Notes: generated by a model not told the origin, from the sequence alone. A stretch of DNA of 64,000 bases from Octopus bimaculoides (GCF_001194135.2 NC_068989.1:56861133-56925132); one strand, 5' to 3'. Shown: positions 1 to 64,000, counted from the first letter of the stretch. A program made the numbers and translations.

Positions 1-1
1 A

Positions 2-490
2 CTCTCCCATGAAAAGGAGAGAGCAGAGAAGGAGAAGAGAGCAGTAGAAAGCATAAAAACAAACCCCAAGGCTTTCTATAGATTTGCAAAGGAGACTGCT
101 ACGGTACAGTATAAGATAGGACCCCTATTCCTGCCTAATGGCTCACTGACTCCAGATCCCACACGGATAAGTGAAATGCTCAGTGCACAATTCAAGAGTG
201 TCTTCACTTCTCCTCTGAGTCACATGCAGATAAAGAACCCAGCTGATTTCTTTGACAATAGAACTCAGCAGAAAAAGACTGCATCCATTACCTACATTGA
301 CATTGAAGAGGAAGATGTAATAGCTGCCATAAACGAAATGAGCTTAAATTCGGCAACTGGCCCTGATGGTTTCCCAGATGTCCTCTTAAAGTCGTGTAAA
401 CAAGAATTAGCAGGACCACTCCGGATACTCTTCCAGAGTTTCCTTGCAAATGGTAAACTTCCCAAAAAGCTGAAGGAAGGCACCATATGA
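2..490 (+). mobile_element. Non-LTR retrotransposon ORF2 fragment, region just upstream of the RT domain (CR1/L2/Jockey-type); runs into a gap
   Basis: Frame open from base 2: ...IKTNPKAFYRFAK...IGPL...ISEMLSAQFKSVFT...INEMSLNSATGPDGFPDVLLKSCKQELAGPLRILFQSFLANGKLP. The GPDG and 'QF.SVFT' motifs are typical of LINE ORF2. Confidence 0.85.
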
Positions 491-1255
491 NNNNNNNNNN
501 NNNNNNNNNNNNNNNNNNNNNNNNNNNNNNNNNNNNNNNNNNNNNNNNNNNNNNNNNNNNNNNNNNNNNNNNNNNNNNNNNNNNNNNNNNNNNNNNNNNN
601 NNNNNNNNNNNNNNNNNNNNNNNNNNNNNNNNNNNNNNNNNNNNNNNNNNNNNNNNNNNNNNNNNNNNNNNNNNNNNNNNNNNNNNNNNNNNNNNNNNNN
701 NNNNNNNNNNNNNNNNNNNNNNNNNNNNNNNNNNNNNNNNNNNNNNNNNNNNNNNNNNNNNNNNNNNNNNNNNNNNNNNNNNNNNNNNNNNNNNNNNNNN
801 NNNNNNNNNNNNNNNNNNNNNNNNNNNNNNNNNNNNNNNNNNNNNNNNNNNNNNNNNNNNNNNNNNNNNNNNNNNNNNNNNNNNNNNNNNNNNNNNNNNN
901 NNNNNNNNNNNNNNNNNNNNNNNNNNNNNNNNNNNNNNNNNNNNNNNNNNNNNNNNNNNNNNNNNNNNNNNNNNNNNNNNNNNNNNNNNNNNNNNNNNNN
1001 NNNNNNNNNNNNNNNNNNNNNNNNNNNNNNNNNNNNNNNNNNNNNNNNNNNNNNNNNNNNNNNNNNNNNNNNNNNNNNNNNNNNNNNNNNNNNNNNNNNN
1101 NNNNNNNNNNNNNNNNNNNNNNNNNNNNNNNNNNNNNNNNNNNNNNNNNNNNNNNNNNNNNNNNNNNNNNNNNNNNNNNNNNNNNNNNNNNNNNNNNNNN
1201 NNNNNNNNNNNNNNNNNNNNNNNNNNNNNNNNNNNNNNNNNNNNNNNNNNNNNNN
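491..1255. other. Assembly gap. Other gaps: 12250-12326, 22656-22984, 27149-27176, 30616-30845, 31686-32375, 58822-59398
   Basis: Runs of N, most flanked by simple repeats. Confidence 1.
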
Positions 1256-1284
1256 ATATATATACATATACATACATACATACA

Positions 1285-1327
<43 letters not shown>

Positions 1328-1339
1328 CAAAAAAACAAT

Positions 1340-1412
1340 AACAAAAAAACAAAAAAACAACAAAGTGAGGACGTGATATGGATAGTATTATTGGACGCTC
1401 AGGAAAGGAAAG

Positions 1413-1420
<8 letters not shown>
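1340..1420. repeat. Short interspersed repeat beside (TA)n and a gap, possibly a Penelope-like terminal fragment
   Basis: aacaacaaagtgaggacgtg...tattattggacgctcaggaaaggaaag resembles a repeat I recall from octopus sequence; class not provable here. Confidence 0.3.
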
Positions 1421-1444
<24 letters not shown>

Positions 1445-2899
1445 TTAGGATAGAATCGCTAAGAGAATCATCAGAGACAATTTCCTGCTTGGCAGACAAT
1501 CAACCGATGAAAGATTATTCATGAGAAAGCAAAAAGAGAGGAAGACAACGATGTAAAGAACATAATACACACGCATACACGAGCGCGCGCACACACACAC
1601 ACGCACACACGTGTGTATATATACATATATATTTATACATGATATTGGAAGTGGAAGTGGTAGGCCAATACATACACACACATCCGTGAATATTTTTATA
1701 TAAGTATGTATATAAACAGCAAAATTTATAGTGGCCTGGTAGCTGGTAAGGACAATGTGTGACTCGATAGGAACTACATTGACGAGATAGATTATTAGCT
1801 AGATACATTGATAGATAAATACATGGATAGAAAGATAGATCGATCTCTAGGAAAAATGTACTGTTACATTCAAGCACATGTCCCAAACAGTGCACCGTGA
1901 GATATAACTGTGTACGCCGCGAAAATAATATAATTATTGTTGAAAAATGGAGAAAAATACAAACTGAAATCCTTGATGTTTATACTTCAATATTTGAATA
2001 AAGAAGTTCTTGATAATTGTATTTAATTCAAATTATTTGTGCAAATGCTTTTGAATTTATAAATGAAGTGCACCAAATAATTTTTATTTGGTCTAAAGTG
2101 TACTACGAGAGAAAAAATAATGAAGAACTACTGCTGCATTGGTTTGGTAACCACGGCATAGACATTTAGGAATCATTGAAGTAAAAGATAAACAGAAAAT
2201 GCAATATTGCATTATTGGTCAGGAAGTGGAATTTGAAGATGGAGAAATTAGAATGATTAGTGGAAGAATCAATGGTCTACGGAAGAAAATAGGTTGAAAA
2301 CGGAAAGAGAAACGTTTCATGAAACTCAGAAGAAACTTAAGCAGTACAAAAATAAAACACTACAGAAAGAAGATATTTTGTAGGCAAGTTGAAAAAGTTA
2401 TGGCTGATTAAACTCTAACTAAAAAAAAAAAAAACAACACAACAACCAAAGGTATGAAAAATATGGAGAGAAATTGAAGTGGCATTAGAATTGCTTAGAA
2501 TATACATAGAAAAATGGAGTAACAATTTATTTTCATGGAAATAGTTTTTTGGAATGATTATGTTAAACAGTAGAGTAATATATTGATATATTGCTTTACG
2601 CTTTCTATGTTGTTTTCAGAAATAAATTCTTCCATCTTTAATGAAATATCTCACTTTATAAAATTTTTATTACGTTGGAGGTTATGTCATGCTGATCATT
2701 TCTAAAAATGATGAAAAGGGGATATATATGATTATTAACGACTAGAAAGTATTAATTAAACAAAAAGAATATTTCCTGATATCACCCATGATGTCAACTA
2801 TGTATATCTATTTTAAGTTACCTGCCATATGATGAGTAACAACCTAGTATCGATAATAAGGTATACAACTGACAATATCTTGATACTAATTGTACCGAC

Positions 2900-3085
2900 A
2901 ATAACCATTTTAGACCGAAGAAGGAGCCTCTATGTAGTTTGTTAACTCGCCAGAAATAGCAGCCAAATCTTCCTCAATACACACCAAGCCTTATTTGATG
3001 AAAGATCGTACTATACGTTATAGTCTGACATACCGCAAAAATACAAAAGGTTATGATTGGAATGACCTAGGGCTAAACAAAAACA
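2900..3085 (-). mobile_element. Interspersed repeat family E. Other copies about 7885-8085 +, 20200-20280 +, 23515-23600 +, 25260-25455 +, 42760-42900 +, 48900-49110 -
   Basis: Shared core gatttgagg(g)agatttgg(c)tgctatttctag...gacca..tagag and tgttgtttagccc seen in several places. Confidence 0.6.
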
Positions 3086-3199
3086 AAAGCATCAACGCAG
3101 TGGTATTATAATTTTGAATTCCAGCATGGATTCGTTTAATTGATCATTTAATGCAGTCCTTCTATTTGAATCATTTCCCCCCTTACTTTGTCCGATCTT

Positions 3200-3385
3200 G
3201 AAAACTGGTGTTGGCTTGTTTACGTCCAAGTAACCTAGCGGTTCGGCAAAAGAGTTGATAGAATACGAACCTGACTTAAACAAGTAGTGAGGTTGATTTG
3301 TTCGACTAAACCAGTCAAGGCCGTGTTCCAGCATGGCCGCAGTCCAATGACTGAAGCAGTAAAAGATTAAGTAAAAGATAAGGGT
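3200..3385 (+). mobile_element. SINE 3' module, family C
   Basis: gtttacgtcc..gtaac.tagcggttcggcaaaagag...ccagcatggccgcagtc.aatgactgaa; homologous to 23040-23230, 58575-58785 (-) and 61335-61531. Confidence 0.75.
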
Positions 3386-3753
3386 AGTCTATTCCACCGT
3401 AAGATGGAATAGATTTATCTTATGGTATGTTTTTCTGGCGATCACTTGTCGGCGGATGACAGGAACAATAAAATGCTGGTATTTAGTTACATCCCTTTAT
3501 CAATTAAAATCTCATGCTCTTTCTATTTTTCTCTAAATCTTATCAGAGTTGATGAAATATCGACAGAACACAGCCACATATAATGCAGTCAACCCATTTA
3601 AACATCCTACTCTATTAATTTGATGGTTTTGCGGTCAAGTTCCCCCTCTCTTCTTCCACTGAATTTACTCGGTGAATATATGTAAAGAAGAAATTAATTA
3701 CAAAGTGTTGCTGATGCTTTCATGGATTAATTGGGTTTCTCTATAGGATCTAT

Positions 3754-4165
3754 CTAGTAATTAGCTAAACGCAGTTGTGAACTATCGTCGTTGTAAATCT
3801 TAATGAAATGTATCACCGGATAACTGTGCATGTAAAGAAACTTCGATTTGTAAATGGGTGAAGGATAAGACGACAGTTCGTTCATGAATTTCCAGAACTC
3901 GTCATTAGAAACTAGGTTTGGCAGTTCGAGTTCCATTAACTTTGGTCCACTTATTGAAGGAAATTTGAAAGAGTTGAATAGGTCTGGAGGATTATCTAGA
4001 AAATGTCTATTACAGTTTCACTTTTTTTTCGCTGCTTTCGCAGATGCCCAAGACTCTCTGTTGTCATCCAGTTCCATTATCATGAATTTGAACTGGGAGC
4101 TTGAGTCATAGTGAATCTTTCATTAGCTAATTGCACAACCATAGATTCTACTCCAATGGATGCGT
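3754..4165 (-). pseudogene. Decayed intronless ORF, possibly BTB-associated BACK-domain-like
   Basis: Minus frame: YDSSSQFKFMIMELDDNRESWASAKAAKKK*NCNRHFLDNPPDLFNSFKFPSISGPKLMELELPNLVSNDEFWKFM, one internal stop. Loosely like the BACK C-terminus (W...LL..IRFPLM...L). Confidence 0.25.
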
Positions 4166-4759
4166 CGCAATTACTCTATTAATAGAGCTTGGTGATCCTC
4201 ACTGTTGATCTTCTAGGATTCCTCCACTCGGCATCAGGGTAAGAAGCACTGTTGGCTCAGTTGAACTCTTCCGCAACATCTTCACTATCCGTCAAGCTGC
4301 AGTCCCATGACTTTACGATATCCTCAGTAGGGTGGCTTAACGGGTGCTATGCCTTGCCAAAAGGCAGCCCGTAACTATGCAAGGCACGGTTGTCACTCTG
4401 TGAGGTATTTTCAAAATGCCCGCATACCCACAATTATGTCACAGTAAAACAAGATGAATATATATAAATGAAACTATAAATTATATCAGTGATTCACAAA
4501 TTGAAAAAGTACCAAATTCGAACTCCCAAATATTAGTGAAATGTGTTGCTCCCTCTTACTCTTTATTTATGAGAAGCCAAACTTGTTTGCACTAATATAA
4601 TTTTTCTTCTTTATTTGAGACGTCATTAGGCATCTCACAAAACATGGCAATCTTATAAAAGAGAACCTGATCTCTGTCTGTCCATTCGTAACAACATTTG
4701 TGTAGAGAGAGGGAAGAATGGGAGGAAAAAAGTTGTTGAGAGAGAAATACAGTGAGAGA

Positions 4760-4797
<38 letters not shown>

Positions 4798-6769
4798 AAA
4801 AGAGAGGGAGGGAGAGAGAAGAGAGAATGTGAAAGATAGACAGATAAGTGTTGTAATCTTAGTAACTAGCACACTTTAATAAAAAACGCAGGAATTTCAA
4901 GTGCAAGTCTGTCAACGCAACACAAACTTCAAAAACGACTACATGTATGTATAATAATATAGGTTTTAGTGGTTGTGTGTGTGTGCATGTGTGTGTGTGT
5001 GTGTGTGTTTCTGTGTGTCTTTCAACATATATACAACGCAACACAGACTTTAAAAGCGACTTTCTCTTTGAACAATGTATGAAGGTACATGTATCATTAA
5101 CAAACATTTTTACCGGAAGCGTAGCGACGGATAACGACCTAGTTTTATTAATTTCAGTTATTTTATTAAACATGAGGGCAATGGTTTAGCAGCAACGGAG
5201 AGGCTTTGGAGAAAAAATTTTTACTTTGTTGAACCTCTTTACATTCTAAGTTCAAATCTCGCCAAGTTCATGTTTACTTTTCACCCGTCCGGGATCGATG
5301 ACATAAGGTATCAGTCAAGAACTGGGGTCAATGATATCGACAATCCCCGGCCCTTCAAAACTACTGCTGGTGTCTAAATTAGTAACCATTCTTTTATCAA
5401 ACGTAGCAGTTTTCCCCTCCCTATTTTCAACACTCCCCCAATACCCACAAAAAGGGCCTGTTGTCTCCCAGTGAGAAACACAGGATTATAATGAAAGCTG
5501 GAAGACGGTCGAGTTGACTGATTACCGGTATGATTAGTTTATATCCCGGGAATAAATTGCATACAAGACACGCGATCTGGAGGAAGGATATAGTTACGTA
5601 AATTGACTCAAGTCTTCACTGGTACTATATTTCATCGACCACACAAAATAAAAAAGCAAATTTGACCTATATCGATTTCTTTGAGTGATCGTAAATCTCC
5701 TCCCTCATGTATCAATGAAGTATGGGGAAGGATGCAACGAATGACATTGATGCCTTCACCACTGGTAATAGTGTTGTGTGCGATAGGGACTGAAACAAAA
5801 TGAAATAGATTCAGTTGTGGATTGAAACTGCATTGCGGTTTCTGGTTTCTCAGAGCTTAGTTATTACTCTATAGTGTTGATCGCTCGAAGCTGATAAAAT
5901 ATTGATTACTTGGAGAATGAATTATTGATACATTTCGTTATGTCACAGCATCCCACTGATGAGAATCATGTGAGAACACTCTAAGAGTTTTTAGTATTTT
6001 TTTGTATTCATTATTGAAGTTTAGAAATCAAAGGTATTTTATTACAAGTTTTCTTTGATGTAGAATCAATCAAATGGAAACATTCATGGAAGGGAATCAG
6101 AGTGAAAAGTAATTGAATTTTATCAAATATTTGTCAGTTGAAATGATCAAAGTTTTTAAATGACCAACTTTATTATGGTGAGATTTTATAATTGTCGTAT
6201 TTAAGTCTAATGAATGTTTATTATTAACAAAGACAGAGAAAATACATGCACGAAAGAAAGAGGAAAGAAAAACACTTTTCAAATATTAACAATGTGCTGT
6301 ATATTATGTATTAAACTTCCACACTGCATTATCATTTTTAATGGACAACAGACGGCTTTGGTGATGACGATTCAGTTGTTCAATCAACTGAATTACATGC
6401 TCCTTGAATTAATGAGTAAGTGATTGAATATTCACACAGGCATGTACTCTGTTAACAGGATAGTCTTCATGTAGAACCAACGGGATACAGTTGGACGGGA
6501 TACAGGATTCATGTAGAACCAACAGGATACAATGCTGTGCCTTTGGCTTACGAGTACAATCCATCCAATAGGCTTCCTCCCAGTTTCCGTCTGTTCAATT
6601 TCACTCGCAAGGCTTGTGTCTATTCGAGACGATGGGAAAAGACACTTCCTCTAAATGTCACACCGTGGAATCGTACTTAGGACCGCACGATTGATTACGA
6701 AGTGATCTTCTTAATAATTGAATCATCCTGCATTCTACCCTTTCTTTCACAATCTTTCTATGCATATTA

Positions 6770-6962
6770 CCACCCACCCATCCATTCATACACTCTGCCA
6801 TCCACTCATCCGTACATCCATTTGTCTATCCATCCCTTCCTCTTTCCATTCACCCATTCACTTCCACATCCATCCATCCATCCATCCATCCATCCACCCA
6901 TACAAACATACATCCATACACTTCAACCCATCCATCCATCCATCCATCCATCCATCCATCAG
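6770..6962. repeat. (CATC)n microsatellite, degenerate
   Basis: Runs of catccatccatc. Confidence 0.95.
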
Positions 6963-7020
6963 TATGTGTATGTATAAAGAGTACGGCTGTCACAGCGACT
7001 GCAATTAATATTTTGTACAC

Positions 7021-7225
7021 GTCGAGCTGGCAGAATCGTTAACACGACGGGCAAAATGTTTAGCGGCGTTTCGTCCGTCTTTACGTTCTGAGTTCAAATT
7101 CCGCCAAAGCTGAGTTTGCCATTCTTTTGGAGTCGATAAAATAAGTACCAGTTGAAAACTGGGGTTGATGAAATTGACTTAGTCCCTCCCCGAAATTGCC
7201 GGCCTTGTGCTAAATCTTGAAACTA
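7021..7225 (+). mobile_element. tRNA-headed SINE, family A. Other copies: 5175-5390 +, 8700-8920 + (decayed), 10025-10120 -, 13451-13635 +, 18073-18285 -, 20280-20890 + (three decayed), 24085-24260 +, 28760-28958 +, 29937-30140 +, 30165-30500 + (two partial), 41165-41345 +, 45432-45645 -, 47500-47715 +, 51770-51905 +
   Basis: Consensus ggcgagctggcagaatcgttagcacgccgg...ttacgttctgagttcaaattcc (B-box-like)...gtcgataaaataagtaccagttg...ggccttgtgccaaaatttgaaacc repeated across the window. Confidence 0.9.
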
Positions 7226-9871
7226 CCAGATCAGTTGAAACCAGGTCCTGACATTTTGAAAGCAATTGTTAGACAAGCACAGTGTACAGCAAAGTAACTA
7301 ACAGCATTCATGTAGCAAGAAAATTCGGAAAATCTCTTAACAGTCGACTACTTTAACCTTCTAAATCTCAATTAGCTACTAGTTCCAGTTGCTCGAAGCT
7401 ATAAGTTCTATCGTTGTTACCTGTTTGTTCTTCTGTTGATATTTTAACTCTGAACTTCTTGGAGCTTCTAACTGACAATCAACCCTGTACAATAATAGCC
7501 TAGAAGAAAATTTTATGGCAATATTCAACATGTAGCTTCGAAATGCTCATATAAATAGTATTCCTGACATAATTCGAGTGAAATCGATATGGTGTGATCT
7601 CTGTAACATCTGTTCTCGCAAACGTACGTTTAAGTGATTCTAAAGTAGATGCTGTTAAGAAGACCAAAAATGAGATAATCCTCTTATCAAGAATTATAAA
7701 TTATACGTAAAGAACAGAAATATTAAGAACAGCAGTAGGAACAACAGCAACAGGAGCAGCTGCAGCAGAAGTACAGCAGCAGGGACAGTAGTAACAGGAT
7801 CAGCAGCAGCAACAATAGTAGCAGCAGCAATGAAACATTCAAAAATCGATTGCATGTCGGTTGGAAAAGAATTTAAATTAAGAGAAATTACTGCTGTTGG
7901 TATCGTTGCTTAGCCTTAGGTTAGTGTTGATTGAGAAGACTTATGATAAAAAGCAATCACGTCATTACCATCCAGTCTTTTACGGAAATGTTGTAATCAG
8001 GAATGCATTATCCTTCCTTTTAAAGAATGTAGAATGTGATTTGAAGGAAATCTGGTCCCTATTTCTAGGATGACAAATGACCACTTAGAACAAGGACGGG
8101 GGAATCATTTTAATACTAGGGGAAAATAGCAAGCGCATAAGAAACTATGGGGCACATCTATGTTGAAAAAATAATAAATTTTAATTTTATAATTATATAT
8201 TTATACATTGTATATGAAATTACTGTTTTGATTTCAAGACAAAAAAAGTTTTGTTTCTCTGAAGGGTTTTTAGAGATTTCGTTAGTGGGCAGTTTCAGAT
8301 TTCATCTGCCAGTAAAGTGTTTCCTGTTACAGACTCAATGGTTCGATTAAGATCAGTAAAAGGGGGGTCAGTTGTATAAATTTGGTTTAAGTAATTTAGT
8401 AAAAGTTACACATCTATGAATTTATAAGTTCAGAAAGGTCATGAGTTGGTGTGGAACCGTGTCAGTGACCAGGTTGCTGTTACTGCGACGAAAACTTGGC
8501 ACAAAATCAAAAATGATTAAGTGCAGTTAACAATTTTTGAGTTTTTGAATGGCTGATATCTGTCTTCCATGCTGTAATTGCTTTATTTTCAGCATAGTTT
8601 CTGATCAAAACCCTTGCCAGACAAGTACATCTGCGAAATAAAAGAATCATATTTTTTTCAACACAAGTAGCTGTGTTTTCTAGGTTCTGCATATTTGCTC
8701 TTGGCAGAAGTGTTAGAGAATTAGACGAAATTCTTTGCAGTATTACTTCTGGTTTCTAACATTTTGAGTTCAAATTCCCTCAAGATCAATTTTATCTTGC
8801 ATCTATAGGAACAAATAAATAAAGTACCACTTCAGAGTGATAAATTAGCGGAATTATTAAAGCATCGGACGGCATATTGAAAATCTGTTTCAGCTCTTTG
8901 CATTCTGAGTTCAAATCCTGCTGTAACCTGTTTGAGTGGTAGACGTTATGTTTCACGAACACCTTTATATCATCAAAATCTGATCGCTGGGTGACTTAAC
9001 GGAATCCACTCAAGTATGTGGGCTATTACTTCACTTGAAAGATACCTTCCTCTTCCTCTCATCAGTCTAAGGAGACCTTCAAAATGGTCATGGGTATAAC
9101 CTCCTCTACTGACTAACCGATAAAAAGCTACAAAGTTTCCTTACTTCTGGTTTAGAGAGATATTTTCCTGAATATATACTTGTTATATGTTTGTATATCC
9201 TTTAGAAAACTCAAATACTGACTTTACCAAACTTTTCTGTAATAAAAATATATATCTATATCTTTTGACTAGAAACAAAATCGATATTTTTTGGACAAGG
9301 TATAGCTGATTGAATCGGCTCCAGTATATTATTTGTGGTTATCTTACGGAATCCGGTAATATGAAAGCTAAAGTGCTTCAATAGAGTTTTAAATTCAGAA
9401 CATAGTTGGAGTCGAAATATAGTACGGCATCTAGTTTGGTACCTACTTGTTTCAGCTAACTACTTAACTACATGATATAAATATTAGTTGATAAATAGAT
9501 TGCTTGATTGGCCGGTTGATAGACTGATTTTCAAATTATGCTGTTATCTGACATTTTTTGCATCTTGAATTGTTAATAGGTGAACGAAATATCATATAAA
9601 TCTCTAATGGATTAACGAAGCTGTGAACGTATGTTGATCATACAGATTTACACAGGTTCTGTATAAAAACTGCCTTATGCCAGTTAAGTAGGTACTGAGG
9701 AAGTCCGAATCTGATCTGAACTGATCTAATGTGATTTGAGCAGTTGTAATAATATAAATCTTGACATTTAGTTTGTGATCGACTGTCTATTGTGGCTGGA
9801 TAAATATTAAATGGAATTATATTGAGCGATTATCGGGTAAGTGGAGCGAGAATAATATCGTTTATGGGGAC

Positions 9872-9921
<50 letters not shown>

Positions 9922-9923
9922 AT

Positions 9924-9955
<32 letters not shown>

Positions 9956-10022
9956 AAGCAACAGCAGCAGCAGCACCACCACCACCACCACCACTAGCAC
10001 ACCAATAACAACAATAACAATA
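9872..10022. repeat. Compound trinucleotide microsatellite (CAT)n(CAA)n(CAG)n(CAC)n
   Basis: Read directly; abuts a SINE tail at about 10025. Confidence 0.95.
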
Positions 10023-11334
10023 ATGATTTCACATTTTGGCATAAGGCCAGCAATTGTGAGTGTATTACATCATTCCCCACTGTTCAACTGGTACTTTATT
10101 TGATGAAAGGCAAAGTCGACTATGGGCATAGGGTCTGATATTTTGAGAGGTGAGGGGGTTGTCGATTGCATCGACCCAAGTGCAATGAGAGAAAACAGCG
10201 CGTCTGTGAGTTCGATACTGTAGAGCAATGGTGACTGAGTTCTTGATTCTTACATCGCATCTGGGATTGTGATGTCATGTGGCCAAGTTATTAGGCTGTT
10301 CGGCTAATGATTATAAAAATGTGGATGCGCTTTGTGTCCTTGAGCAAGGCACTTTACTTCACGTTACTATAGTCTACTTAGTTGCGAGTGTAGCTTTATC
10401 TCTCTTTACAGTTGTATGTCCTGAATGTTTCGCAGGGTTAAAGAGTGGAAGAGCCAAAAGGGTGTCTATATGAACTCCCAATTACATAGGAACCTAAAGC
10501 ATCGTCCATTATACGGTAATACTCATTGTATCGTATTTAGAGTAAGCCAACCTGATGGAGACCTTCAGTTACCCTCAAGGCTGTACCTATTCGATGATCT
10601 GAGCATAGTTCTGGAAACTAACGAAAGCATTGTTAATTATAGATTGACCCCATAGCTTACTGTGGTTGTTATTTACATCTGCTCAAACTTAGCTGACCGT
10701 CGAATTCACTTATTCTAAGTGAGGAGTCGGCAAGCTTCTTGCACCATTGGTCCCCTTCTAGGAATCGTTGATAACTTACCCGCTTCCATTATGTAAATAT
10801 CTAAAATAAAATTTACAAATAATTAATAAAAACTTTCTTGATTTAAAAACAATTTTTTCCTTCTTTTGTGTCATTACCTTATTTTAATAAGAAATATTTA
10901 AAGAAATTTAATGAAAATACTCAACAATATTGTTAAAGAACAATAAAAATTTAGTCGTAACATTTAATATTTGGTGAGTACTAATTATTGCATTGTCAAT
11001 TGGCAGGAAATTAATTAGTTTTAACCATAACTCTAACATTGAGATTATTCTGTCGCTTGTAATATTTATTCATTTTGCTTTAAATTAATGAAACATCATC
11101 TTGCAGCTTTTAGATTTCGGTGATACGACTTTTATTTTTAGAATGATAATGTAGGGTCGGTGTGAGAAGCTGGATCTGGCTAGTTTGACCATAAAATAAG
11201 TAGAAAACTTGGGCCGGTTAAAACACTAAAGGGTTAAATAACCTCGTTTTTCTAGATTCAATTTGCTAATCTATATACAACCAAAACTGTGATTACTTAC
11301 TTGCTTGCTTGCTTGCGTGCTTGTCTGTAATTTA

Positions 11335-11660
11335 ATACAGCCAAACCAGCGTATAATGGAAAAATACTCTCAAAGTAAGGTATCCCTGAAATGTGAATAC
11401 AAACGAAATAAAACGAGTTTCACGTAAATCGGATTCACGAGATACGTAGTTGTTTTTTTTGGGGTTTGTTTGCACAAATTTAAGCAGTGAGACCTGGAGT
11501 TATTGCCCTTTACTGTGAACACACACCTTTATAAATAGCCAAACCGGCATATAATGGGAAAATACTCTGAAAGTAAGGTGCCATTGAAATGTGAATACAA
11601 ACGGAATAAAACAAGTTTCGCGTAAATAGGATCACGGGTTCCCGGGATACGTGTTTTTTT
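11335..11660. repeat. Direct duplication of about 125 bp with 198 bp period (11335-11460 and 11533-11660)
   Basis: agccaaacc.gc.tataatgg.aaaatactct.aaagtaaggt...tgaaatgtgaatacaaacg.aataaaac.agtttc.cgtaaat occurs twice. Confidence 0.9.
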
Positions 11661-12214
11661 CGGGAACCTTGAACTATTGGTGCCGAACGGGTCACGGATA
11701 GTCTAATAATTATTATCATTCAGTACCTTTAATGCTCAAATCGTTCCAAGTGTTTATCGACCCTTGGGAGAGCTACAAAAACTCTTCTCCGGGGTGGGAT
11801 GGGGCTCAATATTGAACCCCTCTGCCGACTTCTGATCTAAATGAAACAGAATTCTGTGTAAAACATAATTTTTACACTGTGAATATCATTCAAACCTCAC
11901 GTTCAGATACAACAACAGGAAAAGAAAAAAAAAGATACAAACAAACACTCTCTCATTCATTCCCTGTATATGTAACCTTTGATATTTATTCTGTTCTTAT
12001 TGTTCTGTTTTGACGTCACGATGTGTATGTTGAGTGTCAGGAGAGTCATGACTTTTATCACAGCTAACGCTGAACTTAAACTGTATTATAGAAACTTAAC
12101 GGACATACACAAGTTAATCTGGTCATTGCGTATAGTTTTGCTTTTGATCTGTGTCTCCAAGCAAAGCACTATCTTAGTAGCAGCAGCCGTATTATCATTA
12201 TAATCATAATCACT

Positions 12215-12338
12215 ATCCTCCTCCTCCTCCTCCTCCTCCTCCTCCTCCTNNNNNNNNNNNNNNNNNNNNNNNNNNNNNNNNNNNNNNNNNNNNNNNNNNN
12301 NNNNNNNNNNNNNNNNNNNNNNNNNNTCCTCCTCTTCC

Positions 12339-12374
<36 letters not shown>

Positions 12375-12400
12375 ACAACAACAACAACAACAACAACACA
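12215..12400. repeat. Compound (CCT)n / gap / (CAT)n(CAA)n microsatellite
   Basis: Read directly. Confidence 0.95.
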
Positions 12401-12519
12401 CGAAGTATAGTTATTGTACATTTTACTTCTGAGAGCTCCCGATTTCACTTTCACCGTCTAATTCTGTAAGAGCAGACAGCAACCAGTTGTCAAGGGTATC
12501 ACAAGGTACTATCAACATC

Positions 12520-13427
12520 ATTATTATTATTATTATTATTATCATAGATGTCGCACAGTATACAATATCGCGAGGTTGTTGATTGAAGATATTGTGTCTA
12601 CCGGGGGGGGGGGTTGTACTATTTGTCAAGTCACAACAAAGACCTCATACACACAGTACTTTACGCTATATGCGTGCAGTTCCAAGTAATGCCGACTTTT
12701 GCAATACATCTAGATTGTAGGATATCTCTAAGGTTTTCAGATGTTTTTTTCAGATTGGCTGGTATTGATGACAATAGGGATAACCTGTATGTTTGACTCT
12801 CGTAGCTGCCACATCTTAGCGATCTCAATTCTCAGGTCTCCATATTTATCAACCTTTTCTCATTTTTTCATGATGATATCTTGATCTTCTGGCACTGCTA
12901 CGTCGATTATTAGGTACTTTTGTTTGACCCTCCTAAAGGTTACTATATCCGGCCATTGGTGCTCGAACACTTTGTCTGACTGGAAATCAAAGTCCCAGAG
13001 GATTTTTGCCTTACCCTTTTTGTCCATTACATTTTCCGGTGTATGTTGGTACGAAGTACCCGTAACCTCATATCCGTACTTACGGCATAGTAGCCAGTGG
13101 AGGTTTTGGGCTACTTTGTCGTGTCTACGCTTGTACTCTTTCTGCGCAAGACTTTCACAAGCACTTACAATGTGAGTCACACTTTCGACCCTCTTCCCAC
13201 ACATTTTGCAGCGGTCCGATGCACTTGTGTGGTATATATTCTTTTTCACTGTGTTGGTATTCAATGCCTGGTCCTGGGCCGCGATGATTAGGCTTTCAGT
13301 ATTCTTTTTTATGTCACCCTTGTTGAGCCACTTCCATGATGCTTCCTGCTCTTTTAATTTGTTGGTTTCACGGTGGAACTGACCATGTAATTCCATGAGG
13401 AGAAGGGTGTCTTCTCTCTCGTTGACT
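12520..13427 (-). mobile_element. 5'-truncated R4/Dong-type non-LTR retrotransposon: CCHC knuckle, restriction-like endonuclease, (TAA)n tail
   Basis: LHGQF...TESLIIAAQDQAL...CKMCGKRVESVTHIVSAC...RRHD...KILWDF...PDIV...LIIDVAVP...KY.DL; plus-strand (ATT)n at 12520-12542 is the tail. Confidence 0.9.
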
Positions 13428-13638
13428 CTTCTTCTTCTTCTTCTTCGTAAGACGGCGAGCTGGCAGATTCGTTAAGCACGCCGGGAAAAATGCTTAGCGG
13501 TATTTCGTCCATCTTTACGTTCTGAGTTCAAATTCCACCGCGGTCGACTTTGCCTTTTATCCTTTCTGGGTCGATAAATCACTGGGGTCGATGTTATCGA
13601 CTCCCCCCTTTCCCCCATATTTCAGGCCTTAGAAAGGA

Positions 13639-13639
<1 letters not shown>

Positions 13640-13691
<52 letters not shown>

Positions 13692-14069
13692 TTCATATAC
13701 ACTCAACAGATTAGACTGTTGGAAAAGAAAAATCCTAATATCAAGTTCCAACAAGTAATTTTAGACGCTAAAAACCCTCCTGTCGGGCTAAAACAAGTAA
13801 CCTCCTAAGTATCCTAGCTGTCCCTAATAACACTGTTTTCTGGAGCTGTACTAAACTGGGTTTTAGGCCTATTTCCTCTATCCAGCTGTTCAGGTCTTTA
13901 GGGGGATGGTTCCCAATGCATCTATAACTACTGGAATACATTTTACCTGCACTTTCCATAGTCTTTGTAATTCAATAACTAGCTCCTGGTACTTTGCTAC
14001 TTTTTTTCAATACTTCTCATATTAATGTTTTCATCATTTAGGACTGTAAAGTCAATTATCTGGCACTTT

Positions 14070-14118
<49 letters not shown>

Positions 14119-15212
14119 CAAATCAGGCTTTCTAGCTTCTGTTCTCTGTTAGTCTGAATGCTAAAGTCCCACAACATCTTATATTTCTTACTTTCTAGTA
14201 CTCTACTAGTTTCATGTTCATACCATTTATCAGTATGTTGAAATCCTAGCTTTTTACATAGCTCCCAGTGGATTACCCTCCCTAGATTGTCGTGTCAGTA
14301 TGATACATTCACTTACTTTATGAGTAACGCTTTTCTCTTTTGATTTGCATAATCTACATTGGGAATCTACTTGATTTTTGTCTATCTTAGCTTTTATCCC
14401 ATTAGTCCTCAATGCTTGATCTTGTGCAGCTACTAACAAACTTTGTGTGTTCCTCTTCAGCTTTCCTTTCTACAACCATAACCATGTCTCACTACTACTA
14501 TTTTCTGGAACTATCTTTGGGAATTCACCATGCAATGTCTTCTCCTGCCAGTCCAATTGCTAGAGTCCAATTGCTAGAGTCACAGCAAGACATAGGGAAA
14601 CCAAAAACTCAAACTAGGTTTGGGTTTTTGGTTTCTCTGTGTCTTGCTGTGACTCCAGCAGCTTTTAATAAACTTCACTGTTATCTACTTACGTTATATT
14701 TACTCTAGCTAACTCTACGCGGTCTTCTACTGATATTAACACTCTTCCGATTTCCTTTCTAGGTAGGTATAATCTTGCCACTCCTGCCCTAGTTCTTCTA
14801 TCTAGCTTGGCTAATTCAGTTTTTGTATATTGCCCAAATATTTACAGCCTTCACTAGATTCGGACCATTTCGCTTTGAGTTCATTAGCTTTCTCACCATT
14901 CTGATGTACTCCTCAATTTTTATTTTCATTTTTGTAGTTAGTACTCAGTCAGATTCTAATACTCCTAGATACTTACAACTCTCGCCTTCTTTCAATGATT
15001 TTAATGTCCGGCCATCTGGTAATTGGATGCCTTCGCTGTTGACTACTTGTCCCCTTCTCATGACTAATATTGCACTCTTATCTATGCCAAATGTCATGCC
15101 TATATCTTTGCTGAAAAGTCTTACAGTCTGTATCAAGGAATCTATCTCTTTTTCATTCTTACTAAAATGCTTCAGATCATCCATGTAGAGCAAATGGTTA
15201 ATTTTCCCCTTA
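13640..15212 (-). mobile_element. Second 5'-truncated, decayed R4/Dong-type element (RT end, CCHC, RLE C-terminus, (TAA)n tail); (CTA)n(CCA)n expansion inside at 14070-14120
   Basis: KINHLLYMDDLKHFSK...FSKDIGMTFGIDK...KYLGVLE; AAQDQALRTN...CRLCK...THKVSEC; LQKTVLLGTARILRR; (ATT)n at 13640-13691. Confidence 0.9.
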
Positions 15213-15345
15213 CTATCTCTAACTATATTATTTCATTATATTATATCATATTATGTTACTTTAAGATTATAAATAAAACGTGAAAATCAAAGCTGGAATT
15301 TCTTTGAATAATATATTCTTCTATACACAATCATACACATCTGTG

Positions 15346-15376
<31 letters not shown>

Positions 15377-16199
15377 CTATATATATATATATATATACAT
15401 ACACACACACACACTCTCACACACACTCATAACATTTCTCTGCTCTACATACTCTGGATAACGAAGATTTAACTATGCAGCAATCGCGCTTGGCAAAATA
15501 CAACACATAACGCAGTCATAGGTAAAACAAAACATGCCACCTAATTAAGAAAAGTCAATAATGAATTCTTATTATAATTAACGCTTAAACATAAGTATTA
15601 AATAATGATATCCTTGTAAGTAACGATCGTTTTATAATGATTAGGTCTAATTTGTTAATTTTAATTGTAGTTAATCGTCAGTTAAGTCACTATTTAAATA
15701 TAAACTAAAGCGGGGAATTGTAGGACTGTTAGAGCGTTGGAGAGGATATTTCATAATATTTGTTCTGGTTCTCTGCCCTTTGTATTTAAATTCTACCAAG
15801 GTGAGCTTTATCTTTCTTCCTCTCAGGGTCCAATAAAAGATTTCAACCCAGAGAGTTTCAATCCATGCAGTGTTTGCTCCGGGTTTATTGAGTTTTGACA
15901 GCCACGCCTACAACACAGACGCCAAGCTATATTGGCCTTAATAGGTGAACTTTACCTTGGATAAACAAGAATTGTAGAGAAAAGAGACTTAAGAATTTGC
16001 TCATTCCCTCATATACATGTGTAGATGCATTGTGAAATTTGACTAAAAGAGGCCTTATACATATATGAATTATAATATAATAAAATTTTGAGATTCTGGA
16101 TGACCCCTTCAGACTGAGTTACTGAGTTGAAGCATCTTTCAATCAGCACTATTACTAGTTGATATCATTCCTAGTTTATAGAGTGCGCTCTAGTTTTGT

Positions 16200-16900
16200 T
16201 TTAATCCTTTGCAGATACCCGAAACGGGTTTCTAGATAACCGATAACTTTTAAGCATTTCAAGGGATATTTCCTTGCAATTTTAGAAGGCTGTTAAACGA
16301 TTGTTAGTTTAAATACCTAAACCTTTGCGTTATAAATTCTTCATGTGGGTGAATGTCTCAATTTACTTGCAAACAGCTTCTTTCAAAGTTTGTCTGTCCG
16401 TGTCAAAATAAATCAATATTATATCATGTTAGTGATAGAATATCAGAGAAAATAGTTATATTTTATTATCATACGGAGAACAATAATACATCAAACAAAA
16501 GCTTTTAATCCGTTATCTCAAATGTTGCTTCTTTGTTCAAACATTATCATGTTATAAATCAAATTCTCATTCAGTCATAAAAACTGCAATGTTAAACTTT
16601 ACAAAAGGAGTGTTGACTACTTATCTCCATAGAAAATAATATTGATTGTTATATTTCCTGGAAAGGTTAAGTTCAGGATACTTAACAGAGTTTACAAAAT
16701 AAAATAAAAGCAGTTTCAGCACATGGAAATTTAGGCTAAAATTGAGAATATTTTAATAAAAATCCAGATATTTGAATAGCTGGGCATATGTCCAGATATT
16801 CAGGTCAATGTACCAACCCTTCTTAGGATGCAGTAGATACTGGTTAAATTATTACATTGAATAATACTGAAAATATTTGTTTGCACGGATGTGGTTATTG
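16200..16900 (-). pseudogene. Possible heavily decayed 7TM GPCR-like fragment (TM4-TM7)
   Basis: Hydrophobic blocks broken by stops: KIFSILA*ISMC, FPGNITINIIFYG, KAFV*CIIVL, YSITNMI*Y*FI...KKLF. Confidence 0.25.
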
Positions 16901-17029
16901 AAGGAGATCTTTAAACACAGTGCGTGATATTTGGCATGGTTTATAACGACCTATTGCAGTATATTATTGATGCATACATGCATGCATACATACATACATA
17001 CATACAGGCATGTATGTATGTATGTATGA

Positions 17030-17197
17030 TCGTAAGGTCGCGTGTTCAATTCCCAGTGGCGCGTTGTGTCATTCAGCAAAATACTTTATTTCACGTTGTT
17101 CCTGTCCGCTCAGCTGGCAAAAAAGAGTTGTACCTGTAATTCAAAGGGCCAGCTTGTCACATTCTGTATCATGCTCAGTCTCTTAGAGAACGACGTT

Positions 17198-17200
<3 letters not shown>
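17030..17200 (+). mobile_element. tRNA-headed SINE, family B. Other copies about 10250-10400, 18395-18460, 57705-57845
   Basis: ggtcgcgtgttcaattccc...ttgtgtc.ttgagcaag.cact..atttcacgttg(ct)cc central core. Confidence 0.65.
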
Positions 17201-17230
<30 letters not shown>

Positions 17231-17489
17231 GTCTATCTATCTATCTATCTATCTATCTGTCTGTCTGTCTGTCTATTTATCCATCTATCGGTTGGTCCAT
17301 CTATCACACACAGACACACATACACACACACTTAGATATATTTGTTTATTCATACACTTATGCATAAGAACATAATATGCATATCTACATGTATTCTTCA
17401 TAAACGCAAATTGTTCATTCGATAGCCTGTCTATCAGGTTTATCTAGTACCTAGCAAAGTGGTCAACGAGTGTGCTCGCATATATAAGT

Positions 17490-17614
17490 TTGTGTGCGCG
17501 CGCACACACACACATATCACACACGCTTATACACACATATTGATACACATACATACACACACACACACACACACACGTATCACACACGCTTATATATACA
17601 TACACACACATATT

Positions 17615-17681
<67 letters not shown>

Positions 17682-17710
17682 CACATATATATGCATATGT
17701 ATATATAGAC
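17490..17710. repeat. (CA)n-rich microsatellite. Similar simple repeats at 4765-4800, 15345-15430, 17200-17275, 21100-21430, 22105-22225, 27105-27242, 28520-28755, 29395-29510, 43755-43812, 46385-46580, 51020-51212, 53060-53130, 57230-57520
   Basis: Read directly. Confidence 0.95.
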
Positions 17711-18524
17711 ATACACACAAACGTACATGTGAAGCATAATGCAATAAGAACTGATTGGATTTAAATATGAGATAATATTTTATTCACTCAAAAATCGATA
17801 TGCTATTTTTCGGCCAATGTTCAATTTTCTTAATGCTGCAATGATAATTTCGACATAAAGTTAAGTGTGCGTCTGGAACAAGATGACTATTGTATGCTGA
17901 ATAATTTTCACACATAATAAGTAAATAAGAAATTCAAGCTCTGTAGTCACCACTTGACCCTTGAGTCACTATAACGGAAGCGACTGTGTTGTAAACATTC
18001 AAGCCAAGCCCCAACTCCAATCTGAGTATAACTGTCTCTTTTCCTGCCAGCAATTTAGGTGCCCTAAAATATTGATTTCAGATTTTGGTACAAGGACAGC
18101 AATTTCGGAGGAGGGAGTAAGTCGATTACATCGACCCCAGTACTCAGCTGCTACTTATTTTATCGACCCTGAAAGGATAAAAGCAAAGTCAACCTCGGCG
18201 GAATTTAAACTCAGAGCGTGAAGACGGACGAAATACCACAAAGCATTTCTCCCGGCGCGCTAACAATTCTTTCACCTCGTCATCTTAGATTCCCAAAATA
18301 TTATCAATGCTGTCCCTTCCTCCTCTGACTCAATCATGAAATCAAAACACAATGTTCATACACGCAGGCATTATCACTCATATTCAAAAGTGAAGTCACG
18401 TGGCCTCGTGATTACAGAGTTTGGATCGCGCTCATAAGGTCGTTGATACGACTTTTGGACCGACGAGGCTTGTTTCTTTAGAAAGGCACATATGTTATTC
18501 TAGTCGACTTAACTAAGAATGAAT

Positions 18525-19166
18525 CTTTTCTACTCTAGGCACAAGGCCCGAAATTTTTGGGGAGGGGGCCAGTCGATTAGATCGACCCCAAGTACCGGTA
18601 CTTAATTTATCGACCCCGAAAGGATGAAAGGCAAAATCGACTTCGGCGGAATTTGAACTCAGAACGTAACGGCAGACGAAATACCGCTAAACATTTCGCC
18701 CGGCGTACTAACGTTTCTTATTTCTTTACTGTCCACAAGGGGCTACACATAGAGGGGACAAACAAGGACAGACAAACGGATTAAATCGATTATATCGACC
18801 CCAGTGCGTAACTGCTACTTATTTAATCGACCCGGAAAGGATGAAAGGCAAAGCCGACCTTGGCAGAATTTGAACTCAGAACGTAGCGGCAGACGAAATA
18901 CCGCTAAGCATTTCGCCCGGCGTACTAACATTTCTTATTTCTTTACTGTCCACAAGGGGCTACACATAGAGGGGACAAACAAGGACAGACAAACGGATTA
19001 AATCGATTATATCGACCCCAGTGCGTAACTGCTACTTATTTAATCGACCCCGAAAGGATGAAAGGCAAAGCCGACCTTGGCGGAATTTGAACTCAGAACG
19101 TAGCGGCAGACGAAATACCGCTAAGCATTTCGCCCGGCGTACTAAGGTTTCTGCCAGCTCACTGCC
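18525..19166 (-). mobile_element. Head-to-tail trimer of family A SINEs, 217 bp period
   Basis: Units at 18936-19166, 18719-18935 and 18525-18718. The first two share the tail tttgtctgtccttgtttgtcccctctatgtgtagccccttgtggacagtaaagaaat; the third has a different tail. Confidence 0.9.
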
Positions 19167-21165
19167 TTACTTAACTAAAAATGAATGCAATGCCAATGTT
19201 ATGCGACTGTCACATATTAGGCGTTTTACTGAGTCAAGAATGGAAAGAAGTGCCAGAGGCTGCCTATGTCTGCTTGCAGCTTCATAGGTGTCCATAACAA
19301 TTAGCGAAAACATGATACATATTACCAAGTCATAACTACTTGCGAAAGACGGCTAATGTTTTTTATTGTTTTACAATTGTGGCAAGTTGAAGTGGATGGT
19401 AGAATTAGTTGAGCACTTTACCCGATGTTCTCATTTTGTCTTCTACCACACCTTGTCCGTTGCAAAATTAATTATATAATATAGTGAAATCTACTTTGCG
19501 ATGATAGAATGAGTAGGGTACCGGACAAAATGTTGGTGGATAGTAGAATTAGTAAAAAAGCTAACCTCATAAAATAGTAAGAAATTTGAAACTTGCAGTC
19601 ACCAGTTGGTCATTGTGCTGCCTTTCATGGAGTCGATAGCGTTGCAAGCAGTCAGGCCAAATCGCTGAATACAAGTCAGACTTAAATATTTAAGGGCATT
19701 GTGTATGTTTCTTTAAGTTCTATATATATCAAATTCTGAAGGCTTTGACTTTGCTTCTCCACCCCGCTGACAGCAGAAGAGCCGGTTAAATATTGGGATT
19801 CATATAATGAGCCACGGCGCCCCAAAGCAAGGATTTGTATGTTGTTAGAAATTATTATTAGGACGTTGATAACATTTATTTGTCATGCTTTCATTTGCTT
19901 TAATCGATTACTCCGTTTCTCATAAGATGTTTGGTCTTGTGCCAAACTTAGAAATAATTATTTTTACTCCCAGGAGTGGTACGGACAGAATTAGTAGTCT
20001 ACTACGTGCTAACTAGACACTCCTATTTTATATTGTAGCCTCGAATCCCGATGAAATCGATAAACTCAACCACCAAATCATTAATTCTGTTTTGTTGCTG
20101 TTTGACCTCAGAATCTACCCTGAATTAACAACGTTCCAAGTTCAAACCATGACAACTTTGTCTTATTTTCAGACCTCATATATATAGGGCAACATTACAC
20201 ACTATGCATTTCTTGTTTGGTAGGGTAGGCTGTAATTTGAGGAAAATATGATTGCTCTTTCTAGCAGCTCGACCGGTCAAAGCTGACGAGTGGAAAAATG
20301 GGACAAATGTGTCGGACTATATTGTACATTGTTTTCTTCATTAAGGCAGAATCGTTTAGTGCGTCGGACAAAATACTTAGCGACGTTTCTTCCGGTTGAT
20401 TACGTTCTAAGTTGGAATCTCATTGAGGTTAACATTGCCTTTCATCCTCTTGGGGTTGACGAGATAAAGTACAAATGCTGGGATAGATGTGATCGACTTG
20501 ACCCCTCCCTCTAAAATTGCCAGCCATGTATCAACATTAGAAAGAATTATTATTTTTATGGAGTCTCGGACAAAAGTACCTTGCGATATTTTTCCGACTT
20601 TTTATGTTCTGAGATCAAATCACGCTTAAATCAACATTGCTTTCATCTTTACTGGGTCGATAAAGTACCATTTAAATACTGGTGTCTCCCCACTAAATTG
20701 CTGGCCTTGCGCCATAATTGAAAGTAATTATTTACTTTAATCCTTCAATTTAAATCCCACCGTAGGTTCACTTTGGCCTTCCATTTTCAGAGGATGGATA
20801 AAATCAGTAGTAGTATTAGAATAGAATCGATACTTATCGACTGTAGCCGTCCCCAACAAATTTGCAGTTCTATGCCAGATTTTGAAGACATAGATTGATG
20901 CTAATGTCGTTCAGAGAGTTATGAGAACCAAGTGGTGACTCCCTCACCACCTTATTTATAGATCAATGGCTTTCTGCCAGAATTTTAAAAACAAATATTT
21001 TTCTGCATCGAAAATCAAGTCTTAAAATTGCTTGAGAATAAAAAGAAAAAACAAAACAAAAAACAAAAAAAAACTACAATGCACCAAATTGAATATGCAT
21101 ACATACATACTTACAGACATATTTTATATGTGTGCGTATATATGTAGACATATGTATATGTATAA

Positions 21166-21215
<50 letters not shown>

Positions 21216-21368
21216 GTACACACTCACACACACGCATATGCATATGTAAGTTAGTGTTTATATATGCATAATAGTTATATGCATGTATATCAAGTTGTAT
21301 GTATGTATGTATATATATATACATATATACATATATATATATACATATATGTATATATTATATATGCA

Positions 21369-21418
<50 letters not shown>

Positions 21419-21817
21419 TAAATTTGTATGGTCGTGTGTGTAAATAGAAAACAAACTGGTTAGTTTGATAAAATGATTAAAAGGAAGATTTCTCTAGAGA
21501 TTGTAAGCCCATTGATTAATTGAAATGAAAGATAGCACACACACACGCGCGCGCGCGCGTGTGTAAGTGCGTTTATAAGAAGAACTGTTCAGCAGAAACA
21601 TGCTCATTAATTTTCATTGTCAAATAAGAAAAGTTTGTGAATTTGCAATCTGATTATGCGGAAGTTACGTTATATAAATCTTAAACCGTTTCACTGTCTG
21701 CATGATTTACATTATATTTCAAATCAGTTAAACGAGGTTGTAGCAAATATAACACTTGCAGTTATAAGCAATATAGTTGTTATATCTTAGCAATACATCA
21801 AGATAATCGTGTGTGTG

Positions 21818-21860
<43 letters not shown>

Positions 21861-22118
21861 CCACGCACACACATGTATGCATATAGTATGTATTAATGTT
21901 TGCTTTTTATTTCTAGTTATATATAAAAACATTAACATTAAACTGAAGGCTTGCTCAGTACTTTCCAGTAAAGTAGTTATTTTTTAATTTTTACAAGGAA
22001 AAGATTTATAGTGACTTTGAAGTGTCGGCTTCCTCGCTCGCCTTCACCGAACAGTTTGAGGAAAGCGACCAAGCGAGTAAGTTTTTGTCGAACTTTCCCT
22101 AATGTGTGTGTGTGTGTG

Positions 22119-22155
<37 letters not shown>

Positions 22156-22168
22156 GCACACACACACA

Positions 22169-22224
<56 letters not shown>

Positions 22225-22229
22225 GATAG

Positions 22230-22619
22230 CCGAAAGGTGTTTGCCCATTGTACATGTATAATTCTATTTCATGTTACGTTCGTCCGATAGTCGTGAGGTC
22301 CTTTCTGTTGTTTACTTATTTGTTTTCGTATATGTACATTCGTTTGTCTTGTCCAGTGGCTCAATGCTTTTAACTTGAGTCCATGGCCCAGCCGGTTTCT
22401 AGTAGTATCGGAAATAAATGGCCGAAACTACCTGGACATTCCGGATTTCGACGAGGCAATTGGCTGCGAATGATCTGTGTATCTTGGTTTGTTCTGTTTG
22501 TCGTTGTTGTGCTTTTGTCGTTTTCCTGCATGTTGTTTTGACGGTTTCCGTTTGTTGTGTTTTTTCTCTTCTACCTTTGATTTATCCATGCAACGCTACG
22601 TACAACTTGTTGTTTGCTT

Positions 22620-22620
<1 letters not shown>
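22230..22620. repeat. Unclassified probable interspersed repeat between microsatellites and a gap
   Basis: T/G-rich block bounded by (CA)n/(TA)n; no ORF. Confidence 0.3.
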
Positions 22621-22655
<35 letters not shown>

Positions 22656-22985
22656 NNNNNNNNNNNNNNNNNNNNNNNNNNNNNNNNNNNNNNNNNNNNN
22701 NNNNNNNNNNNNNNNNNNNNNNNNNNNNNNNNNNNNNNNNNNNNNNNNNNNNNNNNNNNNNNNNNNNNNNNNNNNNNNNNNNNNNNNNNNNNNNNNNNNN
22801 NNNNNNNNNNNNNNNNNNNNNNNNNNNNNNNNNNNNNNNNNNNNNNNNNNNNNNNNNNNNNNNNNNNNNNNNNNNNNNNNNNNNNNNNNNNNNNNNNNNN
22901 NNNNNNNNNNNNNNNNNNNNNNNNNNNNNNNNNNNNNNNNNNNNNNNNNNNNNNNNNNNNNNNNNNNNNNNNNNNNNNNNNNNNT

Positions 22986-23019
<34 letters not shown>

Positions 23020-23039
23020 ATATGTTTGTGTGTCTGTGT

Positions 23040-23230
23040 TTGTCCCCCTCCATCATCGCTTGACAACCGATGCTGGTGTGTTTACGTCCCCGTTACTTAG
23101 CGGTTCGGCAAAAGAGACCGATAGAATAAGTACTAGCCTTACAAAGAATAAATCCTGGGGTCGATTTGCTCGACTAAAGGCGGTGCTCCACAGTCAAAGG
23201 ACTGAAACAAGTAAAAAAGTAAAAGAAAGA
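23040..23230 (+). mobile_element. SINE 3' module, family C, preceded by (TA)n(TG)n
   Basis: tgtccccctccatcatcgcttgacaaccgatgctggtgtgtttacgtccccg...gcggttcggcaaaagagaccgatagaataagtact... Confidence 0.85.
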
Positions 23231-26200
23231 AAAAGAGAGACTGGGGGACAATTTGATGATTATAATTTAATGTCTTGGCAGCGGGTGCATCACAGTGATT
23301 GTGGAGTCATATGAACTCGTGACATTACGTAAACGATTAAGCATTATATTGACATGCTTAGTTGTTCGATATGCTATCGATCAGGTTATCAGCATGATTT
23401 TTAATTTCTTGTTTATTTCAATTTTTAAAACTTTCCTTTACTTGTACCAGTCAGTTAACTGAGGCCATGCTGGAGCACCGCTTACTCATTTGCGTAGCCC
23501 TGAATAGTTTATTGCTTTTGTTGTTGTTGTTAAGTCCAATCTAGCCCCAAATGAGCAGATCTATGATCAACTGCATTTCAGGTGTAACCACCTTTCTATT
23601 CTCTCTGGTATTGTACGTCTAATACTACAATATCCAATGTGTTCACCTCTGTCCAAGTCGATAAAGTGTGATTTGATGAAAATTTAACTGCTATTTCAGC
23701 AAATCGTATCACTATGTAAAAGTTTCCCTGGCATGTCACTGAACAGTGTATAATCATGTGTGTCAAATGTGAATCAGTATAATTATTTTCATCATTTTTC
23801 AGTCTTTTGATAAAGGCCAAACCCCGAAAATATGAGGCTTAATGGTTCAATTGGGAACGGAAAACACATGTTAGACTTCGTTCACTAATATTCTACAGAA
23901 GTATTTCACAATGTGGACGGTACTTGGGAGTGCGGTGGTAAATTTTGTGCGAGTACCGGGGACAATCGGGACAGTTGGTGGGAGTGATAATTGATGCATC
24001 TTTTATTTGCCTTAATATTCAAAATATTTTCAATTTTATTGTGTACTTGGATTATCTGATAATATTAGAGTCAAAATAAGGAGGCGAGCCGGGAGAATCG
24101 TTAGCACGCCGGACAAAATGTTTAGCAGGATTTCATCTGTCAGTACGTTCTGAGTTCAAAATCCGCCGAGGACGACTTTGCCTTTCATCCCTTTCAGGGT
24201 CGATAAAATAAGTACCATTTGAGCACTGGGGTCGAATCTTGAGCTAAAATTTGGAACCAATATTGGAGTCGAAATGTTTTAACATTCGATATTATATTAA
24301 CGAAATGACTTATGTGCAAGTAGCATTTTAATAGCGCTAAACTTGCCGTCAGCTATTATTTGTGGTGTATTTTATTTCTAGGGATCATTGACGTAGTGCT
24401 ATTAAAAGAACGGAGGCGATAGTAAAAGAAACAGTTTGAGAAGCACTGTTCTACAGCGTTTACAAAATATTGTGCTTGATAATATTTAAGTAATATTGAA
24501 GTTGATATAGTGTCAAAGATAGTAGAATTCCAAACCTAATAATTAACTACGTTTGTCGATATACTGAATTATGTATGCTACATCAATATTGACGTACATT
24601 TCATCATATCATAGTACCAGTCATATAATGATCTCAATTCAGTTTAGGACACTCATTTGCAAAATGTCTCTGGACTTGTGCCAGTATCAAGAAATAAACT
24701 AATCAAGGCTAAATGATATTGTATGGTTTTTAAACAATAGTAGCCATGTTAATTCACTTATCTTGTTCTTTATTGTAACTAGATTTATTGATTGTGTTAT
24801 TAATAACAGTCAGTAGTAATGAAGAAAATGGTGTGATATATATTATTAGCCTTGTATGTTTACTCACATTAGAAAAACTTTGGTGTCAGGTATATAGACA
24901 AAGAAGCAGAGAGACTTACATGAAACTATAATACATCGAAAAGAGTGTTGGAACAATAGGTGAACGATCTATGGTTTATATGATGCAACAATGTATAAAG
25001 AGGGTAGAAAGAAGAAATGCAGAGAAGAAAGAAAGGAAAAGTAGATGAGAGTGTGAAGGGAAGGAGAAGGAGGAATAGGAACTAATATACAAGGATACAT
25101 ACCGTGATTAACATCGGCTTATAAGTGGCTCAACAATTTGAAAGAAATATCAGCCAGATATTCCTCAAATCACAGTATATCACTTGCCTTTATAATGTAT
25201 TGTAAAAGGTACAGAGCTTTTAATGGTCTCGGTCTATTTGGTTGTGGACAGGTTACTATTGTTGTTTAGCCCCAGTCAGTACTTCCTGAGGAGATCTATG
25301 TGGAAAGGCGTTTCAGTGTGACCATCTCGTATTATTCTATATATCTAACTACACTGACCAGTGCATCTTTTTTTTTTAAGATGATGGGATGTGATTTGAG
25401 AGAATTTGCCTTGTAGTTCTAGTAGGTCGAACGACAGCCTAGAGGCTCCTACGTTAGTTAAAAGGCGATATTGTCTCTTGTAGTCGACAGGAGTTCTATA
25501 TAATTCTAGAACGATTTCTTTAGTTGCAGCAGAAATACTGTCATAAATCAATGAAGATACAGGAAACAAGTCATATAAAGACGGAGCTTTCATTATGTCC
25601 CGTGCAATAACTTAATGACATCTTGATTTCTTTTGACAAAATATAAATTAAAGTTATTTCAAGTAACGTATATCTGAAAATAGAGAAAGTAAAATGTGAA
25701 ATAAAATCTATCCAATTTAAATCCATCATTATTTCTTATATTAGCATGACACTTAATAACTTTTACAGGAAAATAAGAGTTATGATGTAATTAACTCAAG
25801 GACACTAGCCGGAAATAGTTGCTTTAATCAAGCCTGTACTCGATGGTAACACTTATTTTCTGAAAAGAAGTTCCGACCTAAGCTGGTTTCGAACACAGTA
25901 TGTAAATGGACGTAACTAAATATTGTAAGAAATTTTACATGATATTCCACCGATTCTGTCAAAGATTATCTTACATGATGTTATACAGAGATAAGCGGTT
26001 TCAGATTCCTTTAGTTTTTAGAAGAATAATGTGATTGTTAGACGTTCACACTTTTTCCAGGCACATAAATGATATAAAAGAATGAAAATACTTTAAACCG
26101 GAAATTGAAATGAAGTCATGAACACGATTCGACTATGCCTCTAGTAGCACATGTCTACTTTATGGCGACGTACTGTAATTGCAAGCACAGAAAGAATTGT

Positions 26201-26483
26201 CTGAAAATATGTTGCATCATAGTTTAAAAAAATATTTTGTGAAAATCAATAAAGTTTTCTCAGTCTCATTTATTTCCGTCTCTTTCTCTCCTTCCAAGGA
26301 TCTTCATTGGAAAATATAACATGTCTGAACAGCTGTTGTACTTGGTCACATGATATCAAACTTGTTTTGTAACTGGTAAAAGAGATTATTTCTGAGAAGA
26401 AAATTGCATTTCTCACACTTCACAAAGAGAACGAAAAATGGTTTCTAGGTATATTGAAAATGATGATCTGGCGAAAATTATTT

Positions 26484-26668
26484 GAGTGAAATATACTTGA
26501 GTGAAGTATATTTAAGTGAAATGCACAAAAGTATATTTCAATGAAATATGGTTGAGTGAAGTATGTTTGAGTGGAATACACTAGAGTAAGGTATATTTGA
26601 GCGGAGTACATTAGAATAAAGTATATTCGAGTGAATTATAGTTGAGTGAAGTATATTTGAGTGAAGTG
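26484..26668. repeat. 15 bp minisatellite (GAGTGAAGTATATTT), about 12 units
   Basis: gagtgaaatatactt|gagtgaagtatattt|...|gagtgaattatagtt|gagtgaagtatattt. Confidence 0.9.
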
Positions 26669-27176
26669 CCAGAGACGATAGTCTAACACACATAGAGTTT
26701 CAATTACAAATACAGAAACCCTCTTATTCTGCTAATCGATAAACATATAATATTTGTATTGCTGTAGGTGGTAATGAATTATCTAGACAGATCCTACTTG
26801 TAATCTTCCAGCTAACGCCGTCCATCTTTCTACATCCACCATTTCCCCACACCGTCTCCGATACTAACATCGCTCAATTTTTCTTTACTTCTCGACGTTT
26901 TCTTCTTCCCACATATATTTCACTAACATATACTTCTTCCCCATCCCCGTTCTTTTTCTCCGCCTCCTCCTCACCATTATTATAAGTTTCCTTCTGTGTA
27001 TATGATACTCCTTATGATTAACAATGTCGTGGTACATTTTTACAATAAAAATCTTATACTTTTCTTTTAAACAATTTCGAAGTTATATGTTCTAATATTT
27101 ATACACACGCACGCACGCACACACGCACGCACGCACGCACGCACGCACNNNNNNNNNNNNNNNNNNNNNNNNNNNN

Positions 27177-27226
<50 letters not shown>

Positions 27227-27694
27227 TACACACACACACACACGATGGGTGCAACTCGATTTGGAGCAATGCCATCTCTTGATTGTTTTCTTATGCACGA
27301 ATAACATGAATCTGGCTTTCAGTACTGCTAGGAACCTGGACTCTTTTGCACAAATGTAACTAGGAAGGGTCCCTCATGCTGCAGGTGTTCAGAGGACTTA
27401 CCACCCACACTGACACATATCTTTATTTTGTCAAGGAATGTTTCACTCAATGTTTTGCTTTTCCGGTTACAGCCAGCCGTAGAATGCAACACATAATAAA
27501 AATATTAAAATTCAAGCAATGCTTGTGTCCGAAGCATTTTAAAGTGAAGAAAGGCCAATCTTTGAAGGAATTCGTTAGACGCATGTTTTGCATATGAAGG
27601 ATTTTGTCCCAAATAATCATCGCAGTTTTAAAAAGGAAAATAAGTTGCTCACAATGAGTTACCGTCTCATATCACTAATCCTTCACATTATTAA

Positions 27695-28500
27695 AGTATG
27701 CGAGAGGGTCGTGTGATAAAAATAACTGCTTTCTTAGAGAGAAATAATCTCTTACATCCTAGATCCTTCCAGCATGGTTTTCGCTGAGGCAGAGACGGCC
27801 TAACATTGCTCCTGTACTATTTTTTATGGCATTCTAAATGCTCTAGGAAGAGGCTACAACATAAATACCACTTATCTTGACCTCAGTAAAGCTTTCGACA
27901 GAAAGTCAACCAGTATTCTGCTTAAAAAATTATCCAGCAATGGAGTCCACTGGTAAGCTACCACAGTTGATTAGACGTTTCCTGTGAAGAACCCAACAAG
28001 CTGTGATTCGCCGAATTTACTCAAGACTAACAAAAGTCATTGGTGGTGTCCTCCAGGGTACTGTGCTTAGTCCACTTCTCTTTATATTTGCATAAAAGAT
28101 ATTTCAAATGCCATCGAATAAAATAAAATCCTTGTAAGGGGCACTAAACTCCAGAAAATCATCAAGGGAGTATGTAACTACACAAAACTCTAAATAGATC
28201 TTTACGCTGTAATTCGATTGGCGAAAAAGAAAAACACAAACAAACAAAATAAAACATGCAGCAAATCGAGGAGAAACTTGAGTCCATCCATTTTTGAAAA
28301 GAATATGTACTTAAGCAGCCTTGATCTCTTCCCTAAACAGAATATCTTGTAGCGACAAGCAAAATCAGACATTTAGGTGGAAATGTGCACAAGAACCTAA
28401 GTTGAAGTGCATACACCAACAATAAAATCAATATGGCTTGTAGAATGTCTTCACGGATCCTAATAACTTTCTAGTTTAGAGATCCTGATACCGTCATCCT
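27695..28500 (+). mobile_element. Decayed LINE reverse-transcriptase domain (CR1/L2/Jockey-type)
   Basis: With frameshifts and stops: FLERNNLL...FQHGFR*GR...YLDLSKAFD...LLKKL...GVLQGTVLSPLLF. Confidence 0.85.
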
Positions 28501-28563
28501 TTTCTAAAATCTAACACACACTCACGCGTGCGCGCGCACACACACACACATACGCACTCACGC

Positions 28564-28597
<34 letters not shown>

Positions 28598-28970
28598 ACT
28601 TATATATGTATAAATACAAATATATATATATATGTGTAAGTTTATATATATATAAATGTTTCTAGCACACACGCACACATACACACATATGTATGTGTAT
28701 ATGCATATATGTATGTATCTATGTATGTATATATGTATGTATGCATGTATGTATGTAAAGCGATGAGCCGGCAGAATGGTTAGCATGTCGGGGGCAAAAT
28801 ACTTTGGAGCACTTAGACGGTGTTTACGTTCTGAGTTCAAATTTTGTAAGGGTCGATTTGGAGATCGATAAAATAAGTATCAGTTGTGCAGTGGGGTCAA
28901 TTTAATAGACCTAGCCCCTCCCCCAAAACTGCTGGCCTTGTGCCAAAATTTGAAACCAATATATGCGCGC

Positions 28971-29008
<38 letters not shown>

Positions 29009-30941
29009 ATGTATGTAGTATAATATATATACTACACACACACAAACACATTTATCTATCTATATGTGAGTGTGCATGTATGTATACAACTAAACTAAAC
29101 AATTTCATTGAAAACACTTATAAAAATCTGCCGATAATTGGATTTTTATATGAAAGATATTTCCATGGGTTTTCCAATTAGTTTAAAGAAACATCAGCGT
29201 CTATCGACCACTTGGTGCTTGGTAGTGTTTTGTTTGAAGACATTTCACGTGATCTTGAAAACAAGCAACCAAAAGAAGTAAAGAAAAAGAATAAAAAAGA
29301 AGGAAAAGAATTAAAACGTTGCCTGTTTATCGGAAATTTTTTTTCCGGGTATTTAATTAATTTTCTTTATTAATTCGAACGAACATGAAAATGATGATGA
29401 CGACGACGACGACGACGATGATGGTGATGGTGACGAGGATGAAGAGGATAAAGAAGAAGAAGAAGAAGAAGAAGAAGAAGAAGAAGAAGAAGAAGAGGAA
29501 GAGGAAGTGGGGGTTGTAGGAACGGTAAAAGCTTGTGTAATAGATGGACAAAAGACAGGATTGTTTAGTTATTAGAGATGCTGTTATGAGCAGAATGTCT
29601 TCTGTGGATGATGAAGTATGTCAACAATCAGCGACCAGTTGGGCTTTTTTTTTTATCAGTCTATAATATTAATACGAATACTATTCGTTTGTGTTTCAAT
29701 AAAGTATTTCATTTGAGCTGGTTTATTCAATAAATAAGGAAAGACAAAAAAACATTGAAAATGCAGAGACGTAATAGAGGAAGTTGTATAATTTAATACA
29801 CTCGATATTGAGTTTTAACCAAATATGGTCAACCTGCAGCAGTGGAGTTATGTGTTCTCTTTTATGGCTATTTATGTAGCATACGTAACGCCTTGATTAT
29901 ATATAAACATACGCTTGTCTTATTATCATATAATGATGATGAGCTGACAGAATCATTAGCATGCTGGGCAAGATGTTTAGCGGCGTTTCGTTCGCCCTAA
30001 CGCCGTGGTCGACTTTGCCTTTCATCCTTTCGGAGTCGACAAAATAAGTACCAGTTGAGTACTGGAGTCGCTATAATCGACTTGCTCTCTCTCCTGGAAT
30101 TGCTGGCCTTGTGCTAACTTGTGCTAAAATTTGAAACCATTATTATCATATAAAAGACGTTGAAACTGACGGAGTCGTTAGCGGCATTTCAGCCATCTTA
30201 ACGTTCTGAGTTCAAATTTCACCGAGGGTAACTTTGCCTTTCGTGGTCAATAGAATAAGTATCAGTCACGATGTAACCGACTATTCTTCTCCCTCCAAAA
30301 TTTCAGCTCTTGTACCTATTGTAAAAAGGGTCACTGAAGGCAGTGATCTGGCAAAATCGCTGTTGTGCTGGGAGTCATACTTAGCGGCAATTCTTCCGGC
30401 ACTTTATGTTCTGAGTTCAAATCCTGCCGAGGCCAACTTTGGTTTCCATCGTTTCAGGTTGGATAGTTATAAATCCGGTTCGTACTCTATCGACTGCTAA
30501 ATTACAAGGACTCAAACAAACTAACAACGATTGCTATGCAGTGGGCGGGGAACAAACCCAAAGACACACACAAACACATATGCATGTATATATATATATA
30601 TATATATATATATTTNNNNNNNNNNNNNNNNNNNNNNNNNNNNNNNNNNNNNNNNNNNNNNNNNNNNNNNNNNNNNNNNNNNNNNNNNNNNNNNNNNNNN
30701 NNNNNNNNNNNNNNNNNNNNNNNNNNNNNNNNNNNNNNNNNNNNNNNNNNNNNNNNNNNNNNNNNNNNNNNNNNNNNNNNNNNNNNNNNNNNNNNNNNNN
30801 NNNNNNNNNNNNNNNNNNNNNNNNNNNNNNNNNNNNNNNNNNNNNNTATTATAAGTCGTGTATTAGCGTGTGTATATGTAAATATATAAAAACAAAAAGA
30901 TAAAGAGAGCAAAGGTAAGGTTGAAGAATTTTATGGATAGA

Positions 30942-30990
30942 GTCTTACAGCTGTTTCTGGGAAGATACAGTACTTCCCTTCATCGGAGAC
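30942..30990 (-). ncRNA. Minimal type I hammerhead ribozyme motif, Penelope-like; two substitutions, probably inactive
   Basis: Minus strand: GUCU-CCGAUGA-A GGGAAG uacuguau CUUCCC A-GAAAC-AGCU-GUA-AGAC. Stem I GUCU/AGAC, 6 bp stem II, palindromic loop 3 AGCU. Confidence 0.7.
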
Positions 30991-32487
30991 AGAAAAAATA
31001 AAGTAATCTATTATTATATCCATAGGCGGATATTTTTAGTATGAAGTGGTAAAGAGTGTGATGTGCTGAAAAAAGAGAGAACAGTACTTGAAGTGTAGTT
31101 TCATTCCAGTGGTAAATATCCGTGTAGAAATTCGTGCAAATTAATCCTTGTGTGAATAATCCGGAAATTTATTTCCTTTCGATCATTTCACCACACATAT
31201 ACCACCAAATCTATTTCTCATATTCTCAATTTAACAAGAACACTACCTACACAAACAGACTACGTCACCTCTTTCAATCCCTTTCCACCGTCTATAAATA
31301 GGCTTGGCAGCATCCAAAAATATGATACTACTAACTACCTTGCCCACCCATCCCTCTCCTTTATCTCTGTTCTTCGTTTATCACTCATACCCCCACCACC
31401 TATATACTACACACGCATTCCTTCCTACTCACTAGACCTTTTAACCTCATCCCCTATTCCTCCTTCACTCTATATGCTCTTCCCCTCTACCCTGTTAAGA
31501 CCAACTGACCATAAATATATCGCTACCATCCTCCACCTCTATATCTTCTCTATCCCCTTCCACATTCTATCGTCTTGACTTGACCTAATTACCGCTAACT
31601 TTTCACTTGACTTGGACATCCTTCAAGTAAACAAGCAAAAATCTATTGCAAGATGAAATATATATACCTCTGCTACCTAAGCTATNNNNNNNNNNNNNNN
31701 NNNNNNNNNNNNNNNNNNNNNNNNNNNNNNNNNNNNNNNNNNNNNNNNNNNNNNNNNNNNNNNNNNNNNNNNNNNNNNNNNNNNNNNNNNNNNNNNNNNN
31801 NNNNNNNNNNNNNNNNNNNNNNNNNNNNNNNNNNNNNNNNNNNNNNNNNNNNNNNNNNNNNNNNNNNNNNNNNNNNNNNNNNNNNNNNNNNNNNNNNNNN
31901 NNNNNNNNNNNNNNNNNNNNNNNNNNNNNNNNNNNNNNNNNNNNNNNNNNNNNNNNNNNNNNNNNNNNNNNNNNNNNNNNNNNNNNNNNNNNNNNNNNNN
32001 NNNNNNNNNNNNNNNNNNNNNNNNNNNNNNNNNNNNNNNNNNNNNNNNNNNNNNNNNNNNNNNNNNNNNNNNNNNNNNNNNNNNNNNNNNNNNNNNNNNN
32101 NNNNNNNNNNNNNNNNNNNNNNNNNNNNNNNNNNNNNNNNNNNNNNNNNNNNNNNNNNNNNNNNNNNNNNNNNNNNNNNNNNNNNNNNNNNNNNNNNNNN
32201 NNNNNNNNNNNNNNNNNNNNNNNNNNNNNNNNNNNNNNNNNNNNNNNNNNNNNNNNNNNNNNNNNNNNNNNNNNNNNNNNNNNNNNNNNNNNNNNNNNNN
32301 NNNNNNNNNNNNNNNNNNNNNNNNNNNNNNNNNNNNNNNNNNNNNNNNNNNNNNNNNNNNNNNNNNNNNNNNNNNGTACTGCAATCACTTTTGAAATCCG
32401 TGTTGCTTATTGTTTGATTTTAATCACCCATCCTTTTGGGATGTGATATTCGGGTGCCTTCGCATAAGTTCCATATTCAAGCCTTGA

Positions 32488-32543
<56 letters not shown>

Positions 32544-32569
32544 ATCTCTCTCTCTATATGTATATGTAT

Positions 32570-32623
32570 GAGACAGCGAGCTGGCAGAAACGTGAGCACG
32601 CCGGGCGAAATGCTTAGCGGTAT
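32570..32623 (+). mobile_element. Family A SINE head, interrupted by the ORF1-only element
   Basis: gcgagctggcagaaacgtgagcacgccgggcgaaatgcttagcggtat; the expected continuation ttcg(g/t)ctg reappears at 34158-34165. Confidence 0.85.
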
Positions 32624-32630
32624 AACGGCT

Positions 32631-34151
32631 CTGTGAATTATTGTGAATTATTGTGAATACTGTTGTGTTACTTTGTGAAAACTGTCTCGGTAAATAATTG
32701 TGATTCTTGTGGAATTATTACGGTTACGTTTCACGCGAGCCGCTGCAATTTTTCCCAGCTATGGCAAGTGGTAGTGTCTCCAGTATGGAGAGCTACGCCA
32801 AGGCCACTGCGGTGAGGAAGCCAGTGCCGCTGGAAACCAAAATTCTGAGGACAGTTGTGTATCGTACACAGGCTGTAGAAACCTGTAAAATTGAAATGGT
32901 GACGGAAGAGGAAATCGAGGAGTGCCTGGGTGAAATTGTGAATGAAGCCACGTACATCAACAGAGGAAGAAAGTTCGGTACGGTAGAGGTGAGGTTCGCC
33001 ACTATAGAAGAGGCAACCAAGCATGCGACCAACATTTTAAGAAGTGAAAACATAGCATTGCTACCAAGTTATAGAGGAAAAAGAAGTGTGAAAATACGTA
33101 TTCCCAGAGTTACACCAGATATTAAACCAGAGTGGTTGGTTGCAACAGTGCTGGCTGCAACCAAGGAGGAGCCGGAATTGGAACCAGTGGCGAAATCAAA
33201 AGTGCGCAAATGGTGGGGATTTGGACACGAAATGTGGCTTTTTGCCACATTCGAGGACATAGAAATAATTCCCTACCAGATAGAAGTGGAGGATGAGAGA
33301 ACGTTAAATGCTGTAGTCGAGAGAAGGAAACCAAATTGCTACATATGCGGGGAAAGAGGTCATATGAAGACCAAATTCCCCCTATATGAGTTCACACAGC
33401 CACAGCAAGAGAAAGCACAAGCAGAGGAGGAAAACATTGCAGACCACACTGAGGAAATGAAATAGAGACAGAAGTGTGAAACAGAGAAAACAAAGGAGAA
33501 CGAAAATGGAGCTACTAACCCTAAAAAGCGAAAGAAAAATAAGTCAAAGGAACGGTCAACAGAAAACAAAAAAGAGATAGAAAAGCCAGAAACTAATAAT
33601 GTACAAAAAGAGGAGGAAAGAACGGATAAAGATGTGAAATACAAGGGGGTTTTGATAAAGTACGAGAATTGCGAGCAGATGGAGAGAAAAGTCGAGAGGT
33701 TGGAGGAAATAATAAGAGTGAAGATGCCAGAGAAATGTGCTGAGAAATGCATTTTGATACATGAGGAAAACTACTGTGAGTACATAAAAGAACTTGGTGA
33801 AAATATAATAACGAAACGGGTATGGTTGGTGGAGACACCACCCCTAGAACTGATTATTTGCAGTTGATAGGGACGGAAGTAACAATGGTTAATGGGAGAA
33901 AGGTAATGCGAGTGTTTGAATTTTTTGAGTTACAAAACCGTTAAAATGTTTACATGACGTTGAACGTAAAAGTGAAAAACTGGATAAATGTAACCACCCG
34001 ACTTCGGGGATCGAGTGGACATTGCGCCTCATTTTTTTCATTCTTTTATTTTAATTACCCCGATTTTATGTTTGTTGCGTTTTGTACTGTATTTATGTTT
34101 TGTGATGTCTTAAAAATTCTTTGTATAGCCCTTGATGGGTAATAAAGAAAT
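32631..34151 (+). mobile_element. ORF1-only non-autonomous retroposon, copy 1
   Basis: Imperfect 13 bp TSD CGGTATAACGGCT (32618-32630) / CGGTATTTCGGCT (34152-34164); GT-rich 5' leader; one ORF; ends AATAAAGAAAT; no RT. Confidence 0.8.
32761..33867 (+). pseudogene. ORF1p/Gag-like nucleic-acid-binding protein, about 368 codons, one in-frame TAG at 33463-33465
   Basis: MASGS...SYAKAT...RGRKFGTVEVRF...LLPSYRG...IRIPRV...WWGFG...VVERRKPNCYICGERGHMKTKFP (knuckle, last Cys lost). Frame continues past the stop through a K/E-rich linker to ...KCILIHEENY...IICS*. Confidence 0.85.
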
Positions 34152-34165
34152 CGGTATTTCGGCTG

Positions 34166-35150
34166 TGTGAGTTTGGATTTATTGGTAATTATTATTGGTG
34201 TGCGTCTGTATAGTAAGTGCAAGTTTCTATTGACTGCTTTTGTGTTATTTCCTGTTATGATTATTGTTCCTGTGATAATTATTTGTGTGATAGTCTTCGT
34301 TCGAAAACTATCGTGTGTTTTCCCTTGTGGGGGAAACATTAATTGCTGGCAAGATGCTGAAAAGTGTAACTTCGTCCGGCGAAGAGTCGCCAACTGACAG
34401 GGCGGCAAAAAAGAGTGAAAGTTTAATATTTGGCGATATTTCGGATTCTTCTGAAAGTGAATTTCCCCAACCATCAATGTGTAATAATGACGTGTAAAGC
34501 CTTCAAACAGAAGAAAATAAACAAAAAAAAAGTTTTGCGTCGGCGGCTGGAGATGGAACCCGCCAGCTGTCGATAAACAAAAATGACCTGATAAAGAACA
34601 AAGATATGATAACAATTGAAGACGGTGTTGTGAAAGTTCAAGCCCCGGAAGAACTATTAATGTTAGAAAAAAGAAAAACAATTATTTTAAAATCTTACTG
34701 TCTAAAAGGAAAAAAATTGATCGAGTGAGTGAAGAGAAAGTTGAGAAGTGCTTGAAACCCATCTGGCAGGATGGGTTCCCTAGCTAGAGGGAAGAAGTTT
34801 GATACTATCGAAGTACGACTTGAAGATATAGTAACTGCACAAATGCACTCCGTTAAATCTTTAGAAACGGAGGACGTTGTTTTAATTCCAATATATATGA
34901 GAATGAAGACGCCAAAGATACGTATACCAAGGGTACCACCTCAAGTCGACCCTATGAAGTTGATGGCGGCAGTCCTGGCAAAAAAGGAAGATAATATAAC
35001 ACTCCCTCACGCTACCGTCACAGAAAAGGTTTATTGGACTAGTCAAACGGTTCACCTTCTAATACAAACAGAACAGTCAATCTTAGAACAATTACCGGAG
35101 AAAATAGAAATTGGGGAGGAATTCCTTAACGTATTCGTCACGTGCCCCTG
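34166..35150 (+). mobile_element. ORF1-only element, copy 2: decayed, 3'-truncated just before the zinc knuckle
   Basis: SFASAAG...EEKVEKCL...ARGKKFDTIEVRL...LIPIYM...KIRIPRVPP...YW...LPEKIEIGEEFLNVFV aligns to copies 1 and 3; several frameshifts. Confidence 0.8.
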
Positions 35151-35479
35151 AGCAAATATGGTGTACTCAGCTGTGCTCCATAGTAATGTCTGCGATGGCG
35201 TTGCTACAGAGAGGGACAGTCGCTGCAGCAGTCACTCCACCTCGCGGTGATCATTTCTGTGACGGGCGGCTGTTATCCCTGTTTTGTGAAGGAAATCGGT
35301 AGAACGGGGTCCGAGAACACCAGGCGTCACGACGGCGACCAGAACAAACAGATATTGGCCGGTAAGGCCCCTGTGTTTATTGATTTTTCTCTCCTCTGCG
35401 TTACGGGCGGTGACAACCGGATTTGCAGCCGATGGAGCTCGGTTGGAGCAAATTTAAACAGCATCTTCTTCCAAAGATG

Positions 35480-35960
35480 CTAGTTTCTAGTCGATACAGT
35501 ATATAAATTAGACTTAAACTCTTAGAATGAATTACGTAAATCTGTGCCTTAAGATGCATAGACCATTTAATTGAAGGTGGTCTTCGTTTATTAATTTAAA
35601 GTAGCATAAAAAGCGCAGGCGTGGTTATAGTCGCAGGCATGACTTAAAGTTTATTTATTTTGGTTTATACTAGAGACAACCCTGGATATTTTCAATATCA
35701 TTAATCTGTTTTATGTCAATTTATTTATTTAGTGACTCTTTCATTAGTACTTCAGCAAGTATTGCAAAGTGTTAGGCGTCTCTGAAAAGGCTGATTATAA
35801 ATACACATGTTTCTGTTTTATTGGACTTCTTCAGCGTACGGATTTGTCAACCTTCCGTTCCAGAATGATTAAAAAAATGATATTAGTCATTAGAGCTTAT
35901 ACTTGTTTTTTTCTCAACACATAATTATACGGATATCGAAATTTATGTTAACATTAACTT
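35480..35960 (-). pseudogene. Decayed rhodopsin-class GPCR-like fragment (TM1-TM3)
   Basis: ALMTNIIFLIIL... then LKKSNKTETCVFIISLF...ILAEVLMKES, matching the TM1 N / ICL1 K..KT.T.F / TM2 pattern; paralogous to 37215-37345. Confidence 0.45.
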
Positions 35961-36034
35961 GATTAAATATAAGGAGATTGTATTTGAATATGTTAGCTCT
36001 TAATATGTTAAATACTACATGATGAGTAAGCCAG

Positions 36035-36530
36035 ATAACAACAGATAACTTTGGAAGTATACTCTTGCCAACATGAGTAATATCAGGAAATAATGATTAT
36101 AATTTAACATTTATCAAATTATAATTTGATGAGATTATCAAATAAGGAAATGAATACTAATTTTCAAAAGAAAAATATTTATCACTTTAAGTAAAGCAAA
36201 TTTCTAATTTGTATAATTCCTCTCTCATTTACTCCCTCTTCTCCTCTTCTTCATCTCCTTCATCTTCCACGTTCTCCTCTTCCCCCTCTTCCTTTTCCTC
36301 TGTCTATGATTTTCTCTCTCTCATAATATTTGTGTCTAGCGTTCCTTTACTCATCACCTGCCACCAGGTCTAATAAGTGCACTCATCCTGCACTCCTTAT
36401 GTTAACTCACTGTGCTTATCTTTCACTCTATCTCTCCTCTCGCTGTACGATGTAAAACGAGAATGGTTGGTAACAAACAACCAAGCAGCCAAACCACATT
36501 TATATCGGCTATCATTATGCAGAGATACTG
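36035..36530. repeat. About 400-500 bp block in three local copies (36035-36530 +, 43200-43600 -, 44325-44720 +)
   Basis: Shared gaagtatact.ttgcca...gtaatatcaggaaata, atttgtataattcc.ctc, and cgttcctttactca...gtgcactcat.ctgc.ctcctt.tgttaa. Confidence 0.8.
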
Positions 36531-36619
36531 AATGTGTTAATACTGAATACGTTAAATGCGTTATCACTAATTTAACGATATAAGAGTTAAATATATTAAA
36601 CTAAGTAATAAGAGAACGA

Positions 36620-37700
36620 GTTTCTTAACGGAGAGAGGGAAATATTCAATCCCACACAAATCTTATACAACTACTACACAAATCTAAAGAAACAAAACAC
36701 TTATACCATACCAGGAGGACTGAAATTCTTCAATATGTTAGCCGATTAATGAATTCTAGGTGTAGGAGCGAGTCAGCTTAACTTATATAACACTCTGTAC
36801 ATAATTTTGGATATGTTTGAGCATTATTAACCCTTTTTATATCAATTTATATATAAAGGGAAAAGGGTAAAGACCCCCTTCGGTCATGAATGACCATGGG
36901 ATTACATCTAGAAAGTTCCCTTCCAAGACACTAGCCCAGACAAGGTTGTTTATGGAAAACCAGCAATCGCCCATGCATACCAGCCTCCCCTCACCACACT
37001 ACTGATGTTATCAAAGGAAAGGCAAACGCCGATACAGCTTGGCATCAGTGATGTCACAACTCATTTCTACAGATGGGTGAACTGGAGCAACGTGAAATAA
37101 AGTGTCTTGCTCAAGAACATAACATACGGCCCGGTTCGAGAATCGAACTCACTACCTCATGATTGTGAGCCTGACGCTCTAACTACTGAGCCATGTGCCT
37201 TCATAATTTATATATAATGCTGTACTTAAACTTTATGACTCTTTCATTACTACTTCAGAAAGTATAATATTGTGCGATGCTACTCTGAAAGTCCTGACGG
37301 AAAACAGAAAAGTGCTTGTTTTATTGGACCTTTTCCACGTATGGAGTCTTTGTGGGGATTACAGATAGACGAAATACGAAGTCTACTACAGAAGGATTTA
37401 AGCTCAGAAACGACAGGCCTCAGAGTAAATACTGAAAATCACTCGGTCTGGCAATTTACCGTTTCAACAAACGCTACTGCGAAAACAAAATTATTAATTT
37501 ACCGATTTTTATTTGTTTTTACCCAATTGTCCCCAGGCTGAAATTGTGAAAGACGCATCACTTGTCAAATTCAGTTGTTCTGCGTTCATTATATTACAAT
37601 AAACTTTATAATGTATTCTAAGCGTTTGCTGAAGAATGTTTTCTGAAAATATAAAATTTATTCAATTCAAAGCAACTCCTAATTACATAACCAATATTTT
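36620..37700 (-). pseudogene. Decayed GPCR-like paralog interrupted by SINEs
   Basis: YIIKFIVIYERR... and WKRSNKTSTFLFSVRTFRVASHNIILSEVVMKES; homologous to the copy at 35480-35960. Confidence 0.4.
36857..37204 (-). mobile_element. Full-length tRNA-headed SINE with RTE-like 3' tail and 13 bp TSD
   Basis: Head at right (ggcacatggctcagtagttagagcg...gagttcgattctcgaaccggg); tail ...ccatggtcattcatgaccgaagggggtctttaccc; TSD AATTTATATATAA at 36844-36856 and 37205-37217. Confidence 0.85.
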
Positions 37701-38236
37701 AAATAGCTGTGATGCAAGTCGTGCATGCAACAAACAACAGAATAGCTTCCGGCAAGCTGGGACTAAAATATTATACTGAATCCCTGGCTGACCCCATTTC
37801 TTTTCACTTCACTTGTTTCAGCTATATTGAAGTGCGACTAGTCAAAAACAAAGCAATATTTTAGATATTCGTTTAGCTGGCATAATACATTTAGAGCATT
37901 GTTCCCCATAGGCCAAGACACTGAAAGTCTGAGATTTTCTGTTGATGAGATTTTCATTTCTTTCATGTGGTCATTACATTCTCATTTCTAAAAGTCCACT
38001 GTAGCAATAAGACTTTCTGGTTAGGACTTCGCTTTGCAGGCATATGGCCCCGATTTTGATCCCACTGTACAGCATCATGTTGAAGTGTTTTCTACTGCAG
38101 CCTTGTGTTGGCCGATTCCTTGCAAGTGGAATTTGGCATATGAAAACTGTCTATACGTCTGTCTGTCTCTGTCTATGTACATATGTGTGTGTGTGTACGC
38201 AATATATATATATATATATATATACACATACACATA

Positions 38237-38450
38237 CAGTAATCCCTTGCCATATCGCGGTGCACCGGTTCACCTACCATGCACTCAGTACATCGCAGAT
38301 TTTTCTGGCTAATATATGTAAATTTATATCGCGGTCTCCTCAGTATATCGCAGGTTTTTGCGGCTGATGGGTATTTATATTTTTTTAGATTTTAATTATT
38401 TCTGTGGGAGGTTTTGGAACGTAACATCCGCGATAGTCGAGGGATTACTG
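38237..38450. mobile_element. Tc1/mariner (pogo/Tigger-like) MITE, 214 bp
   Basis: TA|CAGTAATCCCTTGCCATATCGCG ... CGCGATAGTCGAGGGATTACTG|TA: about 23 bp TIRs with TA duplication. Confidence 0.9.
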
Positions 38451-38459
38451 TACATATAT

Positions 38460-38747
38460 TGTTGTAAAGTGAGTTCCTCTCACTGGTATGATGTGTGACT
38501 GCTGTTGTACTGAAGTTGCCGTTTTACGCTAGTAGCCACAACACTTACTAGTCATCGGATAGCGTTGTATCTCTTCGTATCGGAATAGTAACACACTAAC
38601 TTCTGTCTTACTATCGCTGATAGCTCCACAAGACGCCGACTAGAACTGTCGACTTAGGACCCTTCCTCGACGACTGGCTACTGGTATATTTATAATGGCC
38701 TTTTCCTATCACTTTTTATCGGGAGGAGTATACAGTTTCACTATACA
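38460..38747 (-). mobile_element. 3' LTR of the Gypsy pol remnant, 288 bp
   Basis: Minus strand TGTATAG...TACAACA, preceded by polypurine tract AAAAGGAGAAA (38748-38758); TATA-like tataaat inside. Confidence 0.8.
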
Positions 38748-38814
38748 TTTCTCCTTTTAATTATTTTATTTAACAATCAATTTCTTTTATTCACCCTACC
38801 TCTTCCATTAAAAA

Positions 38815-41150
38815 AAAATTATATACTCGATATATTTTCTTCTTAGGCTCTGCTTTTAGGAACTCAGTGTTCTTCCTTTTTCTTGTACATGTGGTTTCGA
38901 CTTCTTGTAACGGTATTGAAATCTGAAAAGTGTCATATAGCTAATCTATCGGTATTCCTACTCTTGTTGGTTCCTTTTCTATGACTCTTTCCTTAAGCTG
39001 ATTTCTATATCTCCTTTCCATTCCATTTCTGCTTCTTACACCATACATAATTCTTTTTGTGTGTTACAATTTCTCCTTCCCTGTATTGCTTACCATTTCT
39101 GTACATTTTTCATATACCTTATCACCGATTCTAAAAAGATTTGGCATGTCTTTACTAACACGTAGTTTTTTCTTCACTGGTAACGGTTTTATCGAATACA
39201 GACTTCATCTTTCTGGCAAGCATTAATTCTGCTGGTGAACTTCCTTCTGGTGCATTTGGGTTTGGAGTAACTCTGTATACCCTTAAGAATTGTTGGATCG
39301 TGACCTCGACAGTGGCTTCCTTATTAGCTTTCTTTAAAGCTCTCTTAAAAGTGTCCATGAACCATTTAGCTCTTTACATTCGATCTAGGGTGATACAGTG
39401 CTATAGCTTTATGTTCTACCGTGAAAATCTCACAGAATCTTTTAAACTCACAGGATACAAACTGTGTTCCGTTATCAGAGACAATTATATCCAGTACACC
39501 AAATCTTTTGTGTAGCTGTTCATAACTATTAAGTAATAATATCCATTTACCGGGCCTGCAAAATCGATATGCAATTAGGACCATGGTATTTTCACTTCCG
39601 GTCAAGGTTCCCATTTTGTAGTAGGTAGTTTCGCTGCCAGCGCACATCCTCAGCAGCCTTTTACCAGTTTTCAACTACCTTGTCCATGCTTGGCCAGTAT
39701 ATGAAACCTCGCATCAGCGCTTTCACTCTAGAGATGCCTGGGTGTCCCACATGGAACTCTTTTAGCATTCTCTTTTCTAATGTCTGTGGTATGACCACCC
39801 TCTGAGCGTCCATTAGTACACCGTCACATATAGAGTACACACTCACATCTTTGCATCAGACCTTCATTTATTTCCTTTTGTCGACTACAGTTTTCTTCTT
39901 GTCTCATTAATACGTCGGCAATAATGTCCTTGATGTATGAGCTATGGCCCGTCTGCCATCGTTATCCTTGTATAGGAGCACGGCTCCTATCTCATCCTCG
40001 CTAGCATCTATAGCTAGTATTATCTTTAACTTTGGGTCGAAATGCGTAAGACACAAGTCTGAAGTTAACACATCTTTTAACTCGTTAAATGCTTTCTGGC
40101 ATGTCTCTGTCCAAACCCATTAGGCATTTTTTTTTTAGTAATTCATTAAGTGGTGCCTTTACTTTATGTATATTTGGGATATACACTTGGTAATAATTTA
40201 CCAAGCCTAGGAATGCTTGTAGCATTGTCCCGTTCGTCGGGAGTGGCATATTTCGTATTACCGTCGCCCTTGGTGGGTCCGGTCTGCGTCCACTTTCGCC
40301 GATTACTTGACTTAGGTATTTTATTTTTGCCACAAAAAATTCACATTTTTCTTCTGTCAATTTTAGCCCGTATTCACTTATTCTCTCGAATACTTTCTTT
40401 ATGTGTTCAACGTGTTGCACTCGAGACTCGCTACTTATCAAAGTGTCATCGAAGTATGCGATGGCAAAGTCACAATCCCTTAATATCGCATCCATTATTT
40501 GTTGGAATATGGTGGGTGCCACTTTTACTCCAAACGGCAATCGTTTGAACGTGTACAATCCACGGTGCATATTGATTGTTAGTAGATGTGTGCAATCTTC
40601 CTCTAAGTGAATTCGAAGGCACGCCTCTGAGAGGTCTAATTTCGAGAAAATTTTCCCTCCGTTTAGTTTAGCAAATACATTTTCTGGGCTTGGTAGTGGG
40701 TAATTGTGTGTGAGTAAACAGTCGTTTAATCCGATTGAGAAGTCTGCGCACACTCTTAGCTTTTTTTTCTTTACGTAGACCACTGATGCAGCGCAGTGTA
40801 CATGGTCAATCTTTTCAATTCAGGTTTTCCAACCTTTCTAGTCTTTATTGACCTAGTCAACCGCCGCAAACGGCCCGTTCCGTTTGGGCCTGAAAATAGG
40901 TGTTGAATTTTCTTTGATAGCAATCTTTGCTTTTGTTTTTCTGCAACAATCTCAACCTTCGGAAAAAAATTTGGGGAAATTTTCTTTCATTTTTGTCTCA
41001 GTTCATCAACCTCATTCGATCGTTTGGCTGTTCCGTTTATGCTATTGCCCAAAACGCTTATGGGTGTATTCCATAAATTAAATTTCTCCATAAATTCGGT
41101 GCCAAATAAATTCATGGATTTTTTTCAACACATAAACATTCACTTTTTTG
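38815..41150 (-). mobile_element. Decayed Ty3/Gypsy pol: protease end, RT, partial RNase H, integrase
   Basis: LRVCADFS.GLN...YPLP...FSKLDLSEA...RLPFG...AP.IFQ..MD...AYFDD; DAS...IGAVL; HxGHPGISR; IVSDNGTQF; HPRSN; SPAELM. Frameshifts and an RNase H deletion near 39900; 5' end cut by a SINE. Confidence 0.95.
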
Positions 41151-41349
41151 GCGTCGTCCTGTTCACTGTGGCTTAACGATATTTTGTCCATCTTTACGTT
41201 CTGAGTTCAAATTCCGTCAAGGTCGACTTTGCCTTTGATCATGTTGGGGTCGATAAAATAAGTACCAGTTGAATACTGCGGTCAATATAATTGACTTATC
41301 CCTCTTCCTTGAAATTGTTGGCCTTGTGCCAAAATTTGAAACCGATATT

Positions 41350-41760
41350 AATATAGTTCGTCCTTCCTTCTTCACCATTGTGAGTCCTATTCTTTAACAT
41401 TTAAATTCTTTCGATATAATAACATATGTCATTAATTCCATGATTTTTTTATTGGACAGAAAATTGGTTAATAATTGGAATGTGATTATATATTTTATTG
41501 ATATATGAGTGTACATATCTGGCAGCTATGATAATGAAACAAAGTTCGTAATAGACCAGATAATACACACATTGCTAATGTGTTGATAGTTGTAATATGA
41601 CAAAAAACGAAATTCTGACATTTCTGTTTTCTTGTCTGTAGAATATTAAATCTGAAACCACCAGACATTCATTTGTAAGAAGTTTAAATCGCAAAACATG
41701 ATATCCGGTATGGCTTTGTACCCAATTATATGGTTCAGTTACGTAGTTTTATGTTTGATC
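41350..41760 (-). pseudogene. Decayed GPCR-like fragment (TM1-TM2)
   Basis: IIGYKAIPDIMF..., LTNECLVVSDLIFYRQ, KKTEMSEF...NTLAMCVL across frameshifts. Confidence 0.35.
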
Positions 41761-42199
41761 TCAGTGTTTAACACCGTAGATCGACCAAAACTTTCGGAAA
41801 TTTGGCAAGCAGAAACAGTCTGCAAGAGTATAGAAAGGATCGTTCCTATTAAGGGACCGTGGACTGACCACAATGTCACTACCTGGCCATTGGGTGATTT
41901 TTAGCTTATTCACTTCGGTTCAAGTTTCCGGTTTGAGAATAACTTTTTCCTTTCCTTCCAAGTCTCGAAAGTAAAAAAAAAAGTGTTATAGGCATTTTCT
42001 TTTTTCCTTTGACTAAGCTATTACGAAAATGGTCGGTACTTTTATATCGGTACTTTTAGAAAGTTTCAACTGGGTTTCAGTAAGGAACACTGCACTACAA
42101 ATCCTTAATAGGGACATGATAAAAACACTGTGTAACACGACTTTTCTCCTTGAGTAATAACTGTTATTTCCAATTTGCTTACTCATAGAAAGTATGAAA

Positions 42200-42600
42200 A
42201 ATGGCTCAGATTTCCTTCAAACTTTGCTTTTGTTACATTTATTCAATACATCCCTCTCAATCCCTCTCAATACATGACTAAATGCTCTCCCATTACTCCC
42301 GCTCATGATCAGAAATGCACATATTGTCAGCTACTAAAGGTCAAGCAACTGACAAGCAAATCTGTGGTACTGAGCAGAATATTTGCTATAACGATATTTC
42401 TGTTTCAGCTGCACAGCGCTGAATCTGTATGAAATGTGATGGAAAGTAAGTCAGTTTCAAAACATTCACGTCCAAGTTACAAAAGCAAAGTTTGAAGAGA
42501 ATATTAGTAATTTCCTTTGATTTCTAGATAGAAGCAAGTAGGAAATAACACTTACTGACCAAAGACAAATAAATAAATAAAAAATGAAAATTTTGTTGCA
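42200..42600 (-). pseudogene. Possible GPCR-like fragment (TM2)
   Basis: NRNIVIANILLSTTDLLVSCLTF resembles class A TM2 N.FI.NLA.SDLLV. Confidence 0.3.
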
Positions 42601-43753
42601 CAGTGTAATCTGTGAAAAATTACGGAGTTAACATGAAGAACACATAATTGAAGCCCCTCAAAATATAATTTTAAAAAATTAAATGGTGATATCCTTGTTT
42701 AATCAAGATTAAGCTTTATCGCTCAAATATGTAAACAAAAGCATTACTGCAATGTCCAACCTGTATTTTTAGTGTAATATAGGATTCCCTTAACCTATTA
42801 TACGTCCTTCGATTATAAAGACAATAAATTGTGATTTGAGGGAGATTTGGTTACTCATATTAGTAGGAAGAGTAACAACGTAGAGAGACGCTATGAGGAG
42901 AGGAGGAAGGAGATATAATGCATCTAACTTTTGAAGGTTCTCTTAAATTGGTGAGATTGATGTGGATGATGTCTAGTACAAATATAAGTAAGCCAATGTT
43001 TGCATGGAAAGGGAAGACGGGATGGGAAATCTAGAAGGTTGCAGTTCTTAAGTTAATAGATTAGACGATGTGTTCCGTGAGGTATCTGGGATGTAAGGTA
43101 ACTAAAACAAGACAGGTGAGTCTTGGTGGTGAGGGTATGAGACTTACTAGTTTAGAAGTGTTTAACTTTATTATCCCTGATGATATCTCTAGTCCTGTTT
43201 TAGAAAGAGAGTGAGAGAAAGAAAGAATGAAAGATACAGCAAAAATTAACACAAGGAGCGCAGAATGAGTGCACATACTAGGCTTAGTAGCAGACAGTGA
43301 GCAAAGGAACGATTTATACACAAAAGTACAAAAGAGAGAAAGAATCATAGAGATAGAGGAAGAGAAGCACTAAATAACAGAATAGTTATGAGGGGAATTA
43401 TACGAATGACAAATTTGTTTCATTTAAATGCATTTAAATATATTTAAAAGCAACTGGGAAAATTAGTATTCATCCCATCCTTTTCTATAGACACTAAAAA
43501 ATTTGATAAAAGTTAATTTATAGCTATTGTGTTAATTGCCATATTTCCTGATATTACCCAGTGTGGCAATAGTATACTTCTAAAGTTACCCATCATATAA
43601 CGGGTAGCTCTTTTGTACATATAAATGAAACACTTCCATACATGTATACCAAAGACTAAAAATCGTCTTCAGATCCTTTGAAAGGTATAAATTTAAAAAT
43701 GAGATAGGTAAGATGCTGAACTTATAAAAGTTTAAGATAGGGCCGCATTGGAA

Positions 43754-43810
<57 letters not shown>

Positions 43811-44949
43811 ATGTATGGGATATATAATGCATACTAGAAAAAATAAAACAGAAAAAACACGGACCACTCATGAAAAGACCATCCAAGTAATTATCAAAGA
43901 TTCATTCTCCACCTACGTAATATAGCCTCAAGTTAACAGATACACTGTTTCTTTTTTCTATTTTTTCAGTCATTACTGCAACGGCATCTGCTCATCTAAT
44001 CTAGCTTTCTATGTATCTTCTCTGTTCAAGCCTATTTGACATACCACTTTATCCTTCTCTCATCATAATTAGTCTCTTTCACTTTCAAAGTTTTATTCTG
44101 AGCATTTTACTCAAAACCTTATACCCTAGAACTGCAGCTTTCCGCAATCTCTCACATTAGCCATACTTTAAAAATAGATGCTATCGTTATAAAAGATCTT
44201 GGACATCAACCACCACAATCTTATCTGTTTCAGAAAGCTTGGAAATGTGTGATCATTATCTTCACTTTCTGACAAGTTCATAAAACAAATCAAAATACTC
44301 TTATACTGGAGTGTTGTCCATCATATGACAGATAATTTTGCCACCATAGGTAATATTAGATGATACGGCATACATACAATTATTATATTGACACTTTTAT
44401 CAAATTTCTTGGTGCCTATACAGAATGATGAAATTTTCATAATTTTCATAATAAAAACATATTACCATAAATAGATTAAAAATAAAACTCATTTCTCATT
44501 TGTATAATTTCTCTCATAACTACTTTGCCTTTTACTCTCTCTCATCTTCCTCTCTATGTCTATGATACTTTCTCTTCGTGGCTATTTTTTACTGTCTCTC
44601 AACCTCTCGCTATACGATATAAAAGGTGACAAGAGAAATCAACCAATTAATCAACCAACCAAACAACCAAACGACCGACTAAAAATAAAACAACATTTAT
44701 ATCAGCTATTATTCACAACAATTTGTTATCGAAACCTACTCAAGGGCTTCTTTGTTGGGGAACTTTCTTTTCAATACAGTTCGGCCTAATATATTTGTGA
44801 CATTTTAATTGGTTGCAACCAAAAACTGACTGATTTGTCAGTAATTTAATTACATTATTCTAGAATTTTAATTATGAACGACTCCTTAAAGTAATTAGCG
44901 ATTGCCTTTAGTTCCACTTTAAGCACATACATACACATGCACATACATA

Positions 44950-46150
44950 CATGCACATACACATGTATACGTCCAAAGACACACACTTAGACACATTGCC
45001 ATAACTAACCAAAAGACTGGATAATGTTTACTGAGCAGTGATATTAAAATGATTTGGTGATGGTTTCTTTCTCACAAGACCAAATAAAATAGAGATACGC
45101 TTCTTCCTCTTAAGTGGTCTAATTTAGTGAAATTAAATTGACAAGTTAGTGACAATTACCTATGCAGTGAAGTGGTAACGAAGCCAAATGGAATTTTCTA
45201 TTAGCTTACGTCCATTAATAATATGGATAACACGCTTGGTGTATAACCTACTACATAAGAAAAGCAATGCTACATAATTTCATGGTTTCGATACTAAAGT
45301 TTCAGCGATTAAGCCAAGCTACAAACAGACACCATGGGTATGTTGATTCATTAAAATATTACATGCACATAATAATTAATGAGTATTAGCTTTCAATACA
45401 GAGTTCAAATCGTAACAAGAGACATAGATATTGGTTTCAAATTTTGGCACAAGGCCAGCAATTTCGGGGGAAGGGGCTAAGTCGATTACATCGACCCCAA
45501 TGTTCAACTGGTACTTATTTTATCGAACCCGAAAGGATGAAAGCTAAACTCGACAACAGCGGAATTTGAACTCAGAACCTACAGATAGACCACATGTCAC
45601 TGAGCATGTTTCCCGGCGTGCTAAATGTTCTGCCAGCTCGACGCCCTACAAGAGACATGGATGTGATCACAGGCTATGACATATAGAACCATGGGTTTCA
45701 AAAGGCTGATTTAGTATAGCTAACACTACCCGAACACATAGTCGTTAGCAGTGTCCAACGACGAGCTCATAGGATATAGGACATAGCACATTATAATACC
45801 ATCTACTGGGACTTCTTCCGAGGATCATGTTTGTTTCAACTCTCTTCTGACAATGTTATAAGAATGAATAATTAAAGCCGAATCTTCCCCACGAAGGCAA
45901 TGATTTTATAATCATTTCGTTCTGGCATATTCTTTAGTGGGTTTCAACTACAAAGCAGTAAAAGAATACATTAGTAGCTGATCTACCTCGTCAGTTGCAA
46001 CGGATATACAATATGTGAGGTTTCCAAACAAGAATAGTATTATGGGATTGTATGTTGCTAAGTTGGCCAAACTGACAGTAAGCTGAATGTAAAGACGATA
46101 GGTACCTTCCGCTCTGATATATATTAAGAATGACTTATACGGCTCCATGC
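44950..46150 (-). pseudogene. Decayed single-exon GPCR-like gene (TM1-TM6) with a SINE inserted at 45432-45645
   Basis: YNPIILFLFGNLTYCISVA (TM1); CLRGEDSALII (TM2); RVVLAILNQPFE (TM3 end); VIVTNLSI*F..IRPLKRKKR (TM5/ICL3); ITAQ*TLSSLLVSY (TM6). Confidence 0.5.
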
Positions 46151-46391
46151 TGTTCTAGGCATCGATGATGGAAATTTGCAGATATTATATGTGCAAAGAT
46201 TAAACACAGACAAATACGTGAATACATTTACATTTATAGACACATGATCACATGATAAACTGTGTTTAGCGTCTGTAAATGGATGTTCAAGATTTTTCCC
46301 TGTATCTATATCTGTGTGTGGGCATCATTCATTACAGACATATACATATAAACACATACACATGCATGCACAAGAAGACATGTACACACTC

Positions 46392-46435
<44 letters not shown>

Positions 46436-46517
46436 ATATTTACATATATACATACGTATATATAGGAATAAATATGAACATGTATATATAATAGACACAT
46501 AATACTGACATACATAC

Positions 46518-46570
<53 letters not shown>

Positions 46571-46589
46571 TGTGTGTGTACACGTACTT

Positions 46590-47480
46590 CTACGTTGCAG
46601 ACAAGTACTTTCCAAACAAGAGATTAGATTTCCCATCGCACTACAAAGATCAAAGCTTACTGTATTCTAAAACAAGCTGGGAGAGTAGTGACTAGTCCGT
46701 CGACATTAGTATATAACAGCTCTGTTGGTGACTATCAAAAATCACTGTTACACTACATTAGAGAATAATGTGTATTATATGGCTGAAAGTTAGTGAAGCA
46801 GAAAGGCTATAGACTGCCATATTAGATGTCTGATAATACGTTCTCTCGTCCTTTCTGAATTTCGCCATGACCAGATCTGCTTGGTGGTTACAATATACAG
46901 TAGTGATTTCGCAAAATCGATTCAAAGGACAAAATCATGCCAATGCATGAAATCATTATAAACTTGTAGATAACTAAGGTTTCATATCTCGAGTGACGTT
47001 ATCGGGATGTACTGTGTCCAATCATTTAACACAGTTTTACTAGCTCACAACTATGAACATAACATCGGTTATTGCGCTGTATAATTAACGGGTGTTAAAT
47101 GAAGATCCTGCATTGGCCTGGATGAAGCAATAGTTAAACATTGCATTAGTTCAGCTTCAGCCCAAACGGTCTCGGCAGCCTTGATATTAAATTTGAACCC
47201 TGAGTAGTGCTGCAGGATAACCGGCATATACCAGTCTTCTTGTAGAAGTCCCCACCATCAGGTAGAAGCATTAGGATAATTTAGTATATTACAAAAGATC
47301 ACACGCTGCTATTAACCCGACTGCTACTAAAATTTACATAACAACAACGACGGTGTCGTTGACAGCGATTCAGTGACTGTATGCTAAAATATTAAATAGA
47401 TATTTTAGTCGCATCACAGTAGCAAGAAAACAACAATAAAATAAACGATTTTGTGAACAAATTTCTGTTAATATTTCAAT
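46590..47480 (-). pseudogene. Decayed single-exon GPCR-like gene (TM1-H8)
   Basis: IAVNDTVVVVM (TM2); NMAVYSLSASLTFSHIIHIIL (TM6); NTVSFDLCSAMGNLISCL (TM7/H8, compare NS.INF.LY..MG..FR). Confidence 0.45.
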
Positions 47481-48607
47481 GGCCTTTATTATTTTTTTGA
47501 AGGCGGCGAACTGGCAGAGTCGTTAGCACGCCGGGCAAAATGCTTGGCGGCACTTCGTCTGTCATTACGTTCTGAGTTCAAATTTCACCGAAGTCGACTT
47601 AGCCTTTCATTCTTCGAGGTCGATAAAATAAGTACCAGTTGAGCACTGGAGTCGATGTAATCGACTTAACCCGTTTCCCGAACACGCTGGCCTTGTGCCA
47701 AAATCTGAAATCAATGTTTCGATGGTCTTTGAAAATTTCTCTGGTTATTTTTGTTGCTATTGTTATTGAAGTGATTGTAATTGTTTTATCCTATTAATGC
47801 AGTTTACCAGACAAGGTTTGTTCAGGTATAACGTAACAGGAACGAGTCTCAGTCTGTATTCCAAATTACGATCTTAATCCTGGCTTACAGGTTCAAGGGT
47901 TTGCTAACAAGTGTTAAAGATAAATAGCTGACCAGTATAGGGATGGTTATAAGTGACAAGTGGTTTAAAGTAATCAATAGATTAATTTCTGTAATAAAAA
48001 CAATTAGTAAAAAACACATCATTGAAATTTTTAACTTCTATGCAGCTTATTTCTCACCTTGTTGAACAATTGTAACATCTCATTTATATTGTACAAAATA
48101 TCAACAACTCCTGACCAAGTTTCCATGGATGAAATTATGTAATATGAATGAGACTCACTACCATTGAATTATCATAACTCTAGATACGAACGAACCAAGT
48201 TACATAATGAAAAACAATATAAATTTTTATATCCTTGTATGTTACTAAATTTGGTAGCGAGGTGCGGTTTACGCCTTTAGTGATTCTAAGAAGATATATA
48301 GTATCGAAGTGACGTAATTTTCATTAATCTGAAATTGCATTTTCGGTAGTTTATTGTATGCTGAGAGCTATATTAAGCAGTTCTTGATTTTTATTCATCA
48401 CTAAAAAAAGCTAATAAGGTTCTATGAGTTCAGCTGTTGTGAAATTTACTGTATCTAATGTTCCAGGTCCTTACTTTTCGTTTCAAGCCAAAGAAAAGGG
48501 AGATTGTGATGTTGTCCTCAATAGCTGGGTCAAGTTATTTATGTGTGAGGGGCTGTACAAGTTTATTGTTCGTGTAGTAAGCTATGAAATTCTCACATTC
48601 TCCCGAT

Positions 48608-48775
48608 TTACTGTAATTCAGACCGTTTCATGGCCCAAGAAGACAAAATAGAAAAGGCGTTGCCCCGGAGGATGGCGAGGGAGATGCGCTGGAACAGCCG
48701 CTCTGACCCACTTGCGGCTGGGTTAACACTGGTTTTCAGGGAAGAGATTTGGCCAAATAAATCCAGTTTCTTTGT
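48608..48775 (-). mobile_element. 3' end of a CRE-clade (RLE) non-LTR retrotransposon ORF
   Basis: LFGQISSLKTSVNPAASGSERLFQRISLAILRGNAFSILSS...* matches the CRE C-terminal FQR.S.A..RGNA motif. Confidence 0.75.
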
Positions 48776-49880
48776 ATGTAATTAATTACTAATTTAATTT
48801 GCATTTCTCTTTCATCATTTAGACAAGTGCCAGAAAACAAATTATATTCTAATGATGTGAGATTGTTGTAAATCCTTTTCTAGTCTTGGCTGAAGGTGAT
48901 CCATCAATGTTGCTTGAAGTGAAAGGGGAGGTCTATAAGAAATAGCATCCTAATATCTTAAAATAACACCACTTAGTCTGAAAAAAGAAAGGATACATTG
49001 GATGTATTGTAGTCCAAGATACACAAAATAATAGGATGGCCACATCTGGAATGCCTTTGATTATAAGCCTGCTCAGTTAGAGTTGATAAGTGGGGGGAGG
49101 GCCTGAATAACACTAACTACTACTACTACAGTAACAATAATCTCCATTAATGCATTTCAGCAATTACGATTTCGCTTTCTATGAGTTTGTGACGTCATAC
49201 TCGAGGACCTTTCTTTCTTTCTTTCTTTCTTTCTTCTTTCCTTTATTTCCTTCTTTCTCCTTCATCATTTTTACACACTGCCTCTTTGTCTTCGTTTTTA
49301 CCTTTATCCTTCCCTTTTTACTCTCTCTCCTTCATACACACACAGATTCACACACACACACGCTCGTGCCCACGCAGCATACATCTCTCTCATTTCTATT
49401 TTATATTTGTCAATCCTTTCGTATTAATCTCAATTGTTGATCGCAGTTAATATCAAATAATATAAGTTTATCTCCTTCAATATTTAAGCTATTTAACATT
49501 ATGTATCTCTGCTGCTTAGTCCCGCCTTTTATATTCCAAGTTCGAATCTAGTTTGGGGTTCATATTTACTTCCATCATTTTCTTTCTTCTCCCACTTAAG
49601 GCTGATAACCTTAAACCTCCACACTAGCGGTAACAATAAAACATTCATACTTATTTCTTCCGTATTTTGATTTCTAGCTTCACCAGTACTCTTTGTCTGG
49701 CTAATGTTGATAAAATGTGTGTAAATTTTGTATTGGAACCGATTTAATTCACTATATATCCTGCTTCCTTCAGGCTGCAATAAGGTGTAACTAAGATGAT
49801 ACAATGTCACCTTTACTGTCTATATCATACCTACAAGACGTCGTTATACAAAAGATAAACTGTGAAATCGGAAATATCGA

Positions 49881-50240
49881 AAAGAAGAGCACTCAGAGAG
49901 TGCAAACCTCCACCAAGGCATCACCAACGTCCTCTCAACAATTAGCCAGAGATGATTTTTAGAATGGGAATATCTGAAATAAACTCAACTGCTCTCACAA
50001 ACGAGAATATTAAAAACGAACCCGAACGCTCTCATAAATTAAGTAAATAAAAAAAAAACAGAAAAAAATAATCCAGAAATGATCCCAAAATCTAATCAGT
50101 TTGTGCCAGTCACAAGGCCAAACATCCCTGAAAGTTTCATCCGAACCCATCTAGCAATTCTTGAGATATCTTGTCCACGGACAAACAAACAAACACGATT
50201 GAAAACAATACTCCCGCCTTCGTTAAGGCATAGGTAATAA
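49881..50240 (+). mobile_element. Helentron-associated / DINE-1-like non-autonomous element
   Basis: 5' gagcactcagagagtgcaaacctccaccaaggc; internal (AAAC)n near the 3' end; terminal hairpin GCCTT-cgtt-AAGGC at 50216-50229. Confidence 0.5.
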
Positions 50241-51349
50241 AGTGAGAACACCCTTATAACCTCATTTTCGTCAATGACATAATAGTGATTATTGAAACGA
50301 TCTCAGAATTACTGGGAGATGCTGCAGGAAATGCTATTGGATCTGATAGAAGAAAGAAGCCTTTGGCATAATCCCTTTTATGAAGTGACAGAAGCACATG
50401 GCCTCAAACGCCTGCAGGACATTTGATGGATCAAACAAGTGACTAAGTCGTATCCATGAAACTACAAGCGGTCAAAAGGTATTCCGAAACGAAAGTAGCG
50501 GGATAACTCTGATCGGGTTTTTTGTTCAAACTAGAACGATTGTTAGGCAGAGTAGACAGAGTTTACAGAGCAATATGTACCTTCATGATAAGGAAGACAA
50601 CGTGCCTCTCCCTTCCTATATTCCTCGAGCCAATGATATATCAGAAATACTAAACATATCGTAGTATTAATTTAGCCCCTTTACATTCTATGTTCACCCA
50701 TTCGTATTCAATAAATCAAACCAGACAGCCACTGCAGTCGTTTCAGTATACTCCATTCAATAAATTTATTATCTTATAGTAACACAAGAAATCATTATTT
50801 TTCTCCTTTTCTATTGAAGATATTTCTAAGACATACGCTGTAGATTTATTTCTTACTTGACAGACGTAGACGCAGAATTAAGAAGTTCGCTGCACCGCCA
50901 TGTTAGTTTAGGTTTGATCCTATTGTGTGGCATTTTTGACAAGTGTCATGTACTCTAGCTTCAGATTGGTCAATGTCTTGTGAAGAAAATTTGGTTGCAG
51001 AAACTGTACGGAAGTTTGTATGTATGTATGAATGTATGCAAATATGTGTGTACGTATGTATGTACGTGCGTACGTACTTACATATGTATGTATGCATGTA
51101 TGTATGTATGTATGCATGCATGCAAATATGTGTGTATGTATGTATGCATGTATATACGTATGTATGCGTGTATGTATGTATGGATGGATGTGTGAATGGA
51201 TGTATGTATGTGTTTTAATTTGAGTATATCGATATGAAGTGTTGCGTCGAGTTTCATGCCTATAATTTAGAACCATTCTATAACAGAAACCTTGAAGGCA
51301 ATATCTCAGAGTTATTCGGTTACCATATGATGAATCGCGTTTGCAAGTC

Positions 51350-51620
51350 TTGTGCAAGTTTATTTTGTTGTAATTACAAGTGAACTCGTATGGAATTGGC
51401 GAATAGTTGCTAGAACTTAGCAGCGATTATTTATCATAACAGAACTTTGTGCATTACTCTAGCGTACTACAAAGAGAAAATATGTCTTATCTTTTCTGTG
51501 ATATGAAATCTGAGATACAATATCAGTTCAATGGACGCTTGTTGTTCATGAGAGGATTAATTTTACTGAAAAGTATACTTGAAAGTGATAAGTGATACTC
51601 CGCTCACTAACAAACAAACA
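51350..51620 (-). pseudogene. Decayed GPCR-like fragment (TM6-H8)
   Basis: SERSITYHFQVYFSVKLILS (TM6); LL**IIAAKF*QLF (TM7/H8). Confidence 0.35.
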
Positions 51621-53055
51621 AACAAACAAAAATGCTTCTCATTAATACATTACAATATTTATTATTGCCACTATAGTTCTAAATTTAAAATCCCGCAATC
51701 AACATTGTCAAAGCGAGTTCGTAGAAATCTGGGGGCTTGCTTCAGTAAAAATTAGACGATAAAAAGGCGCTCGAATTCCGCCAAGGTCAACTTTGCCTTT
51801 CATCATTTCTGGGACGATAGAATAAGTACCAGTTGAGTATTGGGTCCATGGAATCGACTTACCCCTCCCCCGAAATTGTTGGCCTTGTATATATATTTGA
51901 AATCAAAATATCAATTTGTACTTAATTAAATAGAAGTCTCTATCAACGGCATATCTGACAATCATGACTTCTCAAGTTCATCAATATGGTAGAGGAAGTG
52001 AGGGAGAGATAAAATTTCAGCAACAGATGTAAGTAAATGGACCTCCTTTGGTTTCGACGATGAGAATAGATTTCCTCCTTCAGCAGAATTACTTGCTCGA
52101 TGAATTAGTAAGTAAGTGGCTAAGTATACGTGAACCTTCAACGTAATTTTCTAGCAAAGTGATTGTGATACACTATGTGACATGGCTAAATATTTTAGAT
52201 TATAGGCACAATCCATCCAACGGGCATCCTTACAGTTTCTGTCAACCCAATATTGTTCATAAGGCTTAGTTTGACCCGACGATAGCAAAAGTCACATCCT
52301 CAAGAGGCTAACAAATGGGATCGAAATCGAGATCTGGTGGTTGAGAAGCAAACTCCGTGATCATTCAATCATGCTACATTACAGCAACATATGTAATCAT
52401 TACATTAATGTATATGATATGCGTTATACACACACGCATAAGCACACACACACACACACACACGTGTGTGTGTGTGTTTGTGTATTAATAAATATATTCA
52501 TATGCATACGTATGCATTACGTATGTATGCATTAATATAATATAATCATTATATTAACTCTAGGTGATATATTTTTATTGTTCTACAGACGCACTCACGA
52601 CTACTACTTCTATATCACAAAATACCTAATTTCTAATCATGATTTATGGGAGAAATTTCAATTTAATTTCAATATATTTTCATCAAATAATAACATTTAA
52701 AAATCGTTATAAATTCAGTGAAGTAAATCAAATGTTGCAACAAATTGTATGTAGAAGTAAGAATGTCAAGGAGGGAGAGAGAGAGAGAGGGAGGGAGAGA
52801 GAGACCCATATTTAATTATGAAGTCTAGCAAATTGGAATAAAACAATTTATAGTAAGTAGATATAGTCATCAATAAAAATACACATGCAACTATATGTAC
52901 ACGTATAAGTATACATATATATATTGTACGCCAGAGGTATGCATAATCTGTAGCATTAATACACTTAATGTATGGTGTTCAGGCTAAAGTCAGGGTAATT
53001 TACATTATCAATTTAAGATTTTGAAATTTTAATAATGAATAATACATTCTCACAT

Positions 53056-53113
<58 letters not shown>

Positions 53114-53133
53114 GTATGTATGTATGTATGTAT

Positions 53134-53310
53134 CAACAGAGGTGTCATCTACGAACAGAATAGGATCGAAGGAGTACAAGAAAAAATGAGCTGCGCAAGT
53201 CCAGAGCCAACTTCTTGCCTTCATTTTCAGCACACCACCTGTACCCGATCTGCGGCAGAAACTTCCCAGCTATAGCCGTACACACCATAATCCATCTTCT
53301 CCCATGTGAT
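53134..53310 (+). mobile_element. 3' fragment of an RTE (BovB-like) LINE ORF
   Basis: YEQNRIEGVQE / ELRKSRANFLPSFSAHHLYPICGRNF resembles the RTE C-terminus (YEQ.RI...K..LRK.RA...CP.C.R.F). Confidence 0.6.
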
Positions 53311-53372
53311 GTCCTTTATATTTCTAATGTTTTATCTATCTATCTATATATACGTGTAGTGTAACGTAGTTA

Positions 53373-53518
53373 CTCGTCGCCAATTGTAGTATCGCTACTA
53401 TTCATGACGATACTTGTTTACACTATAACCATAGAGTAACAATAAAATATATAAGGAAGCAGAGTAACAACAACGTAACAATCCAACAAACTCTCTACGA
53501 ACTATACACGAACCAACA
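53373..53518 (-). mobile_element. Partial second LTR plus primer-binding site
   Basis: 53385-53518 is a direct repeat of 54472-54605; on the minus strand it is followed by AT-TGGCGACGAG (53373-53382). Confidence 0.8.
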
Positions 53519-53599
53519 AACGTGAAATTTTTGATGTTTTTCTTAACGTAGGTTTCCCAAATCTTATCCACATGTCGGTATTAATAATAGAGATGTCGC

Positions 53600-54300
53600 T
53601 CCCAGTATCTAGCTGTTTTTTAATATTCACTTAATTTTACATGTACAAATTTCCTCTTTTTTGTGTCGCTTCTAATGTACGTTGAGAAAACTTCAGAATT
53701 TTTCATGTTCGACCTTCCTAACTTTGCTCTGCGATGTGAGCTCTTGTGTCCTACTTTTTGGCAACTGTAACATTTTTGCATTTTGAAACAACAATCCTTT
53801 CTGAAATGTAGGGCTCCATATTGGTAGCATGAGTTTGGTCTTAACATTTTTCTTTTGTTTATATCCCCTTGTACAAAAAAAAAGGAGGCACTTAAACGTA
53901 TCGGGATTAGTTCCTTCAGTTTAAACCTTTACGGTCCCGGCATACGTGACAAAATCTTCCTTTCTTTTAACTAGATTTCAACACTCCCATCGAGTGTTAA
54001 ATAGGTAATATTTTTGATAGTAGTTCGACTGTTTTCTGGAAACAAATTTCACTATTTTTTTGGTAGTATGAAATAATATTTTTCATGTTCAGCCGGCGCT
54101 AATTTATGTAATAATAGTCTTACCTTTTCGTTGTCCGTCCACGACTTGCAATATTCCATGAAGAATTCTTCGTACCTTGTTAAAGTACGCTGCAAACGTT
54201 ATACCCTCTTCTAGGTCATAAGTGAATTCTGTTATAGAGTTCGATACGCCATCTGGCGAAAACGAAATTACAGTGTTTCTTAAGACATAGTTCCATTAAT
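53600..54300 (-). mobile_element. Decayed Ty3/Gypsy gag with zinc knuckles and start of protease
   Basis: FSPDGVSNSITEFTYDLEEGITFAAYF...KVRLLLHKLAPAEHEKY; CYQYGALHFRKDC...KCYSCQKVGHKSSH; KRKFVHVK. Confidence 0.85.
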
Positions 54301-54663
54301 TGTTGTTGTTTTTCTTGTTGCTGAAGTCGTTTCTGCAACTCCTGCTGCTGTTCTTGCAACAGTTTTGCAACTGTATTATAGAAGCTAATAGGTCTTCCAT
54401 CATTAACAGCTTTGTATCACAAAAATTTGTTAACTGACCTGCGTGAGTTTCAAATGCTCATCGCCAATTATTGTAGTATCTCCACTATTCATGACGATAC
54501 TTGTTTACACCAATACCATATAGTAACAATAAAATATATAACGAAGCAGAGTAACAACAACGTAATAATCCAACAAACACTTCACAAACTATACACGAAC
54601 CAACATACAATATTCCGACAAACTGCCAAAACGACACCCCACGACTTCCTGCGATCGACTCTA

Positions 54664-56338
54664 ATTTCTTTATTTGGCACATGCGACCACAACACAGAGG
54701 AGGACACTACAAGGATAGACGCAACAATACAGCACGTGGGGTACAAAGAAAGAATGATGAATGAAATGAATTACTTGCAATGAGGTGATGAAATGGCATA
54801 CGAGTCCCCCAAAACTCGCAGTTTCATTTTACAGTTCTCTCATACAGTTAATGATCGTTTTTTCCCTTTAACAATTGTAAGTGGCCACAGCTCCTCTGCC
54901 GTTACTACACTTGGCAGGATGTCGTAGCCCACGTATAATCAACTTATTTGAAACTTGTCCGGGTGTATCTGTTGCAGTCTATGCATCACATGCTCTTCTA
55001 CCAATATGGCTTTCTTTTTTTCTTCAAACGTTTCAGGGTCCAGTTTAAGTCTTACTAATCCTTTTATTCTTGCAATCATCTTTTCCAACTCTAAATCCTT
55101 GTCGTAAAAATTCACTGTTCTGATATTTTTATAATCAACTCTTCCAATTACCTTTCCTTCCATCCTTGCTCTTGTCTGCTCGTCTATTATCTTGTTCGAC
55201 CATTTCCTCCGCTTTTCCTTTCTTTTCACTTTTTCGTGCTCTGTATCTTGGGTTCGATTCTCAACTTCGTCTTTTTCGGTTTCCATTTCCTTCTCTGTCT
55301 TTTTTTCCTCCTCTCTTTTTTGGGAGGTTCTTTGGCGGCGATTCAGTCCGCATACGCTTTCTATCTGTTTCTTGAGAAATTTTCTCGCACTCCACAGTTT
55401 CCACCTGCTTTTTCTCAACCTCCTTTTGTACGCCTTCCACCATCTCTTCACAGACCTCTATTTCTTCCACTTGTACTTCTCTGCGGGGGCACACCGCCTG
55501 CATGTGTCCCCTACTTTTACACTTATAACAGATTGGTGGTCTTCCCTCCACCACAACTCTCAGTCGTGCTCCGTCAGGGAGCTCTACCTCCTCTGCTATG
55601 TTGTGTAGATCTGGTAAGGTTATGTGTACGAGTGCATCTATACCAAATCCCCACCAGTTGATCTCTCTCGATTTTTCTACTTTTAAAACCTCCACTTCGT
55701 TGCAGTTATGAATAACGGCTGTAACCAGCCATTTCAGATCTATTTCGGGAGGTGCTCGTCCAATTCTCACACGTGCAGCTCTTCTTCCACAATAGGTAGG
55801 TAAAAGGGCCCACCTAGCCATTCTTAAGGGTACAGTGGAGTGCTTTTTCGCCTCTTCCTCACTCGTAAATCGCACCTCTACCGTACCGAACTTTCTACCA
55901 CGTACGTAGAATGTTGTTAATTGCTTGACGTCGTTTAGGTACTGCTCCAATTCGTCCGTCTCAGCCACTTCTATTTTCTTTGTTTCAACGTTAAGCGTTC
56001 TGTATGTTATTATTTTTCTCTCGGCTCGCTCGAAAACTTCCTTCGGCGGTGTTAATTTTAAAACATCACCTTGCTTCTTGAATAATTTCTTGTATTTCTC
56101 TAATTTTGTTTTATCCACGTGTATCTCTTGCATTTCCATTGCATTGGCAGACAAGTTTCTACTTGTTGCCGCAGCATACGTTGTTTCTTCCATACCCGAT
56201 ATGGGTAGGAAAACAATTTTCAACAATAAATATTAACGATAATATTTACACAACAATTCTTAAAACAATTTCAACAGAACGCAAATCAGACAAACTCATC
56301 GCGTTGAACGCTTTCTTTAACCCAAAATCACAACACCT
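54664..56338 (-). mobile_element. ORF1-only non-autonomous retroposon, copy 3, complete, 1675 bp
   Basis: 14 bp TSD TAGAGTTGATCGCA (56339-56352) / TAGAGTCGATCGCA (54650-54663); one ORF; ends AAATAAAGAAAT; no RT. Confidence 0.88.
54939..56193 (-). pseudogene. ORF1p/Gag-like protein with intact CCHC knuckle; one +1 frameshift near 55320
   Basis: MEETTYAAAT...RGRKFGTVEVRF...LLPTYCG...VRIGRAPP...WWGFG...VVEGRPPICYKCKSRGHMQAVCP; K/E-rich linker; second frame ends ...KKAILVEEHVMHRLQQIHPDKFQIS*. Confidence 0.88.
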
Positions 56339-57314
56339 TGCGATCAACTCTACCTGTCTCTCACTCACATCGCAACTATTTATAGTCATTCGGTCGAATC
56401 TATTGTCGCAGGAGGCGACGTGACGCTCGCCACAACAACATGTATATCTATCTATCTATCTACCGATACGTGCATACATATATGAAGGGAGAGAAAGAGA
56501 TAGGTGTGTGTATTTGTATGTATGTACATATGTATATGTATGTGTGTGTATATATGTATGTATAAGTATATGTATATGTAGTTAGCGCCACCAAGCCAGT
56601 AGTACATGTCTTTCAACTCTGATGCATCTCCCACACAAACAAAGTTTACACCTATCAAACCTACAAATCATTAACTCGATCTCCTGCTTAGTTCCGTTCA
56701 TGGTATGCAAGCAGTCTAGATTCAATATATAAATTGATAATTCTAACATCACGTCGATTCCATGCAATTCCAGTTTCCCTTGATACCATATAATGCTTCT
56801 AGCAAAGGACTATCGAATCTATATATATACACACATATGTGTATTTACTGGCCTTCTTTTTTAGAAATGAATAATATTATTTAAAGTACATCTTTGACTA
56901 GGAGGTATCTACACTCCTACAAAATATCTGGAAGAACTCAAGAAAAAAGAAACTAGTTTTATAAATCGTATGGCCTTAAAATCTCACTACTCCCTAATTG
57001 CAGTCATGCCCTATTGTCTCTTACCTCCCTAAGATGGCATGCTACTTAACATAAACATATTGATAAACTTGTTTGTATTCATATATATATATATATATAT
57101 ATACACATCAGTGTTGTGTGTGTGTGTGTTTGTACGTGTGAATGAATGCTTGTATATATGTTTTTAAGTATATACGAGCATTGCCACTACATTCAGTGTG
57201 GTTAATATATTGATGACGATATAAATTTAATGCTGTATCAGTTGCATATATCAAGTTATATATATGTGTGTGTATGTACTATATTCATATATGCATATGT
57301 ATATTTATACCCCA

Positions 57315-57364
<50 letters not shown>

Positions 57365-58574
57365 TGGGGTATATTTGTCTATGTGCGTGTGCGATTGTTT
57401 GTGCATATATGTGTGTGTATAAGTGTATGTATAAGTGTGCATATCTGTGTGTGTATAAGTGTATGTATATGCGTTTGTGTGTGCGTGTGTGTGTGTGAGT
57501 ATGCGCGCGTGTATGTGCGTGTTAGTGTACAAATAACAAAAACACGTTGACCGTTGTTTCTATCAAATAGACTGTGAAAGATCTGTTTCACATTATAGTC
57601 CAGAGGGAAGGACCTTTTTCAGAGCTTCAGCGAATCATTACCACAGAGTGAACTCCATCAAAGGCTCTCAAGAACCAGGCAGTGAAACAATAACAATGCC
57701 GCTCAAGTGTGGCCTAGTAGTTAGAGTATTGAAAACACGATCGCAAGATCGTAGTTTCGATACCCGGATATGTCATGTCGCTATGTTCTTGATCAAACCA
57801 TATCAATTCACGTTGCTCCAATGCACTCGACAGACTGGCGCCTCGTTCAAGGGCTACGTTGTCATTTCAGTCACTAATACGCCATAGAAGCCAGTTGACC
57901 GGCCACATGAACCCTACAACTTGAGACATTAATATCCAGGGGTTGATGAGGATGACTCAAGTAAGCCAAAATGGGATTTGAACTTAAAACGCAAAACTCA
58001 AAGACGGGAACAAATATCGCAAAAAATCTGGTCCGACATTATAATTTCGTCCCGTCAATCCGTGGCCCTGAATTAGTATTGTTTTACTGACCCTGAAATC
58101 TTTCGGCAAGATTTGAACTTAGTGTTGAGAGTGATGGAACATTTCATCAATTACAGCGAAACATTCTATTCAATGCTCTAACGACTCTACCAATCGCATA
58201 GTTTTGAAATTTTATTAACGTCTCATTCTTTTTTATGAACACCTCCATTGCACCCATACAGTCTCATATTCTTTGATACACTTTCTTGTTTATAAATTTT
58301 TCTTAAGTGTCACCTCTAACACTATCTGGATCACCAACAATGCACATGTTTCCTTTCTGAGTGTAATGTGCAATCACATTTTACGAAAAAATATAATTTG
58401 CATAACTTTCTTGATACAAATTCTTAATTTGAATACAAAATAAATAATAGCGCCATATTTGAATAATGTGGTGGTATTATTTAAAACTGAGCGGATATCA
58501 TATATGTTATAAAATATGTTATAAAATGAGAGTGATGAGAGAGAAATAGAGAGACTTATGAGGAAAGAAAAAGA

Positions 58575-58778
58575 ACCTTTTGTCTTTTACGTGTTTCAGT
58601 CATTAGACTGCGGCCATGCTGGAGCACCACCTTGAAGAACTTTTTAGGCGAATGAATTAACCTCACTACTTCTTTTTAAAGCCTGGTGCTTATTCTATCG
58701 ATATTCTTTGCCGAACCACTAAGTTACGGGGACGTTGACACACCAACACTGGTTTCAAGCGGTGGAGGAGGGACAAAC

Positions 58779-58821
<43 letters not shown>

Positions 58822-59535
58822 NNNNNNNNNNNNNNNNNNNNNNNNNNNNNNNNNNNNNNNNNNNNNNNNNNNNNNNNNNNNNNNNNNNNNNNNNNNNNNN
58901 NNNNNNNNNNNNNNNNNNNNNNNNNNNNNNNNNNNNNNNNNNNNNNNNNNNNNNNNNNNNNNNNNNNNNNNNNNNNNNNNNNNNNNNNNNNNNNNNNNNN
59001 NNNNNNNNNNNNNNNNNNNNNNNNNNNNNNNNNNNNNNNNNNNNNNNNNNNNNNNNNNNNNNNNNNNNNNNNNNNNNNNNNNNNNNNNNNNNNNNNNNNN
59101 NNNNNNNNNNNNNNNNNNNNNNNNNNNNNNNNNNNNNNNNNNNNNNNNNNNNNNNNNNNNNNNNNNNNNNNNNNNNNNNNNNNNNNNNNNNNNNNNNNNN
59201 NNNNNNNNNNNNNNNNNNNNNNNNNNNNNNNNNNNNNNNNNNNNNNNNNNNNNNNNNNNNNNNNNNNNNNNNNNNNNNNNNNNNNNNNNNNNNNNNNNNN
59301 NNNNNNNNNNNNNNNNNNNNNNNNNNNNNNNNNNNNNNNNNNNNNNNNNNNNNNNNNNNNNNNNNNNNNNNNNNNNNNNNNNNNNNNNNNNNNNNNNNAT
59401 ATAAAGGGCTTCTTTTAGTTACCATCTACCAAATATGCTCACAAGGCTTTGGTCGGCCCGAAACTATAGTAGAAGACACTTGCCCCTCGTGCCACTCAGT
59501 GGGACTGAACCTGGAACCGCGTAGCTTGGAAGTTG
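58575..59535 (-). mobile_element. Bipartite SINE: family D head (59400-59535), (TA)n and gap, family C tail (58575-58785)
   Basis: Reverse complement of the 61123-61531 arrangement. Confidence 0.75.
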
Positions 59536-59829
59536 AAATTAATTTCTCAGTTGTGTATAATTTACCTTCAAATTTTCTCACCAAGCTTTATCTGTTAAAG
59601 TCCCATTGGAAGCAATTTCTTGCTAGAATTTCTGTTATCTAATAAAGTATATATAAGTTTTTAGATGAGACAAGGTTTGAAATTTGGATGGCATTCACCC
59701 CTGGCTTTTGTTAGTTATAACATGAGTTCCTAGCCTTGGATGAATGGTAAACTTGGTGCAAAAGTCGTTGATTGACTCATATATATGGTTGAAAAAACAT
59801 TATATAGTTTAAAGATACCACATTATGTA

Positions 59830-61100
59830 ATCCTTTCGTTCTGTTTAAGTCATACTCTACTCCACAATTTCACCTCTATAATCTTTACATAAATTTAATG
59901 AGAAGCTGGTCACTGAAGACAATACTTGAGAATATGTAGTTGATGATAGGTAGATACATTTCATATACGACAAGTATAGAGTGTAAGTACTTCTTGGTTC
60001 CGAGATCAAATTGTGCCAGAAATTTCAACTGTCCGAAGTCATATAAGAGACCAACAATATAGTAATCTCGATACATTTGACTAAAGATATTTGGCATTAT
60101 GCCCGGATAGAAAATCAATATTTCATACATTTTTATGGTACTTCTCCTATACAGCAATAACTATCCCATTAAATATATCAGAATGGCTGGCAACGTGGCA
60201 GATATAAGCATTTTTATTGCAAGAAATGTAAGTAAAAAGATAGTTTCTTAACTTCTGTATTCTTTTTATCTTTCTTGAAGCCAGTGATGAATTTATGACT
60301 TGAAATCTTCTTTCATTTGGTGCACCAATATACTTTCATTCATAGCAGAGTGATCACATTTCTTCCCACTACTTTTAAGATTCTTTTAACACACTTTGTT
60401 TTTCTCTTTTTATACGCGATATTATTTCATTTTTATGAGACAAAGATGGAACAATCAAGTCGTATACACAACATAAAAGCCAACACGAACTATAATTTAT
60501 TTTCCAGAATATCCTCCTGGAAATTATTCTGACAAACATATTAACGCACATTTACAATAGATAGATATTCATATTGTTTTCATGTTGGTTTGTTTTTCAA
60601 ATAAAGTTAATAGAGGAAAAAGATTAGAAGTTATAGTTAAAATATATCAAAAATAAATGGCAGCAAGTCCTGAAAGAATATGTAAGTCATAAATTGGAAT
60701 TAAAATGAATTATTTTTAAAATACGGCTTATTGACAAATCATGTAAACAAGATTGCCTACTAACAAGCTACACGATATATAACGTACAATCACCTATAGA
60801 TCTGTTAATCAACAGTTACAAATCTAAGTCAATGTTCTAAGTGGGAGATCTAAGTTTATTTATAGGTCTGACTGCATTCTAAGGGCCTTCTTTTTCTTCT
60901 TGGTTCTTGTTTTTATAGGAACATTATAAAGCAAGTATAAACTTAGATATGTTTCGGCCAAAATTCGTCCAAGGCATGTCTAACTTAAAAGCAACACCTG
61001 ATAGAATCTTTTAAGCCGGTATTTTAGCCCTTGAAGTATTGAGTTATTTGTTGACTGAGATATATCCAGGTATACGTCGTTCGTATGGAATCCGGGGAAG
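59830..61100 (-). pseudogene. Decayed single-exon GPCR-like gene
   Basis: VYMICQ (TM3 end); YDLIVPSL..NEIISRIK (TM5); EVKK/TIFLLTFLAIKMLISATLPAILIYLMG (TM6); STTYSQVLSSVTSFSLNLCKDYRGE (TM7/H8). Confidence 0.5.
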
Positions 61101-61122
61101 AAATTTATTCAGATATCTTTTG

Positions 61123-61531
61123 AAGGCGCAGTCGTGGCTGTGTGCTAAGAAGCTTGCTTTCCAACCACATGGTTCCGGGTTCATTTCCACTGCGTGGCAC
61201 CTTGGGCAAGTGTCTTTTACTAATGCCTCCGGCCAACCAAAGTTTTGTGAGTGAATTTAGTAGACGGAACCTGAAAGAAACCCGTCGTATATTTATATAT
61301 ATATATAAGATTGTGTGTGTGTGTGTGTGTGTGTTTGTCTCCCCACCATCGCTTGACAACCGGTGCTGGTACGTTTATTTCCCCCGTAACTTAGCGGTTC
61401 GGCCTAAGACACCGATAAAATAAGTACTAGGCTTACAAAGAATAAGTCCTTGGATCGATTTTTTCAACTTTAAGGCGGTGCTCCAGCATGGCCACAGTCA
61501 AATTTTACAAAAACAAGTAAAAGAATAAAAG
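61123..61531 (+). mobile_element. Complete bipartite SINE: tRNA-like D head (61123-61287), (TA)n(TG)n, C tail (61335-61531). D-only copies about 6570-6710 -, 50900-51012 +, 52225-52350 -
   Basis: ggcgcagtcgtggctgtgtgctaagaagcttgctttccaaccacatggttccgggttca...ttgggcaagtgtctt...aaacccgtcg, then microsatellite, then the C module. Confidence 0.85.
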
Positions 61532-61773
61532 CTATGGGATCTTTTTCTTTGATTTTTAAAAAAATTATATTGAATAGAGCAGGACCTGTTGAAGATAAGT
61601 AAGTGAGTTACAATGCGGTTATGTGTAGTGAGCATTGCACAGGTAGCACATGGAACGGGGTCCCAGGTTTGAACGAATTGCAAACTTGATGTTAAGGTCG
61701 TTGAAAGACGCACCTATATATATTGCTGAAAGACGCATCATATAATCTTTTGTTCTATTTAACTAGTACTCTG

Positions 61774-62460
61774 CTCCATAAATTCATCTCTATAATCCTT
61801 ACATAAATATAATGAAAAACTGGATACGGAAGAGAAAACTTGAGAATAGGTAGTTGATTTATGCTAAACCAGACTAACTGATAGAGATCAACTGAAAATT
61901 TGTCCTAAAGGTAAAATTTACAAAACGTTTAAGGTTATATAGAGTTATTTTTACTACATGATGTTCGTATAGAACAGCAGGACAAACCTGAGACTATGGA
62001 ATGCAGTTAGAACTATACTGAAATTGTCGTAGGTAATTTATTAATCAGCTTGTTAACAAGTTTCCTTCTTTACATGATTTGTCAATAAGCCTTATTTTAT
62101 ATTTAATTCACTTTAATTGCTTTTTATGACTAATATAGCTGCCATTTATTTTTGATAGATTTTAATGATAACTTTTAATCTTCTTCTTCAAATAACTTAA
62201 TTTGAAAAACAAATTAAAAAGAAGACAATCTATTGTAAATGCATGTTGATATATTTGTAAGAATGATTTCCAGGAAAATAAATTATAGTTCGTGTTGGCT
62301 TATATGTTGTATATACTACTTGATTATTCCATCCTTGTCACATAAAATAGAAAGAAAGGAACTGAAATCATCGATTCATTCGAAAATGGCGTATCACAAG
62401 GAGAACTATGGAAGGATTATCTTTCATTCTACGGCATTTTCTACAATGTAATCAATTTAG
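61774..62460. pseudogene. Rearranged paralog of the 59830-61100 GPCR-like sequence
   Basis: 61774-61858 is a direct repeat of 59862-59945; about 61950-62350 (+) is the reverse complement of about 60430-60940. Confidence 0.6.
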
Positions 62461-62511
62461 AATATATTTTATAAAAGAAAAGAAAAGCAACACAAAACTC
62501 AAAGACATGAG

Positions 62512-62543
<32 letters not shown>

Positions 62544-62929
62544 GTCTGTCTGTCTATGCATGTATGTTTATCTGCATGCCTTGTTAATATACATGAAATC
62601 ATATATCCAAGATACATGTACTACTAACGGCACCGGAAGAACAAATCTGCTTAATCAAAAGTCGGCTTGAAGCTAATCAGCGGCTATAATATCAAGCGTC
62701 ATCCGACGAAATTACACACCCATGCATTTATGCTTCTCTCACCCAGAAACACCAACAAAAGGAGACTCTAATGTACATAATATATCATTGGTAGTAAATC
62801 AATAATTTCAAAACTAAACTACGTAAACATCTAAAAAATGTTCCCATTAATACACTAATATGCTGAGTTATGAATAAATATGCATACGTGAACATATTCA
62901 TGTTTACTAATCATACATTTGATCATCTT

Positions 62930-63500
62930 GTATGATTAGGTCACGTGGTTAAACCAAAGTGATTCGGAAATTTGCAATAAAGGTGAAATTAACTAGTTTC
63001 GTCTTAAGATTCATCAGGGATCGTTTATCTCTGTCTTACAAGTTACCCAAAATAGTTAGCAGAGAGCTACTTTAAAAAGTGTAAATAAGATTGTATTTGG
63101 GCATAAATAAAGTTGATGATAGAACATATCTGGCTGAAATAGCAGTACTTGCGGTGATATTAAGACTCCATACATTGATTGAGCTGGCTTTATGCCTATT
63201 CAAAATATATATTTAGTAAATAACGGCTTAGCATATTTGATTCAGCTTCCTAAATGGATTGCCAAGCATTTACAGTTGAAGTCTCTTTGCATACTAAAAT
63301 AAGAAAGTGATTTATAAGTTTTCATTATCTATTTCCCGATAAAAATATAAAATGTTGGATTCTATTCATAAAGAAACAATAGCGGTCATTTTTAGAAACT
63401 TATCCGAAACATTCGCTGACGTATGTCAAATACTGGCAGGTATTTGGATGTAAATAGAATAACATTTGGTTTTATTCCATAAATAGTTCTTCCTTAATCA
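62930..63500 (-). pseudogene. Decayed GPCR-like fragment (TM1-TM3)
   Basis: LGNPF..LNQIC*AVIY*IYILNRHKASSINVWSLNITAS resembles TM1 GN, ICL1 and TM2 (SS.NV.L..LA.SD). Confidence 0.35.
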
Positions 63501-64000
63501 ATATAGATTGATAAATAGAGCACAAATTTGTCAAAGGTCATTCACAGTTGTTATTCATTGACAATGGTATTTGGTTCATTTGTAATGAGAATCCAAGTAG
63601 GATGATTTCTTCAAGTATCTGCTAATAGTGATTAGTTAACTAGATTTGCTATTAATGAAATATTCTAGGGAAATAAAAAAAAAACATTACAACAAACAAC
63701 AATCTCAGTAATCTCAATTGACGTGTGACGTCATTGATTGAAGTACTAGCATCACCAATTTTAACTTGACGTAGAGTTTTATGAGAAATCTCACAATAAA
63801 GAATTTTTGGACAGTTGAAGGATTATAATTAATCTCCTGTGACATTCCATGAAAGTCTAAGGAGGTTAACTATTATCGTTTTTGCTCGGAGGTAAAACAG
63901 ATTCTGCTTTATCATTAATTAATCAGAAGTAGAAATAAAAAAAAATTAGCGTCATGCTGGTTATCTTCTTAGACTGGTGAAAACAGTATAGCTAAGCTAA

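What the first reader, a model, noticed from the sequence alone, without database searches (positions are those of the whole stretch)
32618..56352. Family of ORF1/Gag-only retroposons with no RT: three diverged copies in 24 kb
Seen: three elements (32631-34151 +, 34166-35150 +, 54664-56338 -) encode homologous proteins sharing S(Y/F)A.A, RG(R/K)KF(G/D)T(V/I)EVR, L.P.Y and .RI.R. Copies 1 and 3 also share WWGFG and a CX2CX4H knuckle. Copies 1 and 3 are bounded by TSDs only 1.5-1.7 kb apart, so the unit that moved holds one ORF and no endonuclease or RT. Known: variable 13-14 bp TSDs indicate target-primed reverse transcription, and ORF1-only non-autonomous LINE derivatives exist elsewhere (HAL1 for L1). 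Inference: this is a mobile lineage that keeps its own RNA-binding protein and borrows ORF2p in trans. The copies differ greatly in protein sequence, yet 1 and 3 each carry only one lesion, which suggests long selection on the ORF during propagation. I do not know of a description in cephalopods, but cannot search.
Basis: partly seen in the sequence, partly recalled or inferred. Interest (0 to 1): 0.85.

Follow-up and report, generated by a model that had tools for sequence, protein, structure and literature searches.

The report
ORF1-only LINE derivatives in octopus
Two complete 1.5-1.7 kb jumping elements in this octopus window carry only the RNA-binding first gene of a known kind of LINE retrotransposon and have lost its copying enzyme, so they most likely move by borrowing that enzyme, as mammalian HAL1 and fly HeT-A elements do.

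Summary
Three homologous coding copies are present at the stated coordinates. Copies 1 and 3 are complete units of 1,521 and 1,675 bp, each bounded by a 13-14 nt target-site duplication and each with one lesion in its ORF.

The protein has two tandem RRM domains plus a CCHC knuckle (AlphaFold pLDDT 92; best PDB matches are tandem-RRM proteins). This is a type I LINE ORF1p, not a retroviral Gag.

In Octopus vulgaris, O. sinensis, Argonauta hians and a marine metagenome contig, homologous ORF1s are followed directly by an endonuclease plus reverse-transcriptase ORF2. That identifies the parent as an L1/Tx1-like LINE.

Copies 1 and 3 have no ORF2. Their ORF1 runs into a 3'UTR of about 280 nt that ends in the same tail as the full-length LINEs (…GCCCTTGTGG..AATAAAGAAAT). 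A SINE-like repeat in the window has this tail too.

Three more ORF1-only copies were found in O. vulgaris and O. sinensis. Two have target-site duplications; the third lacks its tail.

Copy 2 is a decayed, 3'-truncated piece and says nothing about ORF2.

Verdict: a cephalopod analogue of HAL1/HeT-A, a new member of a known kind. Mobilisation in trans and a single origin are inferred, not shown.

The parts
32571..32630 (+). 5' part of an abundant SINE-like repeat into which copy 1 (and earlier copy 2) inserted; its last 13 nt (32618-32630) are the left TSD of copy 1
   Evidence: blastn to at least 20 other copies or fragments in the window; TSD coordinates
32631..34151 (+). Copy 1, a complete ORF1-only element of 1,521 bp. 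5'UTR 32631-32760; ORF1 32761-33867 with an in-frame TAG at 33463-33465; degenerate knuckle 33337-33378 (last Cys is Phe); 3'UTR 33868-34151, ending ...GTATAGCCCTTGATGGGTAATAAAGAAAT
34152..34164 (+). Right TSD of copy 1 (CGGTATTTCGGCT); also the SINE-derived word directly upstream of copy 2
34165..35150 (+). Copy 2: GT-rich 5'UTR and the N-terminal two thirds of a homologous ORF1 (coding similarity about 34540-35139). It has at least 3 stops and is cut off before the CCHC knuckle. ORF2 status unknown
   Evidence: no ORF1 or ORF2 continuation downstream
56339..56352 (-). Upstream TSD of copy 3 (TAGAGTTGATCGCA)
54664..56338 (-). Copy 3, a complete ORF1-only element of 1,675 bp. 5'UTR 56338-56194; ORF1 56193-54939 with one frameshift in an A-run near 55299-55305; RRM1 about 56013-55792; RRM2 about 55785-55549; CCHC knuckle 55530-55489; K/E-rich linker; C-terminal domain about 55270-54942; 3'UTR 54938-54664, ending ...GTGGTCGCATGTGCCAAATAAAGAAAT
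54650..54663 (-). Downstream TSD of copy 3 (TAGAGTCGATCGCA)
18720..19172 (-). Two tandem copies of the SINE-like repeat. Their 3' tail (...GTGTAGCCCCTTGTGGACAGTAAAGAAAT) matches the tail of copies 1 and 3 and of the full-length LINEs, so they are presumed fellow users of the same ORF2p

Best explanation
Copies 1 and 3 are non-autonomous, ORF1-only derivatives of an L1/Tx1-like LINE family of octopods. Each is 5'UTR + ORF1 + 3'UTR.

ORF1 encodes a type I ORF1p: an N-terminal region, two tandem RRMs, one CCHC knuckle, a K/E-rich linker and a small C-terminal domain. The whole APE-RT ORF2 is missing, and the 3'UTR with the terminal tail of the parent LINE is kept.

Proposed mechanism (inferred): the element is transcribed and its RNA is bound by its own ORF1p. 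ORF2p made by a full-length relative recognises the shared 3' tail and inserts the element by target-primed reverse transcription, giving 13-18 nt TSDs. A SINE-like repeat with the same tail presumably uses the same enzyme.

Shown: homology to LINE ORF1, absence of ORF2, the shared tail, the TSDs, recurrence in two other species, and coding constraint. Inferred: supply of ORF2p in trans, the need for the element's own ORF1p, and a single ancient loss of ORF2.
For: Parent LINE identified.
- In O. vulgaris locus L003, a homologous ORF1 (503 aa) overlaps the start of a 1,132-aa ORF2. That ORF2 has Exo_endo_phos (1.9e-15), RVT_1 (8e-31) and zf-RVT (5e-9).
- ORF1 followed by ORF2 is also seen in O. 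sinensis L002, Argonauta hians L006 and a marine metagenome contig L007.

ORF2 is absent from the window copies.
- tblastn with the L003 ORF2 finds nothing in the window (best E 2.6).
- After the ORF1 stop, copies 1 and 3 have 284 and 275 nt (287 and 278 with the stop codon) and then end. The 3'UTRs after ORF2 in the full LINEs are comparable, about 210-257 nt.

The 3' terminus is shared.
- The last 40 nt of c1, c3, L004 and L008 align with the tails of the full LINEs L002, L003 and L006. In 11 of 12 comparisons 0 of 2,000 shuffles reach the score; the twelfth reaches it 4 times.
- The Argonauta full-length LINE ends in the same AATAAAGAAAT and has a 16-nt TSD.

TSDs flank c1 and c3. c1 lies inside a SINE-like repeat whose homology stops at the TSD.

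Recurrence in long-read assemblies.
- L004 (O. vulgaris): about 1.73 kb, with TSD GCTGGGTTCG[T/G]CTA(G)CTC.
- L008 (O. sinensis): about 1.85 kb, with TSD AGCTAGC[G/A]A.
- L005 (O. vulgaris): lacks its tail.
- None has ORF2 similarity within 7-8 kb on either side.

Fold. AlphaFold on a 130-sequence alignment gives pLDDT 92 and pTM 0.79. The best PDB matches are tandem-RRM proteins: IMP3 RRM12, hnRNP A2/B1, Sxl and HuD. RRM plus CCHC defines type I ORF1p and is typical of the Tx1 group (PMC5203782).

Coding constraint.
- c1 versus c3: pN 0.41, pS 0.74.
- L004 versus L005: pN 0.27, pS 0.74. These two ORF1-only copies are collinear through ORF1 and the 3'UTR.
- Third codon positions are near random while first and second are conserved.

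Phylogeny. ORF1-only copies and the O. bimaculoides gene models form a neighbour-joining clade apart from full-length LINE ORF1s (59% bootstrap).

L1-Tx1 LINEs are listed as recently active in O. vulgaris: 13 families, 421 insertions, mean about 5.4 kb (PMC13282606). That matches the 5.28 kb L003 unit.
Against: - The sample is small: five ORF1-only copies against four loci with ORF2.
- No full-length relative close to c1 or c3 was available, so a recent parent with ORF2 cannot be excluded.
- The clade has only 59% bootstrap support. The 3'UTR starts of distant subfamilies could not be aligned convincingly, so one ancient loss of ORF2 cannot be separated from several independent losses.
- Both window copies carry a lesion, so they are not themselves active masters.
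- The 5' boundaries of L004, L005 and L008 are complicated because all three sit at the same site of a larger repeat.
- Pfam scores the knuckle below its threshold (17 bits against 20.8).
Confidence: 0.75

Rival explanations
1. Recurrent dead-end by-products. Each ORF1-only copy arose separately from a full-length LINE RNA, by splicing, template switching or an internal deletion in a master copy, and was inserted once. There would then be no self-propagating ORF1-only lineage. HAL1 itself arose several times independently.
For: Full-length LINEs with homologous ORF1 and the same tail exist in the same genomes. A GTAAGT-like word resembling a splice donor sits at or just after the ORF1 stop in both kinds of copy. 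3'UTR starts of distant subfamilies do not align. The clade has weak support. The literature says HAL1 arose independently several times (PMC5753468).
Against: The ORF1-only copies keep the GTAAGT-like word, so they are not products of splicing from it. L004 and L005 are collinear ORF1-only copies at only 46% protein identity with pN well below pS, which implies long divergence after ORF2 loss. All five ORF1-only copies fall in one clade apart from the four full-length ORF1s. Their architecture and 3'UTR length are the same across subfamilies.
Confidence: 0.15
2. A host gene family derived from LINE ORF1 (domesticated, as L1TD1 is in mammals). The window copies would then be retrocopies or pseudogenes of it rather than members of a transposon family.
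For: Several O. bimaculoides, O. sinensis and O. vulgaris gene models encode intact or nearly intact proteins of 350-450 aa. The coding constraint is strong.
Against: The copies have LINE termini and TSDs and sit inside other repeats: a SINE-like repeat, a putative LTR and a foldback-like repeat. There are many diverged subfamilies and more than 1,000 database relatives, most of them fragments. The longer gene models are chimeras with unrelated host exons. Both window copies are broken.
Confidence: 0.07
3. Gag-only remnant of an LTR retrotransposon or retrovirus-like element, as the word 'Gag' in the finding's title suggests.
For: There is a CCHC knuckle. An LTR-element gag fragment lies next to copy 3.
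Against: There are no terminal repeats in c1 or c3. The fold is tandem RRM, not a capsid/nucleocapsid. Homologues are followed by APE-RT ORF2s, not by protease, RT and integrase. The neighbouring LTR-element gag is unrelated in sequence.
Confidence: 0.01

Closest known systems
HAL1 (half-L1) of mammals
   Same: It is a non-autonomous LINE derivative that keeps the 5'UTR, ORF1 and the parent's 3' end and has lost ORF2. It is thought to use the parent LINE's ORF2p. It encodes only ORF1p (PMC5753468).
   Different: HAL1 derives from mammalian L1, which has a type II ORF1p (coiled coil, one RRM, CTD; Pfam Transposase_22) and poly(A) tails. The octopus elements derive from an L1/Tx1-like LINE with a type I ORF1p (two RRMs plus CCHC). 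They end in a specific non-poly(A) tail that a SINE-like repeat also carries.
HeT-A telomeric retrotransposon of Drosophila (from my own knowledge, not checked here)
   Same: It is a non-LTR element that encodes only a Gag-like ORF1 protein with CCHC knuckles and depends on reverse transcriptase supplied in trans. Its coding capacity has been kept for a long time.
   Different: It belongs to the Jockey clade, is restricted to telomeres and serves a host function. The octopus copies are dispersed, inside a SINE-like repeat, a putative LTR and other repeats.
L1/Tx1-group autonomous LINEs with type I ORF1p (Tx1L, Keno and others; 'L1-Tx1' families annotated in O. vulgaris)
   Same: ORF1p has RRM(s) plus a CCHC knuckle. 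In the full-length relatives ORF2 has APE, RT and zf-RVT. There are hints of target preference and head-to-tail arrays.
   Different: The window copies have no ORF2 and so are not autonomous. Clade assignment rests on Pfam domain content and a published repeat table, not on an RT phylogeny.
SINEs that share a LINE's 3' tail
   Same: Mobilisation in trans through a 3' tail shared with a partner LINE. The window's SINE-like repeat carries the same tail.
   Different: SINEs are short and non-coding. These elements are 1.5-1.9 kb and keep a 370-420 aa ORF.

Membership tests
Non-LTR retrotransposon insertion (TPRT) | Target-site duplication of variable sequence directly flanking the unit | tested here: met
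   c1 has 11 of 13 matching and c3 has 13 of 14. L004 has 17-18 nt, L008 about 9 nt, and the L006 full LINE 16 nt.
Non-LTR retrotransposon insertion (TPRT) | Defined, conserved 3' end; no terminal direct or inverted repeats | tested here: met
   A shared tail ...GCCC(C)TTGTGG..AATAAAGAAAT is present. Self-blastn and the repeat search show no LTRs or TIRs.
LINE type I ORF1p (Khazina and Weichenrieder classes, as summarised in PMC5203782) | At least one RRM domain followed by a CCHC zinc knuckle | tested here: met
   The AlphaFold model has pLDDT 92 and two beta-alpha-beta-beta-alpha-beta units. Foldseek's best hits are tandem-RRM proteins at E 5e-5. CX2CX4HX4C is present in c3. Pfam zf-CCHC scores only 17 bits, below its cut-off.
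LINE type I ORF1p | Encoded directly upstream of an APE-RT ORF2 in autonomous relatives | tested here: met
   Seen at L003, L002, L006 and L007.
Autonomous L1/Tx1-like LINE | Carries its own ORF2 with endonuclease and reverse transcriptase | tested here: not met
   There is no ORF2 similarity anywhere in the window. Only 275-284 nt lie between the ORF1 stop and the 3' end.
ORF1-only non-autonomous LINE derivative (the HAL1 kind) | ORF1 homologous to that of an autonomous LINE, ORF2 absent, and the parent's 3' end retained | tested here: met
ORF1-only non-autonomous LINE derivative (the HAL1 kind) | Amplified as such: several independent TSD-flanked ORF1-only insertions | tested here: met
   Four TSD-flanked units (c1, c3, L004, L008) in three genomes. 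The sample is small and there was no genome-wide census.
ORF1-only non-autonomous LINE derivative (the HAL1 kind) | Mobilised by the parent LINE's ORF2p in trans | not testable with these tools
   Inferred only from the tail shared with full-length LINEs and with a SINE-like repeat.
HAL1 proper | Derived from mammalian L1 with type II ORF1p (Transposase_22) | tested here: not met
   There is no Transposase_22 hit, the fold is tandem RRM plus knuckle, and the hosts are octopods.
LTR retrotransposon Gag | LTRs and a primer-binding site; capsid/nucleocapsid fold; pol downstream in relatives | tested here: not met
Processed pseudogene of a host gene | Poly(A) tail and an intron-containing parent gene | tested here: inconclusive
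   There is no poly(A) tail; the element ends in the LINE tail. Whether a parent gene exists could not be searched.

The most novel reading that the evidence does not exclude
An old, diversified lineage of ORF1-only retroposons has persisted across octopod species as a coding parasite of L1/Tx1-like LINEs. It would have split into subfamilies with only 35-45% protein identity while ORF1 stayed under purifying selection, which implies the element's own ORF1p is needed in cis. It may also prefer particular insertion sites, giving head-to-tail arrays and repeated hits at one position of a host repeat. Some copies may have been co-opted as host genes.
Probability: 0.35. Interest if true: 0.6.

Novelty: new member of a known kind. 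Interest (0 to 1): 0.45.

Why it matters
ORF1-only LINE derivatives are rare and are known mainly from mammals (HAL1) and Drosophila telomeres (HeT-A). Three things would make an octopod example useful.

- It would show that the 'keep the RNA chaperone, borrow the polymerase' strategy evolves repeatedly. This one comes from a LINE with a type I ORF1p and a specific 3' tail that a SINE-like repeat also carries.
- It would give a natural system to ask what ORF1p contributes in cis.
- It would improve repeat and gene annotation in cephalopod genomes. These copies are currently predicted as 'CCHC-type domain-containing' or 'uncharacterized' genes, and some are fused to host exons.

I found no description of such elements in the cephalopod repeat papers I could search (PMC9115989, PMC13282606). 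Repbase and Dfam could not be consulted.

Tried and rejected
- Pfam on the three conceptual proteins gave only sub-threshold zf-CCHC hits.
- The first AlphaFold run, on a 7-sequence alignment, was useless (pLDDT 47). It was repeated with 130 sequences.
- The word-indexed homologue search found only 4-6 O. bimaculoides proteins. The exhaustive profile search was needed.
- Exact-sequence contig look-ups failed for P0001, P0006, P0008 and the c3 ORF.
- L001 (O. bimaculoides) is uninformative about ORF2 because a 2.1-kb gap follows the stop codon.
- I looked for the 3' part of the interrupted SINE-like repeat downstream of copy 2. None was found up to 41 kb, and the fragment at 41171 is a different copy.
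- I tried to show a conserved 3'UTR hairpin by alignment and RNAalifold. MAFFT did not put the hairpins in register, so the result is not meaningful.
- I tried to align the 3'UTR starts of distant ORF1-only subfamilies to prove a shared deletion junction. This was not convincing.
- ARAGORN and Rfam do not recognise the SINE-like repeat as tRNA-derived, so I do not call it that.
- The LTR-Gag reading was considered and rejected.
- The placement of copy 2 with the full-length LINE ORF1s in the tree (57% bootstrap) is not upheld by pairwise scores and is left open.

Full report
**What is in the window**

Six-frame translation and tblastn confirm three homologous coding regions: copy 1 (c1, 32761-33864, +), copy 2 (c2, 34540-35139, +) and copy 3 (c3, 56193-54942, -).
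- c1 and c3 share 44% identity over 178 aa (E 5e-44).
- c1 has one in-frame TAG (33463-33465).
- c3 has one frameshift in an A-run near 55299-55305.
- c2 has at least three stops and stops abruptly near 35150, before the zinc knuckle.
- The knuckle is a complete CX2CX4HX4C in c3. In c1 the last Cys is Phe, while the closely related O. bimaculoides protein P0006 has Cys there.

**Boundaries**

Both complete copies end in ...AATAAAGAAAT.
- c1 is flanked by CGGTATAACGGCT (32618-32630) and CGGTATTTCGGCT (34152-34164).
- c3 is flanked by TAGAGTTGATCGCA (56339-56352) and TAGAGTCGATCGCA (54650-54663).
- In shuffles of a 400-nt search region, the c3 match is reached 0 of 20,000 times and the c1 match 127 of 20,000 times.

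The c1 duplication has independent support. Its left flank (32571-32630) is the 5' part of a SINE-like repeat with at least 20 copies or fragments in the window. Homology to that repeat stops at the duplicated word, and both words share a G that departs from the repeat's consensus.

c3 lies inside what looks like the 5' LTR of an unrelated LTR-retroelement fragment. Neither copy has terminal repeats of its own.

**What the protein is**

Pfam gives only a sub-threshold zinc-knuckle hit. An exhaustive profile search found 1,131 relatives at E up to 1e-3. Those I looked up come from O. bimaculoides, O. sinensis, O. vulgaris, Argonauta hians, anonymous read assemblies and two marine metagenome contigs.

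The long database proteins are chimeric gene models joined to host exons (LDL-receptor, WD40, RGS, astacin). None contains RT.

With a 130-sequence alignment, AlphaFold models residues 1-238 of c3 at pLDDT 92 and pTM 0.79. The model shows two beta-alpha-beta-beta-alpha-beta units followed by the knuckle. Foldseek against the PDB returns tandem-RRM proteins first: IMP3 RRM12, hnRNP A2/B1, Sxl and HuD.

RRM plus CCHC is the definition of type I LINE ORF1p, which is typical of the Tx1 group (PMC5203782). 'Gag' is therefore a loose label. This is a LINE ORF1p.

**The parent LINE**

Genomic loci of relatives settle the origin.
- **L003 (O. vulgaris).** A homologous 503-aa ORF1 overlaps the start of a 1,132-aa ORF2 with Exo_endo_phos, RVT_1 and zf-RVT domains. 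The 5.28-kb unit is present three times, head to tail.
- **L002 (O. sinensis).** A 615-aa ORF1 is followed by a decayed ORF2.
- **L006 (Argonauta hians).** ORF1 is followed by a complete ORF2 that is 52% identical to that of L003. The element has a 16-nt TSD.
- **L007 (marine metagenome contig).** The order is ORF2 end, ORF1, ORF2 start.

A recent O. vulgaris repeat annotation lists L1-Tx1 LINEs as recently active: 13 families and 421 insertions with a mean length of about 5.4 kb (PMC13282606). That fits the L003 unit. I did not build an RT phylogeny, so the clade assignment rests on domain content and that table.

**Why c1 and c3 are ORF1-only derivatives**

1. tblastn with the L003 ORF2 finds nothing in the 64 kb (best E 2.6).
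2. After the ORF1 stop, c1 and c3 have 284 and 275 nt (287 and 278 with the stop codon) and then end. This is about the length of the 3'UTR that follows ORF2 in the full LINEs, roughly 210-257 nt.
3. The last 40-60 nt carry the same tail as the full LINEs (...CCCTCT.TGT..GCCC(C)TTGTGG..AATAAAGAAAT). The Argonauta LINE ends in the identical AATAAAGAAAT. Local alignment scores of the terminal 40 nt are reached by 0 of 2,000 shuffles in 11 of 12 comparisons between ORF1-only and full-LINE tails, and by 4 in the twelfth.
4. The SINE-like repeat at 18720-19172 has the same tail. This is the classic sign that the partner LINE's enzyme acts in trans on RNAs carrying that tail.

Because the TSDs flank the ORF1-only unit, ORF2 was already missing from the RNA that was inserted. 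It was not deleted afterwards.

**Recurrence in other genomes**

Three more loci from gap-free assemblies carry ORF1 with no ORF2 similarity within 7-8 kb on either side.
- L004 (O. vulgaris): about 6924-8652, TSD GCTGGGTTCG[T/G]CTA(G)CTC, tail ...CCTTGTGCCTATAATAAAGAGAAAT.
- L008 (O. sinensis): about 7258-9107, TSD AGCTAGC[G/A]A.
- L005 (O. vulgaris): lacks the last 65 nt or so.
- L001 (O. bimaculoides): uninformative because of an assembly gap.

Of the ten separate loci with ORF1, four have ORF2, five are ORF1-only (c1, c3, L004, L005, L008) and L001 is unknown. c2, which shares the c1 locus, is also unknown.

**One lineage or several?**

A neighbour-joining tree of the ORF1 core places all ORF1-only copies, together with the O. 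bimaculoides gene models, in one clade apart from the full-length LINE ORF1s. Bootstrap support is only 59%.

L004 and L005 are collinear through ORF1 and the 3'UTR. They are only 46% identical in protein, with pN 0.27 against pS 0.74. For c1 versus c3, pN is 0.41 and pS 0.74. Third codon positions are near random.

This argues for long divergence under purifying selection, at least partly after ORF2 was lost. I could not align the 3'UTR starts of distant subfamilies, so several independent losses, as reported for HAL1 (PMC5753468), remain possible.

c2 cannot be counted either way. It is truncated, and its affinity is split between c1/P0006 in the RRM core and L002/L003 in the N-terminal part.

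**Mechanism**

*Shown:*
- ORF1p homology to an autonomous LINE
- absence of ORF2
- the shared 3' tail
- TSDs of 9-18 nt
- recurrence in three genomes
- coding constraint

*Inferred:*
- The element's RNA is packaged by its own ORF1p.
- ORF2p from a full-length relative recognises the tail and performs target-primed reverse transcription.
- The retained ORF is needed for the element's own propagation.

Confidence in the ORF1-only derivative reading is 0.75.

**Comparison with what is known**

The closest known kinds are mammalian HAL1 and, from my own knowledge, Drosophila HeT-A. HAL1 is ORF1-only and derived from L1 (PMC5753468). HeT-A is a Gag-only non-LTR element that uses RT supplied in trans.

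The octopus elements work like these but are not members of either. The parent is an L1/Tx1-like LINE with type I ORF1p, the 3' end is a specific tail rather than poly(A), and the hosts are cephalopods.

The two cephalopod repeat papers I could search do not mention such elements (PMC9115989, PMC13282606). Repbase and Dfam were not available.

I rate this a new member of a known kind, interest 0.45.

Noticed in passing
window 32618-34170; L003 2445-17026; L004 6818-8700; L005 6630-8790; L008 6700-9330: Signs of target preference or tandem formation. c1 sits exactly at the 5' junction of c2, and both are preceded by the same 13-nt word from the SINE-like repeat. L003 has three head-to-tail full-length units separated by CACTGATAA. 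L004, L005 and L008 lie at the same position of one foldback-like repeat, with 213-bp direct repeats flanking the L008 unit at 92% identity. This resembles Tx1L inserted in Tx1D, but no common target consensus emerged.
   Followed up: partly
window 33995-34020 (c1) and about 54800-54825 (c3); 3'UTRs of L004, L005, L008, L006, L003 and L002: Each 3'UTR has a short hairpin with a GGGG-containing loop at a nearly fixed distance from the 3' end. The distance is 125-136 nt in the ORF1-only copies and the Argonauta LINE, and about 193 nt in L002 and L003. The stems differ in sequence. A formal covariation test failed because the alignment was out of register.
   Followed up: partly
window about 33865-33895 and about 54935-54950; L002 about 9805; L004 about 8150; L005 about 8168; L006 about 8575; L008 about 8830: A GTAAGT-like word resembling a splice donor lies at or just after the ORF1 stop in both ORF1-only and full-length copies. 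Its meaning is unknown.
   Followed up: no
window 53380-54650 (-) and 56353-56440 (-): Fragment of an LTR retroelement: a putative 5' LTR split by c3, a TGGCGA primer-binding-site-like word, a gag with a CCHC knuckle, and the start of a protease (DTGS). The 139 nt at 54470-54608 are repeated at 53383-53521 (91% identity).
   Followed up: partly
window 18573-19172 (-): Three head-to-tail copies of the SINE-like repeat. The second and third are 5'-truncated at the same position, and the third has a different 3' tail. ARAGORN and Rfam do not call the repeat tRNA-like.
   Followed up: partly
window 40085-40783 (-) and 12860-13396 (-): Other retroelement pieces: a Ty3/gypsy-like RT fragment (YFDD motif), and the C-terminal part of a different LINE ORF2 with a CX2C...HX4C motif and a PD...D-like segment.
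   Followed up: no
L007 (ENA ERZ907901, marine metagenome contig, 6,159 bp): A LINE of the same family (ORF2 end, 861-aa ORF1, ORF2 start) in a marine plankton metagenome. The source organism is unknown, so the family may extend beyond the octopods sampled here.
   Followed up: no
proteins P0030, P0044, P0137, P0140, P0006: Public gene models fuse this ORF1 to host exons (LDL-receptor repeats, WD40, RGS, astacin). P0006 instead contains an internal duplication. These are annotation artefacts caused by the elements.
   Followed up: partly
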